Virus record (IMG/VR): IMGVR_UViG_3300033555_000001
Location: 32,001-96,000 of that record
Strand: one strand, 5' to 3'
DNA length: 64,000 nucleotides
Origin: a virus
Taxonomy: Duplodnaviria; Caudoviricetes
Shown here: positions 1 to 64,000 of the stretch, piece by piece
Numbering within the stretch: position 1 is the first letter of the stretch
How the letters are laid out: every line of letters starts with the position of its first letter
Position numbers and translations under genes: made by a program
The notes under the pieces: generated by a model
What the model was told of the DNA's origin: nothing
Database searches by the model: none
What the model saw: the letters and a program-made list of their open reading frames with translations, nothing else

Positions 1-26
1 CCTGAAAACAGTGTATAATAGCACTG

Positions 27-299
27 TTGCTAATTTTATTCGGAGACAGTATGGACTTATCTTATCTCGCAAATTTATCTGAAACTCAATTTGAAGCAGA
101 GCGCTACCGATTGATTAAAGCAGAGATTGAAAAGGCACCAACACCGGTACTTAAAAAGAAAGCGCTGGCTCTTCAGTTTGAGCTTGACGCTCTCAGAGAA
201 ACGCTGTCTACAGAGGACTTCTTGCAGTCAATTGCGCACAGGATAAGAGACAATTTAGAGAACATAGAAGATCAAATCCAATATGCAAAGAGTGTGTAG
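27..299 (+). CDS. Hypothetical protein (DUF3135-like)
   Basis: Preceded by TATAAT (14-19) and a GGAG RBS; helical FEAERYRLIKAEIEKAP...LQFELD pattern resembles DUF3135. Confidence 0.55.
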   Translation: MLILFGDSMDLSYLANLSETQFEAERYRLIKAEIEKAPTPVLKKKALALQFELDALRETLSTEDFLQSIAHRIRDNLENIEDQIQYAKSV

Positions 300-329
300 C
301 CAGACATACTCAGACTAACCACGCAAAAG

Positions 330-353
330 AAAGGGACTCAATGAGTCCCTTTT
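330..353. terminator. Bidirectional intrinsic terminator
   Basis: AAAGGGACTC-AAT-GAGTCCCTTT hairpin with A/T tails between convergent genes. Confidence 0.85.
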
Positions 354-400
354 TATATGGCGCTACATTAATCCGCAGCAGTGCAACAGGGCACCACCGG

Positions 401-1051
401 TTAAGTTAAGTTCGCTTCAATCTGGTTTCTTGTCGTTTCAATTTGATTAAAAGCTGTTACGGCTGCTTCCAGCGTCGCAGCGTTTTTAATCAAGTACTTG
501 TCCATCCGCAGATTGTCAAGCGCAAAAAGTGCAGACCTGAATCCTGCAGCTTGATTTAAAATAATCCCAGCGGCAGTCTGATAAGTTATGTTATTATTAT
601 TAGCAAAGCGAGTAATCCACTCTGTTGGTGCTATCGTGAAATTAGAATCAGTATACTCGCGAGCCGCCTTTTCTCTTTCGATATAGCCCATGTAAAAGCG
701 CGTCTTTTTTGTAATTATTTCGGCGATAGTATCGTCTACTGTTACCATCATTTGCTCTCGCTTTTGTATATCACTGAGAACAGGTGGCGGTGGAATTATG
801 AATTCCCCCTTAATCTGCTTTTCAAGCGCTCGATCCGCAAAGCCTGATATGTTATCTTCTTTTACAATTTGCTCAGCAAGCGCAATAACACCAGCTTCAG
901 TGCGATCCGGAATTGGGCTAGGAAAAAACTTACTGCTCTCAGTTTTTAACGACACACCTGCCGGGTTAGTTACCGTAAAGTTAAATTTAACGCTTGAGAT
1001 TCCAGTTTCATCACGCTGAGCGCTAACATCTTCAATTATATATGTGTTCAT
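401..1051 (-). CDS. Tail-fibre assembly/accessory protein
   Basis: Directly downstream of a fibre gene; helical C-terminal half (EREKAARE...EWITRFA...AAGIILNQA) is typical of fibre-associated chaperones. Confidence 0.5.
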   Translation of the reverse strand: MNTYIIEDVSAQRDETGISSVKFNFTVTNPAGVSLKTESSKFFPSPIPDRTEAGVIALAEQIVKEDNISGFADRALEKQIKGEFIIPPPPVLSDIQKREQMMVTVDDTIAEIITKKTRFYMGYIEREKAAREYTDSNFTIAPTEWITRFANNNNITYQTAAGIILNQAAGFRSALFALDNLRMDKYLIKNAATLEAAVTAFNQIETTRNQIEANLT

Positions 1052-1060
1052 TTGTAATCC

Positions 1061-4000
1061 TTAAATTTCAGCGTTGATTATAGCGTTTGCTTGTGTAAAG
1101 CCGTGGTTGGGGCCAGTGGTTATAACCACTGAAAAAACATAGGTTTGTGGGTTAGTAGTCACAACCTGCAGGTTTTGCGCGTTAGCGTACGCAGCAGCTG
1201 GGAACGTTACTACTGGCGCCGTCCTCATGACTGTGCCCCATCGACCTGTTGTATACACGGTGCCACCAGTAGCGTGGTAACCACCAAAAATTAAATCGTT
1301 GTGCACAGTGTAATATCGTTGGCACAGTTGTATTTCAACAGCACCTGGTCTGCGCTCAAAGCTGTTTAACGCACCGGGTTCTAGTTGAACTTGCGTAATT
1401 TCAAAAAAGTCGCCTGCGGCGGGTGCCTGAACTCTAATTGCTATTTTTAGGAAGTGGTCAACGCCGAATGTTTTACCCACAATAGAAGGCATAGTAAATG
1501 TTAAAGAAGACCGCTGAAACGCGGCGCCGGCGTTCCCAGCACTTACTTGAACAACTGAACCAAAAGTTGAGGCACTTGCACCACCTCCCGTCCCAAAATT
1601 TTGCTCAATGTACACTGATACACTTTTAGCTGTTGCACCAGTGCGATGACTAAAAGACAGTGTTACTAACTGACCCGATAGGGTAGCCACACCCTCAACG
1701 CGCTGGCTAATATCATAAAACGTAGTAGCACCACTTGTAGTTTGGGCAATGCGCATGGCATTGCTTAGGCCATCAACAGTCTGTGGGTTTTGCGTTGTTT
1801 GGCTTACTGTGTACGACGAGCCCGAAAGCGAGTCAGTGGAAATTATCCACCGATCCGCAGTGTACACGCCGGTAACATTAGAAAAAGAAGTGCCGCGCTG
1901 CCAGATGCCAAACCCCGGGTTAATAAGTCGGTTTCTAAAACCTGTGGCTGCCGTGATTCCACTCAGCGCGGTCTGTACAAATTCAGTAGTGGCGACTTTA
2001 GTAGAGTTATCTGCCAGGGCCTGAGTAGGGGCACTAACAATTGCCGAAAACGATGTGTTTCCGGAAAATGTATTAACCCCCGACAGTGTCAAACCTGATT
2101 TATATTCAAGAGCAGTACCAGCAGCATTGACTCCCAGCACCTGATTTGCAGTACCAAGCGCGGTAAGATTTGTACCACCTTTGCTAATTGCCAAAGTTCC
2201 ACTGATATTGTTGAGAGCAAGATTTGCCTCGGCAACATCAATGGTTGGGTTTCCTGCAACTCCGCCGCCATCAGTGACAGTAAGCTTTGTCGATCCTGCA
2301 GTAAGCGTACGTGTTGCACTGGTACCAGCACCAGTAACAGCGTACAATCCTGTAGTAACAGTATTTGCAAGAGCTGTCAGATCTGAATCAAGGCCTTGTG
2401 CATCAGTGATGCCGTAACCGGCTAATGTGGTTGGATTTGTACCAGCGGTTACACGCCCAAATGCGTCAGTTGTTACTGACTTGTATGTTCCAGCGGCACC
2501 AACTGCCACCAGGTCAATTGCCGGACCGGCCGTAACTCCATCGCCATTTAATACTGATACTCTACCAGCGGCACCAGTAATCGATCGTGTTGCCCAAGTA
2601 TCCGCACCGGTCCGCGCGGCAAATCCATTCCCAGATAATCCCTCAAGAGCGGCCAAATCATTTGACAGCAAAAAGGTCAGTGTTCCGCTGTTTGTAATAG
2701 GTGATCCGGTAACAGTAAAGCCGGCAGCTGGTGCAATTGCAGCAACTGAAGTAACAGTTCCGACATTGAGCGCAGCAATAGTGACAGATCCTGTTCCGTG
2801 CGTTACGGAGATACCAGATCCAGCTGCAATTGTTTTATACTCTAACGTACCGCCCGCAGATACAACGCCCAGCACCTGATTTGCGGTTCCTGCGGCGCTT
2901 AAATCCGTACCGCCTTTTGCGATTGACAAAGTTCCACTAATGTTGTTGAGAGCAAGGCTGGATTCAACAACGTCAACCGTTGGGTTTCCTGTAACCCCAT
3001 TACCACTTGCTATTGAAATCTTGGTTGACCCGGCAACAATCATGCGTGTAGAGCTTGTTCCTGCACCAGTAACGGCGTACAACCCCGTAGTAATGGTGTT
3101 TGCAAGAGCTGTTAGATCTGAATCCAGACTTTGCGAGTCAGTAATGCCATACCCAACCAGAGTTGTTGGAGTATTAGTCAGTGTATTCCAGTTCTGCGTT
3201 GTACTGGCAGCAGTAACACGACCATAACCGTCAGTAGTTACAGCAACGTACGAACCTGCAGTTCCAACAAGTGCCAAGTCAATAGAGTCAGCGTTAACAA
3301 CGATCCGGCTCACAGCAGCGCTTACAACATCAAGTGAGTTCAGCGTGCGAGTTAAACCGTTTCCAGCGGTTAGTACTGTGCCGTCAACATAGGATTTTGT
3401 TGTTAGATCACCAGCACCTACGGGAGCAACACCTGCTACTGGCAGCGTGAAAGACCAGGCACCAGTAATTGTTTCTGTTCCGGCGTTTCTGGCCAAGAGA
3501 GCGCCATCTGTGATTTGCGACTCTGTAACTGTAAGTGCGCCTTGATGCTGCACAACGCTGCCTGCAGAAATTCTGGCGTTGTCAAATGCACCGCTTGTGG
3601 TTTGGGCAGCAGAAATAGCTATTGGTGTGCTGCTTGCAGCGGTAACTAAACCCTTGTTGTTAACTGTAAGCGTTCCAACTGCAGCTGCCGTGCCAAACAC
3701 ACCAGGGTTAACGTTTACAATTGCAAGCAGCAACTCTGCGGTGGTGCCAGTAACAGTGCCGCTAATATCGCCGGTGATGGTGGTGCTTGGCGCAGGTCCC
3801 GATCCTACTCGCTGCCAGGCGTTAGTCTCATCGTAAAAGTATAATCCTTCTGAGGCGTTATTTGTATTGAGATAGTAAATCTGGCCGCTGGTTCCACTGG
3901 TTGGTAGTGCAATTCCACTTGGGGTAACTAGCTGCTGCTCAGTGCTGATTCTGGTCCATGCGCCGGCAATGTAAATGTTGAGGCCTAGAATAGTATTGTC

Positions 4001-4120
4001 AGCAGATGTGTGAAAAAATAACTCTCCAACGTTTGGTAGTGCGGGGAATGACAGACCAGAGGCAACCGTGAGGTTAGTAATTACTGATCCTTCTGTAAGC
4101 TGAATACCATCATGACGCAT
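1061..4120 (-). CDS. Long tail/virion fibre protein
   Basis: Start revised to ATG 4120 ([12 protein letters not shown], matching the N-terminus of 19877). Gly/Thr-rich shaft repeats ([22 protein letters not shown]). C-terminal [15 protein letters not shown]...QLCQRYY receptor-binding-type domain. Confidence 0.8.
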
Positions 4121-4151
4121 TATAATTCCGATATGGTTAGGGGTGACAGCG

Positions 4152-4183
4152 TATTTACGAATATAAGACCAATACCATAAATA
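4152..4183. promoter_or_regulatory. Divergent pair of late-type TAAATA promoters
   Basis: TAAATA on - strand (4152-4157) before the fibre gene and on + strand (4178-4183) before ORF 4206. Confidence 0.6.
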
Positions 4184-4205
4184 AAGATCGATTACTGAGA
4201 AGACC

Positions 4206-4502
4206 ATGACATCCACTGTAGCCGCTGTTATTTCAGACACTAATCCAATCCTTGCTGCGACTATTCCGTGGCCGGAAAAAGGTAAAAAGGTAGAGCTCAT
4301 TGCAGAAAAATTTAAAATTTCTGCCAGTGAAGCCAGTAATATTTTTGAATTTGGATGTGCTGATCGGGGCTGGGGTGAAATGTCCACTGAAGCCAGGGGC
4401 ACGGTGCACACGGCATATCAAGAAATTTTTCTTGAAGAAGCAGACGCTGAAGTTTCCCAGGCAGTTGTGATGGCAACACTACAGAAAGAGTTTAACCTGT
4501 GA
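4206..4502 (+). CDS. Hypothetical protein
   Basis: 98-aa ORF whose stop overlaps the GTG start of the next gene (GTGA). Confidence 0.6.
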
Positions 4503-5377
4503 TTTCATTTAAGCAGTTTTTAACCGAGGGCGGCAAAGCTACAGAGAAGCACGGAACCGTTCGTGCTACTCAGGCGGACATGCAGGCAGCTCTTAAGTTT
4601 GTGTCAAATGCAATTGAAGTTCCAGTTTCTAAGCTGGCCAAACAACTGCTTGGCTCGGCACGGCTAACACACGCTGGGCATCAACTAGATTCAGGCGATG
4701 TAGATATTGCGCTGCCACTAGAATTAAAAACCACTGCCGTTGAAAAATTAACTGCGGCAGTTGGATCTAAACCACTTGCAATTGGCGGCTCAACTTTTTC
4801 CTTTGCTGTTCCAGCCGGCGATAAAAAAGTCCAAGTTGATCTTATGTTTGTAACAGATTTAGACTGGGCCAGTTTTTCGCATTATTCAAGCAAGGACAGC
4901 GCGCACAAGAGCGCCGTTCGCAATGAGCTGCTGCACAGTGCACTGAAATTCTCTGCAGAAGATGGAAAAGACCTGCGCGTCAAAGATGCGGGTGGAGAAG
5001 ATATTGTGCGTGCTTCCCGCGCGTACAAGCTTGATACTGGCGTAGAGCGAATTTTTAAAGTAGCCAAGAATAGAAAAGATGGCAAGGGCCGCGTAAAGGG
5101 AACCAGTGCTGTGTCTCCGCTGGAAGTACAGGCTGCGCTAGATGCGTTAGGGCACTCTGGAAAATTCAGTTCAGAGCAGGACCTTATCACGGACCCAGAT
5201 AAATTTGCTGCGCTGTTGTTTGGCAATACGGTTACCGCTGCTGATCTTAAATCCGCTGAACAACTAATCAAACTTATTGCCGCACACTCGTCAGCAAAAG
5301 AAATTTTCAAAGACGCGGTTAAGGGTATGATCAGACGAAAACTTGTGGTTCCACCAGAACTAGAAGAATACAGATAA
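4499..5377 (+). CDS. Pol-beta-superfamily nucleotidyltransferase with capsid-targeting-like N-terminus
   Basis: LGS...DSGDVDIA (hGS-x-DxD) plus third Asp in VQVDLM; N-terminus ISFKQFLTE. Confidence 0.7.
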   Translation: MISFKQFLTEGGKATEKHGTVRATQADMQAALKFVSNAIEVPVSKLAKQLLGSARLTHAGHQLDSGDVDIALPLELKTTAVEKLTAAVGSKPLAIGGSTFSFAVPAGDKKVQVDLMFVTDLDWASFSHYSSKDSAHKSAVRNELLHSALKFSAEDGKDLRVKDAGGEDIVRASRAYKLDTGVERIFKVAKNRKDGKGRVKGTSAVSPLEVQAALDALGHSGKFSSEQDLITDPDKFAALLFGNTVTAADLKSAEQLIKLIAAHSSAKEIFKDAVKGMIRRKLVVPPELEEYR

Positions 5378-5381
5378 AGAA

Positions 5382-5405
5382 AAAGGGAGCTAATTAGCTC
5401 CCTTT
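5382..5405. terminator. Bidirectional intrinsic terminator
   Basis: Perfect palindrome AAAGGGAGCTAA-TTAGCTCCCTTT between convergent genes. Confidence 0.85.
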
Positions 5406-5421
5406 ATTATTTCTGCAGCAG

Positions 5422-7323
5422 TTAAAGCTTGTTGACAATAAGCCTACGATTTAACTTTTGTACTTCTTCAGTCAGCTCGGTTATTTGAAGCTGCTGAGCC
5501 TTGATTGCTTCAACAAACAACCCAGCTAAGTTACCGTACGCCAGCGCGAGCATGCCACCATTATCAGATACTGCTTCTGGTAGTACAGCTTGCACATCTT
5601 GCGCAATCAAACCTGTTCTGCGCTGGCCAGTTGCAATGTCAGTAAAGTTTACACCATTTAAACCTTGCACTTTAGCCAAGGCGTCTGGTATTGTTGAAAT
5701 ATCAGTTTTTAATCTGGAATCGGAAAAGGCGCTGATGTTACCGCCTGATGAAATGCTGCCATTTGCAGTAATGTTGCCGCCCGCATCAACACGAGCCACA
5801 ACACCGCTTGATCCATTACCAAAGAACGTGCCGTCTGTCCCGCCAAAGTAATTTAAAAATACGCCGGTTGCGCCTTCAGCAGAATCAAGGTGCAAGTTGT
5901 TTGCCGGTTTAGCTAATACTGCTGAAGTGTCAACTCTATTAAATGCTCCAATGTTACCGTCTATTACGCTTGTAAAAAGTGTTCCCTGCACCGAAGCATT
6001 GCTTTGCACTACAAGCGTTGGAGTTGTTACTTGACCGCTAAAGGTAGGACTTGCGAGCTTTGCATATCCCGCGGCATTACCTAACTGACTCAGGTCGGTT
6101 AAGTTACCCTGATCCCAAAGAGTTCTAAAAGCACCCCACACACCAGTGTTTCCAGTATTGTCGTTCACGCGGAACTTCAGGCCGTTTGGTGCGCCTTCCT
6201 CAAAGTTCCAATTCGCGGCGAGCTGCATTGCTCTGGCACCACCACCTGCACCACCCACAACGGTAAGGCCTACGTGAAATGCCCCAATGTCGCTAGAAGT
6301 AAACGAATCAAATCCGCTTATAGAGTTTATGTTGAACTGCGGTGGCGTCATTGACAGAGCGCCTGAGCTGCCCATGTCATAAAACAGAGCTGGCTTAGCG
6401 TGCGCGGTAAATCCACTTGCTGGAGAATTTGGAAACGTTTGCGTGGCAGTATTAAGTGCAACGATTCCGGTCCACGGCACGCTCAGCGCATTCTGCGCGG
6501 TAGTTGCAGTAGTTGCAGTAGTAGCGCTGTTTGCCGTGTTAGCAGTTGAAGCGTTACCAACGCTCAGCGTGGATTGATCTACGAATTTTGGTGCTGCGGC
6601 TCCCTGAGAAATAAGCACTTGGTTTGTTCCGCCAAGTACTGCACTAACTGACACGCCAGCGCCATAGAGCACTGCACCTGCGGCTGGCGGAATTACAGTT
6701 CCAAGCCCACCAAATTCAACCCGTAACGCGCCATTTAAAAAGTATGTTGGCAGATCTACGTATGAAGCACCATTTAGGCCGTCCAGTAAATCCGCATTTA
6801 GCCCGCTGCCAGCCCCGTCATTTTCAGCGGTCCAAACTTTGGCACCTCTAAAAGTCAGGCCAACAGCAGAAGCGCCATTTACAACAAGCGCTTGGGATAA
6901 GTTTAGCGTGCCGCCTGAGCCGGTCCATGAATCGCCGGTACCCATAGATATGATACCGTTAACGGCTTCGATTATTGACGGCTTATTAGTTCCACTGCCG
7001 TCTTGGTTACCAAGAAGTACTCGTTGTGCGCCCGCGGCCTGCGTGATTTTTAAGAATGATGGCACAGTAAGTGCGCCAGTCATTGTATCGCCGCTCTTTG
7101 AGACAAACAAATCAGGTGAAGTTGCCTGCACCCAGTCTTGAGTAGGTTGATAACCCAGAGCGCCAGTATTGGCGTCCTGAATAAAACCAAACATGTACAA
7201 GCCTTGTGAACCACCAGTTCCGCTGTCCGTCTTGAAAAACAGCGATCCGTCGGGGGTGGTATTAGTTGGCGGCAGCAGCGGACCGTACGAGATCATTGCG
7301 CTGCCGTTGAGGATTTTTGCCAT
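5422..7323 (-). CDS. Tail fibre/spike with C-terminal peptidase S74 intramolecular chaperone
   Basis: FSDSRLKTDI...GLIAQDVQAVLPEAV...YGNLAGLFVEAIK plus terminal coiled coil; GSGLNADLLDG repeat; TAAATA at 7360-7365. Confidence 0.85.
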   Translation of the reverse strand: MAKILNGSAMISYGPLLPPTNTTPDGSLFFKTDSGTGGSQGLYMFGFIQDANTGALGYQPTQDWVQATSPDLFVSKSGDTMTGALTVPSFLKITQAAGAQRVLLGNQDGSGTNKPSIIEAVNGIISMGTGDSWTGSGGTLNLSQALVVNGASAVGLTFRGAKVWTAENDGAGSGLNADLLDGLNGASYVDLPTYFLNGALRVEFGGLGTVIPPAAGAVLYGAGVSVSAVLGGTNQVLISQGAAAPKFVDQSTLSVGNASTANTANSATTATTATTAQNALSVPWTGIVALNTATQTFPNSPASGFTAHAKPALFYDMGSSGALSMTPPQFNINSISGFDSFTSSDIGAFHVGLTVVGGAGGGARAMQLAANWNFEEGAPNGLKFRVNDNTGNTGVWGAFRTLWDQGNLTDLSQLGNAAGYAKLASPTFSGQVTTPTLVVQSNASVQGTLFTSVIDGNIGAFNRVDTSAVLAKPANNLHLDSAEGATGVFLNYFGGTDGTFFGNGSSGVVARVDAGGNITANGSISSGGNISAFSDSRLKTDISTIPDALAKVQGLNGVNFTDIATGQRRTGLIAQDVQAVLPEAVSDNGGMLALAYGNLAGLFVEAIKAQQLQITELTEEVQKLNRRLIVNKL

Positions 7324-7439
7324 TTATGCTCCAGAAGAACCGGGTTGTCGTAGATCTGCTATTTAGCCTGATCCTCGGCCTGTGGTAGTAGTACGCCACA
7401 AAAGTGTTAGAATTACTAATCACTAGTAAAGAGGAAAAT

Positions 7440-8429
7440 ATGGAACACCAACAAACTGGCGAGTTAAACAACGATTTCCGCACTTGCTTGTCTCATCTAA
7501 TGGAGAATGGGCTTACTGCAAATCCTCGCGGCACTGTTACTAAAGAGTTACTAAATTACAATATTTCTTTGCTGGACGCGCGAAATCGCGTTATTACATT
7601 TCCAGATCGCAAAACTAACCTAAAATACTTGCTTGGCGAATTTGTGTGGTATCTCACTGGAGCCAATACGGTTAATGGCATATTACCTTATTCAAAATTC
7701 TGGGCCAATATTACAAACTCAGGCGATTTTGAAGAGATTGGTTATGCAGCCGGAACTATTAATTCAAACTACGGTTACCGGTTATTTGGGCACGACGAGT
7801 TTTCGGACGTTCCAGGCAAGCGCGATGAGACTGGTACAATCCAGTGGTTGAGTCAGTGGGAGGCCGTTATTGATCTTCTCAGCCGGGATAAAGACAGTCG
7901 TCAGGCAATTTTAAATATTCACCGCCCAAGCGATCGCCATCCAGGAAACTCAGATGTGCCGTGCACACTGTCTCTGCAAGTGTTGATCCGCGAGAATAAG
8001 CTGCACATGATTACCAATATGCGCAGCAACGACATTGTGCTTGGATTCACAAATGACGTGTTTCAATTTACCATGCTGCAAGAGTGTTTGATGGTTCAGC
8101 TTAAAGATGTCTACCCGGAACTAGAGCTTGGCACGTATTTCCACAACGCTGGTTCCATGCATGCTTATGACCGGCACTTTGCAATGGCTGCAGCTATTAT
8201 TGCTGATGAAAATGCAGTCGAGAAATCCATGATTCCAATGGACGAATTTAACCTGGGTGTAGTTGAGAAACTAGCATTTATTGAGCAGTTATGGGTTCAC
8301 CACGGAATGCCTGCAGCTTTTGATTTCGCTCAAGTGCCATCTTTTAACGAGCTGTCTCCTTACTGGCAAAATTTAGTTAAGTTCTGTTTTTCCTCGGATC
8401 CTGCAGCAGAACTAGCAATCTTTAAGTAA
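7440..8429 (+). CDS. Thymidylate-synthase-family dCMP-modifying enzyme (hydroxymethylase/hydroxylase)
   Basis: SRQAI, catalytic PC (DVPCT) and MRSNDIVLGFTND, with Asp at the specificity position as in T4 gp42 (MRSNDVVFGFRND). Confidence 0.8.
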   Translation: MEHQQTGELNNDFRTCLSHLMENGLTANPRGTVTKELLNYNISLLDARNRVITFPDRKTNLKYLLGEFVWYLTGANTVNGILPYSKFWANITNSGDFEEIGYAAGTINSNYGYRLFGHDEFSDVPGKRDETGTIQWLSQWEAVIDLLSRDKDSRQAILNIHRPSDRHPGNSDVPCTLSLQVLIRENKLHMITNMRSNDIVLGFTNDVFQFTMLQECLMVQLKDVYPELELGTYFHNAGSMHAYDRHFAMAAAIIADENAVEKSMIPMDEFNLGVVEKLAFIEQLWVHHGMPAAFDFAQVPSFNELSPYWQNLVKFCFSSDPAAELAIFK

Positions 8430-8436
8430 GACTTAC

Positions 8437-10179
8437 ATGAAATATAAAGAACAAATAGAGGAAGCTTATAATTACCTTGGGTTCACCCCTAGAGGAAACC
8501 AATTAGCGGACATCAGCTTGATTTTAACTGGTTTTCTTGATGAAGGATTTAAGACTCAAATCTTGTCTGCACCAACTGGTACTGGCAAATCTATAATTGG
8601 CGCAATTACTGCAGAAGTTCTGCATAAAATTAGAGCTCCTGACGTACATCACGGGGCCTCTTTTTTACTTTCGCCAACTAACATATTGAGCGAGCAATAC
8701 CACAACACTTTTCAAAAAGGCCGTGATCCGCTTGACACCCGCTTCAGGATGCTAAAGGGCGCCAGTAATTTTACCTGTGCAGCGCTGTCAACCCCAGAGG
8801 AACCCCAAACAGCAGAGCATTGCGCAATCAGAATGTTTCAGAAAGCTGACATGCTGTCAGTCATTGCCGACAACTGTGACAGCTGCGAATTTGCCCTGCA
8901 AAAAAGAATGCGCGACAAGGCCAGGCATTTAATTACAAATTATAGCTACTACTTTGTTGACCGAATGTACTTGGAAATTCTGGCCAAGCGCACCGTCACC
9001 GTCTTTGACGAAGCGCACATGATCAACGATTTGTTCACAGAGCACAACGCAATTTATTTCAGCGATTCTAGACTCAAGAAAATGGTTGATGAAATTGGTG
9101 AGCACCTGTCTATTGGCCACCGCGGAATTTTTAAAATAATCAAAGAAATTAAAGAAGCCATGAACAATGGCGAGATTGAACAGCACACGTACATGAAGTA
9201 CTTGGGGCTGCTTGCAGATGTCTATGGTCAGGTAACTGAAGCCGCGCAACTTGAACTAGAACGGTGTAACCCACGCAACCAGACAAAATACATGGCTCTT
9301 AGCAAGCTATCAAAAAAGTATTTTGGCCTTGGTTGCAAGATCAGTGACTTAATGATCTATGACTACCCACATGCTTTTGAGTACAAAGAAAAAAATCCAA
9401 AAGAGAAATTCTCAGAGGATGAGGTTTCGGTTAAGCCAATTTTTGTTGGTGAGATGTTTGACAAGTTAATTAACGCTGAATTTAATTTGTTAATGAGCGC
9501 GACTCTCAGCGAGCAGTACGCCCGGCGCACAATGACCCTTGAAAATGCTAAACACATTAGGCTGGCCCCGTCGTTCCCGCGAGAGAATAAAAAAGTTGTG
9601 TTCTATAAGCCTCAAAATTTAAACCAGACAACGCTTAAAACTCCGGTCACAATCAAAGCGCTGCAATCGGCAGCGTATGAAATCGCAGCGCATCACTCTG
9701 AGTTGGGCCACCGGGGCGTTGTGCTTGCGCCTAGCTTTGCTCTTACTGGAGATATAGCCGCGGCGCTTGAGGCCCGCGGTCTTAAAGCCAGAATTTACGA
9801 GCATCAGCGAGGTGAAAAGCTAGCAGAGGTGCTTGGTAGATTTACTCGTCACGCTGATGGCCCCGCAATTCTTCTTACGCCATCGGGCTTTGAGGGGCTA
9901 GACTTGGTCGGCGATTTAAGCCGGTATCAAATTATTTTGAAGGCGCCGTTTGGCTCTCTAGGCGAGGCGCGCATGAAAAAGATTTTGGCGGTTTGGCCGG
10001 ACATTTATTCTCTGATGACATTATCAAAATTAGTACAGGGTGCCGGAAGATCAGTTAGATCAGCAGAAGATTTTGCTACTACGTACATGTTAGACTCGAA
10101 TATTCAGAGGCTGTGGACTTCAAAACAAAACGAGTGGAGCAACGAGTTTCAGACCAGTTTTTCCAGCATTCTGTCATAA
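8437..10179 (+). CDS. DinG/Rad3-like superfamily 2 helicase
   Basis: SAPTGTGKS Walker A, DEAH, MSATL, EGLD and QGAGRSVRS motif VI; Cys residues consistent with an Fe-S cluster. Confidence 0.85.
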   Translation: MKYKEQIEEAYNYLGFTPRGNQLADISLILTGFLDEGFKTQILSAPTGTGKSIIGAITAEVLHKIRAPDVHHGASFLLSPTNILSEQYHNTFQKGRDPLDTRFRMLKGASNFTCAALSTPEEPQTAEHCAIRMFQKADMLSVIADNCDSCEFALQKRMRDKARHLITNYSYYFVDRMYLEILAKRTVTVFDEAHMINDLFTEHNAIYFSDSRLKKMVDEIGEHLSIGHRGIFKIIKEIKEAMNNGEIEQHTYMKYLGLLADVYGQVTEAAQLELERCNPRNQTKYMALSKLSKKYFGLGCKISDLMIYDYPHAFEYKEKNPKEKFSEDEVSVKPIFVGEMFDKLINAEFNLLMSATLSEQYARRTMTLENAKHIRLAPSFPRENKKVVFYKPQNLNQTTLKTPVTIKALQSAAYEIAAHHSELGHRGVVLAPSFALTGDIAAALEARGLKARIYEHQRGEKLAEVLGRFTRHADGPAILLTPSGFEGLDLVGDLSRYQIILKAPFGSLGEARMKKILAVWPDIYSLMTLSKLVQGAGRSVRSAEDFATTYMLDSNIQRLWTSKQNEWSNEFQTSFSSILS

Positions 10180-10227
10180 CCTGAAGCAGCAAGACTATAA
10201 CTTTTAAATTCTGTATAGAATAGAGCT

Positions 10228-11463
10228 ATGAGCGATGACATAGATGACATGATGGCTGAATTAGACCGCGGCTTTTTAAGAGGGCTGTCGCTAGGTAGGG
10301 CGCCAGGTGGTGGCTTTACCGCTAAGAAGCGGCGCCGAAGAATTAAAGCTGAAGACAAGCGTAGGCAACTAGCCCGCCGGTACAAATCAAAAAAATTACT
10401 TGACCCAATAGAAATGAGGAACCATATGGAAGACGCGCCACTCCGGACCAAAGAAGCTCAAGAGACAAGCGGTGTTATTTTTGGTGCCTACAGTACCGAC
10501 GAGTGGGTATCTAGTACTCACCTGCGCACATCAATTGAAGCTGGTAAAAATACTCTTGCTATGGAAGGCACGTGGGTAACTCCAGCGGGCTGGAAATTGA
10601 GTGAGTGGGTCATGCAAATTAGTGATCGTTATAATTTTGTTTCAATGAACCGAGCGCTTGTCTTTATGCCATGGGGCATGATTGAAGCCAGTGTGAGCCG
10701 CGGCAAATTAGAGCTTGAACTAAACGGCACTCCAGAAAATGTTTTGGCGTTTATCAAAGCGCTGGACGACAGAACTACCACAGCACTAAAGCGAGCTGAG
10801 AATTTAATTGAGTGGGTTTACAGCGCCAGAGGTGATTCTATTTCAGTGCCACTGAACTACCGCCCCGCAATTAATGGTGCCTATCCATGGCTGCCAAAAG
10901 ATCTAGACAGCTATATTGATGACTACCTTAATTCACAGGCCAGCGTACTTATTCTGATTGGCAAGCCTGGAACCGGTAAGACTACATTCATCAAAAACCT
11001 GATTCACCGCAGCGGTGGTGATGCAAAAGTAACCTATGATGAAGCGGTAATGTCCGGTGATTCGTTGTTTGCTGGCTTTATTGAATCAGAAGACCGCTTT
11101 ATGATCATGGAAGATGCTGACATGTTCTTGAAGAGCCGTGAAGATGGGAACAGCATGATGCACCGGTTCTTGAACGTGAGTGACGGCCTGATTTCGGCGC
11201 AGGATAAAAAGCTCGTATTCAGTACGAACCTGCCAAGCGTGCGCGATATTGATTCTGCACTGATGCGACCAGGCCGCTGTTTTGACGTGGTGGAGTTCCG
11301 CCCTCTCACTCGTGTTGAAGCACAAGTAGTAGCCTCTGAAATGTCGGTTGAGCTGCCTGATGGAAATGAGTTCACTCTTGCCGAAATATTTAATGTGCAG
11401 CCAAGTGGTGACGTTAACAGCAACGCCCGCACCGTAAAACGTAAGATTGGGTTTGCCTCATGA
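10228..11463 (+). CDS. AAA+ ATPase
   Basis: GKPGTGKTT, MIMEDAD Walker B, FSTN sensor, SALMRPGRCFD SRH. Confidence 0.85.
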   Translation: MSDDIDDMMAELDRGFLRGLSLGRAPGGGFTAKKRRRRIKAEDKRRQLARRYKSKKLLDPIEMRNHMEDAPLRTKEAQETSGVIFGAYSTDEWVSSTHLRTSIEAGKNTLAMEGTWVTPAGWKLSEWVMQISDRYNFVSMNRALVFMPWGMIEASVSRGKLELELNGTPENVLAFIKALDDRTTTALKRAENLIEWVYSARGDSISVPLNYRPAINGAYPWLPKDLDSYIDDYLNSQASVLILIGKPGTGKTTFIKNLIHRSGGDAKVTYDEAVMSGDSLFAGFIESEDRFMIMEDADMFLKSREDGNSMMHRFLNVSDGLISAQDKKLVFSTNLPSVRDIDSALMRPGRCFDVVEFRPLTRVEAQVVASEMSVELPDGNEFTLAEIFNVQPSGDVNSNARTVKRKIGFAS

Positions 11464-11756
11464 TTATTTCATCGCGCCCTGATGAATCATTTTCAGCGCA
11501 CGCTGATTTTACTCAGGCAGAACTTGAGCTTATGACCGTGCTGTTGTATAATGTAAAGCTCGGCAATGGTTTTACTGAATGGAGAGACGCTGCTTTTACG
11601 CTGATTAACAAATTAGACGATATGGCGTTTTACAAATATCAAAATATGGATTTTGCTGCCGATGCGGTTGCAAAGATAAACATGGAGATTCACTTGCTTG
11701 ATTCCCGTGGTCGTGCTGCAGGAATCTTAAATGAAGATTACGAAATAGTCGTTTAA
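11460..11756 (+). CDS. Hypothetical protein
   Basis: ATGA-coupled ORF within the operon. Confidence 0.6.
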   Translation: MIISSRPDESFSAHADFTQAELELMTVLLYNVKLGNGFTEWRDAAFTLINKLDDMAFYKYQNMDFAADAVAKINMEIHLLDSRGRAAGILNEDYEIVV

Positions 11757-11765
11757 GGAGCTAGT

Positions 11766-12299
11766 GTGGTTAAAAATTTAATGATTGAGGGGCTTGATCG
11801 TCTCGGTAAAGATACGCTTATTGAGGGCATTCAAAGTCTATTAGGTTACCATCAGGTACTGCATTACTCAAAGCCAATGGCTCTCAAGAAGTATCTTAAT
11901 GACCTGCAAATGTATCAACGAGTCTCGTTTACCGTGATGTTTGATTTGCTAAACAGTTATCACCGGATAATTTGTAATCGAGCGCACTTGGGCGAGTGCG
12001 TATATGCTCCTCTGTACCGAGGGTACGACGGAAACTACGTGTTTGACATTGAGGACAAGTTTGACACTAGCAATACTCGGCTAATTTTGCTGACCGAAGA
12101 TTTTAAAATTGCTCGACACTTTGTTGACGACGGCCTGTCACTTGGCGCAATTGAGAATCGCGAGCGCGAGCAAAATATGTTTATTGAGGCATTTGAAAAA
12201 TCAACCATTGAAGATAAGAGAATTATCTGTGTTACTGACGAGAAGCTGGGCGGTTTTAAACCAAAGCACAGGGTGCTTGAACTAGCGCTTGCCGCATGA
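11766..12299 (+). CDS. Thymidylate-kinase-like dNMP kinase
   Basis: IEGLDRLGKDT P-loop and NRAHLGECVYAPLYRGY (DR-like motif); AGGAG RBS. Confidence 0.7.
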   Translation: MVKNLMIEGLDRLGKDTLIEGIQSLLGYHQVLHYSKPMALKKYLNDLQMYQRVSFTVMFDLLNSYHRIICNRAHLGECVYAPLYRGYDGNYVFDIEDKFDTSNTRLILLTEDFKIARHFVDDGLSLGAIENREREQNMFIEAFEKSTIEDKRIICVTDEKLGGFKPKHRVLELALAA

Positions 12300-12934
12300 G
12301 ACTGGTCCTGACGAGTGATACTCATTCACCCGTCAGGCCAGGTGACATTCCAGATGGTGACGTATTTGTACATGCTGGCGATTTGCTGCGCACCGGTTAT
12401 GTTACTGAATGGCCCGCTGCGCTGGACTGGTTAGCCGCACTTCCTCATAAGATTAAACTGTTTGTGCCTGGCAATCATGACTTTCACCTTCAAGTCTATC
12501 CTGGCCCAGCGCTGCAGGATTTACGGCGAGCAGGTGTGGTTGTGGTTGGCTTGCCAAATAACCCTCATTATGAAACTTACTTGTTGCCTAACAAGATGTC
12601 GTTACTAGGCCTGCCGTACGTGACCGGACTTCCACGGTGGGCTTTTAACACTACGGAAGTAGAGCTCTGTGCATACCTTAAACGGGTTGGCAGGCATGAC
12701 GTAGTCATCAGTCACGCGCCGGTATATGGAATATTAGATCAGGTTAGTACTGTTAACTCCGGCATCACTGCGTACCGATCATATCTCCTTGAACACACAC
12801 CACTGTTGTGGGTGCACGGCCATATTCACGAGTGCTATGGATCTGCGCTTGTTGAGGGCTGCCAATTTTATAATGTTGCCATGTGCAACAGAAAGTATGA
12901 ACATGCTAATGCACCAGTAATTGTAGATCTCTAA
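12296..12934 (+). CDS. Calcineurin-like metallophosphoesterase
   Basis: SDTH, HAGD, GNHD, SHAP, HGHIHE motifs. Confidence 0.9.
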   Translation: MRLVLTSDTHSPVRPGDIPDGDVFVHAGDLLRTGYVTEWPAALDWLAALPHKIKLFVPGNHDFHLQVYPGPALQDLRRAGVVVVGLPNNPHYETYLLPNKMSLLGLPYVTGLPRWAFNTTEVELCAYLKRVGRHDVVISHAPVYGILDQVSTVNSGITAYRSYLLEHTPLLWVHGHIHECYGSALVEGCQFYNVAMCNRKYEHANAPVIVDL

Positions 12935-13066
12935 TCGGTCAGAGATTTGTTACGTGTGATCCCATAAATTGTGAACTATTCTTTTGTTGCTGACAGTATA
13001 ATGGTGTTGACATTGTAAATTGTTAAAAAATGTAACATTTAATTATAAAAAGAAAAGGGAGTCACA

Positions 13067-13267
13067 ATGAGTACCGAACACCCAGCTTTTCAGATCTCGG
13101 CAGCACAAATTATAGCAAACAGATATTACGCACTTCTTGCCGTGCACGGACCAGCCATTGCGCTATTGCTGCAGTGCAAAGAGGCGCACATTGGCATCTT
13201 GCTAGACCAGCTAGCAGCTCAGAAAAACTGTGAACATTCCTGTATAAACAACAAAGACCATCAATAA
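13067..13267 (+). CDS. Hypothetical protein
   Basis: GGGAG RBS, downstream of TATAAT at 12997-13002. Confidence 0.5.
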   Translation: MSTEHPAFQISAAQIIANRYYALLAVHGPAIALLLQCKEAHIGILLDQLAAQKNCEHSCINNKDHQ

Positions 13268-13314
13268 ACGCACCTTGCCCTGCCGATAACAAGTGGTTAA
13301 TTAAAAATAATAAT

Positions 13315-13572
13315 ATGGGAAAGATCATGCGACAATTTAGAAGAATCACTGATTTAATCAGGACTAATTTATTTCGTTTAGCTGGTTCATCCATTGGCGG
13401 CTGTACATACCTGGTACGGGCCAACCCCTGCTCATGCACGCAAAAGGCGTGTATCTGTAACCCATGGCATATTCTAACTCCTGAAAAAGACGTTCTTGTT
13501 ACGTGCATGGACAAAAAAGACGCTGAAGAAATCGCAGAAACAATGAACCTGAAACGGCGCAAAAACGATTGA
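13315..13572 (+). CDS. Small Cys-containing hypothetical protein
   Basis: ORF in the + strand gene run. Confidence 0.45.
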   Translation: MGKIMRQFRRITDLIRTNLFRLAGSSIGGCTYLVRANPCSCTQKACICNPWHILTPEKDVLVTCMDKKDAEEIAETMNLKRRKND

Positions 13573-13651
13573 TCTACCCAGGATTGGTCCGACCGGTATT
13601 TTTAACCGGTGTATGATCTCTCTATCAGAAAATATTTAAGCAAGGAATACA

Positions 13652-14803
13652 ATGAAGATTGCCGTTATTAAACTTGGTGCCAGAATTACTTGGGAAACAG
13701 ACGCAGCGGTCGGGCCGGGCGAGGCAATCTCCATCTGTAAAGCTCTTACACTGGGTGGTGCAGAAGTTCACGTGTTTACTAAGCTCCTGACAAAAGACAC
13801 GCTTGACCCAAGTTTAGTGTGGCACAACTTGCTAGATGATACCGACACTGGCGCACTTGATGCTCTACTCATAATTAACGGCAATGTTAATTTTTTTGGA
13901 GGCCAAGAAGACGAGGCGCAAATTCTAAACTACAAAATTATCAATCAGTTCGCTGGTACTGTAGTGTACGTGATGTGCGACCCCGAACTGCCGCTGTGTC
14001 AGATCTGGGACAGCGTAAGTAAAAAGCCGTGGGGCTCAAAGTACAATGAAGCCGATGTTAACATTACGCGTTTAGATATTAACGTGCTGTCACAACCCTT
14101 TTCGGTACCCAAGGTGCTGGGTCGCTGGACAAATAAAAAGGGTACTGCACCCGTTGCCCGGCTGTTTCACTTTCCAATGGAGAGATTTCCACTGTTGAAC
14201 GAGTGGTTAGATCCTAAGCCAGCACCAGAGATTGATCTGCTATATGGTGGTACTACGCGCGGTGGGCGCCGAGTTCCTAATTTGTTTAAGTGGTACTACG
14301 GCATGCCAGAGTCTATCAAAACCGAAATTTTTGGTTCTATTGATCATGATGATTTTGTAAAGCATACGAAAATTAATCAGGATTTGCTGGCAAGTACTCG
14401 TGCACCAGATTTTACTGGCATGGTGAAATACCGGCATGTGCTGCCAAAAATGAATAATTCACTGGCTCACCTGGTAACCGGCGATCCGTCCTATGAAGAA
14501 CTAGACATAATTCCACAGCGCACGTATGAGTGCATTGCTGCGGGTAACGTGGTTTTTGTTGATGCGGCAATGGACATCAGCCGGCGAATTTACCCTGCTG
14601 GCGACGAAATGGCAGAATTTTTATATGTTAACACGCGGGCTGAGCTGATTGATAGAATTACAGCATTAAAAGAAGACAGCTCTGTACGGCAGTACGTATT
14701 AGATTATCAAAAAAGTGCTACAAATTTTAACGCCGTAAATTTCTGCACATCACTAGTGCAGAAAATAAAATCACTAGAAACTTATCCCTGGTGCCGAAAA
14801 TAA
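13652..14803 (+). CDS. bgt: DNA beta-glycosyltransferase (T4 Bgt homologue)
   Basis: Colinear with T4 Bgt: MKIAVIKLG, INGNVNFFGG, CDPELP (D100), YGGTTRGGRR (R191/R195), GDPSY, QRTYE (R269/E272), YVNTRAELIDRITALK. Confidence 0.85.
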   Translation: MKIAVIKLGARITWETDAAVGPGEAISICKALTLGGAEVHVFTKLLTKDTLDPSLVWHNLLDDTDTGALDALLIINGNVNFFGGQEDEAQILNYKIINQFAGTVVYVMCDPELPLCQIWDSVSKKPWGSKYNEADVNITRLDINVLSQPFSVPKVLGRWTNKKGTAPVARLFHFPMERFPLLNEWLDPKPAPEIDLLYGGTTRGGRRVPNLFKWYYGMPESIKTEIFGSIDHDDFVKHTKINQDLLASTRAPDFTGMVKYRHVLPKMNNSLAHLVTGDPSYEELDIIPQRTYECIAAGNVVFVDAAMDISRRIYPAGDEMAEFLYVNTRAELIDRITALKEDSSVRQYVLDYQKSATNFNAVNFCTSLVQKIKSLETYPWCRK

Positions 14804-14822
14804 AATTACTAGGAACCACAAA

Positions 14823-14981
14823 ATGAATAGCCTGGACGGTTGGTTTGCATTTGCACTTTTACTACTTGTTTTTGTTTGCTATTTTTCGCTAAGCGGTCTA
14901 ATGATACCGCACGCTGGGCTGATCACACTTGGCTATGCTGTAGTAATGGCAGTGCTCACATTTGCTAAGCATAAAAAATAA
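14823..14981 (+). CDS. Small membrane protein (52 aa)
   Basis: MNSLDGWFAFALLLLVFVC... with two hydrophobic segments; read by hand. Confidence 0.5.
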   Translation: MNSLDGWFAFALLLLVFVCYFSLSGLMIPHAGLITLGYAVVMAVLTFAKHKK

Positions 14982-14990
14982 CGGCACACA

Positions 14991-15470
14991 ATGAGCACCA
15001 TGTTTACACGGCTGTCTGAAAGCGACCAAGCCGCGCTTCATCAGCGCGTGCTGTATCGACAAATTAAATTTTTAAATCCGGTGATGCGCTGTGATCGACA
15101 AATTTTGCTTGTTGGTGATCGTCCGGCGCCGGATGCACCGCTTGATCCTGATTTTCACTTTACCCCATTTGGCGCACTGCGACATTCCTCGCTGTACTTG
15201 AATTTAAAACTTCACAGCGCAGGCATTCAAGAGGAGCGTCTCTCCTGGGTAAATTCGCGGGATGCCTGGGGAGAATATAGTTCGCACAGCGTGTTGCTCC
15301 AGCCTTGGATCTTGATCATAGCGCTGGGTGGCGCTGCAGAGCAGTGGCTCAAGCGGTCGGTTTGCCGCAGTCCAATTATCCGAGTTCCTCACCCAGCCGC
15401 GTGGAAACGGTTTCACGCCTCAGAAGAGTACCAGTTAATCCCGGAGCTTGTCAGAGCTCTTGGTGTCTGA
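14991..15470 (+). CDS. Uracil-DNA-glycosylase-superfamily protein (small, family-4-like)
   Basis: ILLVGDRP motif A, PF...SS, WVNS, IIALG, PHPA motif B. Confidence 0.65.
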   Translation: MSTMFTRLSESDQAALHQRVLYRQIKFLNPVMRCDRQILLVGDRPAPDAPLDPDFHFTPFGALRHSSLYLNLKLHSAGIQEERLSWVNSRDAWGEYSSHSVLLQPWILIIALGGAAEQWLKRSVCRSPIIRVPHPAAWKRFHASEEYQLIPELVRALGV

Positions 15471-15517
15471 ACCCTATTTCAGGATTCGTACGAACTTAAA
15501 AAGTTTAGAATATAAAA

Positions 15518-15688
15518 ATGAAAAAGCTAAAGTTAATTCTGTTTTGGGTAACGTTTCCAATCGCGGTACCAGTTATGTACGCGGTCGGCGTTTTTGCGGA
15601 CCTGGTAGGTACTAGGGCTCAGGACGCGGCAGAGATTTTCTTTGAGCATATGTCTGATTTTGAAGAATGGTGTTTTGATAAAGAATAA
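15518..15688 (+). CDS. Small membrane protein (56 aa)
   Basis: MKKLKLILFWVTFPIAVPVMYAVG...; read by hand. Confidence 0.45.
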   Translation: MKKLKLILFWVTFPIAVPVMYAVGVFADLVGTRAQDAAEIFFEHMSDFEEWCFDKE

Positions 15689-15722
15689 CTGCGCACTAAG
15701 TTAGCACAACACGAGAAAGATT

Positions 15723-16388
15723 ATGCTTAAATTTGATCACCCAACGCTTGTAACCTTAACCGCCCCAACGTGTGCAGGAAAGAATTTTTTACTTGACGCT
15801 CTCGCGGAAAATTTTGGTTTTTCGAGAATCGTCAGCACCACTGATCGTGCAGCTCGCATGGGCGAGATTGAAGGCGTGCACTACAATTTTATCAGCACTG
15901 AAAAATCTCTAGCAATGGAGAGAGATAATTTGTTTGCAGAACTTGTTACGTACAACGGCACGCGGTACGGAGTGACCCATGTAGAGATGGCAAATAAAGT
16001 ACAGGCTGGTTTACCGCCGCCAATTGTAATTCTCGAGCCACAGGGGCTGCAGATTTATAAGAAGTACTGCATGCAGCAAGGTTGGCAACTCTTCAGCGCG
16101 TTTATCAATACGCCTGAAAAGATCCGGCTCAGTAGATTAGTTCAACGAACAACAGATGATATTTGTACTGCAGTAGACAGCCTAGAATCAGATATTCTGG
16201 CCGCATCTATTGCTAAAATAATTGCCGTGAACAACGCGCGGCTGACGTCAGTAATTGAGAATGAACGGATGTGGTTGCACGCAAGCGACTGGCACGCAAT
16301 TGTTTCCGGTACTGACATTAAAGAGGCACTAAACACAGTGCAATTAGGTGTTGCAAATCGTAAGCTTAAAAACGGCGTATATCAATAA
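15723..16388 (+). CDS. Guanylate-kinase-like NMP kinase
   Basis: TAPTCAGKN P-loop; VSTTDRAARMGEIEGVHYNFIS and YNGTRYG GK signature. Confidence 0.85.
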   Translation: MLKFDHPTLVTLTAPTCAGKNFLLDALAENFGFSRIVSTTDRAARMGEIEGVHYNFISTEKSLAMERDNLFAELVTYNGTRYGVTHVEMANKVQAGLPPPIVILEPQGLQIYKKYCMQQGWQLFSAFINTPEKIRLSRLVQRTTDDICTAVDSLESDILAASIAKIIAVNNARLTSVIENERMWLHASDWHAIVSGTDIKEALNTVQLGVANRKLKNGVYQ

Positions 16389-16408
16389 CTTTACTAATAG
16401 GAAATAAA

Positions 16409-16693
16409 ATGACAAACTCAACTACAATCATCAGCGCAATTGAATCAAACGAAGCTCAAGAACTGTACGCAACTGGTCTGAAATTAACATCAACAGATCG
16501 GCAGCTACAAAACGGCACAATCTCGCTGATTGGCACCGTTAACAAGCAAAGTGTTAAGTACCTGATTACTGCATCAGGTAAAGTGTTCAGCAATGGTTTT
16601 CTCGTGCGTACCGTGCGTGGTGCATACCCACTACAGCAGTACCGCGCTGGACTAAAGGCCGCTGCACAATTGCTCTCTAATCGCACTGCATAA
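16409..16693 (+). CDS. Hypothetical protein
   Basis: AGGA RBS, intact ORF. Confidence 0.6.
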   Translation: MTNSTTIISAIESNEAQELYATGLKLTSTDRQLQNGTISLIGTVNKQSVKYLITASGKVFSNGFLVRTVRGAYPLQQYRAGLKAAAQLLSNRTA

Positions 16694-16863
16694 TGACCCA
16701 ACGGGTTCATCCAACGCCTCCTAGCAACAGGGAAGTTTGCGACAGTTGCGGGCCGGTGAAGAATGGAGCACACAAGTGGTGGTGCAATGCCATCTCAATT
16801 GCTGTTCCTCCAGCAATTGTACTCACAGTAATAGTGCTTGTATTGCTGATTGAGTACTATTAA
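16693..16863 (+). CDS. Small membrane protein (56 aa)
   Basis: TAATG-coupled; CDSC motif and C-terminal hydrophobic helix; read by hand. Confidence 0.45.
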   Translation: MTQRVHPTPPSNREVCDSCGPVKNGAHKWWCNAISIAVPPAIVLTVIVLVLLIEYY

Positions 16864-16901
16864 CCTGAATTCTCAGGTGTTGCGCAGTACAAGCAGAAAT
16901 A

Positions 16902-16931
16902 GGAAAGAGCCCTCAATTGAGGGCTCTTTCC
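16902..16931. terminator. Bidirectional intrinsic terminator
   Basis: Perfect palindrome GGAAAGAGCCCTCAA-TTGAGGGCTCTTTCC between convergent genes. Confidence 0.8.
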
Positions 16932-17007
16932 ACATCCTTGATAATTTCCTCTTATCAAGTTGGAGCGGATTGTAACAACTGTTACCTGCGCAGGAACAGA
17001 TAAGGAA

Positions 17008-17556
17008 TTACTGCAAATTATTAAATGATTGTGTTTGCACAGCTTGAACAGTCGTGATGTTGTTAAGCGTTGTCCACGCAGTGCCGTCAGACGAATACTG
17101 AAATGCATATGATTTAGCATGATACCCACTGCTGGCATCAAAAGCAAACATTTGTACAGAACTTATTGCTTTAGTTATTCCAGCACCAAAGTTTATTCCC
17201 CAGTGAACAACCAAGTTACTTCCCTCAGCACCTACATTTTGCCAATAAGTTGACACGTCTTCGTCAGCTGCCTTAGATGTGTCAAATGTCCCACCTAAAG
17301 TCTGATTAGATATAGCAATGCCACCTGTTGATAAGTTTGGCCCAGAACAATCAATGCTTTCATAGAATCTGTATTCGCGAACAGCATGAAAATATGGTGC
17401 GGTGCCGTACGGATCTATCCAGCTTGTGTTTGTTGCGAGCAATCGCCAGTACTGATAAGAAGCCTTGGTGTTGATAACACTAGCTATAACACTAGCCTTG
17501 CTAAATTTACCAAGCCCGCCCAATAAACCGTTTGATAGTGTGCTAATAATCGGCAT
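17008..17556 (-). CDS. Discoidin/F5-8 type C (galactose-binding-like) virion accessory protein
   Basis: YWRLLAT, KAADEDVSTYW, FQYSSDGTAWTT; follows a fibre gene. Confidence 0.65.
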   Translation of the reverse strand: MPIISTLSNGLLGGLGKFSKASVIASVINTKASYQYWRLLATNTSWIDPYGTAPYFHAVREYRFYESIDCSGPNLSTGGIAISNQTLGGTFDTSKAADEDVSTYWQNVGAEGSNLVVHWGINFGAGITKAISSVQMFAFDASSGYHAKSYAFQYSSDGTAWTTLNNITTVQAVQTQSFNNLQ

Positions 17557-17570
17557 ATAATTTTCCTATT

Positions 17571-19877
17571 TTAAGCAAACTTGGTAGCAGTTGCCAAGAC
17601 CGTGTATGTTGAAGCTGCCGTCTTGATAACTGTTAATGAGTACGAATCAATTGCATTCACTGAACCAGCTGTTGGTGCCGTTCCATTCCATTTTGGCGTT
17701 ACTACAGTACCATCAATTGTAAAGACGGTTGGATAAAACGCAGTAGCGCCGTTTGTGACTAGCACCGCGATCGACGCTGACTGGCCAATTGCCATGGTGT
17801 TATTCAGAGTAGCTGTGCTGCTGCCACGGATGTTCAGCGTGAAGTTAGCAGTTGCAGCAACTGTAAAGTTCCAAACAGCGGCAGTGTTTAGATCAATTTG
17901 TGTTGTTGCTGTTGGCGCGGTAGCTGTGGTGTTTACTTTCTCCAACATTGCTTGAACACTGGTATTACCAGTAAGTGTTGCACCAGTAAGTGTTGCACCA
18001 GTAAGTGTTGCACCAGTTGATGAAACATAACCCTGAGCTTTTACAAACGCGGTTGTTGCAAGTTTTGTTGATGAGTCTGCAGTAGCTGGTGTTACCGATG
18101 TTGGACTAATCTTAAAATCTAGAATCTTAGAAGCACGGTTAATGCTATAAACTATAGTTTGAGTGCCTGTATCACCTTGAGCAACCATGTTAAAATTTGA
18201 ACCACCATCACTTCCAGACTCAGCTGTGTTATCAGCGTGCATATTCCAACGACCGCTGGCGCCACTTGTCCAATACAGTGTTCTGAACGAACCAGCAGGA
18301 CTGCTTATGAGGAGATTATTGGTGGTTGCGGTAATTGTGCCGACGTTATCAATACGGAAGCGTTCCGTATTAGCTGTCTTCATGTAAACAAAACCCGGTA
18401 TTCCACTGCCGCCAGCACCACCAGCAAGTGTTATATCGCCGCCGCCAGCCGCCCCAGTATTGTTGTTACCACCACGAACAATTACGCTACCAGCTCTCTG
18501 TTGTGCTGAATCAGCACCACGCACTGTTAATAGTCCAGCTGCATTGGCTGTAGACACGTCACCAGCATTAACTGTTAAGTCCCTTTGTTGATCTGATCTA
18601 AAACTAGCGGTAGCAGTACTGATCGTTATGGAGGTGGGAGTTATAGTTATTTTATCTGCCGCAACTGTTGGGTTGGTAAGAGTTAAAGCACTACTTGCCG
18701 CATATGTAAAGTTTGACGACGCGCCAAAAGCCCCTGCATTGTTATATTGGATTTGTGTATCAGCACCCGCAACAGTACCACCAACACCATACCCTTGTGC
18801 TTTAACGAATGCAGTAGTTGCTAACGCCGTAGAGCTATCAGCGGTTGCTGCGGTTGGGGCTGTCGGTGTACCGGTAAGGGCAGGTGATACTGCATGCACG
18901 CCGGAACCGGTACCAGTTGACGTAGTTGTTCCTGTACCACCTTGCAGCACTGATAGCGCTGTTGTTAAACCAGTAAGCGATGTGATGTTAGAGTTTGCGC
19001 CTGATGTAGCAACGCCACCGACGTCGGCCGCGACCAGAACAACAGCTCCTGTTTTGCCAGCTACGGATGTCACAGATCCAGCAGTTGTAACATACCCTTG
19101 GGCTTTAACAAATGCCGTGGTTGCGAGTTGAGTAGAATCTGTAGCCGGGGCTGCCGTTGGAGCTGTTGGAGTACCAGTAAAGGCAGGTGAAGCAAGTGCA
19201 GCAACTCCACTGACGTCCGCTACAGTAAGTACAATTGCGCCCATCCTACCAGCAACACTTGATACTTCGCTTTGTGAACCGTCAATTCCGTCCCAGGCGG
19301 TGCCGTTGAACAGAACCAAATCGCCAACATTAAAACTAACTAGCCCATTCAACGAGGAAAAGAAAGTAAATGTTTGAGTTGGGTTAGTGAACGTTGCTTG
19401 ATCAATTGTTAGAGATGTGCCACTTACTATAGTGACGGTTGCTGTGCCAATGATGTTCCCACCAGTAACACTTTGACCTACTGTAATTCCAGTAGAGCTG
19501 ATCAGTATCGTAAGGCCGCTGTTACTTTCCGTTGGTGATCTTACGGTTGTAGTACCTGGTAACAATCCAGCTGTTGATACTTTGTAGTATTCACCTTTTA
19601 CGCCAACACTAGAAACAAGAGCGGGAGTGTTTGTAACAGGATTCCAAGTACCCTTAAAATCAAGGCCACCAGCTACACCTGCAATAGCCGCATCAACGTA
19701 AACTGAGTCTGGCTGTCGAAGCCACGCAGCGCCTGAGTAAACGTGCAGCCCTAGTCCAGCGTCTGTTCTAAAAAAAAGTTCGCCAGTGCTTGGATTAAGT
19801 GGAAATGTGGTTCCCTGAGCAAGTGTCAGGTTTTGAAAAGTAGAGCCCTCAATAAGGGTAAGGCCATCGGTCAACAT
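17571..19877 (-). CDS. Virion fibre protein
   Basis: Three ...TAFVKAQGY fibre repeats (SPAFTGTPTAPT...ATTAFVKAQGY), VSSVAGRMG/VTSVAGKTG motifs, beta-sandwich C-terminus; TAAATA at 19905-19910. Confidence 0.8.
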   Translation of the reverse strand: MLTDGLTLIEGSTFQNLTLAQGTTFPLNPSTGELFFRTDAGLGLHVYSGAAWLRQPDSVYVDAAIAGVAGGLDFKGTWNPVTNTPALVSSVGVKGEYYKVSTAGLLPGTTTVRSPTESNSGLTILISSTGITVGQSVTGGNIIGTATVTIVSGTSLTIDQATFTNPTQTFTFFSSLNGLVSFNVGDLVLFNGTAWDGIDGSQSEVSSVAGRMGAIVLTVADVSGVAALASPAFTGTPTAPTAAPATDSTQLATTAFVKAQGYVTTAGSVTSVAGKTGAVVLVAADVGGVATSGANSNITSLTGLTTALSVLQGGTGTTTSTGTGSGVHAVSPALTGTPTAPTAATADSSTALATTAFVKAQGYGVGGTVAGADTQIQYNNAGAFGASSNFTYAASSALTLTNPTVAADKITITPTSITISTATASFRSDQQRDLTVNAGDVSTANAAGLLTVRGADSAQQRAGSVIVRGGNNNTGAAGGGDITLAGGAGGSGIPGFVYMKTANTERFRIDNVGTITATTNNLLISSPAGSFRTLYWTSGASGRWNMHADNTAESGSDGGSNFNMVAQGDTGTQTIVYSINRASKILDFKISPTSVTPATADSSTKLATTAFVKAQGYVSSTGATLTGATLTGATLTGNTSVQAMLEKVNTTATAPTATTQIDLNTAAVWNFTVAATANFTLNIRGSSTATLNNTMAIGQSASIAVLVTNGATAFYPTVFTIDGTVVTPKWNGTAPTAGSVNAIDSYSLTVIKTAASTYTVLATATKFA
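17967..18011. repeat. 15-bp tandem repeat x3 encoding GATLT
   Basis: ACCAGTAAGTGTTGC repeated three times in frame. Confidence 0.9.
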
Positions 19878-20022
19878 AAAAGCAATCTCCTAGAGTAGAT
19901 CGTGTATTTAGTCTTAACCTGAATTATCAGGTGTCAAACCGCCTCACGCCAGAGATAGAATGAATCTTACTTTGGTGTGAGGCAAACATGAAAAATTCCC
20001 TGTACAGAATAGAGAGCTCAAC

Positions 20023-20178
20023 ATGAGGCTCTGGATGTGGCAGCTGCTGATTTGCCTGTTTTTGCTGGCGTGGACGGCCGTTGGGATTTGGGACTGGAGC
20101 CTGTGCGTTGAGAGCGGCGGTGATTCTCTTGCGTGCACGTTCAGGTATCCTGTTTCTCAGCTGTATCTACTGCAGTAA
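20023..20178 (+). CDS. Small membrane protein (51 aa)
   Basis: MRLWMWQLLICLFLLAWTAVG...; read by hand. Confidence 0.45.
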   Translation: MRLWMWQLLICLFLLAWTAVGIWDWSLCVESGGDSLACTFRYPVSQLYLLQ

Positions 20179-20224
20179 CCGTTACAATTCTCTTGTGTTA
20201 TTAATAAGAGCTAATTGTTAGAAT
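20178..20224 (+). promoter_or_regulatory. ACCGTTACA-box promoter
   Basis: ACCGTTACA-N32-TAGAAT upstream of ORF 20249. Confidence 0.55.
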
Positions 20225-20248
20225 ATACTCAATTACTAAGGAACAACC

Positions 20249-20524
20249 ATGTCTGATTTAATTAGCCGTATCAATGACATTACAAAAGACGCCAACAACA
20301 GCGATGACGTAAAAATCAAAGAGCTAATAGGTTTCTATTTTAAAAATACTGTGTACCTTTCTCCAGATATGATTGGCCTAATTCTTTTTAATATTGAGCG
20401 AATTGTAAATGCGCGTGTGATTAAAAATCCGGATCCTGGTGTTCCGCTTAATGCAGGTGTTAATGTCGTGCAGCTAGTACCAAAACATCCAGACAGGCGG
20501 TCCAATCGCGGGCGCGAAATTTGA
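20249..20524 (+). CDS. Hypothetical protein
   Basis: AAGGA RBS. Confidence 0.6.
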   Translation: MSDLISRINDITKDANNSDDVKIKELIGFYFKNTVYLSPDMIGLILFNIERIVNARVIKNPDPGVPLNAGVNVVQLVPKHPDRRSNRGREI

Positions 20525-20542
20525 TACCCGCGAAAGATTAAA

Positions 20543-20791
20543 ATGATTCCACCAGATCAGCCACTGAACACTGCGGTTTTTAAAAGTAGTGATTTGATAA
20601 AGTGTTATAGACCGCCTAGTCTTCTGTCAGTAATGCCTGGAAATAAAGTAATGTTAGGTTCGTCAGGGCCGTGTATGATTGTTGCTGATGTTGATAAAAA
20701 TGGCGATGCAGTATGCCAATTTGAAGATGATGGAAAATTGGTGCAGTATACTTTTCCCTTAGCCATGCTTACGTGCTTTGGCGCTGAATAA
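20543..20791 (+). CDS. YodC/DUF2158-like protein
   Basis: GNKVMLGSSGPCMIV...VCQF...YTFPLAML. Confidence 0.6.
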   Translation: MIPPDQPLNTAVFKSSDLIKCYRPPSLLSVMPGNKVMLGSSGPCMIVADVDKNGDAVCQFEDDGKLVQYTFPLAMLTCFGAE

Positions 20792-20804
20792 TATTGAGAT
20801 TAAA

Positions 20805-21218
20805 ATGATTCATATTATCTATTTGATTCTAATTGTCCTTGCATACAATTTTGGCTGGACAGCTGCACACCGAATGGTTGCAAGAGAATCCGAGTTGCTT
20901 GGCAAATTCTTTGTAGGTTCTAAAGTTTTTAAGAGTGAGCTGATTGAAGATCGCAGTCCAGCAGTCAAGGCAGATCTTCAACCGATACCGCAAGATTCTA
21001 TTTCAACTAACACTGTTAAAACTTCAGAGTCTGCAGTAGATTTAACTCACTTTATAGTAGGCAGCAAAGTATTTTTAAAATCCGGTGGTGCGCTAATGGA
21101 GGTTATTGGAATTCTTGATAACACGGATGTAGTCTGCTGGTATAGGAAAGATTCAGCAATTACGTTTGGAACTTTTCCACAAGCTGTGCTAAGAGGTTTA
21201 TCCAAGCAAACTAAGTAA
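20805..21218 (+). CDS. Membrane-anchored protein with C-terminal YodC/DUF2158-like domain
   Basis: N-terminal TM helix; VGSKVFLKSGGALMEV...VCWY...GTFPQAVL. Confidence 0.6.
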   Translation: MIHIIYLILIVLAYNFGWTAAHRMVARESELLGKFFVGSKVFKSELIEDRSPAVKADLQPIPQDSISTNTVKTSESAVDLTHFIVGSKVFLKSGGALMEVIGILDNTDVVCWYRKDSAITFGTFPQAVLRGLSKQTK

Positions 21219-21243
21219 TAATTGCATTTTAACGGGGGCTAAC

Positions 21244-21483
21244 GTGATATTAAATCTTTCTACAGAAAAGCATTTTGAGTTGTATGTTCTTGCTGCCATC
21301 GCAGCACCAGGCCCAACTACAGAGCAAATAACGACGGCTCAGAGGATGGATAAAAACTTGAATCCATATAACGACTACAATAAACCTAAGTTGCGAGATA
21401 CGGTTGAGATTATTGCTGATTACAAATTAGGCTGTGCAGACATTCTTCTAGCACGAGCAGTAAAGCAATTTGAAAAGGCATGA
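21244..21483 (+). CDS. Hypothetical protein
   Basis: GGGGG RBS and GTG start. Confidence 0.5.
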   Translation: MILNLSTEKHFELYVLAAIAAPGPTTEQITTAQRMDKNLNPYNDYNKPKLRDTVEIIADYKLGCADILLARAVKQFEKA

Positions 21484-21489
21484 TGTTAT

Positions 21490-21771
21490 ATGTGCAAAAA
21501 CCCATGTAAAGAATGTCCGTTTAAAGTTGAGAACGCCGGGCAGCTGTGTCATATCATGGTAGACCAAATGGAGGATAATGCTCAGTACCTCAAAGGGTTT
21601 CCGTGCCACATGAAAAACCCTAACAACGATATCCTGACGTGCGAGTCCCCAGCGCAAAACGCGAATGACTGCTCCGGGTTTAAGCGGATGCGAGAAAATC
21701 AGATGGCGGGATATGACGTAACTCTTCACCCAGATGTCGTTAGTTCATTTGACGAATTAATGAATTACTAA
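21490..21771 (+). CDS. Cys-rich metal-binding hypothetical protein
   Basis: PCKECPF, FPCHM, CSG motifs. Confidence 0.55.
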   Translation: MCKNPCKECPFKVENAGQLCHIMVDQMEDNAQYLKGFPCHMKNPNNDILTCESPAQNANDCSGFKRMRENQMAGYDVTLHPDVVSSFDELMNY

Positions 21772-21812
21772 ACGCTATTTGTCACCTAATGCCTCTATAA
21801 CGCGAGAATAAG

Positions 21813-22268
21813 ATGCGATTTTACTGCTTTGTTAATAACGTCTATATGTCTGCCATCCAACACGGAATTCAGACCGCTCACGCCGTGTCAGAAATGAGCT
21901 TTAAAACCGCTCGTAATCCTGAAGCTCACGCAAAATATCTGATGTGGGCAGCGTGGCACAAGACGATCATTGTGTTACAAGGCGGGAATGTAGAGAATCT
22001 GCTGCGCTTAGAAAATGAAATAACTATATTGGCTAAGGAACTCGAACTGCCAGCTGTATCGTTCAGAGAAGATGAGGCGAGTCTCGGCGGAATAATTACC
22101 GCTGTGGCCGTGATACTTCCAGAAGCACTCTACGACACTGAGGTAGTGAAAGACGAAGACGGCTATACTGCCTTTAAACCACCTGTGGTTGGTGCGCAGT
22201 GGATCTCTGATTCATGGAGCCCCGAGCATAAACTGCTGTCGTTAATCAAGCTTGCTCGCCTTGCCTAG
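21813..22268 (+). CDS. Peptidyl-tRNA hydrolase 2 (Pth2)-like protein
   Basis: GIQTAHAV, HKTIIVL, FRED...LGGIITAVAV pattern of the Pth2 fold. Confidence 0.6.
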   Translation: MRFYCFVNNVYMSAIQHGIQTAHAVSEMSFKTARNPEAHAKYLMWAAWHKTIIVLQGGNVENLLRLENEITILAKELELPAVSFREDEASLGGIITAVAVILPEALYDTEVVKDEDGYTAFKPPVVGAQWISDSWSPEHKLLSLIKLARLA

Positions 22269-23017
22269 TCCAGACTCTTGACCCAGCGCTGATTAATTTT
22301 GGCGCGCTCTTCTGCGGTTATGGATAACAGCGCTTTTGCAATAATACTCGGGAGCACTGTGTTTCCCTTTAGTACTGCAAAATTGTAGGCGTAGTCGAAT
22401 CCAATCTGAGTTGCAGAGGTAGGAAGTTCAGTATTTTGGCGCAGCCACAAGTACGTGGCGTGATCCATTACTGCAGCCTCTACCGCGCCGGCGAGCATGG
22501 CGTCCATTGACAGCGAATCATTATCAAATTCAACCAGCTTTGCAAATGGCAGTTCGCTGTCAACCCAGGCTTTTACGGAGAATTTTTTTGCAATACTTAC
22601 AGATTTGGGCAGCTCCAGTACTGGGGCAGTGGTTACCAGCACGCCGCCCACTAAAGAATATGGCGGCGTAAATTCCAAGTACTCTAGCCGTTCAGCATTA
22701 ACTCTAATTGTGGTAATAAGATCTACTTTTTTGTCTTGAACGGCCACCAGTCCGGCATGAAATGTGCTGAACTCAACGGGGACTAATTTTAGCCCGGTTT
22801 TCCGCTCAATTAGTCGCACATAATCTATAGACATGCCGCGGAGTTTATCACCGTCCTTAAACATGTACGGTGCATGAGCTGTTTCTGCAACAAAAGTAAT
22901 TGTCGGATTAGCTCTTATATATTCTTTTTCAAAAAGAGTTAACCCAATATCTGGTTTAATGGGCGTACATGCTGTGAAAAACGTAGTAGTAAAAAGAAGA
23001 ATAAATTTAAGCATCAT
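22265..23017 (-). CDS. Lipoprotein with type-2 periplasmic binding (PBPb/Venus flytrap) domain
   Basis: Lipobox FTAC; EKEYIRANPTI, APY...GMSIDY, KKVDL, ERLEYLEFTPPY; TAAATA at 23040-23045. Confidence 0.8.
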   Translation of the reverse strand: MMLKFILLFTTTFFTACTPIKPDIGLTLFEKEYIRANPTITFVAETAHAPYMFKDGDKLRGMSIDYVRLIERKTGLKLVPVEFSTFHAGLVAVQDKKVDLITTIRVNAERLEYLEFTPPYSLVGGVLVTTAPVLELPKSVSIAKKFSVKAWVDSELPFAKLVEFDNDSLSMDAMLAGAVEAAVMDHATYLWLRQNTELPTSATQIGFDYAYNFAVLKGNTVLPSIIAKALLSITAEERAKINQRWVKSLD

Positions 23018-23128
23018 CTAGCCCCGTGAGTGATGTACTTATTTACACCCGGAAATTCATCCTGATCTATATCGTTTAAGCGGGTGTTTTTCGATTAGAA
23101 TAAGTTCTTATATGTTATTGGAGACAGT

Positions 23129-23755
23129 ATGACTAGCCTGGCAAAAACAAACATTGAGCGCCAAATTGCAGCGCTTGAGCAACTTAACGGTGTTATTGAA
23201 TCAGCGGTATATCAGAAAATTGTTGATGCAGTTACCTCAGTGGCGCGGCAGAATTATCGTACTCGGGTGCTCATGGCTGGTGTTGGTAAAAACGCCAATA
23301 TCGCCGCTAAAATTTCAGAGACAATGGCAAGCTTAGGTATTCCTTCTATGCCAATTAATGTGTCGCACTTAGGGCATGGCGATTTTGGCTATATTGGTCC
23401 CTACGATACAATCATTCACATTTCACGGTCAGGTACTACGCGTGAGATGCTTGTGGCAATGGAACACATTGCGCTTATTCGACCAAGTGTGCTGCAGGTA
23501 CTGATTCACTGTAAGGCCGGCAAACCCGCAAACCCACATGCCGGTCTGGAGTTGTTTATTGGCGCAGTCAAAGAGGGTGATGAGCACGGCTTGGCTCCAA
23601 CAACAAGCACCACTGCGCTGCTCTGTATTTTAGACTGCATTTCTGTAGAAGCCTCGCACAACATTAAATTTGCTAGACTGAACTTTTTAAAGTTTCACCC
23701 GGATGGCGCACTTGGCGCGTTGCTTAAGGCTGAGCAGGAGAAGACAAATGTGTGA
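23129..23755 (+). CDS. SIS-domain sugar-phosphate isomerase (arabinose-5-P isomerase KdsD/GutQ-like, no CBS domains)
   Basis: GVGKN...AAKI, HGDFG, ISRSGTT, APTTSTT, FHPDGALG. Confidence 0.85.
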   Translation: MTSLAKTNIERQIAALEQLNGVIESAVYQKIVDAVTSVARQNYRTRVLMAGVGKNANIAAKISETMASLGIPSMPINVSHLGHGDFGYIGPYDTIIHISRSGTTREMLVAMEHIALIRPSVLQVLIHCKAGKPANPHAGLELFIGAVKEGDEHGLAPTTSTTALLCILDCISVEASHNIKFARLNFLKFHPDGALGALLKAEQEKTNV

Positions 23756-24026
23756 GTGCGAAGTTTGTAAGCACGGCCGGATTTTTACTAAGAAGATTGA
23801 GGAACTGCTCCCAGAGCAGCGAGATTATTTTATCAGCCTGTACGAAGAGCTAATCGAGACTAAGTTTGATCTGGAGTATAAAACAGCCCTCATTAACGGA
23901 ACACTGTCTAATTCAGTAGCCCGGTTATCCAAGGCACTAGAGCGCGCGGAAAATAACATTCGGATTATAAAGGGCAAAGCTTCATGCGTACTTAACCGCC
24001 CTATTCCAGGCAGAGAGGAATACTAA
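23748..24026 (+). CDS. Hypothetical protein (CxCxxC)
   Basis: AGGAG RBS; lies between the isomerase and nucleotidyltransferase genes. Confidence 0.55.
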   Translation: MCECEVCKHGRIFTKKIEELLPEQRDYFISLYEELIETKFDLEYKTALINGTLSNSVARLSKALERAENNIRIIKGKASCVLNRPIPGREEY

Positions 24027-25684
24027 TGAACGTAGTAATTGTTGCAGGTGGACTTGGATCAAGACTGGCACCGCTCACAAACAACGTGCCAAAGTTCCTG
24101 GTGAATATCGGCAAACAAACTGGTTACGTTGAACAGGTCAGATACTGGCTTAAAAATTTGCCACTGTTTGATGGTGGGAACTTATCGGCCAATACACTCA
24201 ATCTTACTGTAATTGTGCACAGCGCTTATGCAGACATGGTCAGCGAGTATCACAAGATGTATTTTCCGCTCGTTGAGCTCACCATCAAAACTACTGACGC
24301 GGCTAATGGATCAGCACATGCCATTAGTACTTGCTGCGAGCACCTAACTGGAGAATCGGTCTTTTTCCAGTGGTGCGACACCATGCCAAATCAACCGTTT
24401 ACTGGTGATATGTTACGGTGGATAAGTGGAAAAGCGAATATTATCTTTACTAATTACGACCACCCAAATCGCTATGGCACTAAGCAATTAGACGAGCTTG
24501 GCCCGGTTGAGGCTGTTTTACAGCCAGACGGCCGCGGCGGAATTTTCGGCCTGTACCACATTAGCAACTTTAAACCGCTTCCATACGCAGACGGTCAAGA
24601 TTTCGTAGAAGTAATTTCTCAGTACGGTACAAGCTATGAAGTACGGCTGGACTCCATAGTTGATTGGGGCGACATGCCTAAGCTTGAGCGCACTCGCTCT
24701 ACTGCTGATTCCGCTCGAGAGTTTAATAAAGTTGAGTTCCACGGTGAGCTTGTTGTAAAGTCCTCCTTGAACGAACAGGGTGACGGCCTCATTACCAAAG
24801 AAATGAATTGGTATAAGCTATTAAATGAGTTCAATGCGCCACTGCGTGGTATCAGAATTCCTAATACGTACTTTGGATCTGATGGAAAAAGTTTTATTAT
24901 GTCCCGCGTTAAAGGTGTGCCAGTATTTGAGCTGTGGCCGAGCCTGGACTCTGAAAATCGCGCTCTTGTTCTACAGCGGTTAATTGACCAAATGAAAAAG
25001 TTACATAGTCTGCATTCGATAAATGTGTCTAAAAAAGTTATTATCGACGACATTAAGACTGAGGCTCGAAATAAACTAATTTCCAGATGGCATGAAATTC
25101 GCGGCTTTGTTGAATGTTTTGGCGCGGTGAGCAGTGTTAACGGACAGGAGCTCTCTGGCTGTGGGCGAGATTACCCAGAATATATTATTAATTCGCTGTG
25201 TGACGAGTTAATTGGATGTGACGGAAATTCTGGAGTTTATGGCGCCCTTAACTTTTATTCTATCGTGCACGGCGATCTACAGATGTCAAACACCATGATT
25301 GACCCTGACACTCTAGAAGTTTCTATCATTGATCCTCGTGGATATTTTGGAAAAACCCTAGGTTATGGTCTGCCTGATTATGACATTGCTAAGTTGCTGT
25401 ACTCCCTTAATGGATACGACCTGTTTAACTACTCTAAGACCTTTCATATTGACGTGGTTAAAACTCCTTATAACACGACAGATATTAAATTCGATATCCC
25501 TCAGCCCGCTCTGGGGGGCTGCGAAGATATAATCGCACGCACCTTTAGAAGAGAACACCATATCTGGCTTGCCATCATCTTTCTTGGTTTGGCACAGTAC
25601 ATTAAAAATGATCCAGTTAAATGTATTGCTGCACATTATCACGGGCTGAGCCTTGCAGAGAAAGTGCTGTCCAGAAAGATATAA
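24026..25684 (+). CDS. Sugar nucleotidyltransferase (NTP transferase) fused to APH/choline-kinase-like phosphotransferase
   Basis: VAGGLGSRL...PKFLV N-terminus; HGDL..SN, IIDPRGYFG and YDIAKL C-terminus. Confidence 0.85.
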   Translation: MNVVIVAGGLGSRLAPLTNNVPKFLVNIGKQTGYVEQVRYWLKNLPLFDGGNLSANTLNLTVIVHSAYADMVSEYHKMYFPLVELTIKTTDAANGSAHAISTCCEHLTGESVFFQWCDTMPNQPFTGDMLRWISGKANIIFTNYDHPNRYGTKQLDELGPVEAVLQPDGRGGIFGLYHISNFKPLPYADGQDFVEVISQYGTSYEVRLDSIVDWGDMPKLERTRSTADSAREFNKVEFHGELVVKSSLNEQGDGLITKEMNWYKLLNEFNAPLRGIRIPNTYFGSDGKSFIMSRVKGVPVFELWPSLDSENRALVLQRLIDQMKKLHSLHSINVSKKVIIDDIKTEARNKLISRWHEIRGFVECFGAVSSVNGQELSGCGRDYPEYIINSLCDELIGCDGNSGVYGALNFYSIVHGDLQMSNTMIDPDTLEVSIIDPRGYFGKTLGYGLPDYDIAKLLYSLNGYDLFNYSKTFHIDVVKTPYNTTDIKFDIPQPALGGCEDIIARTFRREHHIWLAIIFLGLAQYIKNDPVKCIAAHYHGLSLAEKVLSRKI

Positions 25685-25701
25685 TTCAGCTCTGGTTGTA
25701 C

Positions 25702-25731
25702 GGTGTACTTTTCTAAAAAACTTGTATATAA
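25702..25731 (+). promoter_or_regulatory. Sigma70-like early promoter
   Basis: GTGTAC-N18-TATAAT; the same form recurs at about 55406 and 60528. Confidence 0.55.
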
Positions 25732-25752
25732 TCTCTCCTAACAGGAGTGGAT

Positions 25753-26061
25753 ATGAAAACAATCTACAAGTATGTGTTACCTTTTATGGAAATTGTGCAC
25801 ATTGATTTGCCAAAGGGTGCAGAGGTTATCAGGTGCGATGGGATCGAGGGCTTCATTTATATTTGGTGCGTAATTGACACTGAAGCTCCTCTTGAAAAGC
25901 GCACGTTTTACCTGTTTAAAACTGGCGCAAAAATAGATGATAATCTGAATTTAAAATATCTGGGCTGTGGTGCGATCTTTATTCAGATGGAATTAATGAT
26001 GTACATCTTTGAATCAAAAGATCCATGGCGCCCATATTCAGCTACTTCAACGGTGTGCTAG
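25753..26061 (+). CDS. Conserved phage hypothetical protein (IYKY...LP family)
   Basis: TIYKYVLP...LPKGA...IWC...RTF...TG pattern. Confidence 0.55.
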   Translation: MKTIYKYVLPFMEIVHIDLPKGAEVIRCDGIEGFIYIWCVIDTEAPLEKRTFYLFKTGAKIDDNLNLKYLGCGAIFIQMELMMYIFESKDPWRPYSATSTVC

Positions 26062-26062
26062 C

Positions 26063-26689
26063 ATGCTAATAGGAAATGCGCCAGTAATTCTTGGACCGTA
26101 CGGTTTAGACATTACTGAGTTTCTATTCTGCCAGGACATGCCAATTTCTTTAGTTGGCAGTACTGGCGTCTCCATACCCGACAATTTAAAGTTTACAGCT
26201 CCTCTAGTAAACGCGGTCAAAGCAGACCTCCATAAAAATAATATTAAGTTAGATGGGGTCTACATTTATTTGACGGCTAAAAATACAATTGTCCCTGCAA
26301 ATCAAGAACAGGCGCGACCGGGCTGGCACACTGATGGCTTTGGCTCAGCTGATCTGAACTATATTTGGTACGATAAAATCCCAACGGTGTTTTGTGCTGG
26401 TGAGCTTGAAGTATCTGACGATCATGAACTTTCAATGTTAGAGATGGCTCAAGGCTGTGAGGGCCGAGAGCTTAAAACCTATCCCAACCATTTCTTGTTG
26501 AAGCTAGACCAAACCGTAATCCATCGCTGTGGCACTTCAGAAAAGACCGAGCAGCGCGCATTTATCAAAATTTCAGTATCCAAGAACAAATACAACTTAC
26601 AGGGTAATGCTAAAAATTACCTGCTGAACTACGACTGGGACATGCTGCCGCGAAATCAAACTCGTAACAATCCACACAAGCCAGAATAA
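26063..26689 (+). CDS. 2OG-Fe(II) oxygenase-like protein
   Basis: RPGWHTDG (HxD), distal IHR and RAFIKIS of the DSBH fold. Confidence 0.55.
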   Translation: MLIGNAPVILGPYGLDITEFLFCQDMPISLVGSTGVSIPDNLKFTAPLVNAVKADLHKNNIKLDGVYIYLTAKNTIVPANQEQARPGWHTDGFGSADLNYIWYDKIPTVFCAGELEVSDDHELSMLEMAQGCEGRELKTYPNHFLLKLDQTVIHRCGTSEKTEQRAFIKISVSKNKYNLQGNAKNYLLNYDWDMLPRNQTRNNPHKPE

Positions 26690-26745
26690 CCGTTACAAAA
26701 TATTTTTTTGGGATCAGTGTTATTTTCCAGAAAAGGTGATATTAT
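26689..26745 (+). promoter_or_regulatory. ACCGTTACA-box promoter
   Basis: ACCGTTACA-N42-TATTAT. Confidence 0.45.
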
Positions 26746-26769
26746 TCTTCTTGTACCACTGGAGATTAT

Positions 26770-26952
26770 ATGCACAGCTCAAGATTACTGGCAACGCAGA
26801 TAAAATGCGGATTTTTGTTTCAGCCAGCAGGATTTTGGATTGGGGCGCACTGGTCGCGGCATAACAGACGCCTCTGCATTAATGTGCTGCCATGTTGCAC
26901 TATGTGGATCGCGCTACCAGGTGGAAATCTTCCAAACAAGGTTAAACTCTAA
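26770..26952 (+). CDS. Small hypothetical protein
   Basis: GGAG RBS. Confidence 0.55.
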   Translation: MHSSRLLATQIKCGFLFQPAGFWIGAHWSRHNRRLCINVLPCCTMWIALPGGNLPNKVKL

Positions 26953-26953
26953 T

Positions 26954-27148
26954 ATGAAGACTAAAATGGCAGAGCAAAAAGACCTAGACATGGATCTTGT
27001 GTATTCAATTGTTCGTGCTGCAATAACTGCCGCGCGCCGTGATCAGATTAAAAAAGTTTCGACCCTAAGAGAAATTCTGATTACTGAATTTTGTGACAGA
27101 GCTGCTGTTAATGCGGCGTTGGTTATTTGGTCTGTTAATTCAGAATAA
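26954..27148 (+). CDS. Hypothetical protein
   Basis: Start revised to the ATG after the upstream stop. Confidence 0.45.
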   Translation: MKTKMAEQKDLDMDLVYSIVRAAITAARRDQIKKVSTLREILITEFCDRAAVNAALVIWSVNSE

Positions 27149-27173
27149 TTCGAGAATATGAAGACTGAAATGA

Positions 27174-27398
27174 TTGTTCCAAGCTTACGATAATTTTAAC
27201 TTTTTTGGAGTTTTAATGGGCGTTGAACCTGGGGAAAAGCGAATCAAGGACTTTGGACTCTGGCTGGACGAGCCAATGGATCTTGACGAATTTTTTGGAA
27301 CGCCGCCGCCTTACCCAATAATGCTGACCAAAGCAAAAAGCGCTATCCTTAAACTGTGTGCAGCCGCCAAAGGAAAAATGTTAAAGAAAGTAGCTTAA
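27174..27398 (+). CDS. Hypothetical protein
   Basis: C-terminal EPMDLDEFFGTPPP is paralogous to ORF 28103. Confidence 0.45.
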   Translation: MFQAYDNFNFFGVLMGVEPGEKRIKDFGLWLDEPMDLDEFFGTPPPYPIMLTKAKSAILKLCAAAKGKMLKKVA

Positions 27399-27407
27399 GG
27401 AAATAAG

Positions 27408-27749
27408 ATGAAAATCAAAACATCAGAATTAAAAGACGCCGCCCTTAATTATGCAGTGGCTCGGGCTTCGGGAAAGCGTCCGAGCATGTTTATATTCCAG
27501 CAGACCGGAAAATTGGCAGCGGAGCACAACTATTCAACAGACTGTGCACAGGGCGGGCCGGTCATTGATCGTGAACATATTGGCACTGATTGGTGCGGGT
27601 TTGGCGTCTGGGAGGCGTGGGACGACAAAACTATGCCGGCGCCGCGCTACACCGGCCCCACACGCTTGATCGCAGCTATGCGTTGCTACGTTGCCAGTTG
27701 TTTAGGGGGTGAAGTTGAGATCCCAGAGGAGCTTTGTAATGTTAATTAA
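27408..27749 (+). CDS. NinX/DUF2591-family protein
   Basis: LNYAVA, YSTD..QGGPVIDRE, GPTRLIAAMRCYVAS.LG.EVEIPEEL. Confidence 0.8.
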   Translation: MKIKTSELKDAALNYAVARASGKRPSMFIFQQTGKLAAEHNYSTDCAQGGPVIDREHIGTDWCGFGVWEAWDDKTMPAPRYTGPTRLIAAMRCYVASCLGGEVEIPEELCNVN

Positions 27750-28083
27750 AGTTAATACTTTGGCCGACCTTGCCCTTAACTGGGCAGTTGCGAAAGCGCT
27801 TGGGGAATACGAGCACAACCTTGAGCCAAAGCAGTTTACGAAGCTGCACGATGCTGGGGAGTTTCACTATTCAACCGACTTGTTCCAAGGTGGGTCAATC
27901 ATCGAGTGGGAACGTATTAACCCTACACCGTACACGGTCGGCAAAGATTGGTTCGCCACGCTACCGAATGCCACGGGCGGTGTATGTGTTACAGGCCCCA
28001 CCCTGCTCATTGCAGCCATGCGCTGCTTTGTGACATCGAAGTTGGGAGAGGAAATTGAAATACCCGATGAGTTGTTAAGTTAA
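27739..28083 (+). CDS. NinX/DUF2591-family protein (tandem paralogue)
   Basis: LNWAVA, YSTD..QGGSIIEWE, GPTLLIAAMRCFVTSKLGEEIEIPDEL. Confidence 0.8.
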   Translation: MLIKVNTLADLALNWAVAKALGEYEHNLEPKQFTKLHDAGEFHYSTDLFQGGSIIEWERINPTPYTVGKDWFATLPNATGGVCVTGPTLLIAAMRCFVTSKLGEEIEIPDELLS

Positions 28084-28102
28084 AACTTAATATGGAGCTG
28101 AC

Positions 28103-28204
28103 ATGGCTGAGCCAATGGATCTTGACAGATATTTTGGCACGGCCCCACCACCCTCTAAACTAGTGATTGCAGTACGGGGTTGGTTTAAAAAATTGGGAGG
28201 ATAA
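28103..28204 (+). CDS. 33-aa peptide paralogous to the C-terminus of ORF 27174
   Basis: MAEPMDLDRYFGTAPPP...; GGAG RBS; read by hand. Confidence 0.45.
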   Translation: MAEPMDLDRYFGTAPPPSKLVIAVRGWFKKLGG

Positions 28205-28205
28205 A

Positions 28206-29057
28206 TTGCCAGAAGGCCCGGAAGTTAAACGTGTTGCCACAGGACTAAACGATGTTATCACTGGTCTTACCATAACCGGTGCAGAAATTATTAGTGGTCG
28301 ATACACCCGTGTTGGTGAAGCTCTTGGGCTGTCTGCTCTAGTTGGCTGTACGGTAACTGGTGTGCGGTGCAAAGGCAAATTAATTGTATTTGATTTTATT
28401 TCCGGCGCAGGTAATAAATTTTCGGCGCTGAGCACGCTTGGCATGACCGGCTTTTGGACACCGGATTCCAGATTCAAGTACAAACGACTTGAGTTTAAGT
28501 TCAGTGATGGCAGTCAAGTCGGGTACCATGACCCTCGTAACTTTGGCACTTTTAAAATTGTTAGCACTGAACAGGCGCAGAAAAAACTCAATGAGTTGGG
28601 CCCAGACATTTTGGATGTTCAGCTCAGCAATAGAACCGAGTTACTAAAACAGTTTATTTCTCGAATAGAACGCTATGGCAAAAATCACACGCTTGCCACG
28701 GCACTACTGGACCAACGAATTGCCGCTGGTAGTGGGAACTACATCAGAGCTGATGCAATGTACCTGGCTGAGCTCTCACCACACCTGGAAGTGCACACGC
28801 TGGACCATGACCGGTTAAAGAGAGTGTGGACTGCACTTACGGAAATTGGCGAGGCGGTAGAACTAAATCGTTATCCACGCTTATTTTTACTGGGGGTAAG
28901 CAACAGGCTTGCTGAATTATCTCAGCGGGTACCGGTGTTTGACGAGTATCAGCACTTGGTTTACTACCAGCAGACATCTCCATTTGGTACTCCGGTTACT
29001 TCATACCGAGATAAAAATAAACGGACTGTTTGGTACGCTCCAGAGGAGCAGCGCTGA
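28206..29057 (+). CDS. Fpg/Nei-family DNA glycosylase/AP lyase (zincless finger)
   Basis: TTG start after GGGAGG gives (M)PEGPEV; CKGK, LGMTG, DPRNFG, LGPD, H2TH LLDQ..AGSGNYIRAD; no C-terminal Cys. Confidence 0.9.
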   Translation: MPEGPEVKRVATGLNDVITGLTITGAEIISGRYTRVGEALGLSALVGCTVTGVRCKGKLIVFDFISGAGNKFSALSTLGMTGFWTPDSRFKYKRLEFKFSDGSQVGYHDPRNFGTFKIVSTEQAQKKLNELGPDILDVQLSNRTELLKQFISRIERYGKNHTLATALLDQRIAAGSGNYIRADAMYLAELSPHLEVHTLDHDRLKRVWTALTEIGEAVELNRYPRLFLLGVSNRLAELSQRVPVFDEYQHLVYYQQTSPFGTPVTSYRDKNKRTVWYAPEEQR

Positions 29058-29064
29058 AAATAAA

Positions 29065-29087
29065 ATAGGGAGCCAATGGCTCCCTAT
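29065..29087. terminator. Bidirectional intrinsic terminator
   Basis: ATAGGGAGCC-AAT-GGCTCCCTAT between convergent genes. Confidence 0.85.
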
Positions 29088-29110
29088 CATTTTTACAACA
29101 CAGCAGTCAG

Positions 29111-29428
29111 TTACTTCAAGCTGCGAAAGAGCAAGCCAGCAAGAAATCCAACAGCTGCTGCAATACCAACGGCAGCGGCTGGTTGTTCACGAACTTGAGC
29201 GCGGCTCTTATTCATGGCTGCAGCGTGGGCGTCTTTTAACTGCGCACCCTTAACTTTTGCAGCAGCGCTTGCCTCTGTAGCCTTTGACATGAAGCGGTCA
29301 ATAATAGGCTTTGCTTTTGTTTCAACCGTGCTCTGTGCAAAACGAGCCGAACCAGCTGCAGCGGTTACTGCGTCCAAGCCGGCTTTTTCGGCCTGGTCAA
29401 TCACTGGGGTTTTTGGAAAAGTGTCCAT
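29111..29428 (-). CDS. ElaB/YqjD (DUF883)-like tail-anchored membrane protein
   Basis: VREQPAAAVGIAAAVGFLAGLLFRS C-terminus. Confidence 0.8.
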   Translation of the reverse strand: MDTFPKTPVIDQAEKAGLDAVTAAAGSARFAQSTVETKAKPIIDRFMSKATEASAAAKVKGAQLKDAHAAAMNKSRAQVREQPAAAVGIAAAVGFLAGLLFRSLK

Positions 29429-29443
29429 AATAAGTCTCCTTAA

Positions 29444-29719
29444 TTAACGGCAGTATCTGACGTTATTTTCAATAAAGCAATCACTGCGGCGATCATTGCT
29501 GCCACGGTGGTCGTAAGTACGTCCATTGCGCTGAATTTGCGATCCAATTAACCCGCCAACTGCAGCACCGCCAATAACTGATGCTGTGTTGCCACCAATT
29601 AATTGTCCGGCAACTGCGCCAATAGCTGCACCACCAAGTACATTTCGTTCGGTTGGAGACATGTTAGCACAGCCACTCAGTGCTGAAACTGCAAAAACTA
29701 CTGCGATTAGTGATTTCAT
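29444..29719 (-). CDS. OsmB-like glycine-zipper lipoprotein
   Basis: Lipobox LSGC; GGAAIGAVAGQLIGG...GGAAVGGLIG. Confidence 0.8.
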   Translation of the reverse strand: MKSLIAVVFAVSALSGCANMSPTERNVLGGAAIGAVAGQLIGGNTASVIGGAAVGGLIGSQIQRNGRTYDHRGSNDRRSDCFIENNVRYCR

Positions 29720-29997
29720 TTTGACTCCGGTGTAACAGTAACTGATCCACGCTTGACATCAACGTCTGGCGCAGTAAAATCAACGTCTGGTGTTTTTACG
29801 TTTGGAACAGTAACAGTCTGGTCTTCCATCTTGATAATAGGAGAACCGTCAGCTGCTGTCTTTACATCAGGGGTAAAGAACAGGAAAAACATCAGCGCAA
29901 TAAAGGCAATAATACCAACCACGGTAATAATTAACCCGGTGTTTGATTTCTTGCCCGCCTTTAATTCTGAATCAGTGTTTTGATTTCGTGGTACCAT
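29716..29997 (-). CDS. Single-pass membrane protein
   Basis: TM helix then PDV-rich tail; AAGGAG RBS; TAAATA at 30036-30041. Confidence 0.65.
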   Translation of the reverse strand: MVPRNQNTDSELKAGKKSNTGLIITVVGIIAFIALMFFLFFTPDVKTAADGSPIIKMEDQTVTVPNVKTPDVDFTAPDVDVKRGSVTVTPESK

Positions 29998-30216
29998 GTG
30001 ATTCTCCTTAGTAGATGATCAAAGCGATCTTAGGTTATTTAGCAGAAATACCTTTTAAGCAATGCTTTTTAATCTCAGTTTAACCCGAGCGCGGCTCATA
30101 GCGCGGTCATGCGTTGTACATTTATCGGCTATAATGTATAATGATTAAATCAACAGCAAAGTCCTATCAAACCAGACAATACTCTGACAGATTTTAAATG
30201 CAAGCGGGATGTTAAA

Positions 30217-30477
30217 ATGAAAGCTAAACTAAGACGTTATCGCCGGCGGTTGTGGTGCTGGTGGGTTGAATGCAAAAGAGAACACTGCTGGATTAGCGCC
30301 GATGCGATTTCAACAATGATTGCCGAGCGCAAACGGCAAGACTCGCCAAAAACAGAACCTGAAAACATTTTAGCAAACGCAGCACCCGTACGAGAAGAGC
30401 GCGCGTGTGTTGAGTGCGGACGGCGCGAGTACCTTAAAAATAAAGACTGGATTAACTTTGGCCCGCGTTCGCAATAA
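30217..30477 (+). CDS. Hypothetical protein
   Basis: Downstream of TGTACA-N16-TATAAT; CVEC motif. Confidence 0.45.
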   Translation: MKAKLRRYRRRLWCWWVECKREHCWISADAISTMIAERKRQDSPKTEPENILANAAPVREERACVECGRREYLKNKDWINFGPRSQ

Positions 30478-30589
30478 AGGATTTATAATCCGCACAAGCG
30501 GGTGTACATAGATCACCTCCACGAATTAAAGAAGTGAACCTGAATTTTAAAAGGTGTATAATACACACAGTTCTATACACAGGTAAAAC

Positions 30590-32494
30590 ATGACAAAGCA
30601 TATTGCACAAACGTATCACGTCTTAGACGAGATAGAGCACGTCCGAAAGCGGACGGGAATGTACGCAGGCTCTACTGAACTTACTTCTTCAAACGAGTGG
30701 GTCTATGATCCTGCTGCCAAGAAAATGGTAAAGCGAGATGTTCAGTACATTCCAGCTTTTGTCAAAATCTTTTCTGAAATTCTGGACAACGCAATTGATG
30801 AAGCCCGCCGCCACGGCGTGTGTGATGCTATTCGAGTAGAGTTTGACCAAGACGGTTCTATTTCGGTAACTGATAATGGTTCAGGTATTCCAGTTCAAAT
30901 TCACCCGCAAACCGGCAAGTACGTTGCTGAGACGGTTTTTTCTAATCTGCGAGCTGGTTCTAATTTCAATGACTCTGAAGACCAACAATTAATCGGTACT
31001 AACGGAGTCGGCAGCACGCTCACAAATATCCTGTCAAAACACTTTAGAGTTGAGTCGTGCGACGGTAAAAAGCTGCTTCGTCAGGATTTTTATAATGGTT
31101 TGCGCGAGCGCACAGACCCAAAGATTACGGCCCACAATAAAAAGTATACTAAAATCACCTTTACTCCGGACTATGAGTTCTTTAAACTCACTGAGCTCAG
31201 CACTGACCACGTGCTAAAGATGACAAAAAAGGTTGCCGACGCTGCTGCATGTAATCCAGCAGTCAAGTTCTATGTGAACGGCGAACGGTTAAATGTTGCA
31301 GACTTTGGCGACTACATTGCTCTCTATGCCACTGATTTTGTATACGATGACACCACAGATTGGAAGGTCGGTATCTCGGCGTCAGACGGCTTTGAGCAAG
31401 TTTCCTTTGTTAATTCCGTAGAGACTTATCAGGGTGGCACGCACGTGTTCTATGTAATGGATCAGATTACTGAAGCCATTCGCACGTTCTTGAAGAAAAA
31501 ATACAAAGCAGACGTGAAGCCCGCCGATATTCGCAATCACATGCGCGTATACATTAGCGCAAACGTGAACCGCCCTAAGTTTTCAAGTCAGACAAAAGAA
31601 AACATGATCAGTCAGCCCGGCACCTACAAGACTAGCTGGCAGGTGCCGGACAAAATGATCACAAAACTGTTGAAGTCCCCAATCATTCAAACAGTGCTGG
31701 ACTGGATTGAAGCCAAGGCAAAAGCTGCCGAGCTTGCTGAGCTCCGTAAGCTGAATAAGGACGCCAGCAAGACTAACCCAAAGCGCGTTGATAAGTTTGA
31801 CGACGCCGTGGAAAAGACTGATCGTCACCTGTGCGAGTGCTATTTTACCGAGGGCGATTCCGCACGAAACTCAATTCAGTCTGCACGCGGTAAAAACAGG
31901 CATATTGGTTCGTTTTCTCTGCGGGGCAAGCCAACTAATGTGTATGACGAGGACATCAAGGAGTTAATTAAGCCTCGCAAGAGTGGTGAGCTCTCTGAAT
32001 TTGCTAACATGATGGTTGTAACTGGTTTACAGTTTGGCGAGCCAGTCAACAGTATTACTCAGCTCAGATTTGGCAAGCTCGTAGTGCTCAGTGATGAAGA
32101 TTTAGACGGGTACCATGTTTCTTCTCTTGTGCTGTCATTTTGGGCAAAGTACTGGCCAGAGTTGTTTAAGCTTGGGGTTGTGTACCGCATGAATACACCG
32201 CTCTACATTGTCACTACTGGAAAGGGCGAAGTGCATGAGTTCTTTACTGATGAGGATTTTGAAGCGTGGGCACTAACAGCGCCAAAGCACAAAGCTGACC
32301 GGTTTAAGGGACTGGGTGGTTTTGATACTGATACGTTTGGCAGGTTTTTAGAAAACCGCGACAAATATCTGACCAGAATTACGGAACTAGAGGCTGCTGA
32401 TATGGCAAAATTTGAACTAGCGTTTTCAAATACCAAAGCAGATGCTCGTAAAGAGTGGCTGGACGGCGTTAATTATTTTCAAGTCACAGAATGA
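30590..32494 (+). CDS. Type IIA DNA topoisomerase ATPase/TOPRIM subunit (T4 gp39+60-like)
   Basis: EILDNAID, DNGSGIP, GTNGVGS, EGDSA, LRGK, DEDLDG, FKGLG. Confidence 0.95.
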   Translation: MTKHIAQTYHVLDEIEHVRKRTGMYAGSTELTSSNEWVYDPAAKKMVKRDVQYIPAFVKIFSEILDNAIDEARRHGVCDAIRVEFDQDGSISVTDNGSGIPVQIHPQTGKYVAETVFSNLRAGSNFNDSEDQQLIGTNGVGSTLTNILSKHFRVESCDGKKLLRQDFYNGLRERTDPKITAHNKKYTKITFTPDYEFFKLTELSTDHVLKMTKKVADAAACNPAVKFYVNGERLNVADFGDYIALYATDFVYDDTTDWKVGISASDGFEQVSFVNSVETYQGGTHVFYVMDQITEAIRTFLKKKYKADVKPADIRNHMRVYISANVNRPKFSSQTKENMISQPGTYKTSWQVPDKMITKLLKSPIIQTVLDWIEAKAKAAELAELRKLNKDASKTNPKRVDKFDDAVEKTDRHLCECYFTEGDSARNSIQSARGKNRHIGSFSLRGKPTNVYDEDIKELIKPRKSGELSEFANMMVVTGLQFGEPVNSITQLRFGKLVVLSDEDLDGYHVSSLVLSFWAKYWPELFKLGVVYRMNTPLYIVTTGKGEVHEFFTDEDFEAWALTAPKHKADRFKGLGGFDTDTFGRFLENRDKYLTRITELEAADMAKFELAFSNTKADARKEWLDGVNYFQVTE

Positions 32495-32676
32495 ACTTAG
32501 AAGAATTACCAAGGGCAATCAAAATGAGTCATGAAGAATTAAAATTACTACTGGACCTGCTACGCACCTCTCAATTGGCACTTGACGAATTGTTGATGCA
32601 AGGGAAACAAGAGTATGCACGAGATCTGGAGCACGGAATCAGAATTCTGAAAGATGAAATTAAAAATAGCTATTAG
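32491..32676 (+). CDS. Hypothetical protein
   Basis: ATGA-coupled to the topoisomerase gene. Confidence 0.5.
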   Translation: MNLEELPRAIKMSHEELKLLLDLLRTSQLALDELLMQGKQEYARDLEHGIRILKDEIKNSY

Positions 32677-32685
32677 GGTTACTCC

Positions 32686-33024
32686 ATGAATCAACAAAAA
32701 GAAACGCTGTACGAGATTTATCAGCGCTCGCCGCAAGAATCACTGGACGAACTTTTTGCTCGTGCAGCACAGAGATGTCCTCTCCATCGCGGCAATAAAA
32801 CCGCATTTATTTCTCAAGCTATGTTTGGACTTAACAATAGAACAACGCGGTACGGCGGCTATAAGAATATTTCAAAAGCTTACTTAGCTGAACATCTCCA
32901 CAGGATTGAATTTTGGGACGGTGCTCCATCCATATTTTGGCTTGATCTTGTTCACAATGAGCGGACTTATCGGCCTGTTTTACTCTCTGAGGCCGATAAG
33001 TATCTTGATTCAACTGTGATATAA
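32686..33024 (+). CDS. Hypothetical protein
   Basis: ORF between the two topoisomerase subunit genes. Confidence 0.5.
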   Translation: MNQQKETLYEIYQRSPQESLDELFARAAQRCPLHRGNKTAFISQAMFGLNNRTTRYGGYKNISKAYLAEHLHRIEFWDGAPSIFWLDLVHNERTYRPVLLSEADKYLDSTVI

Positions 33025-33031
33025 TACTGAC

Positions 33032-34378
33032 ATGACTAAACAAGACAACAAGATCAGCGCCTCAGAGTTCATTGACGAGAAACTTCGCCTGTACTCCGCG
33101 CACTCCAACGTCCGGGGCATTCCATTTATCGGCGATGGTTTTAAGCAATCACACCGCAAAGCGCTTGATGGTATGATGCGCCGCGGCGAAAATGCTGACA
33201 AAGATACAGTGGAACGTATTGCCGCTGCCACTGCCTCGGTAACTGATTATGCGCACGGTGTTGGATCACTTGAGGGCACGATTGTTGGCATGGCGCAGAA
33301 CTTTGCCGGCTCCAATAACCTGCCGCTCTTTGAAGCGCACGGCCAGTTTGGTAACCGGCTCAATAAGAAACCGTCGGCCTCACGGTACATTAAAACCAAG
33401 CTGAGCCCAATGTTCCGTCAGCTCTTCAGAAAAGAAGATGATCTGATTTTTGAGCGGATTAATTCAAACGGCCTGTGGGTAGAGCCAAAGTACTTTACGC
33501 CAATCTTGCCGCTGGTGCTCGTTAATGGCGCAGAGGGTATGGGTACTGGGCACTCGTGCTACATCATGTCCTACAATCCCAAAGACATCAAGTCCTCAAT
33601 TCTAAAACTGCTTGATGGTAAAAGTCTAAAACCTAACTCGTTGCTGCCGTGGTGGCGTGGTTTTAATGGTACAGTAGAGCGTGACAAGGTTACTGGTCAG
33701 ATCGTAATCGAGGGTAAGTACGCGGTGAAAGAGGGCCGCAATGTCATCATCACTGTAACTGAGCTGCCAATTGGTGTACAAAGCGACCAGTACAAAGCGC
33801 ACCTAGAAAAGCTAGAAGATCGCGGCATCATTACTGATTATGATAATTTAAGTGATAAAAACGGTTTTGAGTTCGTAATCAGAGTTCCTAGAAGCACCCT
33901 GGCTCTTCCACCAGACGAGATCAAAAAGCTCTTTAAGCTTATTTCTCGTGAGTCTGAGAACCTCACCGTGTGGAACAGTGATGGTGTTCTTACTCGTTAT
34001 GAGAACGTAGAAGATTTGCTCGGCGATTTTGTGGTGTGGCGTGTAGATCGATATGAAGATCGGCGAGTAGCGCTGATCAAGAAGATAAAAGCGGACATTG
34101 CCTGGGCTGGCTTAAAAATTCGCTTTATACTGTTTTATATTGCAAATTATAAATTCTTCCGAGATACCTCTAACAAAGAGCTGCAGGCTCGGCTTGTTGC
34201 TGAAGGATTCGAGCGGCACGACGAGTTGCTGGGCATGCCAATGCGTAACTTAACGCGTGACAAAATTGCAGAACTTGAAAAAGATGTTAAGGACTTAGAG
34301 GTAGCGCTCAAGGGCCTCATGGCTGATGACGCAATTTCAATGTTTAAACGAGAACTTGAGGAGCTAAAACTACCATGA
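33032..34378 (+). CDS. Type IIA DNA topoisomerase breakage-reunion subunit (T4 gp52-like)
   Basis: DGFKQSHRK, YAHG, GQFG, active-site SRYI, LVNGAEGMGTG, ITELP. Confidence 0.95.
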   Translation: MTKQDNKISASEFIDEKLRLYSAHSNVRGIPFIGDGFKQSHRKALDGMMRRGENADKDTVERIAAATASVTDYAHGVGSLEGTIVGMAQNFAGSNNLPLFEAHGQFGNRLNKKPSASRYIKTKLSPMFRQLFRKEDDLIFERINSNGLWVEPKYFTPILPLVLVNGAEGMGTGHSCYIMSYNPKDIKSSILKLLDGKSLKPNSLLPWWRGFNGTVERDKVTGQIVIEGKYAVKEGRNVIITVTELPIGVQSDQYKAHLEKLEDRGIITDYDNLSDKNGFEFVIRVPRSTLALPPDEIKKLFKLISRESENLTVWNSDGVLTRYENVEDLLGDFVVWRVDRYEDRRVALIKKIKADIAWAGLKIRFILFYIANYKFFRDTSNKELQARLVAEGFERHDELLGMPMRNLTRDKIAELEKDVKDLEVALKGLMADDAISMFKRELEELKLP

Positions 34379-34605
34379 TTATTTCATCCCGTCAGGATCC
34401 AGCCGCAGCGCCAGCTGAAATTGTTATCAGCATTACAGAGGACTACACAGTAGATCCACCTGAGCTGCGAGTAATACGGGTTACGCCAAATCAAGATACA
34501 CTGCTCTTGATTAAACATCCCGCTGATAAAATCAGCATGTACGACCTTGTTAATATACTGCATAAGCTTGACGTCAGTATAGAGTACGAAGAGCTCCGCC
34601 CCTAA
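34375..34605 (+). CDS. Hypothetical protein
   Basis: ATGA-coupled ORF. Confidence 0.55.
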   Translation: MIISSRQDPAAAPAEIVISITEDYTVDPPELRVIRVTPNQDTLLLIKHPADKISMYDLVNILHKLDVSIEYEELRP

Positions 34606-34617
34606 TTTAAAGCGCCC

Positions 34618-35430
34618 ATGAGCAACGAACCATATTCAGTACTTGGCATTCCATTTGGCGCAGACGTAGAGGCGGCCAAAGTTGCCTATCGCAAACTAGC
34701 AATGCTGCATCACCCTGACCGAGGTGGCGACGAGGTAATGTTCAAGCGAATAAAGGCAGCTTTTGAAGCAATTGAGGCAGGATGGACACCGCCAAAACAA
34801 TCCGCTCAGCAAGCTCCCCAGCAAGCACGTAAAAGAGCGGCACCCCGCGCGCCAGCGCTGCCAAAAACAACAAAGTACCGCAACACCGTGTACGTGGTGC
34901 TTGAGGTAACGCCGGAGCAAGAGGCCACGGGTTGCACAATACCATTTAACCACGATGGCAGAGTGCTGCAATTCTCAGTTCACCCGGCCATGATTCCGCG
35001 CGACACACTGCAGTACTTTAGGGTGCATAATTTTCGTGAAGATTTGGTAATTGGCATTGAGAATAATGATTTGCTAATCAGTGTTACTCTTAAATTTACA
35101 GTACCACCAACTCATACTTTTAAAGAGGCGTCAGCACTTGACGAAGATCCGCCGTCTGATATGAAGTGCAAGCTTCCAGTCTGCGCGCTTGGGCTGTTTA
35201 CCGGCGGAAAGCTAACAACCCTTGATCACATGAATGAGGAAGTTCAAATTTCCCTGCCGGCAGGATATAATCCAGCTGAGCCTATTGTAGTCAAGGGTCG
35301 CGGTTATGGCGGCCCGCGCGGGCGCGGCGATTTATACGTGCAGATTGAACCAGTTTTCTCGGTGCCAAGTGCACTGAGCGCCAATGATTTAAAACAACTA
35401 CAGCGGCTAAATGAGATGGTAAACACATGA
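34618..35430 (+). CDS. J-domain co-chaperone (DnaJ-like) 1
   Basis: PYSVLG...[14 protein letters not shown]; C-terminal [17 protein letters not shown]. Confidence 0.85.
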
Positions 35431-36251
35431 CACAAGATTACTACCGAGTGCTGGGCGTAGAGCGCGGTGCCTCTGAAGAAGCAATTAAAGCAGCGTACCG
35501 TAAGCTGGCAATGGAGCATCACCCTGACCGTGAGGGCGGTGACGAGGCCAAGTTCAAGGAAATAAAAGAGGCGTACGAAGTGCTTAGCGATCCAAGAAAG
35601 CGCGCTAATTACGAGCAGCCAGAATCTAGAGGCTGGGGCGGCACAGGATCATCGATTGACGAACTCGTCAGACGCATGCACGAGCAAATGCGAGCTCAGC
35701 ATCAGCGCGCACAGGAAAACTCAATTCCATTTATTCACATAAAATTAAATTTGGAGCGTGCCTTTAACGGCGCAACGGTTAATTTGCAACTGCATGGTTC
35801 AACTATCCCCTATGCAGTCAGACCCGGAATACCACCGGGCGCCACGTACACGGACTCTGTTAAAATTGGTGATAAAGAGCGCCAAATTCAGGTGCAAATA
35901 ACTATTGACACTGGCGCATTTGACTTTAGGGCAGTTGGATCATCAGACGGGCATTTTTTCTGCGGAGATTTAGAGACCACGGTTAGTGTTGATGCTCTTG
36001 ATATTCTGGCTGGCGGCTGGATTGACGTCACCGATTTCTGTGGTAAAAAGCTAGCAGTCAGAGTTCCTAGTGGTTTTGATTTGCAGCACCGCCTAAAAGT
36101 TGCGGGGCACGGGTACTCGAATTGGAGAGGCGAAAATGCTGCTGAACGCGCAGATTTATACTTGAGAGTACTTCCAGTGTTTAAACCTTTAAAGGCGCTT
36201 GATCTTGCCAAGGTAACAGAACTGCAGCGCCTTGTTAAGGAGGCTCAATGA
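35427..36251 (+). CDS. J-domain co-chaperone (DnaJ-like) 2
   Basis: DYYRVLGV...HHPDREGG...[15 protein letters not shown]; DnaJ-C-like LKVAGHG...DLYLRV. Confidence 0.9.
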
Positions 36252-36805
36252 AGCTGTACCGCGTAATTTCGGGCGGGCAGACTGGGGCAGATCAGGCTGG
36301 GTTGTTTGCAGCCACTAAATTTAAAGTGCGAACTGGTGGGACTGCTCCAGATAATTGGAATACATCTCGCGGCAGCAATCCACTGCTGGCTGCGTTTGGA
36401 CTGCAGGCCTATGGAAATTTAAACGAACGAACAGAAATAAATATTCGCGATTCTGATGGCACGGTAATTTTTACAGAGCAGTTTGATTCCCCAGGTTCAG
36501 TGATCACTCGATCATTTTGCCTGAAACACAAAAAGCCATTTCTTGATATCGATCTGTCTTGTCATGTTGCCAAAGAATTAAGTGGCGAGCTAACAGCGGT
36601 TGGTGGTGGATTATCAGGCTGCGAAGTAGCGCAGAAAATAGCCGCCTTTTTGCGAGAACATAACATTGGTATTCTTAACGTTGCTGGTAACCGAGAGCGC
36701 CATAAAAATAATCTGACATTCAGACACTCGGCACTGCTCCTGTCTGAAACCTTTTTGTTGCTGGCCCTTGAAAAAGAGCTTGTTCAGGATACCGAACGTT
36801 TTTAA
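36248..36805 (+). CDS. SLOG-superfamily protein (putative molybdenum-carrier/YpsA-like)
   Basis: [32 protein letters not shown]. Confidence 0.8.
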
Positions 36806-36822
36806 TTAGACTAAAATAGTAT

Positions 36823-37350
36823 ATGAAAACACTCTTAGATAAAAGTAAATTCTTGTCCTTTTTGCTCAGGCATAAACCGCAGGTTGCAAAGCTCACTCTT
36901 GACCGTGAGGGCTGGTGCGCAATGTCTACAATTTCGCAGAATACTGACATCACGTTAGATGACTTACTTGAAATTACGCGGTCAGATGATAAAAAACGGT
37001 ATACTATTAAGGGCGATAAAATCCGCGCTAATCAAGGGCACAGTACGCCTCTAGTAGAACTTACTTTTGAAAAACGAGATCCTCCTGCAGTACTCTACCA
37101 CGGCACCACTCTTTCTTCCTGGAACGTTATTAAAACTGACGGCTTGAAGTCAATGAGCAGGCATATGGTGCATCTTACTGACGACCAAGAAATTGCAACT
37201 TCTGTTTCTGGGCGGCGCCGTGGAGGCCGTGTTATTGTTATTGTTGACGCAGCCGCCGCATCTGCAGCCGGATTAGAGTTCTTTGTTTCTGATAATGAGG
37301 TGTGGCTCGTAAAAGAAGTGCCGCCTCAATACATCAAAGGTGAAATTTAA
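36823..37350 (+). CDS. kptA: RNA 2'-phosphotransferase (KptA/Tpt1)
   Basis: SKFLSFLLRH, KKRY, IRANQGHS, LYHGT, MSRHMVHL, NEVWL. Confidence 0.93.
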   Translation: MKTLLDKSKFLSFLLRHKPQVAKLTLDREGWCAMSTISQNTDITLDDLLEITRSDDKKRYTIKGDKIRANQGHSTPLVELTFEKRDPPAVLYHGTTLSSWNVIKTDGLKSMSRHMVHLTDDQEIATSVSGRRRGGRVIVIVDAAAASAAGLEFFVSDNEVWLVKEVPPQYIKGEI

Positions 37351-38348
37351 TGGACCAGGCACTTGAGTATCTAATACCCGCGGTGGTGGTTTTTATAGTA
37401 ATGGGATCTTTGTTGTGGATAGACATTAAACTAATGTTTACTGCGTACAAAGAAACAGGTTGGGAAACTGATTTACAGGAACTGTACGGTAAAATCCTGG
37501 CCAATGGTGAGCTGCGGGCAGATCGCACTGGAACTGGTACTATTGCACTGTTTGGCGAGCGATTAGTAATTGATTTGCGACACGGCTTTCCGGCAGTGAC
37601 AACGAAAAAATTAGCGTTTAAGTCAATGGTGGCAGAGCTCCTGTGGTTTATTGAGGGCTCGGGAGATGAGCGCCGGCTGGCTGAAATTCAGTTTGGAACC
37701 AGAGATGAGGCCAAGCGAACAATTTGGTCCGACAACGCCAATGCCGAGTACTGGAAGTCGCGCGCAAAATTTAAGGGTGATCTTGGCCGGATATACGGCG
37801 TGCAGTGGAGACACTGGGCAACATACACCAGTTATGACACACTGTATCACCCACCGCTTTTTGTTGTTGGCGAGATTGATCAGCTTAAAGAATTGATCAA
37901 TAAACTAAAAACAAATCCTACTGATCGGCGCCTGATTTTGTCCGCTTGGAATGCTGGCGAGCTTGACAGCATGGCGCTGCCGCCCTGCCATATGTTTGCA
38001 CAATTTTACCTGAGCAATGATAACGAACTGTCATGCCAAATGTATCAGAGATCAGCGGACGTTGCACTCGGGATCCCTTTTAATATTGCCTCTTACGCGC
38101 TCTTAACACACATGATTGCCCATGTTATAGCAGCAGACGTTGGAACCCTTACCATGGTGTTGGGTGATGCGCATCTTTATTTGGATCATATTGAAGGAGT
38201 AAAGAAACAGCTTTCTAAAAAACTTTATGCGCCACCAATTTTAAATATTATTCGAAAAGTGGGTAATATTGACGATTTTAAAATGAGTGATTTTGAATTA
38301 TTGAACTATCAACATCATGCAGCAGTTGCTCTAAAAATGTCAATATAA
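37350..38348 (+). CDS. thyA: Thymidylate synthase
   Basis: DRTGTGT, TTKKL, ELLWF, ALPPCH, QRSAD, GIPFNIASY (Asn, dUMP-specific); start uncertain. Confidence 0.95.
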   Translation: MDQALEYLIPAVVVFIVMGSLLWIDIKLMFTAYKETGWETDLQELYGKILANGELRADRTGTGTIALFGERLVIDLRHGFPAVTTKKLAFKSMVAELLWFIEGSGDERRLAEIQFGTRDEAKRTIWSDNANAEYWKSRAKFKGDLGRIYGVQWRHWATYTSYDTLYHPPLFVVGEIDQLKELINKLKTNPTDRRLILSAWNAGELDSMALPPCHMFAQFYLSNDNELSCQMYQRSADVALGIPFNIASYALLTHMIAHVIAADVGTLTMVLGDAHLYLDHIEGVKKQLSKKLYAPPILNIIRKVGNIDDFKMSDFELLNYQHHAAVALKMSI

Positions 38349-38357
38349 GCAGACTAT

Positions 38358-39176
38358 ATGGAATCAGGAATCTATGCTATCCGAAATACAATAAACGGAA
38401 AACTGTATATTGGTAGTGCTAAGAATTTTCATAAACGAAAACTAGAGCATTTTAGACGGTTGAGAAAAAAAGAACATTTTAACATTAGATTGCAGAGAAG
38501 CGTTAACAAGCACGGAATAGGCAACTTTGAATTTATCATTCTGGAGCGCGCTGAATACAGCATGTTAATAAAAGACTTAGAAGACAGTTGGATTAATAAA
38601 CTAAACTCTAAAGCAAGTGGGTATAATATTGCTGACGCTACTTTTGGCGATATTTTATCGAGTCATCCAAATAAAGAAAATATTAAAAGGAAAATTTCGG
38701 CTGGACTCTTAAAATTATCAGCGTCAATGACTCCGGAACAAAGAAAAATAAAATATGGAAAATCTGGAGAATTAAACCCTATGTACGGACGCGCCATGCC
38801 GGATTACGTTAAAAGCGCGGCGGCTGAAGGAATTAAAAAATTTGTAGTCCAACACGGGCATGGCCCGACAAAAGGAATTAAGAAAACAACTGTTCATAGA
38901 GAAAAACTGTCAATTATAGCAAAAGCTAGGGTGGGTGAGTTAAATCCATTTTACGGCAGAAGGCATTCTGAAGAAGCTATTCAAAAAATGTCTGAAAGAG
39001 CAACCGGAAGAAGGTGTTCTACTTTAAGACCTGTAGTCGTCTATGGTATAATTTATGAGAGATTAATAGACGCAGAAAAGGCAACTGGAATTAAAGTTTG
39101 TACGCTGCATCATCGTGCGAAATCAAAAAATCCTAAATTCAACTATATCTATCATTTAGACAATCCAAAATCATGA
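38358..39176 (+). mobile_element. Free-standing GIY-YIG homing endonuclease with NUMOD3-like repeats (I-TevI-like)
   Basis: SGIYAIRN...LYIGSA...R..EH; GELNPMYG and GELNPFYGRRHSEE; AT-rich. Confidence 0.9.
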
Positions 39177-39670
39177 GTAAAATTTTCTATCGCTATATTC
39201 GCCCGGCAGTTTTTAATATTACTCGGGCTGAGCTTGAAACAAATCCTCGGGGCGGCATTTGCCTCAGATTTGAAAAGGGTGAAGGCGATTTGTTGTACTT
39301 TTCTCACTCACGCTGTGATGATTCTGAATTATTTTCAAAAGCGGTGGCTAAAAATATTGCAGACCGCCGTGCTATTGAAACTGCTGAGGATGAAAATAGG
39401 CCAACGGTGCAGGCTTCAAAGGACACGCGCGTACTTGTAGAACAAGTTATTGAGGCGTGTCAGCATTGTTGGGAGGTCTCGTCTCAGGCAACAGCTGTTT
39501 ATCGAAAGCTAGAGTCAAGAGAACTGGCAGCTGCGCTGGAAAAAATGATGCTAAAGAATTATGATGTTAAAGCTCGAGCACATATTTGGCGCGCGGGTAT
39601 TGCGGCCACAGGCACAGCAGCGTTCTATTCTAATTGTCAGAACAAAGGTTCTTATCTGTATGAGAGCTAA
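39173..39670 (+). CDS. Hypothetical protein
   Basis: ATGA-coupled ORF. Confidence 0.6.
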   Translation: MSKIFYRYIRPAVFNITRAELETNPRGGICLRFEKGEGDLLYFSHSRCDDSELFSKAVAKNIADRRAIETAEDENRPTVQASKDTRVLVEQVIEACQHCWEVSSQATAVYRKLESRELAAALEKMMLKNYDVKARAHIWRAGIAATGTAAFYSNCQNKGSYLYES

Positions 39671-40169
39671 AACTTATACTGGAGACATTTTATCTGTAGA
39701 GTCAGGTGTTATTCTCCAGCAAGTAAATGCGCAGTGCGTGATGGGCTCCGGGGTTGCTAAGGCAATCAAAGCAAAATACCCAAGTGTTTTTGAAGAGTAT
39801 GTTGCTGACCTTGCACCATTACCTGCGCGGCAGCGGCTTGGCCGGCTAGTAATGGTGCAAGTAAATTCTGATTTACACGTTGGTAACTTAGTAGGACAAG
39901 AGTTCTATGGCCGCCAGGTGGTGGCTTATACCGCAGGCGGTCTAGGTACAACTAAGTACACATCGTACGATGCACTTGATAGCGCTCTACTTAAATTTAG
40001 ACGGTGGGCTCTAGGCCCCATCGGTATAAACGAGGCGGTGCACTACCCTCTTTTGGGAGCTGGCCTGGGTGGTGGGCACTGGCCAGTAATCAGAGAAATC
40101 CTAAATTGCAGACTAGACGGGCTTGAGCACCACCTGTGGTTGATGCCAGGGGTTGTAGAACCAGTGTAG
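39660..40169 (+). CDS. Macrodomain (ADP-ribose-processing) protein
   Basis: GDIL, QQVNAQCVMGSGVAKAIK, YPLLGAGLGGGHW. Confidence 0.9.
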   Translation: MRAKTYTGDILSVESGVILQQVNAQCVMGSGVAKAIKAKYPSVFEEYVADLAPLPARQRLGRLVMVQVNSDLHVGNLVGQEFYGRQVVAYTAGGLGTTKYTSYDALDSALLKFRRWALGPIGINEAVHYPLLGAGLGGGHWPVIREILNCRLDGLEHHLWLMPGVVEPV

Positions 40170-40215
40170 CCCAGGTTCAGGTGGCTAAATAGCGCTCTAT
40201 ACAACAATTCTACGT

Positions 40216-40977
40216 ATGCTTACATTCCGTCAATTCCTGCAAGAAACAACAATTGCTAGTTCTAGACTTGGTGCAAAATCCAATAAGGCTACAATGCGCA
40301 GAGTGCTGTCTAGAACTTTTTCAGCAGTGTTCTCAGAGATGGAACCGTATTTTGCGGATGCCACTCCACGCACGTTCAAGCGCGTGTACAATTCTTTTTT
40401 GGCCGAATTTCCGGGTGAGTGCGAAAAGATTGATTCGTACAAAAGCGATGGCGTTGGCCCGGGCGAGTTAATTGCTTATTTTATTTTTAACAATATCACT
40501 ATTGGCGGCGGATCTTCACCAATTGATTTGTTCTTAGACGGCGAGCCATTTGCTGAGGTAAAAGCCGGCGATGGCAGCGGCGACCGAGTTCAAGATTTTA
40601 AGCTTGATACCGAGCACTCTAAATCCTCTAAAATTCTGCTCAAGAACCTTGGGGACTTTAATGATGAGTACCGCCGGTTGACGGGCGAGGATCTGCCTAA
40701 TTGGAATGGGGCCGGAGATGCCGCCACTACTGCACTCCGACAGTGGCGAGGTGTTGATCTGGCAGCACTTGGTTCAGAGGATGATGATCTAAACACAATT
40801 GATGACATTGAGGACAACTGGGTCGCTGCAATTTTGGATGCCTACGTTCGAGATAAATACTTTATGCTTGTGAATCGAAAGACTCTACGAGTAAATTACT
40901 TTGGGCAGCTTGGTGTCGAGATGGTCGACTTGCTGCGCACCACCCGCGGTCAGCCAAAAGCCGCAGTTTCTCCATAG
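40216..40977 (+). CDS. PD-(D/E)XK-like nuclease with capsid-targeting-like N-terminus
   Basis: MLTFRQFLQE; GPGE...IDL...AEVK; TAAATA at 40186-40191. Confidence 0.5.
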   Translation: MLTFRQFLQETTIASSRLGAKSNKATMRRVLSRTFSAVFSEMEPYFADATPRTFKRVYNSFLAEFPGECEKIDSYKSDGVGPGELIAYFIFNNITIGGGSSPIDLFLDGEPFAEVKAGDGSGDRVQDFKLDTEHSKSSKILLKNLGDFNDEYRRLTGEDLPNWNGAGDAATTALRQWRGVDLAALGSEDDDLNTIDDIEDNWVAAILDAYVRDKYFMLVNRKTLRVNYFGQLGVEMVDLLRTTRGQPKAAVSP

Positions 40978-40983
40978 GATAGT

Positions 40984-41160
40984 ATGGGCACTCATGTTGA
41001 TACCCGTGACACGCGTAAAAAAGTACGTGAACACGACGAGCTTGCACGTCGCAAGCGCGCGACCTTTAAGCAGTACCTCAGAAATATTGAGGAAGACTTG
41101 CTTGAAGATGATTTAGGGGAAATACAGGAAGAAGATCAGGACGCTGACGGCGAAGAATAA
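40984..41160 (+). CDS. Small protein with acidic tail (58 aa)
   Basis: AGGA RBS; MGTHVDTRD...EEDQDADGEE; read by hand. Confidence 0.55.
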   Translation: MGTHVDTRDTRKKVREHDELARRKRATFKQYLRNIEEDLLEDDLGEIQEEDQDADGEE

Positions 41161-41211
41161 TGTTTCACCGTGTGTGAAGGCTAAATAGCCCGACACTGAG
41201 GATTTAACATT

Positions 41212-41694
41212 ATGCTGATTGTACCACTCTCTGGTGATAAAGTTTCTACTGGTGGCGAAGAAAGAACTGTTCTTTCGTATTCGCCATTTAGGGGTGCGCC
41301 TTCTGTTCTTGTTGAGATGCCAGCCGGAAAACCTGCTAACGTCCCATTTACTGAAATAACGGCAATTAACGGCACTCCAGTAACTATTACCCCAGGTAAA
41401 GTTTTTAATGCTTCGAGCAAAGTAAATCGGCGCATGCACTTACCACAGCCTGACGATACCATTATGGTAGACGATCAGCGATTAAAAGTTTCCACAGTTA
41501 AAATACACGAGCGCGGCTCTCTCACTACCGGTCTCTTGCTTGTATGCGAAGATACTGAAACAAAAGAGCGGTTAACTGTTAGACTCTCAGATATTGAGCG
41601 ATTAGAGAGGGCTAACGGCTCTCAAGAAAATTTAAAAAATATAATGCGAACTGTCTATCAAGAATACCTAGGATCATCGGGCAGCGCCAAATGA
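41212..41694 (+). CDS. Hypothetical late protein
   Basis: TAAATA at 41182-41187; GAGGA RBS. Confidence 0.65.
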   Translation: MLIVPLSGDKVSTGGEERTVLSYSPFRGAPSVLVEMPAGKPANVPFTEITAINGTPVTITPGKVFNASSKVNRRMHLPQPDDTIMVDDQRLKVSTVKIHERGSLTTGLLLVCEDTETKERLTVRLSDIERLERANGSQENLKNIMRTVYQEYLGSSGSAK

Positions 41695-41894
41695 GCGCGT
41701 TTATTGCTGGACTTGAGCGTGATGCCCTAAAAACTGCGTGGCAAACTTATATCATCAAGCACGGATTTGAAACAATTCAAGTGCTGGTGCCTCTTGAGCG
41801 TACTGCGCAATTTGAAGAACACCTTCCATCTTCGCTTTCTTCTAAACAAGCAGTTCTGTCGTTCGTGCGTGAGCACGGCGGCGAACCAATCTAA
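41691..41894 (+). CDS. Hypothetical protein
   Basis: ATGA-coupled ORF. Confidence 0.55.
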   Translation: MSAFIAGLERDALKTAWQTYIIKHGFETIQVLVPLERTAQFEEHLPSSLSSKQAVLSFVREHGGEPI

Positions 41895-41902
41895 GAGGTC
41901 GT

Positions 41903-42511
41903 ATGGCGATCCCATTAAATCTCACACAGCTTTTTAGCAATAATGCCGTCAGTCTTTTAGTTGCCCCAATCTCTGAGCAGAGTACATCGCTTGAGGTAAT
42001 GGCAGGAATGGGCGAATCATTTCCTTCTCCAGGCTCAGGTGAATATTTTTTAATTACACTTGAAGATCAGGCAGCTACCCGCCGCGAAATTATCAAAGTT
42101 ACTGGTCGCGCTGGTGATATTCTTACTTTTGATCTTGCCGACCGCGGGTTAGAGGATACCGAAATAGCTGCTTGGTCAAGTGGCCTGGGCAATGACACAC
42201 TGGTTGATCACAGAATTACCGCTGGCACACTGCGCCGAGCAGCACAGCTGCCACTGGCTCAGTTTACCCCGGGTCAACAATCATTTAATCAGAATTATAC
42301 TCTTATTCCCGGAGCACAAACTGTGCTTGAACTTGAGATCAATATTGCCCCTGGCAGCTCTTGCCTCTATGTGGGTGGTCTCAGACAAAAACTAAACGTG
42401 GATTACGCAGAATCAGCGCCAAACAAATTAACTTTAGCTTATTCGCTGTCAGCTGAAGACATTGCACTTGGCCAGCACATCACCATTGACTTTGTACCAA
42501 TGGCGTCTTAA
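41903..42511 (+). CDS. Virion structural protein
   Basis: FSNNA..., EIIKVTGR.GD.LT..RG.EDT...W...VDHRITAG and VGGLRQK..VDY motifs seen in tail accessory proteins. Confidence 0.6.
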   Translation: MAIPLNLTQLFSNNAVSLLVAPISEQSTSLEVMAGMGESFPSPGSGEYFLITLEDQAATRREIIKVTGRAGDILTFDLADRGLEDTEIAAWSSGLGNDTLVDHRITAGTLRRAAQLPLAQFTPGQQSFNQNYTLIPGAQTVLELEINIAPGSSCLYVGGLRQKLNVDYAESAPNKLTLAYSLSAEDIALGQHITIDFVPMAS

Positions 42512-42547
42512 CCCATAAATAGCACGATCACTTAATAAGGAATTAAC

Positions 42548-43960
42548 ATGGCACTGACTAAAATCCGTGGTAATACGCAGATCCTTGATCTTAGCGTAAC
42601 CAATACACAAATTGCTGTAAAAGACGCGCAGAATCCGCTCGGTATTCTGCTCTCAAAAATTGAAGATGGCGAGCTGCTTGTTAAAAGTAATGGCTCAGTG
42701 CCATTTACTGCTCCAGTGTCTGGCGTTGTGCCAACGCTTAACACCCACCTGGCAACAAAGGGCTATGTTGATGGCGTTGCACAGGGTCTTGACATTAAGC
42801 GCTCGGTACGCGTTGTTACACAGGCAAACGTTATTCTGAGTGGAACGCAAACGGTTGACGGTGTTGCGCTTGCTGCAGGCGATCGCGTGTTGGTTGCTGG
42901 ACAAACTGTTGTTAGCGAAAACGGCATCTACACCGTTGGAACTGGTGTATGGGCTCGCGCAGAAGATGCTGACAACACACCAGCCGGAGAAGTAACCTCG
43001 GGCATGTTTACGTTTGTTGAAGAAGGCACCGTTTACGCCAGTTCAGGCTGGGTGCTAACCGCTGCAAACCCAATAGCGCTGGGAACAACTGATCTGACAT
43101 TTGCTCAGTTCTCTCAAGCCGGTGTTTTTATCGGCGGTGCTGGTCTTACTAAGCTTGGAAATACCATTGATGTGGTTTCCGCAAACGGCGGTATTGTTGT
43201 TAGCACTGACAATATTGCTCTTACGTTAGACGGCACTACTCTGGCAGTTGGCGCCACAGGTCTTAAGCTTGCAGACGTTGGCGCTGGCCAGGTACTAGTA
43301 GGCGATGGCGTTGGTCATGCACGTGGCGTAACAATTACCGGTGATATCACAATTGACCAAGCAGGCGTTGCTGTATTGACTGCTGGCTCCGTAGATGGTA
43401 ACGCAGTTGCTAATGGCTCACTGGCTCTGGCTAAGCTTGCCAGCGGTGGAGCTGGCCAATTAGTAGTTGTTGGCGCTGATGGAGTTCCTGCTTATACCAC
43501 TCTCTCAGGTGACGCAACAATTTCGGCAACTGGCTCGTTGCAACTTGGTGCTGGTTCAGTTAGTACAGTTGAACTCGCTGACGCCGCAGTAACACTTGCT
43601 AAGCTCACGCCTCTTGCTGTAGGCCAGGTTATTATCGGCACAACTGGTGGTACTAACACTGCAGTCACGTTAAGTGGTGACGTAACTATTACCGAAGCCG
43701 GAGTGGTGGTAATAAACGCAGCAACTGTTGTTAGAGTTGCAGATATTGTTACTCGTGAAATTCCAACCGGTATAGTAAACGGTATCAACGACACGTTCGT
43801 ACTGGCGTTTGCTCCAAAGGTCGGAAAAGAAACAGTATTCGTGAATGGCATCATGCAGGATTCAGGCGCTGGTAACGATTACACAATCACCGCCGACACA
43901 ATTACTATGCTGTATGCACTTACGGCTGGTGATAAAATCCGCGTGTCGTATTTCAAGTAA
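42548..43960 (+). CDS. Virion fibre/decoration protein
   Basis: ATKGYVD, LSGTQTVDGVALAAGDRVLV..Q...NGIY, GMFTFVEEG; C-terminal VNGIMQ..G..NDY; TAAATA at 42516. Confidence 0.75.
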   Translation: MALTKIRGNTQILDLSVTNTQIAVKDAQNPLGILLSKIEDGELLVKSNGSVPFTAPVSGVVPTLNTHLATKGYVDGVAQGLDIKRSVRVVTQANVILSGTQTVDGVALAAGDRVLVAGQTVVSENGIYTVGTGVWARAEDADNTPAGEVTSGMFTFVEEGTVYASSGWVLTAANPIALGTTDLTFAQFSQAGVFIGGAGLTKLGNTIDVVSANGGIVVSTDNIALTLDGTTLAVGATGLKLADVGAGQVLVGDGVGHARGVTITGDITIDQAGVAVLTAGSVDGNAVANGSLALAKLASGGAGQLVVVGADGVPAYTTLSGDATISATGSLQLGAGSVSTVELADAAVTLAKLTPLAVGQVIIGTTGGTNTAVTLSGDVTITEAGVVVINAATVVRVADIVTREIPTGIVNGINDTFVLAFAPKVGKETVFVNGIMQDSGAGNDYTITADTITMLYALTAGDKIRVSYFK

Positions 43961-43982
43961 TAAGCAATAAGCAGTAGAGATG

Positions 43983-44007
43983 GGGCGGCGTGTTATGCCG
44001 CCCTTTT
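43983..44007 (+). terminator. Intrinsic terminator
   Basis: GGGCGGC-GTGTTAT-GCCGCCC-TTTT. Confidence 0.75.
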
Positions 44008-44047
44008 ATGCAACACCTAATTCTAGCCATTAAGACAGAGGACAGCA

Positions 44048-47000
44048 GTGCGTACACAGATCCCAGGCAAGCAAATTCTTGATTCGACGGTCGATACCGC
44101 CGATCTAAAAGACACCGCTGTAACTGATGCTAAGCTATCAGATAGTGGCGTACTTCCAGGCGCGTACACAAAAGTTACCGTCGGCCAAAAGGGCCGTGTG
44201 ACGCTTGGGGAAAACCCGACTACTATAGCTGGATACGGTATTACTGATGCAGTTTCAGAAACTGATCCACGGTTCTTGATTTCTGTTATTACCGCCAAGC
44301 ATGAAGCTGGTAACCCATTGCACCGTCATTTGCACGGTACCCCCAATCAAATTATAACTACAGATGCAGGGCCTGGTCTCTCGCTCGATGTAGGTATTGC
44401 GCCTAACCCAATCATTCCTGGATCTGGCGGTCTTACTTTGCCGATAGGTACAACAGTAGAAAGACTCACTGGTACCAACGGTATGATCAGGTTTAACTCT
44501 GATTCACTCGAAGCTGAAATTTTTAGAGCCGAGTGGGACGCCGTAGTTATGAGCTCGGATAATAGGTTAGCGCCCGGCCAAACACTGATCGTGTCAAAAT
44601 TGCCGGGCAAGGGACAATTTTCCTCTATTGGCGCAGCGCTGGCCTCTATTACCGATAACAGTACGACCAAGCGATACACCATTAAAGTGCGTGCAGGAAC
44701 CTACATTGAATCAACTCTAACAATGAAGCGCTGGGTTTCAGTTGTTGGTGATTCAGGCTCCAGCACAGTTATTGAAAATAGCAATCCTGACTCGCACTTG
44801 ATTATGGGCGCTAATGACGCCAGGGTGCAAGGCGTTACACTAACCGGATCTACGGGAACCGGATTTGCAGCGGTGTATTTTAAAGACGCACCTGAGAATA
44901 CAAGCACTCGCATTATGTTGGTTGAGAATGTTACATTTGGCGCTAACTACCGGCACATGCACGTTGTTTCAACGGGTTCTATTACCGCCATTTTTGCAAT
45001 GACTTGTTTATTCGGCGGCACAGCCGTGTATAATCAGGCGCTTGTTGCTGAATCTTCTAATAATGGCTTTGCGCGAATCTTCTTAAAGAGCGGGCAGACT
45101 GCCAGCGCGACAGCGCCACTGCCGCAGGAATTTGCATATGCGACAGGTAAAGGCGCTGAGCTTGTCATGTCCGCGTGTCTGATTAGAATTTCTACATCAA
45201 CTCCGTCTGGTAAAGGCGTAAGAGTTAGGGATGGAGGTCTTATTAGGATAAGCGGCGTAACCATGCGCGGCTTTGAAATTGGAATCTTTGCCGAGAACGC
45301 CGGTGTTGCTCCCACCGTACAGTGCTATAACGTAGGTATGGAATCCAACACCACAGATTTGATGTTTGATCATCCGGGTACAGTTGGCACTTATTTTGGT
45401 ACGGCGGATCGCACTAAGGTAATAGATAATTCTGGAAAAGTGTCTATTTTGTACCTGGATCCCGTTGATCCAGGTATCAATATTGTGGGTTCTCTTAACA
45501 TTGGCACCACTGCATCTGCACTGACAAACGTAACAGATTTAATTTTAAAAACACCAGCGCTCGGCGTGCTCTCAGGCGGAATTATTTCTAGAGCCAGTGG
45601 GCTAGTAGTAGATGTTACTGGTGGCAAAGGGTACCTGTGGGCTAACAGCATGGTCAAGCGTGTTGTGTTTACCGGCGCGCAGTTTACAATTGCTGCAAGT
45701 ACTTCACCGTACATTTATGTGACCGAAGCTGGAATTATTGCATCGGCACTGTCTAAGCCCGATCCAACCACAACTATGTTAATCGGGCGCGTTGTGGCTG
45801 GAAGTTCAACTATCGCAACCTATGTAGATCTGCGGACGCGACTTGACGGGTGGGGAACAAACGTTGAACAGTACCTTAGAAATGTTATTGGCCCGGTGTT
45901 TATATCTGGTCAGACTGTAAGTGAAGGCACAGCACCGCTAAGCATAAACGTTTCTGCTGGTGTATGGAACTATGGAACACAGACCCGTCTGCCAAGCGAA
46001 ACTCTAGGTGGAGCGTTCTTTGACATGTCACGATCTGGTGGACAAGTTACTGTAATTGCGCGTACTACATTTAGCAATACTACAAGAACCGGCGCTACTG
46101 ACGAAGTGCCGCTGACAGCTGGGTACTTTGCAAAACACACGCTCTTAACTGCGTCTGACGGAGCCGGGCAGGCTTATTTTGTACAGCACGCACGTACTGA
46201 ATACGCAACTCTTGCGGCAGCCGTTGCCGCCCCACTGGATGGATTCTTGCTGGTTCCTGACAGCTCCCCGCCAATCGCATCGATTATTGTACAGCAAGGC
46301 AATCCAAACATTGTGCAGATCATTGACCTGCGCCCGTTTGTTGGGGGTGCACGCAGCGTCAGCTCTGCGGGCGGCGTTACAGTGCACGGCGATTTACTGG
46401 GGCTCTCAGCTGATAATCATTTACAGTACTTGCGAGTAGATGGCGTCAGAGCAATGCTTGGTGATTTGAATTTAGGTGCTAATTCAATCACCAACGTTGG
46501 AACAGTAAATGGTATTTCAATTACTACTCACGCTAGCCGCCATCAACCAAATGGAGCAGACCCGCTCTCTACTGGATCAGCAGTTGGCATTAGCACGAGT
46601 ACAGTAAATGGAATTGGCGTTTCAAACGACTTAGCCAGAGCTGATCACACGCACGCTTTGACTGGAGTGCAAGCCAGCAGCCCGGTTCTTTCGGGTATTA
46701 CTGCGCTCTCTGGAAACGGAATAATTGTAAAGTCTGGTACTGGTGCGGTTACGCGATTAATTGCTGGCACCGCAGGCAGAGTAATACTCTCTAATGCTGA
46801 CGGCGTGCTTGGAGATCCAACGATTGATCTAAGCACAGTAATAGCACCGGGTACGTTTACTACCGTTGCGGTTGATGCGTACGGTCGCGTTACAAGTGGA
46901 AGCGCCACACAGGACTGGACAACAATTACTGGCACTCCAACAACTTTGGCCGGCTATGGCATTGCAAATGCACAACCGTTAGATGCAGATTTAACTGCCC

Positions 47001-48523
47001 TTGCGGCAATAGGCACTACTGGTTTTTACATAATTGCAGGAAACGGTGCCAGCGTAACAAGATCACTAGTGGCGCCAACTGATGGCATCTCAATTGCTAA
47101 TTCAACTGGCCTGGCAGGTGATCCAACATTTAGCCTTACAAATGATCTGGCTGCCGTTGAAGCACTGATAACCACCGGAATTGCGGTACGAACTGGTGCA
47201 GATTCGTGGGCCACGCGAATTATTGCCGGACCAACTAGCGGTATTACAGTATCAAATGGATCTGGTGTTGGTGGAAACCCAACGCTGAATCTTGTTAATG
47301 ACTTAGCAGCACTTGAAGGATTAACAACATTCGGTTTTGCTGTTCGCACCGCCGCAGATACCTGGGCTACGCGAGTTATAGGCGGTACAGCTGGTAATAT
47401 TTTAATTACTAACGGAACCGGCATCAGCGGTGATCTGAGCGTTAACTTATCAACAGTTGGAATTGCTGGATCTTACCACTCGGTCACAACTGACGCATTT
47501 GGGCGTGTTACTGCTGGTACAAACCCGACAACGTTAGCTGGCTATGGTATTACTGATGCACAAGGCCTTGATTCAGATCTGACTGCATTAGCAAATACTG
47601 CAACCACCGGCGCCTATACAATCACTGGTGCAGGCACCAGTGCAACTCGCGTACTTACAGCTGGATCAACAAAAGTTTCTGTTGTAAACGGTTCTGGCGT
47701 TGTTGGTAATCCTACAGTAGACATTGTTGAAACTAATTTGGTGCTGAATAATATCGGCGGCGTACTTAGCACGACAAAGGGCGGCACAGGCTTAGCGGTT
47801 ATTGGCGGTGCAAATTCGTTGCTTGGCGTCAATCTTGCTGGAACTGCGCTTGAGTACAGCGGTTTTACAACTGGCACAAACCTTGTTTTAACGCGCTCAG
47901 CAAATCTTTACAACTTAGTGATTGCGGATAATCCAGTTTTTACCGGAACGGCTGGTATTGTTGTTCCTGCCTCAACTACTGCTGCGCGAGCAAATACCAC
48001 TGGCGCGGTTCGGCTGAATACTACGGTTAGTCAGTTTGAGGGTTTTACTGGCACTCAATGGGTACCGCTTTCAACGGCTGCTTCAGTCACTCAGTACTTT
48101 AAAGGTTCTGTACCGCAGACATCTGGCACCTCAATTGTGCCGTACGGTAATACTGCTCCAACCATAACTCAAGGTACTCAACTCTGGTCGCAAACACTTA
48201 CTCCTTTCTCTAATTCTTCTTCGGTAGAAGTTGAATTTACTACCATTGGGGACTTGTCGAGCTCCTCTGCGTATATAATTTTGTCAGCATTCAGGGGTAA
48301 CACACTTATTGGTATGTCTGTTTTGGCTTCTGGCAAACTAGCTGGTGCAGACTTTACAAGCTCGTTTGTTATTCGGGTTATTGATATACCTGGCACAACT
48401 ACACCGGTAACTTATTCCGTTCGTGTGGGCGGATCAGTAGGTACGTGGTACGTGGGCCGTGGGCAGAACGCAACATTTGGTGGCACTAACCCAAGCTATT
48501 GGACTATAAAGGAATTCTCATGA
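44048..48523 (+). CDS. Large tail fibre/spike with beta-helix (pectin-lyase-like) domain and shaft repeats
   Basis: GQFSSIGAAL...IKVRAGTYIE...VSVVG beta-helix entry; repeated [16 protein letters not shown] modules shared with 1061..4120. Confidence 0.8.
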   Translation: MRTQIPGKQILDSTVDTADLKDTAVTDAKLSDSGVLPGAYTKVTVGQKGRVTLGENPTTIAGYGITDAVSETDPRFLISVITAKHEAGNPLHRHLHGTPNQIITTDAGPGLSLDVGIAPNPIIPGSGGLTLPIGTTVERLTGTNGMIRFNSDSLEAEIFRAEWDAVVMSSDNRLAPGQTLIVSKLPGKGQFSSIGAALASITDNSTTKRYTIKVRAGTYIESTLTMKRWVSVVGDSGSSTVIENSNPDSHLIMGANDARVQGVTLTGSTGTGFAAVYFKDAPENTSTRIMLVENVTFGANYRHMHVVSTGSITAIFAMTCLFGGTAVYNQALVAESSNNGFARIFLKSGQTASATAPLPQEFAYATGKGAELVMSACLIRISTSTPSGKGVRVRDGGLIRISGVTMRGFEIGIFAENAGVAPTVQCYNVGMESNTTDLMFDHPGTVGTYFGTADRTKVIDNSGKVSILYLDPVDPGINIVGSLNIGTTASALTNVTDLILKTPALGVLSGGIISRASGLVVDVTGGKGYLWANSMVKRVVFTGAQFTIAASTSPYIYVTEAGIIASALSKPDPTTTMLIGRVVAGSSTIATYVDLRTRLDGWGTNVEQYLRNVIGPVFISGQTVSEGTAPLSINVSAGVWNYGTQTRLPSETLGGAFFDMSRSGGQVTVIARTTFSNTTRTGATDEVPLTAGYFAKHTLLTASDGAGQAYFVQHARTEYATLAAAVAAPLDGFLLVPDSSPPIASIIVQQGNPNIVQIIDLRPFVGGARSVSSAGGVTVHGDLLGLSADNHLQYLRVDGVRAMLGDLNLGANSITNVGTVNGISITTHASRHQPNGADPLSTGSAVGISTSTVNGIGVSNDLARADHTHALTGVQASSPVLSGITALSGNGIIVKSGTGAVTRLIAGTAGRVILSNADGVLGDPTIDLSTVIAPGTFTTVAVDAYGRVTSGSATQDWTTITGTPTTLAGYGIANAQPLDADLTALAAIGTTGFYIIAGNGASVTRSLVAPTDGISIANSTGLAGDPTFSLTNDLAAVEALITTGIAVRTGADSWATRIIAGPTSGITVSNGSGVGGNPTLNLVNDLAALEGLTTFGFAVRTAADTWATRVIGGTAGNILITNGTGISGDLSVNLSTVGIAGSYHSVTTDAFGRVTAGTNPTTLAGYGITDAQGLDSDLTALANTATTGAYTITGAGTSATRVLTAGSTKVSVVNGSGVVGNPTVDIVETNLVLNNIGGVLSTTKGGTGLAVIGGANSLLGVNLAGTALEYSGFTTGTNLVLTRSANLYNLVIADNPVFTGTAGIVVPASTTAARANTTGAVRLNTTVSQFEGFTGTQWVPLSTAASVTQYFKGSVPQTSGTSIVPYGNTAPTITQGTQLWSQTLTPFSNSSSVEVEFTTIGDLSSSSAYIILSAFRGNTLIGMSVLASGKLAGADFTSSFVIRVIDIPGTTTPVTYSVRVGGSVGTWYVGRGQNATFGGTNPSYWTIKEFS

Positions 48524-49035
48524 TTGTTGATTACATTACGGTTCTTGCCACTAAGTTCAAAGGTGTCATTGCGTCTGCCACGGATGCTACAGTGTACGAA
48601 AATATTGTTGTTGACAGTAGTGGGCTGCCCCTTCCGTCAAAAGAAGATCTTGATGCGGCGGTGCGCGTTGCAACACGCGAAGAAATGTGGAAACTAATTC
48701 AGGCCGAGCGAGATAAACGCAGCCAGTCCGGTGGCTACAAGGTTGGCACAAATTGGTTTCACTCAGATCAGGCATCGCGCACGCAGCAAATTGCTCTTGT
48801 CATTCTTGGAGCAGGGTTACCGCCAGGAATTATGTGGAAAACCATGGGCGGTACTTTTGTCACTATGACTCAGCAACTCGCAGGTCAGATTTTTAGCACC
48901 GCCGTGCAAACTGATCAACAGATTTTTGCTGCGGCTGAACAGCACCGCGGTGCAATGGCATCAGTTGCAAATCCAGAAACGTATAACTACAAGACTGGTT
49001 GGCCACAGTCGTACGAAGATTCGCTGGCAGTATGA
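48520..49035 (+). CDS. DUF4376-like tail fibre assembly protein
   Basis: IQAERDKR..GG..V...WFHSD..SR, WKTMGGTFV; ATGA-coupled to the fibre gene. Confidence 0.8.
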   Translation: MIVDYITVLATKFKGVIASATDATVYENIVVDSSGLPLPSKEDLDAAVRVATREEMWKLIQAERDKRSQSGGYKVGTNWFHSDQASRTQQIALVILGAGLPPGIMWKTMGGTFVTMTQQLAGQIFSTAVQTDQQIFAAAEQHRGAMASVANPETYNYKTGWPQSYEDSLAV

Positions 49036-49177
49036 GCCGTTTGAACTAATTTGTTTAAATAGTTCACGCAGTGCAGGATAATTTACTGCGCACAAAGAAT
49101 CCAGAGTATGTGCCAATAAGGTTAGGTGTGTGCTTTATTTTTGCAATTAAATTAGTACGCGTATCAACAGGGTTTAA

Positions 49178-50404
49178 ATGAAATCTTACGGAGAACTTGA
49201 TTTTGAAGGTGGTGGTGGCATTATAGATCTTAGGATTCAGGTTGGCACGGCGTTTCCAACGGGGGTTGAAATAAAGGACGGCTATTTATTTTATCTTAAG
49301 ACCGGCATTATTGCAGATCCTTACGTGTATAGAAATAACACTTGGATTAAAATTCAGGTCAGTGACTTGAATTTAGATCAAGAAGTAAGAGCACTGTTAA
49401 TTCGCGGCGTGCTCTCTAATACCATCACAAATACAGCACAGCAAAAAATACTTCGCACACCAACCGCTGATGTGCCAGGTATGACGCTTACTCCCCGCGC
49501 AGGCTCACACTTAATAACGTTTAACTCGCAATACAAGAGCACCACCAAGGAAATAACCATGCAGGCTGTAGCAGATCTGTTAATGGCGTACACGTATTTG
49601 ATGGCCGTACCAAACACAAACACCACCCATACTGCAACATTTGGCAGCGGAGAAACACTAGACCCAGGCGTGTACCTTGTTGCGGCTGCTGGCTCACTAG
49701 CCGGGGTTTTAACGCTAGACGGCAAAAACAATCCAAACTCCGTGTTTATTTTTAAATTTGGCGGCGCTTTCTCAACAACTGCGACAGCGTCTGTTGTGCT
49801 GATTAACGGTGCGCAAGCGGCAAACGTATATTGGGTTGTTGAGGGTGCTGGCTCGTTAGGCGCCCTAAATAATTTTAAGGGCACTATGTTGGTTCACGAG
49901 GCGGCAGCATCGGCGGCTGACGGGTGTACTATTGAAGGCAGGCTGTTTTCAACGTCTGGAGCTGTTGCAATAACAAACGCAACTATTACTGTCCCGGTAC
50001 TGGGTCCCTTTTCTACACCAAGCTCGGATCTGGGGCTGTTAGAAACCTACGGCATCTTCACTAGCTTGGGCGCGATTTCAAACACTGGTGTAACTTCCAT
50101 AACGGGCGACATTGGCACTAATGGTGGGGCTATTGCAGGTTTTGAAGCTTCGACTATATCCGGCTCGATAACTATTCCTGGGATGAAGGCTGCACTGATT
50201 ACCCTAAGCGTGTATCAAAACAATGTTTTAATTGGTGACTCTGTTAGATTGCTTAATAGTGCTAGTGATGTTGGCGGTGCCGTGGCGCACTTGCAGACTA
50301 CTGCAAATATCCTGGCTGGGCAGAGCATAAGCTTAAAAATACGCGTGTTGTTAGGCGTCATAGAGCTTGGGAACAGAAATTTAACGGCAATAAAATTAGC
50401 GTAA
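49178..50404 (+). CDS. Virion protein with circularly permuted DUF3494 ice-binding domain
   Basis: TLDPGVY, LTLDGKNNPNSVFIF, NGAQAANVYW, EGRLFSTSGAV, followed by YGIFTSLGAISNTGVTSITGDIG; TAAATA at 49056. Confidence 0.8.
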   Translation: MKSYGELDFEGGGGIIDLRIQVGTAFPTGVEIKDGYLFYLKTGIIADPYVYRNNTWIKIQVSDLNLDQEVRALLIRGVLSNTITNTAQQKILRTPTADVPGMTLTPRAGSHLITFNSQYKSTTKEITMQAVADLLMAYTYLMAVPNTNTTHTATFGSGETLDPGVYLVAAAGSLAGVLTLDGKNNPNSVFIFKFGGAFSTTATASVVLINGAQAANVYWVVEGAGSLGALNNFKGTMLVHEAAASAADGCTIEGRLFSTSGAVAITNATITVPVLGPFSTPSSDLGLLETYGIFTSLGAISNTGVTSITGDIGTNGGAIAGFEASTISGSITIPGMKAALITLSVYQNNVLIGDSVRLLNSASDVGGAVAHLQTTANILAGQSISLKIRVLLGVIELGNRNLTAIKLA

Positions 50405-50429
50405 CTAGAAAAGATTAGGAGTTCTAGGT

Positions 50430-51077
50430 ATGAAAAAAATAATCATAAGAGCGTTTTCTAAAGTAGTAACAGCTATTGGCAAGGTAGAGTGGATGTCAAA
50501 GAGCCGGATTTCGGCATCGGATACTGATAAGATAAGAGATTTACTTACATCTAACTATTTTATTATCTTGACCCGTCGTCGCAATCACCTGAGCACGTAC
50601 TTTACTAACCTTGCTGATTTTGTGCTCAGCGGGCGTTGGGGTTACTGGTCGCATGCGCTAATGAACCTGGAAGACGAGGTTAAAAGAGACAGTGACTTTA
50701 AAATTGTGCCACTCTCCAAGACCGCGCTTATAGAGGCAACAAGTGCTGGAGTACATAAGACACCTTTTGAACAGGTGTTTGACGTGCACTCAGCTGTCCT
50801 GATGAAGCCTAAACTGATGCCGCTGGATCATTGGACGTTAATATTAGATCGCGGCAAAGAACAGCTTGGAAAGCCGTACGATACGCTGTTTAATATTGCA
50901 GACGCAAATTCTCTTAGCTGTGTAGAACTGGTACGCTATATATTGCAGGGCGAACCAAACTATGAAATAAATTTTGCTAACTTTGAAGCCCTTATTAAAA
51001 AGAGTAAAAACTTGTCGCCGCAGATGATATTTGACTGTGGTGATTTTGAAGTAGTGTTTGAAACAAGAGTTCGTTAA
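50430..51077 (+). CDS. Permuted papain-like NlpC/P60 (YiiX/YebB) hydrolase
   Basis: WSHA, IEAT, GKPYD, SCVELV (His before Cys). Confidence 0.8.
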   Translation: MKKIIIRAFSKVVTAIGKVEWMSKSRISASDTDKIRDLLTSNYFIILTRRRNHLSTYFTNLADFVLSGRWGYWSHALMNLEDEVKRDSDFKIVPLSKTALIEATSAGVHKTPFEQVFDVHSAVLMKPKLMPLDHWTLILDRGKEQLGKPYDTLFNIADANSLSCVELVRYILQGEPNYEINFANFEALIKKSKNLSPQMIFDCGDFEVVFETRVR

Positions 51078-51493
51078 TGGCAATTAATTACTGCACAGTT
51101 TCAGGTTCAACAATCAACACGTTCTGTAGTCCGCAGCGTGCGGCGGTGCTGGCCAGACTGATTGCAGTACTGCACCCAAGTATTGAGCCGCCGATCTTAC
51201 GGCCCGCACACGTCGGCGGCGGTGGTGGGCTGGCTGGTAACCCGGTACGAAACGCGCCAGCTAATCAGCAAAGGTATGCGAACTACCAGCAGTCACCACG
51301 CTGGGAGCCACCGGTTATTTCACCTGAGAGTGACCGAATTATTGTTACCGCCAAATTTCAGAATTTAAGTGGAACTGATCAGCAAGACGTATTGCAGCGT
51401 TTGGATATTGTGTACGTAACTAACCTGCGTGTTGAAGCTGTCACGGTGGATGTAAATATTAACAACCTCACAGTAAATCATTCTCTAGACTAA
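51077..51493 (+). CDS. Hypothetical protein
   Basis: TAATG-coupled ORF. Confidence 0.55.
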   Translation: MAINYCTVSGSTINTFCSPQRAAVLARLIAVLHPSIEPPILRPAHVGGGGGLAGNPVRNAPANQQRYANYQQSPRWEPPVISPESDRIIVTAKFQNLSGTDQQDVLQRLDIVYVTNLRVEAVTVDVNINNLTVNHSLD

Positions 51494-51494
51494 T

Positions 51495-52163
51495 ATGCTG
51501 ATTACAAACTCTTCCAATAAACTTACCTTTGACGTAAACATTCAAGGTACTGCAGCGCTGCCAACCGTGCGCTGCATGGTAGGAGAATACCCAAGCTTAT
51601 CATTTGACGCAACACGTCTCCCTACTGGCGAGTATGAAGTAATCATAGATTTGCCAGCAAACTTTCGTGTTGGGCCACAGCCGTTTAAAGTCGAGGTGCT
51701 TTTGAACGGGCGGCTGTTTACGCCAATTAATAAAAGCATTGACGTAAGTGCAGGTGATCTGGCGGAAGAGAGTATTCCTGTCCCAGCGCCAAAGCCAGTG
51801 CCGAGCCCGGAACCAATTAAAGAACCAATTAAAGAACCAATTAAAGAACCAACCCCACAACCACCACCAGTTTCCGCAGCAAAAAAAGAGTCGCTGCTTT
51901 CCGCTCTTGAAAATTCAGTTACTGCAAAAAAAGATAAACACACAGCAGTGCCGTCAGTTGCCGTACAGGAATCAATTAAAAAGAAACCAGCACTGGTTAT
52001 CCCAGCGCAGCAAAAGCCAGTGGCGCCAATTAAGTTTACAATGGCTGACATTGCTAATGAATCGTATACCCCAGCGCCTGCAGTAAAGCGGCCAGTAAAA
52101 AGTGCAGAACATACTAAAAATATCCCAGTTACCCTTATCAAGGGTGAGATCATATACCGGTGA
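51495..52163 (+). CDS. Hypothetical protein with Pro/Lys-rich disordered tail
   Basis: Small N-terminal beta domain; EPIK repeats. Confidence 0.6.
   Translation: MLITNSSNKLTFDVNIQGTAALPTVRCMVGEYPSLSFDATRLPTGEYEVIIDLPANFRVGPQPFKVEVLLNGRLFTPINKSIDVSAGDLAEESIPVPAPKPVPSPEPIKEPIKEPIKEPTPQPPPVSAAKKESLLSALENSVTAKKDKHTAVPSVAVQESIKKKPALVIPAQQKPVAPIKFTMADIANESYTPAPAVKRPVKSAEHTKNIPVTLIKGEIIYR
51810..51845. repeat. 12-bp tandem repeat x3 encoding EPIK
   Basis: GAACCAATTAAA repeated three times in frame. Confidence 0.9.
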
Positions 52164-52166
52164 AAC

Positions 52167-52340
52167 ATGAAAACATTAAGCGACAATGTCGTAACTAAAG
52201 AAGATTTACTCGTCCTTACAGCTGAAGTGGCAAAACAGGCAAAGTTACAAATTGAAGAAACAAATAGGGTAAGAATGCTTACTGCTTTATTTTTTCTGGC
52301 TAATTTAGCATTTACTGCTGCGCTGCGCTTTCTGCCATGA
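52167..52340 (+). CDS. Small membrane protein (57 aa)
   Basis: C-terminal hydrophobic helix; read by hand. Confidence 0.45.
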   Translation: MKTLSDNVVTKEDLLVLTAEVAKQAKLQIEETNRVRMLTALFFLANLAFTAALRFLP

Positions 52341-52645
52341 AATTTTTTCTGCCGGCTCTACTACTGCTGGGTAGCTGCACATCCCTTCCTCCCAAGGCAC
52401 CAGGTGCACCAGTCAATACTACTGTGATTTTTAGGACTTGTGAAACGCAGGCCGCAAAAAACTATCCAGTAATAAAGCGATCAGTTCCTCGCAAACGCGC
52501 AAATATCACATGTAACTTGACTGACATCATACGGTGCGATGAGCAACGACACCCACCCGCCGCTCGGTCTGAAGTTGACGTTAATGAAAAACCTCGCCAA
52601 AACTTTATTCTTACTTGCTTAAGAGCAAAACTGAACGGCGCGTAA
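52337..52645 (+). CDS. Putative lipoprotein
   Basis: Lipobox LGSC; paired cysteines. Confidence 0.6.
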   Translation: MKFFLPALLLLGSCTSLPPKAPGAPVNTTVIFRTCETQAAKNYPVIKRSVPRKRANITCNLTDIIRCDEQRHPPAARSEVDVNEKPRQNFILTCLRAKLNGA

Positions 52646-52685
52646 TAGAGGCATTAGGTGACAAATAGCGTTTTGTCACCTCTGT

Positions 52686-52730
52686 ACCGTTACACTTTAA
52701 AATACACTTCTTGGTAATACGTGATATTAT
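52686..52730 (+). promoter_or_regulatory. ACCGTTACA-box promoter
   Basis: ACCGTTACA-N30-TATTAT. Confidence 0.55.
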
Positions 52731-52758
52731 AGCTCTGTCATCCTTATAAGGACACGCT

Positions 52759-52923
52759 ATGAACAAGCTGTATTTTGCCGGAATAATTTATTTCCTATTT
52801 TCCCTGTACAGCGCAGTTACAACCAAGAATTGGTTTGGCGTGGTGGGCTGCATTGGCATGATATTCTTCTGTGCTGCTTGCCTCCACGATCGAACAAAAC
52901 CTCCTTCACCACCAGATTACTAA
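52759..52923 (+). CDS. Small membrane protein (54 aa)
   Basis: AAGGA RBS; two hydrophobic segments; read by hand. Confidence 0.5.
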   Translation: MNKLYFAGIIYFLFSLYSAVTTKNWFGVVGCIGMIFFCAACLHDRTKPPSPPDY

Positions 52924-52992
52924 TATCTAAATACACCAGAATCATATTAAATCGGGTCATCTGGCGCACACATAATTCTTAAAGGTAAAAAC

Positions 52993-53358
52993 GTGAAATT
53001 ATCAGAAATTTTGAATGAAGGTTTTAAGGGCGATTGGGCTATTCTGCCTGCCACAATGACGCTATATGATAAACGCACCGTTGATATTATCCGCGCGGCC
53101 TCCGAATGGACTGAGTGCACTATTTTAGTCTGCCATAATGAAGATGACAGAATCTGTTTTGTTTCGAGTGCAGGAGATGCGTACAAATATTACGCTGGAG
53201 ATGTAGGTAAGTCTTATTCTACACACCACGATCAAACAGGTGTGTCTAAAGGTCGCTACACAATTAAAAATGTTGTGCACTTTTTTGATGGCGAAATTAA
53301 AAACAAAGTCAATGAAGTTGGATTAAAGGAAAAAGCTTCTCTGTCCGTCTTCAAATAA
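52993..53358 (+). CDS. Hypothetical late protein with capsid-targeting-like N-terminus
   Basis: MKLSEILNE; TAAATA at 52928-52933. Confidence 0.55.
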   Translation: MKLSEILNEGFKGDWAILPATMTLYDKRTVDIIRAASEWTECTILVCHNEDDRICFVSSAGDAYKYYAGDVGKSYSTHHDQTGVSKGRYTIKNVVHFFDGEIKNKVNEVGLKEKASLSVFK

Positions 53359-53395
53359 TTTATATTAGGCCAATACCGCGCCAAAAGGATTACTA

Positions 53396-54535
53396 ATGAG
53401 CCAGTTCCCGGTTATTCGCACGCTGAGCGATATCAGCCCTGCTATCGAAAGCAATCATCAAATCAGAGTAAAAGTTGACGACAGCACCGGACATACTGTT
53501 GTTTGCTATATGGTGCAGGACGAGGATACTTTCTCCGGTGATTCGCCTGAGATAGAGCGGGAGTGCCGCGGTATTACTTTTGACAGCGCTGGTAATATTG
53601 CTGCCCGCACCATGCACAAGTTTTTTAATGTTGGCGAGCGGCCAGAGACCATGCCTGATCAGATTGACTGGTCAAAAGTTGATCGAATCATGGAAAAGCG
53701 TGATGGTTCCATGGTGACTCCAGTGCTGACACCACTCGGCCCGTCGCGGTTTAAGTTTAAAACTAAAAAGACTTTTACTTCTCCAGAATCAATTTGCGCG
53801 GACCAGCAGGCAGTATATCAAATTAGATATGACTGGATCGTTGACATGTTGGAGAAAGGATTGACTCCAACCTTTGAAATGACTTCGCCCCGATTTCCAA
53901 TTGTGGTAATGTACAGCGCAGACGAGCTCACACTGCTGCACATCAGAGAAATGGTATCTGGTCGGTATTTGACTGCGGAAGAAATAGTTTTTACGCACCC
54001 GCCGTTTCCAGTTGTAGAAAATATGGTTGCCCAGTTCTGCAGCGAGAGCACACCAAGTCAAGTACAGTGGGAAAAGCTCCGAGTGTTTGCCGAGACTGCC
54101 ACAGGCATGGAAGGCGTTGTTATTCAGTTTCACGGCGGTGAGATGATGAAACTCAAGACTGCTTGGTACATTAGCTTGCACCACTCGGTTGTGTTTACAC
54201 GCTGGAGAGATGTGGCTCGTACTGTGTGCGCTGATCAGGCTGACGATCTCAAAGCTGCATTTACAATGGTGGGGCGTTCAATTGAACCGATCTTGAAAGT
54301 TGAGCGTCGGATTATGAGCGAGATCTCAAATACACAAAACTCTGTAGAAGAACAGGTTAAAATCGGTCGAGCTCTTGATTGGTCGATCAAAGATATGGCA
54401 CTAGCGTTAAGAGATCATCCGCTATTTCCACTGATCATCCGAGAATTTAAGGGTCAAGAGGTAGACTACATGGAACACTATGTTAAAAACTATCTTGATG
54501 ACGGCTGGAGTTTGGAAGTAATTCCTGCTGTTTAA
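53396..54535 (+). CDS. RNA ligase 1 (T4 Rnl1-like)
   Basis: ECRG, HKFFNVGE, motif I EKRDGS, FE, EGVVI, KLKTAWY. Confidence 0.9.
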   Translation: MSQFPVIRTLSDISPAIESNHQIRVKVDDSTGHTVVCYMVQDEDTFSGDSPEIERECRGITFDSAGNIAARTMHKFFNVGERPETMPDQIDWSKVDRIMEKRDGSMVTPVLTPLGPSRFKFKTKKTFTSPESICADQQAVYQIRYDWIVDMLEKGLTPTFEMTSPRFPIVVMYSADELTLLHIREMVSGRYLTAEEIVFTHPPFPVVENMVAQFCSESTPSQVQWEKLRVFAETATGMEGVVIQFHGGEMMKLKTAWYISLHHSVVFTRWRDVARTVCADQADDLKAAFTMVGRSIEPILKVERRIMSEISNTQNSVEEQVKIGRALDWSIKDMALALRDHPLFPLIIREFKGQEVDYMEHYVKNYLDDGWSLEVIPAV

Positions 54536-54570
54536 ACTATATTCAATTTCTTTAATCATTGCAGAAAATC

Positions 54571-55017
54571 ATGAAATCTTTTTTAAAAGCGGTATTATGG
54601 GTTGTTGTTCTTTTTATCGGGGTTATTTTTGCTGCTATTTATGCACAGAAAAAATCGGACGAAGCAGGTGCTAAGAAATATAAAGAGTCTTTTGTGTACG
54701 AACGTAGTTTCAATCCAGCTGATGAAATTTATGTAACTGACTGCATGAAACAGGTCAGTTCGTATTTCTTAACCGGAAATTACATAATGGGATTTGAAAA
54801 ATATTATGTTAAAGTGAAGCGCCACAAGGATGAAGACTATATTTTAGTAGCTATTTCTGGAGCTGAACTTAAAAGATCACGTGTACCCAATGAACTTTTT
54901 ATCGCACCACGCGCTATGGAACCTCAAGCGGGATTATGTATATACCGTGAAGGTACTCAAAATCTTGTTGAGACCCATTACTCAACAGGTGCAAAATGGA
55001 TTGTCAAGCAATATTAA
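54571..55017 (+). CDS. Membrane-anchored hypothetical protein
   Basis: N-terminal TM helix. Confidence 0.55.
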   Translation: MKSFLKAVLWVVVLFIGVIFAAIYAQKKSDEAGAKKYKESFVYERSFNPADEIYVTDCMKQVSSYFLTGNYIMGFEKYYVKVKRHKDEDYILVAISGAELKRSRVPNELFIAPRAMEPQAGLCIYREGTQNLVETHYSTGAKWIVKQY

Positions 55018-55134
55018 AATGATTCCACTACAACGGGTTGTTAAAAAAAAAGAAATCAACAGGAGTTAACACCAGAAAGCTGTTAATAGAAAACGGACAC
55101 ATATTTAACCAGTAGAACTAAGGAAAAATAAGCG

Positions 55135-55404
55135 GTGCGACAGTCAAAATATAGAAGTCTTCAAGAGGCCCTGGCACAAGCGTTCTGGGGATTTATTGTA
55201 TCTTTGGCGCTGCAAATTTTTCTGTCTCACAAATACAACATGCAGATCTCCCTCATGGATAATCTGCACATCACATTCCTGTTCGCGTTCGTGGGCATGG
55301 TTAAAAGCTACTTTGTTCGCCGTTATATGTCTAAGGGCGATCAAAAAGAGCAAATCGCAGAAGTAGATAAGTCGTTACACTCTTCTGACACCGTTACACT
55401 TTAA
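55135..55404 (+). CDS. Small two-TM conserved phage membrane protein
   Basis: QSK..SL.EA...GF.VS...Y.VRR pattern. Confidence 0.6.
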   Translation: MRQSKYRSLQEALAQAFWGFIVSLALQIFLSHKYNMQISLMDNLHITFLFAFVGMVKSYFVRRYMSKGDQKEQIAEVDKSLHSSDTVTL

Positions 55405-55435
55405 AGTGTACTTTCATCCTGAACTGGTATATTAT
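55390..55435 (+). promoter_or_regulatory. ACCGTTACA-box promoter
   Basis: ACCGTTACA-N31-TATTAT containing a GTGTAC -35-like element. Confidence 0.6.
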
Positions 55436-55471
55436 TGTCTCATACGCTGAGAACATGATCAGGAGATAAAA

Positions 55472-55903
55472 TTGAAATCAAAAATCACAGAGCAATCAGT
55501 ATTTCAGATTGAAACCAGTATTGCTCAAATCTCTGCAGCTCGCGCTAAAAATACAGATCCGGCCACGCGCGAGTTCCAGCGCAAGACACTTGAAAATTTA
55601 GAAATCAGGCTGCAGTTCGCTGTCAAAGATCGCAACGCAAAAGCTGAAGAATATTTGCGCGAACATGGCGGTGCAGATTGGTGGCAAGCAATTGCTAAAC
55701 TCTATCCTATTACCTTCAGCGAAGAGCTCTGCAAACACATAGTAACAAGTAAAGCACGAGATTGGGAAGATGAGTTGTGCTGGGAATTTGCTGAAAAATA
55801 CGAGGCAGTTGAAAAAGTGCAGCAGTTAATTGTGTGGCTTAATCAAAATCGTGAACGTGGATTTGGCGATCGCGATGCGGATCTGGTCAAACTTGCGCAG
55901 TAA
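55472..55903 (+). CDS. Hypothetical protein
   Basis: AGGAG RBS, TTG start. Confidence 0.6.
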   Translation: MKSKITEQSVFQIETSIAQISAARAKNTDPATREFQRKTLENLEIRLQFAVKDRNAKAEEYLREHGGADWWQAIAKLYPITFSEELCKHIVTSKARDWEDELCWEFAEKYEAVEKVQQLIVWLNQNRERGFGDRDADLVKLAQ

Positions 55904-55915
55904 CCGGAGAAGAAA

Positions 55916-56134
55916 ATGTATTCGACAAAAGTGGCGTTTGTATTTGTTGTCAATAACAGCAACAGCAAAATTGTCGTGCACGCGCACGATGAAGAAACTG
56001 CGTTTGAGCTAGCGCAGGAACAAGTTGGTGCGGACGGTGGATTTCGTTATAGCCATTGCGTAAGTGGGCCTGGCAACGATGAAAAGTTCGCTGCACAAAC
56101 TGCTCAATTGGAGAACAGCAATGAAACACGGTAA
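55916..56134 (+). CDS. Hypothetical protein
   Basis: GGAG RBS. Confidence 0.5.
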   Translation: MYSTKVAFVFVVNNSNSKIVVHAHDEETAFELAQEQVGADGGFRYSHCVSGPGNDEKFAAQTAQLENSNETR

Positions 56135-56239
56135 ATTTCTGGCTGCGCTCGCACTAATCAGCGCGCTGTGGATTGGGCTGTACTTTCTCGGAATTAACGT
56201 GGTTTCAACAGTTTTTAAGACTTTGTTAGGATCGTAAAG

Positions 56240-56267
56240 TTAAGAGGGGTCAGCAGATCCCTCTTAA
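56240..56267 (+). terminator. Intrinsic terminator
   Basis: TTAAGAGGGG...TCCCTCTTAA followed by a T-rich tract. Confidence 0.65.
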
Positions 56268-56397
56268 TTCTTTTACTAAGCGCTCTACAGATTAAAAATT
56301 CGGTGTGAGCCAGGCAGTTCAGATGACTCTACGTGTAGAACTGTTCAACACACGCTGTCTCTAGAGACCGTTTAGTCAAAGTTATACTGGAATGAAA

Positions 56398-56422
56398 TTA
56401 AGGGAGCCATTGGCTCCCTTAA
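56398..56422. terminator. Intrinsic terminator of phoH
   Basis: TTAAGGGAGCC-ATT-GGCTCCCTTAA. Confidence 0.8.
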
Positions 56423-56443
56423 TTATTTTAGTGCTCTAAGAGA

Positions 56444-57229
56444 TTAAGCCGTGCGAGTACCACTGCTAAACGAATGGCGTGTCCTGCTTACTTGACCGCC
56501 TTTAGTTTGCTGCTCGTCTGGACCGTCCAAATGAGTTAACAACTCACGAACCAGTGCTGAACGCTGAATATCGCTGTGGCCAAACTCAATCACATTGATA
56601 TTTTTCGACCGACCGCGCAAGCGTCGAGTTAACCACTCCAAACCGTTTTCCGGCAATCCTCGCAAATCACTCTGGGTTACGTCGCCGTTGACCACAAACG
56701 TTGAATACTCACCGGCTCGGGTGACAAACAGTTTGATCTGTTCGATGGTGGTATTCTGAGCTTCATCAAGAATTACATACGCATTGTTAAACGTGCGACC
56801 GCGCATATAGGCAAGAGGTGCAAATTCAATTTTACCAGTCTCAAGTAACTTTTTAGCCATGGTAACACCAACAAGCTCCTCAAGTGCGTCAAGCAGCGGA
56901 CGCAGATATGGGCTAATCTTTTCCTCAAACGTGCCAGGTAAGAAACCAAGATTTTCACCGGCTTCGCATACTGGGCGAGTCAGAACAATTTTTGAGACGT
57001 CGTTTGCTAGAAGTTTCTCGACGCCTACGGCCATTGCGAGAAAAGATTTACCTGAGCCAGCCGGCCCGGTACCTATGGTAAGTGCGGATCCACGAAGAGA
57101 TTCAAGATAGAACTCCTGTGAAATTGACTTTGCTTGAAGTTGCGTTTTAAGGCGTATTACTTTTGTACCCTCTTGGTTAATTGGCTGCGGATATTTTTGC
57201 TTGGTGGTTGTGGCGAGCTTACGACCCAT
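56444..57229 (-). CDS. phoH: PhoH-family ATPase
   Basis: GPAGSGKS, LGFLPG, YMRGRTF, ILDEAQN, GDVTQSD; AGGAGG RBS. Confidence 0.95.
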   Translation of the reverse strand: MGRKLATTTKQKYPQPINQEGTKVIRLKTQLQAKSISQEFYLESLRGSALTIGTGPAGSGKSFLAMAVGVEKLLANDVSKIVLTRPVCEAGENLGFLPGTFEEKISPYLRPLLDALEELVGVTMAKKLLETGKIEFAPLAYMRGRTFNNAYVILDEAQNTTIEQIKLFVTRAGEYSTFVVNGDVTQSDLRGLPENGLEWLTRRLRGRSKNINVIEFGHSDIQRSALVRELLTHLDGPDEQQTKGGQVSRTRHSFSSGTRTA

Positions 57230-57431
57230 ACTATCCTCCTAAGGACTGGGTTCACAAACGGCGTCTTCCTAGAGATCTTTCTCCAGGTGACGAACGGGTT
57301 CAACCAGAGGGGCGTCAGGAAAAAGCTGCGACCACAGAATACGGTCGCTCAAAGTTAGGAGTAAGCCCATGATTGTCTCGAGGACAGCCGCGACGTGATG
57401 CGAGGCTGGGGAGTTTGGTTTTAACAAGATA

Positions 57432-57857
57432 TTAGTCTTGCTTTTGCAGGACAAAATTAATCCACTCTACTACTCCAACCGACCGGTTGTGTAGCAAGCT
57501 TTCACCAGCAACAATACAATCCAGCAAATAACTTGCCAGTCGTACGTGGTCACCGTCGCTGAGCGCCTTTAGCGCGTCTTTGACAGCCGTGGTGGTGGAC
57601 TCATCGCCATAATTAACAGGATTTTCAAAATGTAGGTCTACACTCTTCAAACCATTCTTGAAGAACCCAGCCACGCGGGCCAGGATAAATAGCTGATACG
57701 GATTAGTGATTTTACCAGCGGTAACTATTTCCTGCAGCGTCAAGTCAATTAATTGAGTTGAATGGCCAGGAACACCGTAAATAAATTCGTTTTCGTTAAT
57801 GATTGTTTGATGTAGGTTCATAATAGGCTCTGTGTTCTTGATTATATATTTAGCCAC
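57432..57857 (-). CDS. Hypothetical protein
   Basis: GTG start, intact ORF. Confidence 0.6.
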   Translation of the reverse strand: MAKYIIKNTEPIMNLHQTIINENEFIYGVPGHSTQLIDLTLQEIVTAGKITNPYQLFILARVAGFFKNGLKSVDLHFENPVNYGDESTTTAVKDALKALSDGDHVRLASYLLDCIVAGESLLHNRSVGVVEWINFVLQKQD

Positions 57858-57902
57858 TCTTGCCGGTTCGTGTTACTACTGTATGTCTTTAGGAGAAACA
57901 AA

Positions 57903-58121
57903 ATGTCTGAATCTTGGGTTGACACACCACAGGTTGAAATACCAGCACCACATACGTGGGACACGCTGTCCCTTAATAATTTAATTGATGTAAAAAATCA
58001 GTTATTGAACAAACAAAGTATGGCAAGAGGCGCACCAGCCTACGTTAGTGCTATTAACGATTCACTGGCGCAATTAGAGCAGATTATTTCAGAAAAATCT
58101 AGCGATTCGCGCGGCGCTTAG
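57903..58121 (+). CDS. Hypothetical protein
   Basis: AGGAG RBS. Confidence 0.55.
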   Translation: MSESWVDTPQVEIPAPHTWDTLSLNNLIDVKNQLLNKQSMARGAPAYVSAINDSLAQLEQIISEKSSDSRGA

Positions 58122-58725
58122 CGGCAGATTTTGTAACTGCGGGTCCGTCGATATACTCTACCACGCGATCTACAAGGCCATATTTCAAACACTCGGCTGG
58201 GGTTAGATACCGGTCGCTTGGAGAAAATAACACGTCCATGATTTGCTTTTTAGACATTGTAGAGTGCTTTAAAAAGTGCTTTACAAATCTTTCCTCGAGC
58301 TGTGCGTACGCAGCGTGTACTGCAATAAGCTCGTGTTGCTTGCCGGAAAAATAACCACTGAACTGGTGCGCCATTACCTCGGCGTTTTTAGTAAGAGTTC
58401 TGAGACCCCTAGTGCCACCGGAAACAAGCAGCACTCCCATTGACGCCACAGTGCCAATACCTACCGTGCTAATCGGCAGTCTAGAAGTTTCCATGAGATC
58501 GATAATTGAAAAGCCCTCGCCAGTTTCACCGCCCACAGTGTTGATCAATATGGTCAGCGGGTCACTTGAGTTACGGGACAGATTGGATTTTAAGATGAAC
58601 TCACAGGCCGCATAAGAAGTATCTATATCAATCTCTCCAAAGAGCATGTGGCACCCAAGGGACTCTAAACTGTGCATATCGTACGGCAATTGGTCATCTA
58701 TCATTGAATCTGCTGTTTTACGCAT
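58099..58725 (-). CDS. clpP: ClpP-family serine protease
   Basis: INTVGG, GTVASMG (Ser), MAHQ (His), SDRYLTPAECLKYGLVD (Asp); TAAATA at 58749-58754. Confidence 0.9.
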   Translation of the reverse strand: MRKTADSMIDDQLPYDMHSLESLGCHMLFGEIDIDTSYAACEFILKSNLSRNSSDPLTILINTVGGETGEGFSIIDLMETSRLPISTVGIGTVASMGVLLVSGGTRGLRTLTKNAEVMAHQFSGYFSGKQHELIAVHAAYAQLEERFVKHFLKHSTMSKKQIMDVLFSPSDRYLTPAECLKYGLVDRVVEYIDGPAVTKSAAKRRANR

Positions 58726-58929
58726 GGCGTCTCCTGGTGTGTACAGACTATTTACTGCGGCTAAAACGGTACATGTTAGAGTAATCCTGGTTCTAATTGT
58801 GCTGAACCTGAATAATTATAGGCAGTAAATTCTGATATTACAGCTGGCTCTAAATAGCAGTGCTCTGCCCTTTAAAGCTAGCAGTGTCAGAGCGCTCTTG
58901 TTTCAGCTAGCGGAACTTAAGGAGTCACA

Positions 58930-60510
58930 ATGTATTCTCTTTTCTGGCGCTCGCCAGCTCTACCATTTCTACAAAAGAACACGGCAATTGCTGTGCCAGC
59001 AGGCTCAATTGTTTCAAACGCGGCGTCACTGCGTTTTACCGGCAAAGGCGCATCAAACTACGGCAAAGTGCAGCAAGAAAATCTCTTGCGGTTGCTTGAA
59101 AATTTTGCTGGGCCAACAGCGCCAGAGTATTCAACCGTTGGCCAGGTTTGGTATGACACAGATGTCACAACGCTTAAAGTAATGGTGCGTTCTGCTCCCG
59201 AGCCTGATGCGTGGCGCTCTCTTAATTCAACACAAATTACTGGTATTGGTGAGGGTCCGCCAAGTCCAGCAAGTTTAGGTGATACTTGGTTTTCGCGAAC
59301 TGGCTCAGCTTCAGGCATTCAGTACGTGTACACGGGAATTGGGCGCTATCCACAAACAGGCAATGAAATCGGCGGGTGGGAGCAAGTATTTCCAACTGTT
59401 GAACGCGCTGCCGGCCGCGAAGAATATGACTACATGCTGGGTCTGTTAAAAACACTGATTGGAGACACGTCTGAATCGGGCGGCAGTGGTGCGTTTAATC
59501 GGGCAATTGCCAATCTTACTGACTTTGATTTGCTTGATGCAAGTTTGGTAGAAAAATTTAACAGCCTCTTGCCTCTTGACAGAAACGTCCTCAGCTCTGG
59601 CGCAAACAGCAGCCTCTTAAAAGTAGACCCAAACTCAAACGACTGGGATTTTTTACTGAGCGCTGCAAAGTACGCAATTAACAGGCTAGACGTGCCGCTT
59701 GGTTATCTTACTGACGTGAGCCCAGTGCCGTTTGTCACTGACGGTCGTGCACCACCGTCAGCTCTTAAGGAGCTGGATCCAATTAACCCACAGTATCCTG
59801 ATGCACTGCGTTTATCCAGCAGAAAAACCGGTACTATTGCGCTTGGGCGGTACTACCAAGAAACGGTAAACGTCTTGCGCACGGCTGAACGAGTCAGATA
59901 CTTGTTAAAAGGCATGCAAGGAGCCAGTTTTTCTGACACTGTAGAGCCCACCTCTGTTGGCGCGTTTACTTATTCTGGTCAGTTTACAACTCCGGTAACT
60001 CACGGGCTGTTGTACCGGTTTGACCAGGCCAGTCGCGCACGGTTCTTTTTTGCAGGTGGCGCTCTCACATTTGCTGGTACACACGCACCAGGTTCAGCGC
60101 CAACTGCTGCTGACATTGACCTTAAAACTATACTGGAAACTCACGGCAGAATTAGATTTACTGCTGATAGAACTTTTATACTTGACGGTGCTAACTCGCC
60201 AGCGCTTGCTGTACAGCCAATAAACTTAGGATTCAATGATCTGACCCTGGGATCAACGGTACTTGCGGTGTTTAACGTTGGTGCTGCCACAATCAGATTC
60301 TCTGCAAACCTCGTTGATGGTGTGGAGTCTGGGATTGAGGATGGCGTTAACCTGGTAATTGAAATCACCACAACGGCGGGAACCACTGGCGTAACAACCG
60401 TTGAGTGCGGCTATATTAGCGATGGTGAACTCTTTAACAGCCCGCCAGTTCGCGTGTATCCACAACCGCTGGCTCTTACTGCAACTGACAGGACTGGTCA
60501 GTTCGCATAA
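58930..60510 (+). CDS. Virion (baseplate/tail) structural protein
   Basis: LRFTGKGASNYGKVQQENLLRLLENFA...GQVWYDT; TAAATA at 58851-58856. Confidence 0.7.
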   Translation: MYSLFWRSPALPFLQKNTAIAVPAGSIVSNAASLRFTGKGASNYGKVQQENLLRLLENFAGPTAPEYSTVGQVWYDTDVTTLKVMVRSAPEPDAWRSLNSTQITGIGEGPPSPASLGDTWFSRTGSASGIQYVYTGIGRYPQTGNEIGGWEQVFPTVERAAGREEYDYMLGLLKTLIGDTSESGGSGAFNRAIANLTDFDLLDASLVEKFNSLLPLDRNVLSSGANSSLLKVDPNSNDWDFLLSAAKYAINRLDVPLGYLTDVSPVPFVTDGRAPPSALKELDPINPQYPDALRLSSRKTGTIALGRYYQETVNVLRTAERVRYLLKGMQGASFSDTVEPTSVGAFTYSGQFTTPVTHGLLYRFDQASRARFFFAGGALTFAGTHAPGSAPTAADIDLKTILETHGRIRFTADRTFILDGANSPALAVQPINLGFNDLTLGSTVLAVFNVGAATIRFSANLVDGVESGIEDGVNLVIEITTTAGTTGVTTVECGYISDGELFNSPPVRVYPQPLALTATDRTGQFA

Positions 60511-60589
60511 TCATCCTTATCTCCTGAGTGTACTTTAGTGCTGACTTATCTTAAAATCAGCATGACTGCACACAAAGGAGATATATCTT

Positions 60590-60877
60590 ATGAAACGTGT
60601 TCCAATTATCAGCGTTGGCCAAGTTTACTTACACGGCGATTTAAATCAGTATTTGGTTGTTACTAAATCGACTGGCGGAGACGTTCAGTTCAGGGGGATT
60701 GGCTTTAGTGGTATGAACGAAGCTGAAGTATTTCTTGGACGATTCCTGCCAGTAGATCCCTGCGATCTCTCAGACGACGAGTGTATTGAGCTAGTAAACC
60801 TGTTACCAGAGCAATACGACACCCTGTTAATGGGTTGGATACACGGCTGGACTGGTGAGGATGAGGACGAATTGTGA
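60590..60877 (+). CDS. Hypothetical early protein
   Basis: GTGTAC-N18-TAAAAT promoter (60528) and AAGGAG RBS. Confidence 0.6.
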   Translation: MKRVPIISVGQVYLHGDLNQYLVVTKSTGGDVQFRGIGFSGMNEAEVFLGRFLPVDPCDLSDDECIELVNLLPEQYDTLLMGWIHGWTGEDEDEL

Positions 60878-61043
60878 TTAGTGCAGTCTCAATTTTTGTT
60901 CTAGCTGCGCACTCCGCCGTTATTGCGACCTGTGCCGCACGTTGCGGCCATGACACATTTGCTGCAGTGGCGTTTTACGTATCGGCCGCAGTGTTTAGCC
61001 TGTCCAGCGCTGCTGGAATAGCAGGAATTCTTTAGGAAAAAAT

Positions 61044-61544
61044 ATGGCTCGCAAAATACTCTCTAGCCGCCCGACAGAGGACAGCAATCTTTCAATTTTG
61101 CAGGAGCTGTTGTTTGCGGTGAAACAAATGCTTGACTACGAGGATGATCCAATTCCTGGTGACTTGGACGCCACCATCTTGGCGCTGGATGAAGATGTTA
61201 TTGAACTGTTAGTAGAATACAGCGATCTGCACCATGACTATTCAAACGCCAGGGGCGACAACATGGTGATGACCATACGAAATAGCGCGCTTGAAATAAA
61301 TCTGGAGCAAAAAACCGCAGTGATGGATGAGTTGTTAAAGCCAATAGATCCCAATGGAGAAATTTTATCTGACGCGCTGGGTGTCCTTATTTATTCGGGC
61401 AGCGCAAAAACAGAAACGGAACTATCAGAAGACGGCTCTGTTACTGCAGTGTTTTCTTTTACTGAAGAGGATCTGCGTCAAGCACTGGCGCAGGCAATAG
61501 AGTCGTATGTGGTTGATACACAAAACGAGTTTACTGGCAAATAG
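61044..61544 (+). CDS. Acidic hypothetical protein
   Basis: AGGA RBS; Asp/Glu-rich. Confidence 0.6.
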   Translation: MARKILSSRPTEDSNLSILQELLFAVKQMLDYEDDPIPGDLDATILALDEDVIELLVEYSDLHHDYSNARGDNMVMTIRNSALEINLEQKTAVMDELLKPIDPNGEILSDALGVLIYSGSAKTETELSEDGSVTAVFSFTEEDLRQALAQAIESYVVDTQNEFTGK

Positions 61545-61593
61545 CACAGTACCACCAAAAATAAAATAAGGCTCTTTGAGCAGAAAAGAAATC

Positions 61594-62700
61594 ATGCACA
61601 CGCTTATCGTACTGTGTCACCTGCGCTGGGATTTTGTTTGCCAGCGCCCGCAGCACTTGCTCACACGACTGTCACAGTTCTACAATGTAGTTGTAATAGA
61701 AGAGCCGGTTTTTAACGATAAATCAGAGAGCGCTGTTGATTTTTTAAAGATCATGCGGCCCGCTGACAACATCACAGTGTACCAGCCGCATACGTCAGTA
61801 AGCGAATTTGGTTTTCATGACGAGCAACTCGCGGCAATGCGGCCACTGCTGCAGAATCTAATAGCTGATGGCAGCCCGCAGGTTGTATGGTTTTACACCC
61901 CAATGGCGCTGCCATTGTTGGACTGCTTTAACGCTGAAGCAATTGTATACGATTGCATGGACGAGCTCAGCGCGTTTAATAACCCACCACCGCAATTGCT
62001 GGAGCGTGAGGCTGTCCTGTTAAAAATCGCAGATTTAGTCTTTACTGGTGGGCCAAGCTTGTACAAAGCCAAACGCGACCGCGCTAAAAGCGTGCACTGC
62101 TTTTCAAGTAGTGTTGATGTTGCGCACTTTAAGCGAGCACTAAATCGCTCGGAACCGCATGAAGCGCTTGCAAATATTCCTGGCCCACGCCTTGGATTTT
62201 ACGGCGTAATTGATGAACGGTTTGACCTTGAACTAATAAAAACTCTTGCTGATCTAAAACCAGACTGGCAAATAATTCTAATAGGCCCAGTGGTAAAAAT
62301 AGATCCGGTAACTCTGCCACAACGCGCTAATATTCACTATTTGGGCCAGCGCACTTACGACGAGTTACCACTGTTACTTGCGGGCTGGGATGTGTGCCTG
62401 CTGCCGTTTGCACTTAACGCGGCAACAAAATTTATTAGCCCAACAAAAGTGCTTGAGTACATGGCTGCTGAACTGCCAATTGTGAGCACCAAAATTACAG
62501 ACGTTTATGAACCATACGGCCACGTGGTGCAGATTGCGGATGACGCTATTAGCTTTGTGGAATGCTGCCACCGCGCGCTAGACATGACAGTACCTGAAAA
62601 AAGAGAAATGGTTGCAAAGATGAGGATAGTGTTGTCACGCACTTCATGGGATAAGACCTCAAAGGAAATGCAAGTTCTGATAGAAGCCAGTTTAGCTTAA
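61594..62700 (+). CDS. GT-B glycosyltransferase (GT4-like, bacterial type)
   Basis: HLRWDFVCQRPQHL, VYDCMDELSAF, ADLVFTGG, GFYGVIDERFD, SPTKVLEYMAAELPIVST. Confidence 0.9.
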   Translation: MHTLIVLCHLRWDFVCQRPQHLLTRLSQFYNVVVIEEPVFNDKSESAVDFLKIMRPADNITVYQPHTSVSEFGFHDEQLAAMRPLLQNLIADGSPQVVWFYTPMALPLLDCFNAEAIVYDCMDELSAFNNPPPQLLEREAVLLKIADLVFTGGPSLYKAKRDRAKSVHCFSSSVDVAHFKRALNRSEPHEALANIPGPRLGFYGVIDERFDLELIKTLADLKPDWQIILIGPVVKIDPVTLPQRANIHYLGQRTYDELPLLLAGWDVCLLPFALNAATKFISPTKVLEYMAAELPIVSTKITDVYEPYGHVVQIADDAISFVECCHRALDMTVPEKREMVAKMRIVLSRTSWDKTSKEMQVLIEASLA

Positions 62701-62714
62701 TTATTAGATCAAAT

Positions 62715-62752
62715 AAAAACGCCTGAACTATTTTACTAGTTCAGGCGTTTTT
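62715..62752. terminator. Bidirectional intrinsic terminator
   Basis: AAAAACGCCTGAACTA...TAGTTCAGGCGTTTTT between convergent genes. Confidence 0.85.
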
Positions 62753-62769
62753 AGTATTGAGAAAAAGAA

Positions 62770-63246
62770 TCAGGGACTTGGCAGTTTCTTGGGATTAGAC
62801 AGTACGTTCTCAGCGCCATATTGATTTCTTAAAGCAAGAGCAAGATTTGCTTCAAGCCTTTTGGCTTCTTTTACGGTCAAATTTGTCTGCAGCACTGCCA
62901 TCTCAACAGTGATGGCAGTCACGCCCTGCAAGTACGCCTCATCAAAAATTTTAATAAAGCAACCAGTAAAACTAACCCTATTGATACTGGAAATATGCTT
63001 TTGAAGCCGAATCTTTGGCTTACCCGTGGTTTCACCAGCGTAATAAAGCTCTCTATTAGAACCGCCGTGTAAAGTTAATTTAAGCTGGTATACAGAGCTT
63101 GTATTCTCTATTACTAAATGCTCGCCGATAATTTTACGCCCGACAGGAATGCCCATCATATAATCAATCCATGGTGATTGGAAAGATGTTAGGCGTTGCG
63201 GTATCTTACTGGGCTGATCACGTACAATTTTTAAATTTCTTTTCAT
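62770..63246 (-). CDS. GIY-YIG-family endonuclease
   Basis: SVYQL...YYAGET...RLQKH...EAKRLE. Confidence 0.6.
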   Translation of the reverse strand: MKRNLKIVRDQPSKIPQRLTSFQSPWIDYMMGIPVGRKIIGEHLVIENTSSVYQLKLTLHGGSNRELYYAGETTGKPKIRLQKHISSINRVSFTGCFIKIFDEAYLQGVTAITVEMAVLQTNLTVKEAKRLEANLALALRNQYGAENVLSNPKKLPSP

Positions 63247-63303
63247 TGCCGTACTCTATTAGTTAACTCGGCATAGCTCTATTATACTGTTTCAGCGCTG
63301 GCA

Positions 63304-63349
63304 ACCGTTACACTTTTCTTGGATCATTAACCCGAAATGGTGTTAAGAT
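63304..63349 (+). promoter_or_regulatory. ACCGTTACA-box promoter
   Basis: ACCGTTACA-N31-TAAGAT. Confidence 0.55.
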
Positions 63350-63383
63350 GTCTCTATTGCAGCTAACAAATACTGAGAAAATC

Positions 63384-63683
63384 ATGCAAATAGCAGAACG
63401 AATTAATTCTAAACTGTTCGCGTTTGACAGTGTAAAGCGCCAGTTTAAAGCTCGTCATGATGTGCTGCGTATCATGGGGCACAAGCCCTTTGCTCGGCTC
63501 TATTCTGAGAATGCGCGCATTTCAGAAATTGGTTTTTTCTTAGCATCACAGCGCACCGGCGTAGCACAGTGCTTTTTATTTGTGCGTGTACTTCGCAGTG
63601 GTGATCGTGTAACTGGTTGGTTGTTTAAGCCACTGCTCAACACTGGTGCAACTGGCGTAGAGTTAATTATTACTAACGATTAA
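63384..63683 (+). CDS. Hypothetical protein
   Basis: Start revised to the ATG downstream of the promoter. Confidence 0.5.
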   Translation: MQIAERINSKLFAFDSVKRQFKARHDVLRIMGHKPFARLYSENARISEIGFFLASQRTGVAQCFLFVRVLRSGDRVTGWLFKPLLNTGATGVELIITND

Positions 63684-63718
63684 ACCTGTGATAAGATGCC
63701 TGAACACACGGAGGACTC

Positions 63719-64000
63719 ATGCTTTTAAATGTGGCTAATCTTCAGAATTATTATCGGCTCGGATACAACGTCTTGCTTGAGGGTGAAGCGGGCGTGGGTA
63801 AAACCGCGGTAATTTCTCAGGTGTTTGAAGGGCTGAACTGGAAGTATTTCAGCGCAAGTACACTTGACCCATGGGTAGATTTTGTCGGCATTCCACGCCA
63901 CGTAAAAGATGAAAAACTAGGTGATGTGATTGACCTAGTGCGGCCGCGATTTATTGTTGAAGATAATGTTGAGGCTATTTTCTTGGATGAGCTGAACCGC
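63719..64000 (+). CDS. MoxR-like AAA+ ATPase (truncated by window edge)
   Basis: GGAGG RBS; NVLLEGEAGVGKT Walker A and IFLDELNR Walker B; not in the ORF track. Confidence 0.85.
   Translation, partial: MLLNVANLQNYYRLGYNVLLEGEAGVGKTAVISQVFEGLNWKYFSASTLDPWVDFVGIPRHVKDEKLGDVIDLVRPRFIVEDNVEAIFLDELNR

Follow-up and report, generated by a model that had tools for sequence, protein, structure and literature searches.

A jumbo phage genome with T4-type hydroxymethylcytosine genes and RB69-type arabinose-activating genes: a predicted route to arabinosyl-5-hydroxymethylcytosine DNA

Judged by homology, an uncultured jumbo phage combines the enzyme set and transferase of the T4 type for 5-hydroxymethylcytosine (5hmC) with arabinose-activating genes of the RB69 type. 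Such a combination probably leads to a sugar-decorated DNA base not yet confirmed in any virus. The explanation towards which we lean, with confidence slightly above even, is DNA carrying arabinosyl-5hmC that would be made by a Bgt-family enzyme with phage-made UDP-arabinose. This explanation is based on homology, catalytic residues, gene co-occurrence and gene adjacency, from which we infer every activity, the donor of the Bgt enzyme and the extent of cytosine replacement.

Gene Layout and Genomes Compared

The window, i.e. the whole stretch of 64,000 nucleotides that was analysed, is part of a 310-kb IMG/VR record (G000, completeness 87%). A megablast search of the region against deposited phages gave no matches. 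The genes that the preliminary description had listed on the + strand were all found there: a TS-family enzyme, a Tmk-like kinase, a Bgt homologue, a UDG-fold gene, a Gmk-like kinase, an isomerase and an AfhE-like fusion (Table 1). The same description had put all of them among early genes; the strand was right, but they do not make a pure early-gene block because genes of the - strand interrupt the stretch.

Table 1. Features of the window and the conserved GT4-like gene outside it (positions are those of the window unless preceded by G000)
Feature	Coordinates	Strand	Evidence or remark
Tail-fibre-like gene	5422-7323	-	interrupts + strand stretch
TS-family enzyme, predicted dCMP hydroxymethylase (5hmdCMP synthase)	7404..8429	+	PF00303 Thymidylat_synt, E 1.7e-21
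Tmk-like nucleotide kinase	11766..12299	+	phrog_761 E 1.4e-8; Pfam weak, E 0.004
Calcineurin-like metallophosphoesterase	12296..12934	+	PF00149 E 2e-10
T4 Bgt-family (GT-B) DNA glycosyltransferase, predicted base-proximal, acting on 5hmC	13652..14803	+	PF09198 T4-Gluco-transf E 2e-22; phrog_7922 E 3e-50
UDG-superfamily-fold protein next to Bgt	14991..15470	+	AF2 model, pLDDT 75
Guanylate-kinase-like NMP kinase	15723..16388	+	PF00625 Guanylate_kin E 3e-13; phrog_1815 E 4e-26
Genes	17008-19877	-	interrupt + strand stretch
Solute-binding protein gene	22265-23017	-	interrupts + strand stretch
Arabinose-5-phosphate isomerase, SIS only, no CBS domains	23129..23755	+	phrog_5670 'arabinose 5-phosphate isomerase' E 2e-65
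Small Cys-rich ORF between isomerase and AfhE	23703..24026	+	pathway membership doubtful
AfhE-like bifunctional enzyme: N-terminal sugar-1-P nucleotidyltransferase, C-terminal sugar kinase	24026..25684	+	phrog_4098 E 6e-102
GT4 gene	61576-62700		within window
Conserved GT4-like transferase	G000:296993-298037	-	outside window

The genomes compared were the IMG/VR relatives G001-G004 and G010 with the fragment G005, a second lineage (G007/L136), contig G008, and two deposited phages, the cultured Ralstonia jumbo phage RsoM2USA (MG752970) and the uncultured phage LR756500.

The Base Enzyme

The best PDB matches of the TS-family enzyme were the CMP hydroxymethylase MilA (1.4e-25) and T4 gp42 (2e-17). 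The dCMP-specific Asp ascribed to it earlier was located at the position of E. coli N177. The signature as a whole (C146, Asp at L143, W80, D169, G173, N176 and D177) is that of T4 gp42, unlike that of RB69 gp48; around residue 143 the sequence reads SDVPC here versus SDFMC in T4, the acidic residue being present. Trp80, common to ThyA and T4 gp42, is presumably a folate contact, as judged from ThyA structures. The gene also has an alternative start, the ATG at 7440.

The published marker of 5hodCMP synthases is D169N (Lee et al. 2026, PMC13326640), while the window enzyme has D169. In the TS enzymes of RB69, AbTZA1, Thanatos-2 and PTm1 we found A or K at position 80 together with N169, V173 and L176. 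Since the T4 gp42 signature is present and the 5-hydroxycytosine-synthase signature (A80, N169, V173, L176) is absent, the predicted product, which the enzyme should make, is 5-hydroxymethyl-dCMP.

The enzyme is kept in G001-G004 at 59-68% identity. W80 and D169 occur in G000-G004, G010 and RsoM2USA, and all clade members keep D169, W80, G173 and N176. At the other IMG/VR loci with a TS gene adjacent to AfhE, the TS was of the hydroxycytosine type with N169 (29/29).

Arabinose-Activating Genes

The gene first read as a KdsD-like SIS isomerase does encode a SIS domain, and its product is a homologue of RB69 gp55 (46% identity over 205 aa, E 7e-61). The supposed NTP-transferase/kinase fusion likewise has NTP_transferase and APH kinase domains; it matched both parts of RB69 gp53:52 (AfhE), with 30% identity to gp53 (E 3e-25) and 33% to gp52 (E 9e-42). 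Residues G9/R13/K23 (GxGxRL...K) and H415-G-D417/N422/D436 (HGD...N...D) were invariant in the AfhE alignment A5. In 12/12 clade loci the isomerase gene was directly upstream of AfhE.

RB69-type phages have a HAD phosphatase, AfhF, of which no counterpart was found for the window phage. For an AfhF/KdsC-type enzyme, a tblastn search of G000 with RB69 gp51, AbTZA1 gp15 and the KdsC-like HADs of G007 and G008 gave no matches, and HAD motif I was absent from every ORF of G000. The position of the phosphatase is variable elsewhere, with a histidine phosphatase in PTm1 and a KdsC-like HAD in G007. As a speculative stand-in for the sugar-bisphosphate phosphatase we infer the metallophosphoesterase, which among the relatives was found in this genome only; the relatives' genes between the kinase and Bgt are YqeY-like or unknown. 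G001, G002 and G004, unlike G000, have a HAD-like ORF with a DVDGV motif close to the GT4-like gene, but without database support.

The small ORF between the isomerase and AfhE was considered as an equivalent of AfhF. It has no similarity to RB69 gp51 and is unconserved in the relatives, and it is probably not part of the pathway. At its position G004 has a SegE-like GIY-YIG endonuclease; the long isomerase frame of G004, considered as a phosphatase, was found to represent this endonuclease instead.

The Bgt-Family Transferase and Its Donor

The claim of a colinear T4 Bgt homologue was borne out over the full length by phmmer against 1bgt (E 1.3e-35, residues 2-358 aligned with 2-332, 28% identity). 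The T4 residues E22, D100, R191, R195, Y261, R269 and E272 are all kept in the window protein, and the same residues were conserved, 7/7, in six IMG/VR relatives and in RsoM2USA. In T4 Bgt, we take Asp100 and Glu22 to be catalytic and Arg191, Arg195, Tyr261, Arg269 and Glu272 to bind UDP. The Bgt copies of the IMG/VR relatives are 58-68% identical. A lower-scoring match in Tequatrovirus G3F6 was set aside as an ordinary T-even locus with no sugar genes.

Among deposited sequences, those most closely related to the TS (35-39%), Tmk-like kinase (43%) and Bgt (38-40%) come from RsoM2USA and LR756500, where they are annotated solely as hypothetical proteins. RsoM2USA keeps the order TS, kinase, Bgt, as in the window phage, and has a CofD-family gene directly 3' of Bgt. 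Unlike the window phage, both phages have neither the isomerase nor AfhE. Therefore, the Bgt subfamily can work with another donor, which is probably host UDP-glucose. When the donor-pocket positions were compared without coordinates, we saw no clear difference between the clade and RsoM2USA.

These observations bear on the strongest alternative, which we consider rather unlikely, namely that Bgt uses host UDP-glucose, as its T4-like UDP-contact residues would allow, and that a second transferase is the one that uses UDP-arabinose, giving an arabinosyl-glucosyl-5hmC disaccharide. The second enzyme could be either a transferase that escaped recognition or the GT4-like protein encoded outside the window. 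The latter is conserved in all of G001, G002 and G004 and folds as GT-B with BshA 5d00 and 3mbo as the best matches; 3mbo is also the top Foldseek match reported for the DLP3 beta-arabinosyltransferases 2/3. However, BshA-like proteins are the best match of many GT4 enzymes, and this general BshA-like GT-B fold is all that the protein shares with known Aat enzymes. Moreover, it is also present in RsoM2USA (42%), a phage with no sugar module, and G007, whose four-gene sugar cluster has Bgt as its sole transferase, gave no match to it.

Co-occurrence of the Sugar Module with Bgt

The TS, the Tmk-like kinase, Bgt, the isomerase and AfhE were present together in every informative close relative (G001-G004 and G010), in agreement with the co-occurrence expected earlier; the fragment G005 has Bgt and AfhE. 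In the independent jumbo lineage G007/L136, whose TS is of the hydroxymethylase type (WCDGYD), the isomerase, AfhE, a KdsC-like HAD phosphatase and Bgt are four adjacent genes on one strand, and no second conserved glycosyltransferase was found in that lineage.

Such linkage makes it improbable in our judgement that the isomerase and AfhE are unrelated to DNA, i.e. that their sugar ends up in a glycan of the virion, capsule or lipopolysaccharide, for instance through the GT4 gene of the window, and that the DNA carries glucosyl-5hmC. In this genome, it is true, the module is ~8 kb from Bgt with - strand genes in between. The link of the module to DNA is also not universal, as giant-virus MAG contigs carry AfhE-like genes without a TS homologue within 10 kb of them. 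Still, where phages with the module have been characterised, it acts in DNA arabinosylation (PMC13326640), and no GT2-family transferase was found in the genome. The preliminary description had itself named a glycosyltransferase at 61594 as a possible recipient of the sugar product. This gene, the GT4 gene of Table 1, is absent from all relatives searched (5/5: G001-G004 and RsoM2USA), while the sugar module is conserved, and a role as partner of the module is thus unlikely.

Comparison with Known Systems

The active-site signature of gp42 and a colinear Bgt with Asp100, Glu22 and the UDP-binding residues are common to the window phage and the T4 glucosyl-5hmC system (gp42, gp1 dNMP kinase, alpha-gt, beta-gt), and here too the sugar is expected to be attached at the hydroxymethyl group. 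On the other hand, the window proteins are only 28-30% identical to those of T4, the phage is a jumbo phage and not a member of Straboviridae, and its genome gave no dCTPase match (neither MazG in Pfam nor T4 gp56). It also encodes its own nucleotide-sugar pathway, while T4 relies on host UDP-glucose.

The arabinosyl-5-hydroxycytosine system is described for RB69, DLP3, HY126 and Thanatos (Lee et al. NAR 2026, PMC13326640, where He et al. Nat Chem Biol 2026 is cited for it). In the published DNAs the sugar is ether-linked to 5-hydroxycytosine by GT4-like transferases, and RB69 and DLP3 are without the Bgt family (PMC13326640), and the earlier statement that RB69-type phages use a transferase other than Bgt was correct. 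With this system the window phage shares the isomerase, the AfhE-type fusion and a Tmk-like kinase beside the TS and the transferase. The differences are in the base enzyme, of the hydroxymethylase type here (D169, W80) and a flavin-type hydroxylase in RB69-type phages (N169, A80), in the transferase, Bgt family versus GT4-like Aat enzymes, and in the bridge, predicted to be CH2-O here versus a direct ether to C5. A whole-record tblastn search for homologues of the RB69/AbTZA1 arabinosyltransferases (RB69 gp46:47, gp3; DLP3 gp76/77/79 type) returned none at E<0.05. That the jumbo phage simply carries the published RB69-type system, as its RB69-like isomerase and AfhE and the sister relation of the clade AfhE to that of G008 (beside an N169 TS) might suggest, is highly improbable given the hydroxymethylase residues of every clade TS, the lack of an Aat-type transferase and of AfhF, and a Bgt-family transferase in their place.

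Rhizobium phage RL38J1, with hexosyl-5-hydroxycytosine, is built on the same plan, with neighbouring genes for a TS homologue, a Tmk-like kinase and the first transferase and with a nucleotide sugar made by the phage (UDP-galactofuranose). It differs in its 5hoC-type TS, in using hexoses and not a pentose, and in its transferase families.

Proposed Pathway and Its Implications

In the preliminary description a Bgt-fold enzyme was thought to transfer a phage-made sugar derived from ribulose-5-phosphate onto hydroxy(methyl)cytosine. Such a hybrid is supported by the true RB69 isomerase and AfhE homologues without an RB69/AbTZA1 transferase homologue, by the TS type, and by the co-occurrence and the G007/L136 adjacency. 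In the arabinosyl-5hmC pathway that we favour, 5-hydroxymethyl-dC would replace or supplement dC. The folate-type, T4 gp42-like hydroxymethylase would make 5hmdCMP, the two kinases would raise it to the di- and triphosphate, and the polymerase would incorporate the product. In parallel, the isomerase would convert ribulose-5-P to arabinose-5-P and the AfhE-like fusion would phosphorylate the latter at C1; after removal of the 5-phosphate by a phosphatase (candidates are the metallophosphoesterase or a host enzyme), the N-terminal domain of AfhE would yield UDP-arabinose. After replication, Bgt would glycosylate the hydroxymethyl group, most likely with UDP-arabinose, to give arabinosyl-5hmC, and the GT4-like transferase encoded outside the window may extend the sugar.

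More tentatively, and at somewhat less than even confidence, we propose that Bgt switched its donor from UDP-glucose to phage-made UDP-arabinose, giving 5-(arabinosyloxymethyl)cytosine, and that a conserved core of hydroxymethylase-type TS, kinase and Bgt accepts interchangeable cassettes: the isomerase with AfhE in two lineages, and CofD with an NTP-transferase in RsoM2USA-like phages.

All arabinosylated phage DNAs solved so far have the sugar directly on 5-hydroxycytosine (PMC13326640), and later work retracted the claim of arabinosyl-5hmC once made for RB69 (PMC13326640, PMC13390438). If the favoured pathway is true, the hydroxymethyl route would be paired with arabinose in nature, which would make a new DNA base, and the modules with which phages make the base, make the sugar and transfer it in hypermodification would be recombinable. 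Interchangeable cassettes would imply a family of undescribed cytosine hypermodifications. The result would also be relevant to sugar- or linker-reading defences (GmrSD/BrxU-type enzymes, Brig1-like glycosylases, CRISPR nucleases), and labelling of 5hmC could make use of a Bgt-family enzyme that accepts a new donor.

Kinases and the UDG-Like Gene

Of the two NMP kinases described earlier, the one at 15723 was recognised as Guanylate_kin, is conserved in G001-G004, and may act on the modified nucleotide as a dNMP kinase. The one at 11766 is weakly Tmk-like in Pfam, with backing from phrog_761 and the RsoM2USA counterpart; RB69 gp45 (E 0.005) and AbTZA1 gp18 (E 0.004) were weak matches. It is kept between the TS and Bgt in G001-G004 and RsoM2USA, and corresponds to the kinase found with the TS and the first glycosyltransferase in RB69, DLP3 and RL38J1.

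The gene at 14991 had been called UDG-like. Sequence searches of Pfam, PHROG and PDB gave no match to a family, while a weak resemblance to the UDG-superfamily fold was seen for the AF2 model, with Foldseek matches to UdgX (6ajp, E 7e-4), family-4 UDG and SMUG1 (E 7e-4 to 3e-3). The protein has GDRPAP and HPA motifs, and the gene is conserved in G001, G002 and G004.

Gene content of the locus

The window spans bases 32001-96000 of an IMG/VR virus record 310,728 bp long (completeness 87%, CheckV), and a nucleotide-level search of the window against deposited phages gave no match. All genes listed in the preliminary description were found, all on the plus strand, in a block that is broken up by minus-strand genes, including a tail-fibre-like protein and a periplasmic solute-binding protein. 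Neither the SBP_bac_3 gene nor the discoidin-domain gene was found in the matching regions of relatives.

Features of the locus and of compared regions (window positions unless the whole record, G000, or another locus, L, is named)
Feature	Position	Strand	Remarks
TS-family protein	7404-8429	+	alternative ATG 7440
Helicase and AAA ATPase		+	same block
Tmk-like kinase	11766	+	
Metallophosphoesterase	12296	+	
T4 Bgt-family protein	13652	+	383 aa
UDG-superfamily-fold protein	14991-15470	+	159 aa, no family assignment; GDRPAP and HPA motifs; conserved beside Bgt
Guanylate-kinase-like protein	15723	+	
F5/8 type C (discoidin) domain protein	17008-17556	-	within replication/modification block
Periplasmic solute-binding protein	22265-23017	-	SBP_bac_3, E 1e-18; within replication/modification block
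SIS-domain isomerase	23129	+	
Nucleotidyltransferase + APH-kinase fusion	24026	+	
Fpg/Nei-family DNA glycosylase	28167-29057	+	Fapy_DNA_glyco E 9e-18, plus H2TH
GT4-like glycosyltransferase	61576-62700	+	Glyco_trans_1_4, E 8e-9
Second conserved GT-B, outside window	G000:296993-298037	-	AF2 model pLDDT 72
Bgt subfamily without AfhE (RsoM2USA gp2-gp1)	L005:14992-17983		
Bgt subfamily without AfhE	L131:5819-9949		
Bgt subfamily without AfhE	L133:10001-14430		

The base-making enzyme

RB69 and DLP3 make no 5hmC; their thymidylate-synthase-family (TS) homologs are flavin-dependent 5-hydroxy-dCMP synthases, with Asn at E. coli ThyA position 169 in all hydroxylases tested and N177D as the source of cytosine specificity (Lee et al., NAR 2026, PMC13326640). 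We aligned the window TS with E. coli ThyA, T4 gp42, gp10 of the Ralstonia jumbo phage RsoM2USA (MG752970) and four IMG/VR relatives, along with RB69 gp48, AbTZA1 gp16, Thanatos-2 gp65 and PTm1 ORF167. Like T4 gp42, the window enzyme and every one of its relatives had W80, C146, D169, G173, N176 and D177, with T4's acidic residue located at the L143 position. In the hydroxylase group the residues were A or K80, N169, V173, L176 and D177. N169 was also found in 29 of 29 TS homologs located within 10 kb of AfhE, the nucleotidyltransferase-kinase fusion of the RB69-type UDP-arabinose pathway, in other IMG/VR loci. The closest solved structures were the folate-dependent CMP hydroxymethylase MilA and T4 gp42. 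Given these residues and structural relatives, the window TS is very probably a dCMP hydroxymethylase. No dCTPase was identified in the genome, so replacement of cytosine may be only partial.

The arabinose genes and the transferase

The window isomerase was 46% identical to RB69 gp55, while the fusion protein was 30% identical to gp53 and 33% to gp52, which together constitute AfhE (arabinose-5-P 1-kinase and UDP-arabinose pyrophosphorylase). Eight homologs of the fusion showed no variation in the motifs of either the nucleotidyltransferase or the kinase. The third published component, the HAD phosphatase AfhF, had no homolog in the whole record. The phosphatase position varies elsewhere, with a histidine phosphatase in PTm1 and a KdsC-like HAD in G008 and in G007, a second jumbo lineage. 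Among relatives, the metallophosphoesterase occurred in this genome only, whereas the HAD-like ORF of G001, G002 and G004 was absent from it; such a complementary pattern is suggestive but weak. Roles of the two nucleotide kinases in the pathway are a guess.

Homologs of the RB69 and AbTZA1 arabinosyltransferases were not found in the whole record. The window protein of the T4 beta-glucosyltransferase (Bgt) family aligned with T4 Bgt along the full length (E 1.3e-35), and Glu22, Asp100, Arg191, Arg195, Tyr261, Arg269 and Glu272 were kept in it and in all relatives; we assign these residues the roles given them in published work on the structure of T4 BGT. The family has few members (248 matches at E<=0.001 and 82 at E<=1e-30 among 1.84 billion representatives). 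Many uncultured members (33-58% identity) were nearer to the window protein than T4 (28%); copies 62-68% identical were on six IMG/VR contigs, and a further contig, G010, had one at 58%.

In the published work consulted, phage DNA arabinosylation is described on 5hoC only, via GT4-like enzymes; RB69 and DLP3 are stated to be without T4-type glucosyltransferases (PMC13326640), and an old arabinosyl-5hmC assignment was called erroneous in later papers. Unlike in the published systems, the arabinose genes here are paired with a T4 gp42-like (hm-type) TS and a Bgt, as predicted from sequence alone. A literature search for jumbo phages with this combination found nothing; in RsoM2USA the genes are listed as hypothetical.

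Conservation across genomes

Co-occurrence of TS, Bgt, isomerase and AfhE across phage genomes, a check named in the preliminary description, held in all informative close relatives. In the four large contigs, G001-G004 (G001 being complete, with terminal repeats), all four genes were present together with the Tmk-like and Gmk-like kinases, in identical order. AfhE was also present on the fragment G005, and a scan based on the AfhE alignment gave 12 clade loci, all 12 with the isomerase directly upstream. The deposited relatives RsoM2USA and LR756500 (an uncultured phage) had TS and Bgt, and RsoM2USA the Tmk-like kinase as well, but neither had the isomerase or AfhE.

In G007 (278 kb) the isomerase, AfhE, a KdsC-like HAD phosphatase (PDB 1j8d match, E 8e-6) and a Bgt-family gene (PF09198; 33% identity to the window protein) were adjacent on one strand, and the TS signature WCDGYD again had D169 and D177. 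The four-gene cluster was repeated in a 76-kb Logan contig (L136), with an 83% identical Bgt. In the AfhE tree G007 was alone on a long branch of uncertain placement, while the window clade was sister to G008 (support 100/99), whose AfhE-adjacent TS has N169. Since G007 branches apart and the window clade is instead sister to the N169-linked G008, AfhE was apparently combined with an hm-type TS and Bgt on more than one occasion. A third case may be represented by G013 and G014, which have an AfhE-like gene, a WCDGND TS and a weak Bgt-like match.

Candidate transferases for the arabinose

The second GT-B, with BshA-type GT4 enzymes as its best Foldseek matches, was present in G001, G002, G004 and RsoM2USA. 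RsoM2USA thus has both transferases without the sugar module, so conservation alone cannot choose between them. The second GT-B was not found in G007, and the balance shifts toward Bgt because it is the sole transferase beside the sugar genes in the G007/L136 cluster. We give an even chance to direct use of UDP-arabinose by Bgt; addition of glucose first and arabinose second is unlikely, and a target of the sugar module other than DNA is improbable. The GT4 gene of the window was in none of the relatives searched, being confined to this genome among them.

A possible alternative cassette

In the three loci with this Bgt subfamily and without AfhE, a large CofD-family protein (579-709 aa) came directly after Bgt or two genes downstream, followed in two of the three by an IspD/NTP_transf_3 nucleotidyltransferase; L131 additionally had a PGI-family isomerase. 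The TS homologs of these phages were hm-type, and none of the cassette genes was found in the whole record. These genes look like another type of accessory cassette, as yet undescribed, built onto the shared TS and Bgt core.

Additional observations

The Fpg/Nei-family gene, unusual beside a cytosine-modification locus, was conserved in G002 and G004. Oxidised cytosines are excised by cellular Nei enzymes. UDG-fold glycosylases of bacteria, such as Brig1, are reported to attack glucosyl-5hmC DNA (PMC11078745). The phage UDG-fold copy might act as a decoy or as a weapon against competitors; its role in the pathway is a guess.

Several relatives had frames of about 400 aa starting with the isomerase (L025:8738-9943 of G004, L045, L049, L052). 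The G004 frame, the sole one scanned, runs on into a SegE-like GIY-YIG homing endonuclease, which points to a mobile endonuclease inserted between the isomerase and AfhE. Single in-frame stops were seen in conserved pathway genes of relatives, TAG in a GT4-like gene (L033, G004:44745-45787) and TAA and TGA in the TS genes of G003 (L018) and G010 (L121); sequencing error, recoding and gene decay are all possible causes.

AfhE-like fusions with 25-29% identity were on IMG/VR contigs binned as giant-virus MAGs ('GVMAG': L076, L080, L081, L083-L089, L096-L098, L103, L104, L107), with no TS homolog within 10 kb; L098 had the isomerase and AfhE in one 929-aa frame. Such genes are either from misbinned phages or part of a module with a use outside DNA. 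A Bgt relative with 46% identity (L134:7094-10468), on a JGI contig of 10.8 kb, adjoined a riboflavin biosynthesis operon (RibD, RibBA, DMRL synthase, NusB); the explanation may be a prophage or contig junction, or else a Bgt homolog residing in a cellular setting.

Follow-up and report, generated by a model that had tools for sequence, protein, structure and literature searches.

Which activated sugar is made, and for which acceptor, by a phage that carries both its own pentose-activation cassette and T4-type hydroxymethylcytosine (hmC) genes? The question is raised by a locus in a 64,000-nt window (positions 32,001 to 96,000 of IMG/VR record IMGVR_UViG_3300033555_000001) of a 311-kb jumbo phage genome. 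Sugar-modified cytosines decide the exposure of phages to restriction enzymes, CRISPR nucleases and glycosylase defences. The arabinosylated bases confirmed so far are all on 5-hydroxycytosine, in T4-like phages of ~170 kb. An arabinose-5-phosphate isomerase (API) paired with an AfhE-family enzyme has already been described as the route by which phages make UDP-arabinofuranose (PMC13326640); neither the cassette nor its enzymes are in themselves new. The locus differs from the published system in the missing pathway phosphatase and the hmC-type partner. It suggests that, in a large clade of environmental jumbo phages, this arabinose-donor pathway has come together by recombination with hydroxymethylcytosine chemistry of the T4 type, and the combination of genes predicts a new hypermodified base, arabinosyl-hydroxymethylcytosine.

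Cassette layout

The cassette (23129-25684) consists of three genes on the + strand: ORF1, encoding a CBS-less SIS isomerase (23129..23755, 208 aa), ORF2, listed as a CxCxxC ORF of 107 aa (23703-24026), and ORF3, encoding a nucleotidyltransferase/kinase fusion (24026..25684, 552 aa). A GGAG is located 7 nt 5' of the ORF1 ATG at 23129. An internal ATG of ORF2 at 23748 overlaps the isomerase stop codon (ATGTGTGA) and is preceded by AGGAG at a distance of 8 nt; 23748 is therefore the better start. The ORF2 and ORF3 genes share a TAATG, in which the stop codon of the former overlaps the start codon of the latter. These junctions confirmed that the three genes are translationally coupled, in agreement with the original prediction of an operon of overlapping or abutting genes. 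Neither the cassette nor the upstream spacer of 111 nt yielded a sigma-70-type promoter or terminator call. Nucleotide kinases, a hydroxymethylase, a topoisomerase II and an Fpg-like glycosylase are encoded in the surroundings. The isomerase and AfhE-type genes were adjacent and conserved in all 12 loci of the clade.

Isomerase and nucleotidyltransferase/kinase

ORF1 is a CBS-less API, predicted to interconvert ribulose-5-phosphate and arabinose-5-phosphate (Ara5P). In profile searches it matched phrog_5670 ('arabinose 5-phosphate isomerase') with 2e-65. The KdsD/KpsF NCBIfam models matched the SIS part only (KdsD NF008141, 6e-23, profile positions 25-202 of 328; TIGR00393, 2e-22), and, for want of the CBS half, scores stayed under the cut-offs curated for full-length proteins. 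This bears out the KdsD-like, CBS-less isomerase that had been proposed. Tandem C-terminal CBS domains of the E. coli KdsD/GutQ type were not found in the 208 residues of ORF1; since APIs without CBS domains are known (5uqi, 3etn), this does not exclude ORF1 from the API family. The closest PDB structures were all APIs (5uqi, 3etn and 2xhz), two of them CBS-less. Alignment to 5uqi, 3etn and the isomerase of phage Bas46 revealed that GVGK (GxGK), HGDxG, SxSGxTxE, GLAPTxSTT and HPxGALG are kept. Identity was 45% to the isomerase of Bas46, an arabinosylating phage, 63-71% to most clade relatives and 47-55% to those fused to a GIY-YIG endonuclease ORF.

ORF3 by its sequence belongs to the AfhE family (RB69 gp52:53) of nucleotidyltransferase/kinase fusions. 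Residues 2-550 matched phrog_4098 (6e-102), PF00483 (NTP_transferase) was found at residues 3-157 and PF01636 (APH) in the C-terminal domain, so that the fusion named in the original prediction was recovered. The N-terminal domain (residues ~1-228; 24026..24709, + strand) is a putative sugar-1-phosphate nucleotidylyltransferase, predicted to form NDP-Araf from arabinose-1-phosphate and NTP. The C-terminal domain (residues ~229-552; 24710..25684, + strand) is a putative APH/choline-kinase-type sugar kinase, predicted to form arabinose-1,5-bisphosphate from Ara5P and ATP. Catalytic motifs were intact in both domains. Across 20 homologues, GGLGSRLAPLT...K23 (including G9 and R13 of GGxGxRL...K) and WCD118 were invariant in the N-terminal domain, as were H415-G-D417...N422 and I-D436-P-R-G in the C-terminal domain. 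In the AF2 model (pLDDT 89) the N-terminal domain superposed on RmlA, UDP-glucose pyrophosphorylase, LicC and MurU; its profile matches were to HddC, LicC and RmlA. The C-terminal domain gave weak profile matches to the APH structures 3ham and 3uzr, which are also the ones named for RB69 gp52:53 (PMC13326640).

ORF3 was colinear with its Bas46 homologue (32% identity over residues 3-548, E 3e-70); as it is just 32% identical to the Straboviridae enzymes, its sugar and nucleotide specificity could differ. Kinase and pyrophosphorylase activities on arabinose phosphates are known for AfhE of phage HY126 only, as relayed in PMC13326640. According to the same account, its kinase turns Ara5P into arabinose-1,5-bisphosphate, from which another protein, the 5-phosphatase AfhF, must take the 5-phosphate for the transferase step to follow. 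By analogy with this enzyme as it is described there, we infer the activities of ORF1 and ORF3. The homology, domain architecture and intact catalytic motifs of the cassette are plain, and both proteins match the phage families of the arabinosylation cluster. The scores of these domain assignments leave chance far behind.

The insert at the isomerase/AfhE junction

ORF2 had been counted as a member of the cassette. It is instead a small unrelated gene that has entered the locus between the isomerase and AfhE genes, and not a pathway component. From the start at 23748, ORF2 (23748..24026, + strand) encodes a lineage-specific protein of 92 aa with an N-terminal CxCxxCxH (MCECEVCKH...), and the public-collection entry for the protein is of the same length. 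Among 5.8 billion clusters it matched itself only. Xanthomonas phage Xoo-sp13 gave one weak match, located in an unrelated setting, and phrog_11280 was matched with 7e-7. The AF2 model, a helical hairpin with pLDDT 57, was too poor for a fold search and gave no usable atlas match. The junction is an insertion hot-spot: in relatives it is either empty or occupied by a homing endonuclease or by other small ORFs. ORF2 is missing in four loci (L005, L006, L016, L018), and elsewhere other inserts take its place. A role as a conserved pathway component was rejected, as ORF2 had no similarity to the small ORF of Bas46 at the same position or to the inserts of L007, L017 and L024. Nor is it a remnant of the GIY-YIG endonuclease seen at the junction in relatives, to which it likewise had no similarity.

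Search for the pathway phosphatase

No AfhF-family or other HAD phosphatase was found in the 311-kb genome or in the near-complete relatives G002, G004 and G006, which leaves one step of the published pathway without an assigned enzyme. Searches of the genome gave no match to phrog_1238 (matched in E. coli as a control), a best E of 1.1 for an AfhF-type HMM with filters off, and no match to a second HAD family (jackhmmer). PF13419 and PF08645 had no match in six clade genomes. A HAD gene was near the cassette in none of the 12 clade loci, whereas nearly all other lineages, including Straboviridae, have one abutting AfhE. In the tree the clade forms a single branch (SH-aLRT 99), the sisters of which (L024, L041) retain the phosphatase. 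The clade versions of ORF3 have the lengths of their phosphatase-linked relatives, and ORF3 contains no extra domain.

Three candidates for the missing activity were discarded. The longer 'isomerase' ORFs of L017, L020 and L022 are not fusions of an isomerase with a phosphatase; what lengthens them is a SegE-like GIY-YIG/NUMOD3 homing endonuclease. A PTH2-like gene (21813-22268) tracks the cassette, but it has a PTH2 fold with no phosphatase features and was judged unlikely. A metallophosphoesterase (12296-12934) has no counterpart beside the beta-glucosyltransferase (beta-GT) gene of relatives and does not qualify as a clade-wide phosphatase. Two conserved types of metallophosphoesterase, near 254876 and 298882 of genome G000, come first among the candidates that are left. 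The substrate of GmhB-type HAD phosphatases, a sugar 1,7-bisphosphate, is a close analogue of arabinose-1,5-bisphosphate. The closest cellular relatives of AfhF are phosphatases of this type (PMC13326640).

Acceptor base and glycosyltransferases

The acceptor base would be supplied by a ThyA paralogue (7404..8429, + strand), a predicted 5hmdCMP synthase with the signature of the T4 gp42-type dCMP hydroxymethylase. Its SD-VPC...MRSNDIVLGFTND gives D143, D169 and D177, like the T4-type MRSNDVVFGFRND and unlike MRSQNCAVVMQLD of Bas46. The best PDB matches were MilA (1.4e-25) and T4 dCMP hydroxymethylase (2e-17), both above thymidylate synthases. Diagnostic residues of the gp42 type are L143D/E, D169 and N177D, and D169N marks the 5-hydroxycytosine type (PMC13326640). 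The gp42-type signature, with MRSND (D169) and not the Asn of 5hodCMP synthases, was present in the window and in five clade relatives. As a control, the N169 signature was found in 27 of 27 Straboviridae loci with a classifiable paralogue.

A full-length homologue of T4 beta-GT (13652..14803, + strand; PF09198, 2e-22; phrog_7922, 3e-50) is the candidate first-sugar transferase and is 28% identical to T4 b-gt. It was present in every clade record that is at least 43% complete (G001, G002, G003, G004 and G006), with orthologues 62-68% identical, and no other glycosyltransferase (GT) is conserved together with the cassette throughout the clade. Close relatives were confined to the same clade records; the broader family includes T4 and RsoM2USA, which have no cassette. 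RsoM2USA, a cultured jumbo phage, has a beta-GT of this subfamily and an hmC-type paralogue and no AfhE-like gene. A beta-GT thus does not depend on the cassette and may simply use host UDP-glucose.

A GT-B (group 1) enzyme (61576..62700, + strand; PF13692, 8e-9) is an accessory GT and possibly transfers a second sugar. It had no match in five clade genomes, and other clade genomes have different accessory GTs. It was rejected as an RB69-type arabinosyltransferase, having no relatives among RB69-type phages and no conservation in the clade. The family of the RB69 gp46:47-type arabinosyltransferase, phrog_3891, had no match in the genome, but the control matched nowhere either. Of the two sugar users first put forward, the beta-GT homologue at 13652 has gained ground by its conservation with the cassette; the GT at 61576-62700 (noted as 61594) has lost it, being absent from five relatives.

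Two nucleotide kinase genes belong to the same region, one thymidylate-kinase-like (11766..12299, + strand; phrog_761, 1.4e-8; weak PF02223) and one guanylate-kinase-like (15723..16388, + strand; PF00625, 3e-13; phrog_1815, 4e-26). The latter is found in synteny upstream of the isomerase gene in L005, L017, L022 and L023.

Proposed pathway and alternatives

The cassette probably provides the sugar donor in a pathway of cytosine hypermodification. Given the T4 hydroxymethylase signature of the ThyA paralogue, this donor is most likely used on 5-hydroxymethylcytosine (5hmC) of the phage DNA. ORF1 would divert host ribulose-5-phosphate to D-arabinose-5-phosphate, and the ORF3 kinase domain would phosphorylate C1 to give arabinose-1,5-bisphosphate. 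As the clade has no linked phosphatase, loss of the 5-phosphate would depend on an enzyme acting in trans, either a heptose-bisphosphate phosphatase of the GmhB type from the host or a phage phosphatase that has escaped recognition. Coupling of the arabinose-1-phosphate with a nucleotide (UMP from UTP, probably) would then fall to the N-terminal domain of ORF3, and the resulting NDP-arabinofuranose would be used by the conserved T4 beta-GT homologue and/or an accessory GT. In the original prediction the kinase made a sugar-1-phosphate and the transferase an NDP-pentose. An NDP-pentose for DNA modification is still the most likely product and matches the published RB69/DLP3/HY126 pathway (PMC13326640); the bisphosphate and 5-phosphatase step had been left out. 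We tentatively extend this reading to the whole of a widespread, uncultured clade of ~310-340 kb jumbo phages, which may put arabinose on 5hmC by a phosphatase-less UDP-arabinose pathway, with either a borrowed host heptose-bisphosphate phosphatase or a phospho-arabinose nucleotide donor. Arabinosyl-hydroxymethylcytosine was once claimed for RB69, a claim since withdrawn, and is unconfirmed in any virus. The clade is a natural experiment on whether the pathway phosphatase is dispensable or host-supplied.

The same absence of HAD genes, from all 12 clade loci and from six clade genomes, can be read as altered chemistry. Arabinose-1-phosphate would then not occur as an intermediate: the transferase would take the bisphosphate to NDP-arabinose-5-phosphate, or the enzyme pair would have shifted to another sugar phosphate, and the adduct would not be plain arabinose. 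Loss of the phosphatase on a single branch with phosphatase-bearing sisters fits this, as does an ORF3 so distant from the characterised type. We consider it unlikely, since conservation between the isomerase and the APIs of arabinosylating phages is strong, ORF3 has kept the length and domain content of phosphatase-linked relatives, and a phospho-sugar nucleotide donor in DNA modification was without precedent in the literature found. Host HAD phosphatases such as GmhB could moreover serve, given their activity on an analogous bisphosphate and the match of phrog_1238 in E. coli. That the cassette is a decaying remnant, non-working since the phosphatase was lost, is highly improbable. The foreign genes inserted at the junction would suit such decay, but neither cassette gene is disrupted or truncated in any of the 12 clade loci; identities are just 47-56%, yet dozens of residues, those of all catalytic motifs among them, are invariant; translational coupling is kept, and more than 120 metagenome protein clusters come from this clade.

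The NDP-sugar might also be meant for virion proteins or host-surface glycans, with the beta-GT homologue glucosylating hmC from host UDP-glucose as in T4. RsoM2USA, with a beta-GT and an hmC-type paralogue but no cassette, fits this, as do the variable accessory GTs of each clade genome. AfhE-like genes were also present in giant-virus MAGs, a group without established DNA glycosylation, and in the window the cassette is 8 kb from the beta-GT and 15 kb from the hydroxymethylase gene. In relatives without the tail-fibre insert of the window (L005, L022), however, it directly follows the nucleotide kinase genes of the modification region, and its genes are on the early-type + strand amid DNA-metabolism genes. 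As the cassette serves DNA arabinosylation in every phage with a determined adduct, use of the sugar outside DNA seems improbable to us.

Relation to known systems

Donor synthesis for 5hmC as proposed here is closest to the Afh pathway of Straboviridae for arabinosyl-5-hydroxycytosine (RB69 gp55 / gp52:53 / gp51, DLP3 gp83 / gp82 / gp81, HY126 AfhE / AfhF; PMC13326640). Bas46 is among the phages reported with arabinosylated 5-hydroxycytosine (PMC13326640). Both systems have a CBS-less API followed by a bifunctional nucleotidyltransferase/kinase, in the same order and with full-length homology (45% and 32% to Bas46), a slot for a small ORF between the two genes, and a location in the DNA-metabolism region. 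Unlike the Afh system, the locus studied here has no AfhF phosphatase and no RB69 gp50-type U32 protein; its ThyA paralogue has D169 (hydroxymethylase type) instead of N169 (5-hydroxy type), its conserved transferase is a T4 beta-GT homologue, and the genome around it, at 311 kb, is that of a jumbo phage and not of a T-even relative of ~170 kb. With the T4 glucosyl-5-hydroxymethylcytosine system it shares the D143/D169/D177 signature of gp42 and a beta-GT homologue of full length (PF09198). T4 in contrast relies on the UDP-glucose of its host and has no genes for sugar activation, while a pentose-activation cassette is encoded here.

Outside phages, the ADP-heptose pathway comprises the SIS isomerase GmhA, the bifunctional kinase/nucleotidyltransferase HldE and the HAD phosphatase GmhB. 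Its logic is identical: an SIS isomerase, C1 phosphorylation and later nucleotidylation by a bifunctional enzyme, and removal of the distal phosphate in between by a HAD phosphatase. It differs in the folds of HldE (ribokinase and cytidylyltransferase), in its heptose substrate and in serving LPS, not DNA. AmgK/MurU pairs are a further parallel, as the N-terminal domain of ORF3 superposes on MurU (4y7u) and the C-terminal domain is of the APH sugar kinase type; AmgK and MurU are separate proteins, act on MurNAc/GlcNAc and belong to cell-wall recycling.

Cassette organization

The cassette is carried by an uncultured T4-related jumbo phage (IMG/VR viral record of 310,728 bp, estimated completeness 87%; window, bases 32001-96000). 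Its clade of related uncultured jumbo phages spans >120 protein clusters, many from contigs of 270-380 kb. The ORF listing of the window and the junction signals confirmed the predicted three overlapping or abutting genes on the + strand at 23129-25684. The start of ORF1 (isomerase) is preceded by GGAG with 7 nt spacing. Because an ATG at 23748, with AGGAG 8 nt before it, overlaps the ORF1 stop, the preferred reading of ORF2 (CxCxxC ORF) is 23748-24026 (92 aa), and a public protein collection stores it at that length. The ORF2 stop overlaps the start of ORF3, the nucleotidyltransferase/kinase fusion (TAATG). By these junctions the three genes are tightly coupled in translation. Neither a sigma-70-type promoter nor a terminator was called inside the cassette or just upstream.

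Cassette enzymes and the published pathway

ORF1 (208 aa, + strand) consists of a single SIS domain, and its assignment as an arabinose-5-phosphate isomerase-like protein lacking CBS domains was borne out. Profile search matched it to phrog_5670 'arabinose 5-phosphate isomerase' (2e-65), and matches to the KdsD/KpsF/GutQ NCBIfam models were confined to the SIS half. The closest solved structures were all arabinose-5-phosphate isomerases, among them 5uqi and 3etn, which likewise have no CBS domains; in the structure-homologue alignment the conserved motifs of this family were intact. ORF1 is 45% identical to the isomerase adjoining the RB69 ORF052/053c-family gene in T4-like phages.

ORF3 (552 aa, + strand) proved to be the predicted fusion, with an N-terminal NTP_transferase domain and a C-terminal APH-type kinase domain. 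It matched phrog_4098 end to end (6e-102) and is colinear with the RB69 ORF052/053c family at 32% identity. An AlphaFold model built with 20 homologues as input was confident (pLDDT 89, pTM 0.87), and its N-terminal domain superposed on RmlA, UDP-glucose pyrophosphorylase, LicC and MurU. The nucleotide-binding GGxGxRL...K and WCD motifs, the kinase HGDxxxxN loop and the metal-binding IDPRG motif were invariant in 20/20 homologues. AfhE-like proteins were also encoded by giant-virus bins (GVMAG loci L053, L055, L058, L063, L064, L074 and others); at ~890 aa these exceed the phage enzymes by ~340 aa and are ~27% identical to them.

The cassette is thus of an already published kind and nothing categorically new: the same enzyme set was described in RB69, DLP3 and HY126 (PMC13326640, NAR 2026). 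There, the isomerase converts ribulose-5-P to arabinose-5-P (PMC13326640). According to that article, the kinase domain of AfhE (HY126 kinase-pyrophosphorylase) yields arabinose-1,5-bisphosphate, AfhF, a HAD phosphatase, takes off the 5-phosphate, the AfhE N-terminal domain then produces UDP-arabinofuranose, and the HY126 activities are cited as experimental. DNA arabinosyltransferases put this sugar onto 5-hydroxycytosine (PMC13326640); that RB69 carries arabinose on hydroxymethylcytosine, as once claimed, has since come to be seen as an error. The original prediction, a sugar-1-phosphate made by the kinase and an NDP-pentose by the transferase, matches this pathway in outline but omitted the bisphosphate and phosphatase step; overall, its observation was confirmed and its interpretation supported in part. 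The present version differs from those known in having no phosphatase, predicted hydroxymethylcytosine chemistry and a T4-type transferase, and in belonging to a large environmental jumbo-phage clade.

Phosphatase searches

Unlike the published system, the window's genome lacks AfhF. The profile of phrog_1238, to which AfhF is assigned, gave no match in this genome and was positive in the control genomes, E. coli among them. A direct protein search of the phage genome was negative, and an HMM from 28 AfhF sequences, run with all filters off, reached a best E-value of 1.1. A second, Hydrolase_3-like HAD family adjoins AfhE in L024, L041, L067, L070, L078-L080, L083, L084 and phage PAU; its iterated profile found no member in the window's genome. 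HAD_2 and PNK3P profiles were negative in 6/6 clade genomes. An assembly gap does not account for the absence, since the near-complete relatives G002 (98%), G004 (94%) and G006 (100%, terminal repeats present) have no phrog_1238 match either. The 12 cassette loci of the clade, scanned over up to 10 kb to either side, contained no HAD gene; in essentially all Straboviridae loci AfhF lies within about 120 nt. AfhE-like proteins were placed in a quick maximum-likelihood tree of uncertain root, where the phosphatase-less loci formed one clade (SH-aLRT 99), and its successive sisters L024 and L041 retain the phosphatase. With that uncertain root, the simplest reading would be a single phosphatase loss.

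Two candidate replacements were rejected: the PTH2-like gene at 21813-22268, which tracks the cassette, has a peptidyl-tRNA-hydrolase fold, and relatives have no counterpart of the small metallophosphoesterase (12296-12934) at that position. Two further metallophosphoesterase types are kept across the clade and located elsewhere in the genome. Given the negative searches and failed candidates, dephosphorylation would therefore be supplied in trans. A host GmhB-type phosphatase may be the most economical source of 5-phosphate removal, because the Afh pathway parallels the ADP-heptose pathway at each step.

Acceptor base

Both ThyA-family genes of this genome lie within the window: a canonical thymidylate synthase at 37350-38348 (QRSADVALGIPFN) and a hydroxymethylase-type paralogue at 7404-8429 (SD-VPC...MRSNDIVLGFTND). 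By the diagnostic residues separating hydroxymethylase and 5-hydroxy types (PMC13326640), the latter carries D143, D169 and D177. Its motif is nearly identical to that of T4-type dCMP hydroxymethylase (MRSNDVVFGFRND), unlike the 5hodCMP synthase of the arabinosylating T4-like phage Bas46 (MRSQNCAVVMQLD). Its top PDB matches were the cytosine hydroxymethylases MilA and T4 gp42, above every thymidylate synthase, and the motif is common to five clade relatives. As a control, in 27/27 Straboviridae loci whose paralogue near the cassette could be classified, that paralogue carried the 5-hydroxycytosine-type N169. N169 plus a HAD gene is also seen in G007/L024, a jumbo relative at greater distance (AfhE 41% identity), so both chemistries are present among large phages. 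This 112 kb record (IMGVR_UViG_3300028874_000010) shows an RB69-like order of AfhE-like gene, abutting HAD (PF08282) and ThyA paralogue, the last bearing MRSNN, the 5hoC signature. In contrast to the published system, the window cassette is paired with predicted hydroxymethylcytosine chemistry and a T4-type transferase.

Destination of the sugar

The product had been proposed to serve the transferase at 13652 or a later glycosyltransferase. The former, a full-length T4 beta-glucosyltransferase homologue (13652-14803), was found in all clade records of at least 43% completeness and is the sole Pfam-recognisable glycosyltransferase common to them; accessory glycosyltransferases vary between clade genomes. 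The proposal held less well for the glycosyltransferase at 61576-62700, which had no orthologue in 5/5 relatives checked and no relatives among RB69-type phages.

RsoM2USA, a cultured Ralstonia jumbo phage (344 kb, MG752970.1; L117 and L120), encodes a beta-glucosyltransferase homologue of the window's subfamily, 40% identical to the window's, and, within 6 kb, an hmC-type ThyA paralogue (KDVPC...MRSQDGIFGMGND); no AfhE-like gene was found in it. T4 itself draws on host UDP-glucose. Both points argue against a strict link between beta-glucosyltransferase and cassette, so that arabinose could be either the first sugar, added by the beta-glucosyltransferase homologue, or a second one, added by an accessory enzyme. 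That the homologue glucosylates hydroxymethylcytosine from host UDP-glucose and the cassette product is destined for something other than DNA is improbable; the AfhE-like genes in giant-virus MAGs count in its favour. Arabinosyl-hydroxymethylcytosine, as predicted here, and the lack of a phosphatase can each be put to direct test, and RsoM2USA would be a useful laboratory comparator.

In Maribacter phage Molly_1 (L014, record 69968-74727), genes for UDP-glucose dehydrogenase, an NAD-dependent epimerase/dehydratase, a beta-glucosyltransferase homologue and a ThyA homologue are consecutive. This row would be a different, UDP-xylose-like pentose-donor route for base modification.

The isomerase/AfhE junction

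Membership of the CxCxxC ORF in the sugar-synthesis pathway did not hold. In four close IMG/VR relatives (L005, L006, L016, L018) the two enzyme genes overlap and the slot is empty. The slot holds a SegE-like GIY-YIG/NUMOD3 homing endonuclease in L017, L020 and L022, two different small ORFs, one of zinc-ribbon type, in L007, and five unrelated ORFs in L024. No likeness of ORF2 to the L007, L017-type or L024 inserts or to the 47-aa ORF of Bas46 was found. A search among 5.8 billion protein clusters retrieved ORF2 itself alone; its single weak match, in Xanthomonas phage Xoo-sp13, lies in an unrelated context, and fold prediction gave a low-confidence helical hairpin. With the slot empty or otherwise filled in relatives and ORF2 an orphan, it was rejected as a pathway component; it is the lineage-specific occupant of a junction that is a hot-spot for insertions.

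At L017:8590-9795, L020:451-1608 and L022:5600-6802 the isomerase is fused in frame to the endonuclease as one ~400-aa ORF. L005, L006 and L017 have additional GIY-YIG genes directly after AfhE, on the other strand. Homing endonucleases appear to target the cassette.

Neighbouring genes

A lone gene for an SBP_bac_3 solute-binding protein (22265-23017, - strand), upstream of the isomerase and divergent from it, has a lipoprotein-like N-terminus (...FFTAC). In relatives this position is taken on the + strand by genes for a DUF4262 protein and a NUDIX hydrolase, and the SBP_bac_3 gene appears to be a moron that was inserted recently. A 226-aa ORF closely following the cassette (26009-26689; phrog_1843, no Pfam match), for which relatives show no synteny with the cassette, holds RPGWHTDGF, reminiscent of metal-binding HxD oxygenases. 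Adjoining, overlapping genes at 27408-27749 and 27709-28083 encode paralogous ~115-aa proteins with a common C-terminus (...TGPT(R/L)LIAAMRC(Y/F)VAS...GEE(V/I)EIP(E/D)EL). For the Fpg/Nei-family DNA glycosylase at 28167-29057, the real start is TTG at 28206 (GGGAGG 5 nt before), which yields a canonical M-PEGPEV N-terminus, so that the catalytic Pro2/Glu3 are intact. L017, L018, L019 and L021 also have this gene downstream of their cassette.
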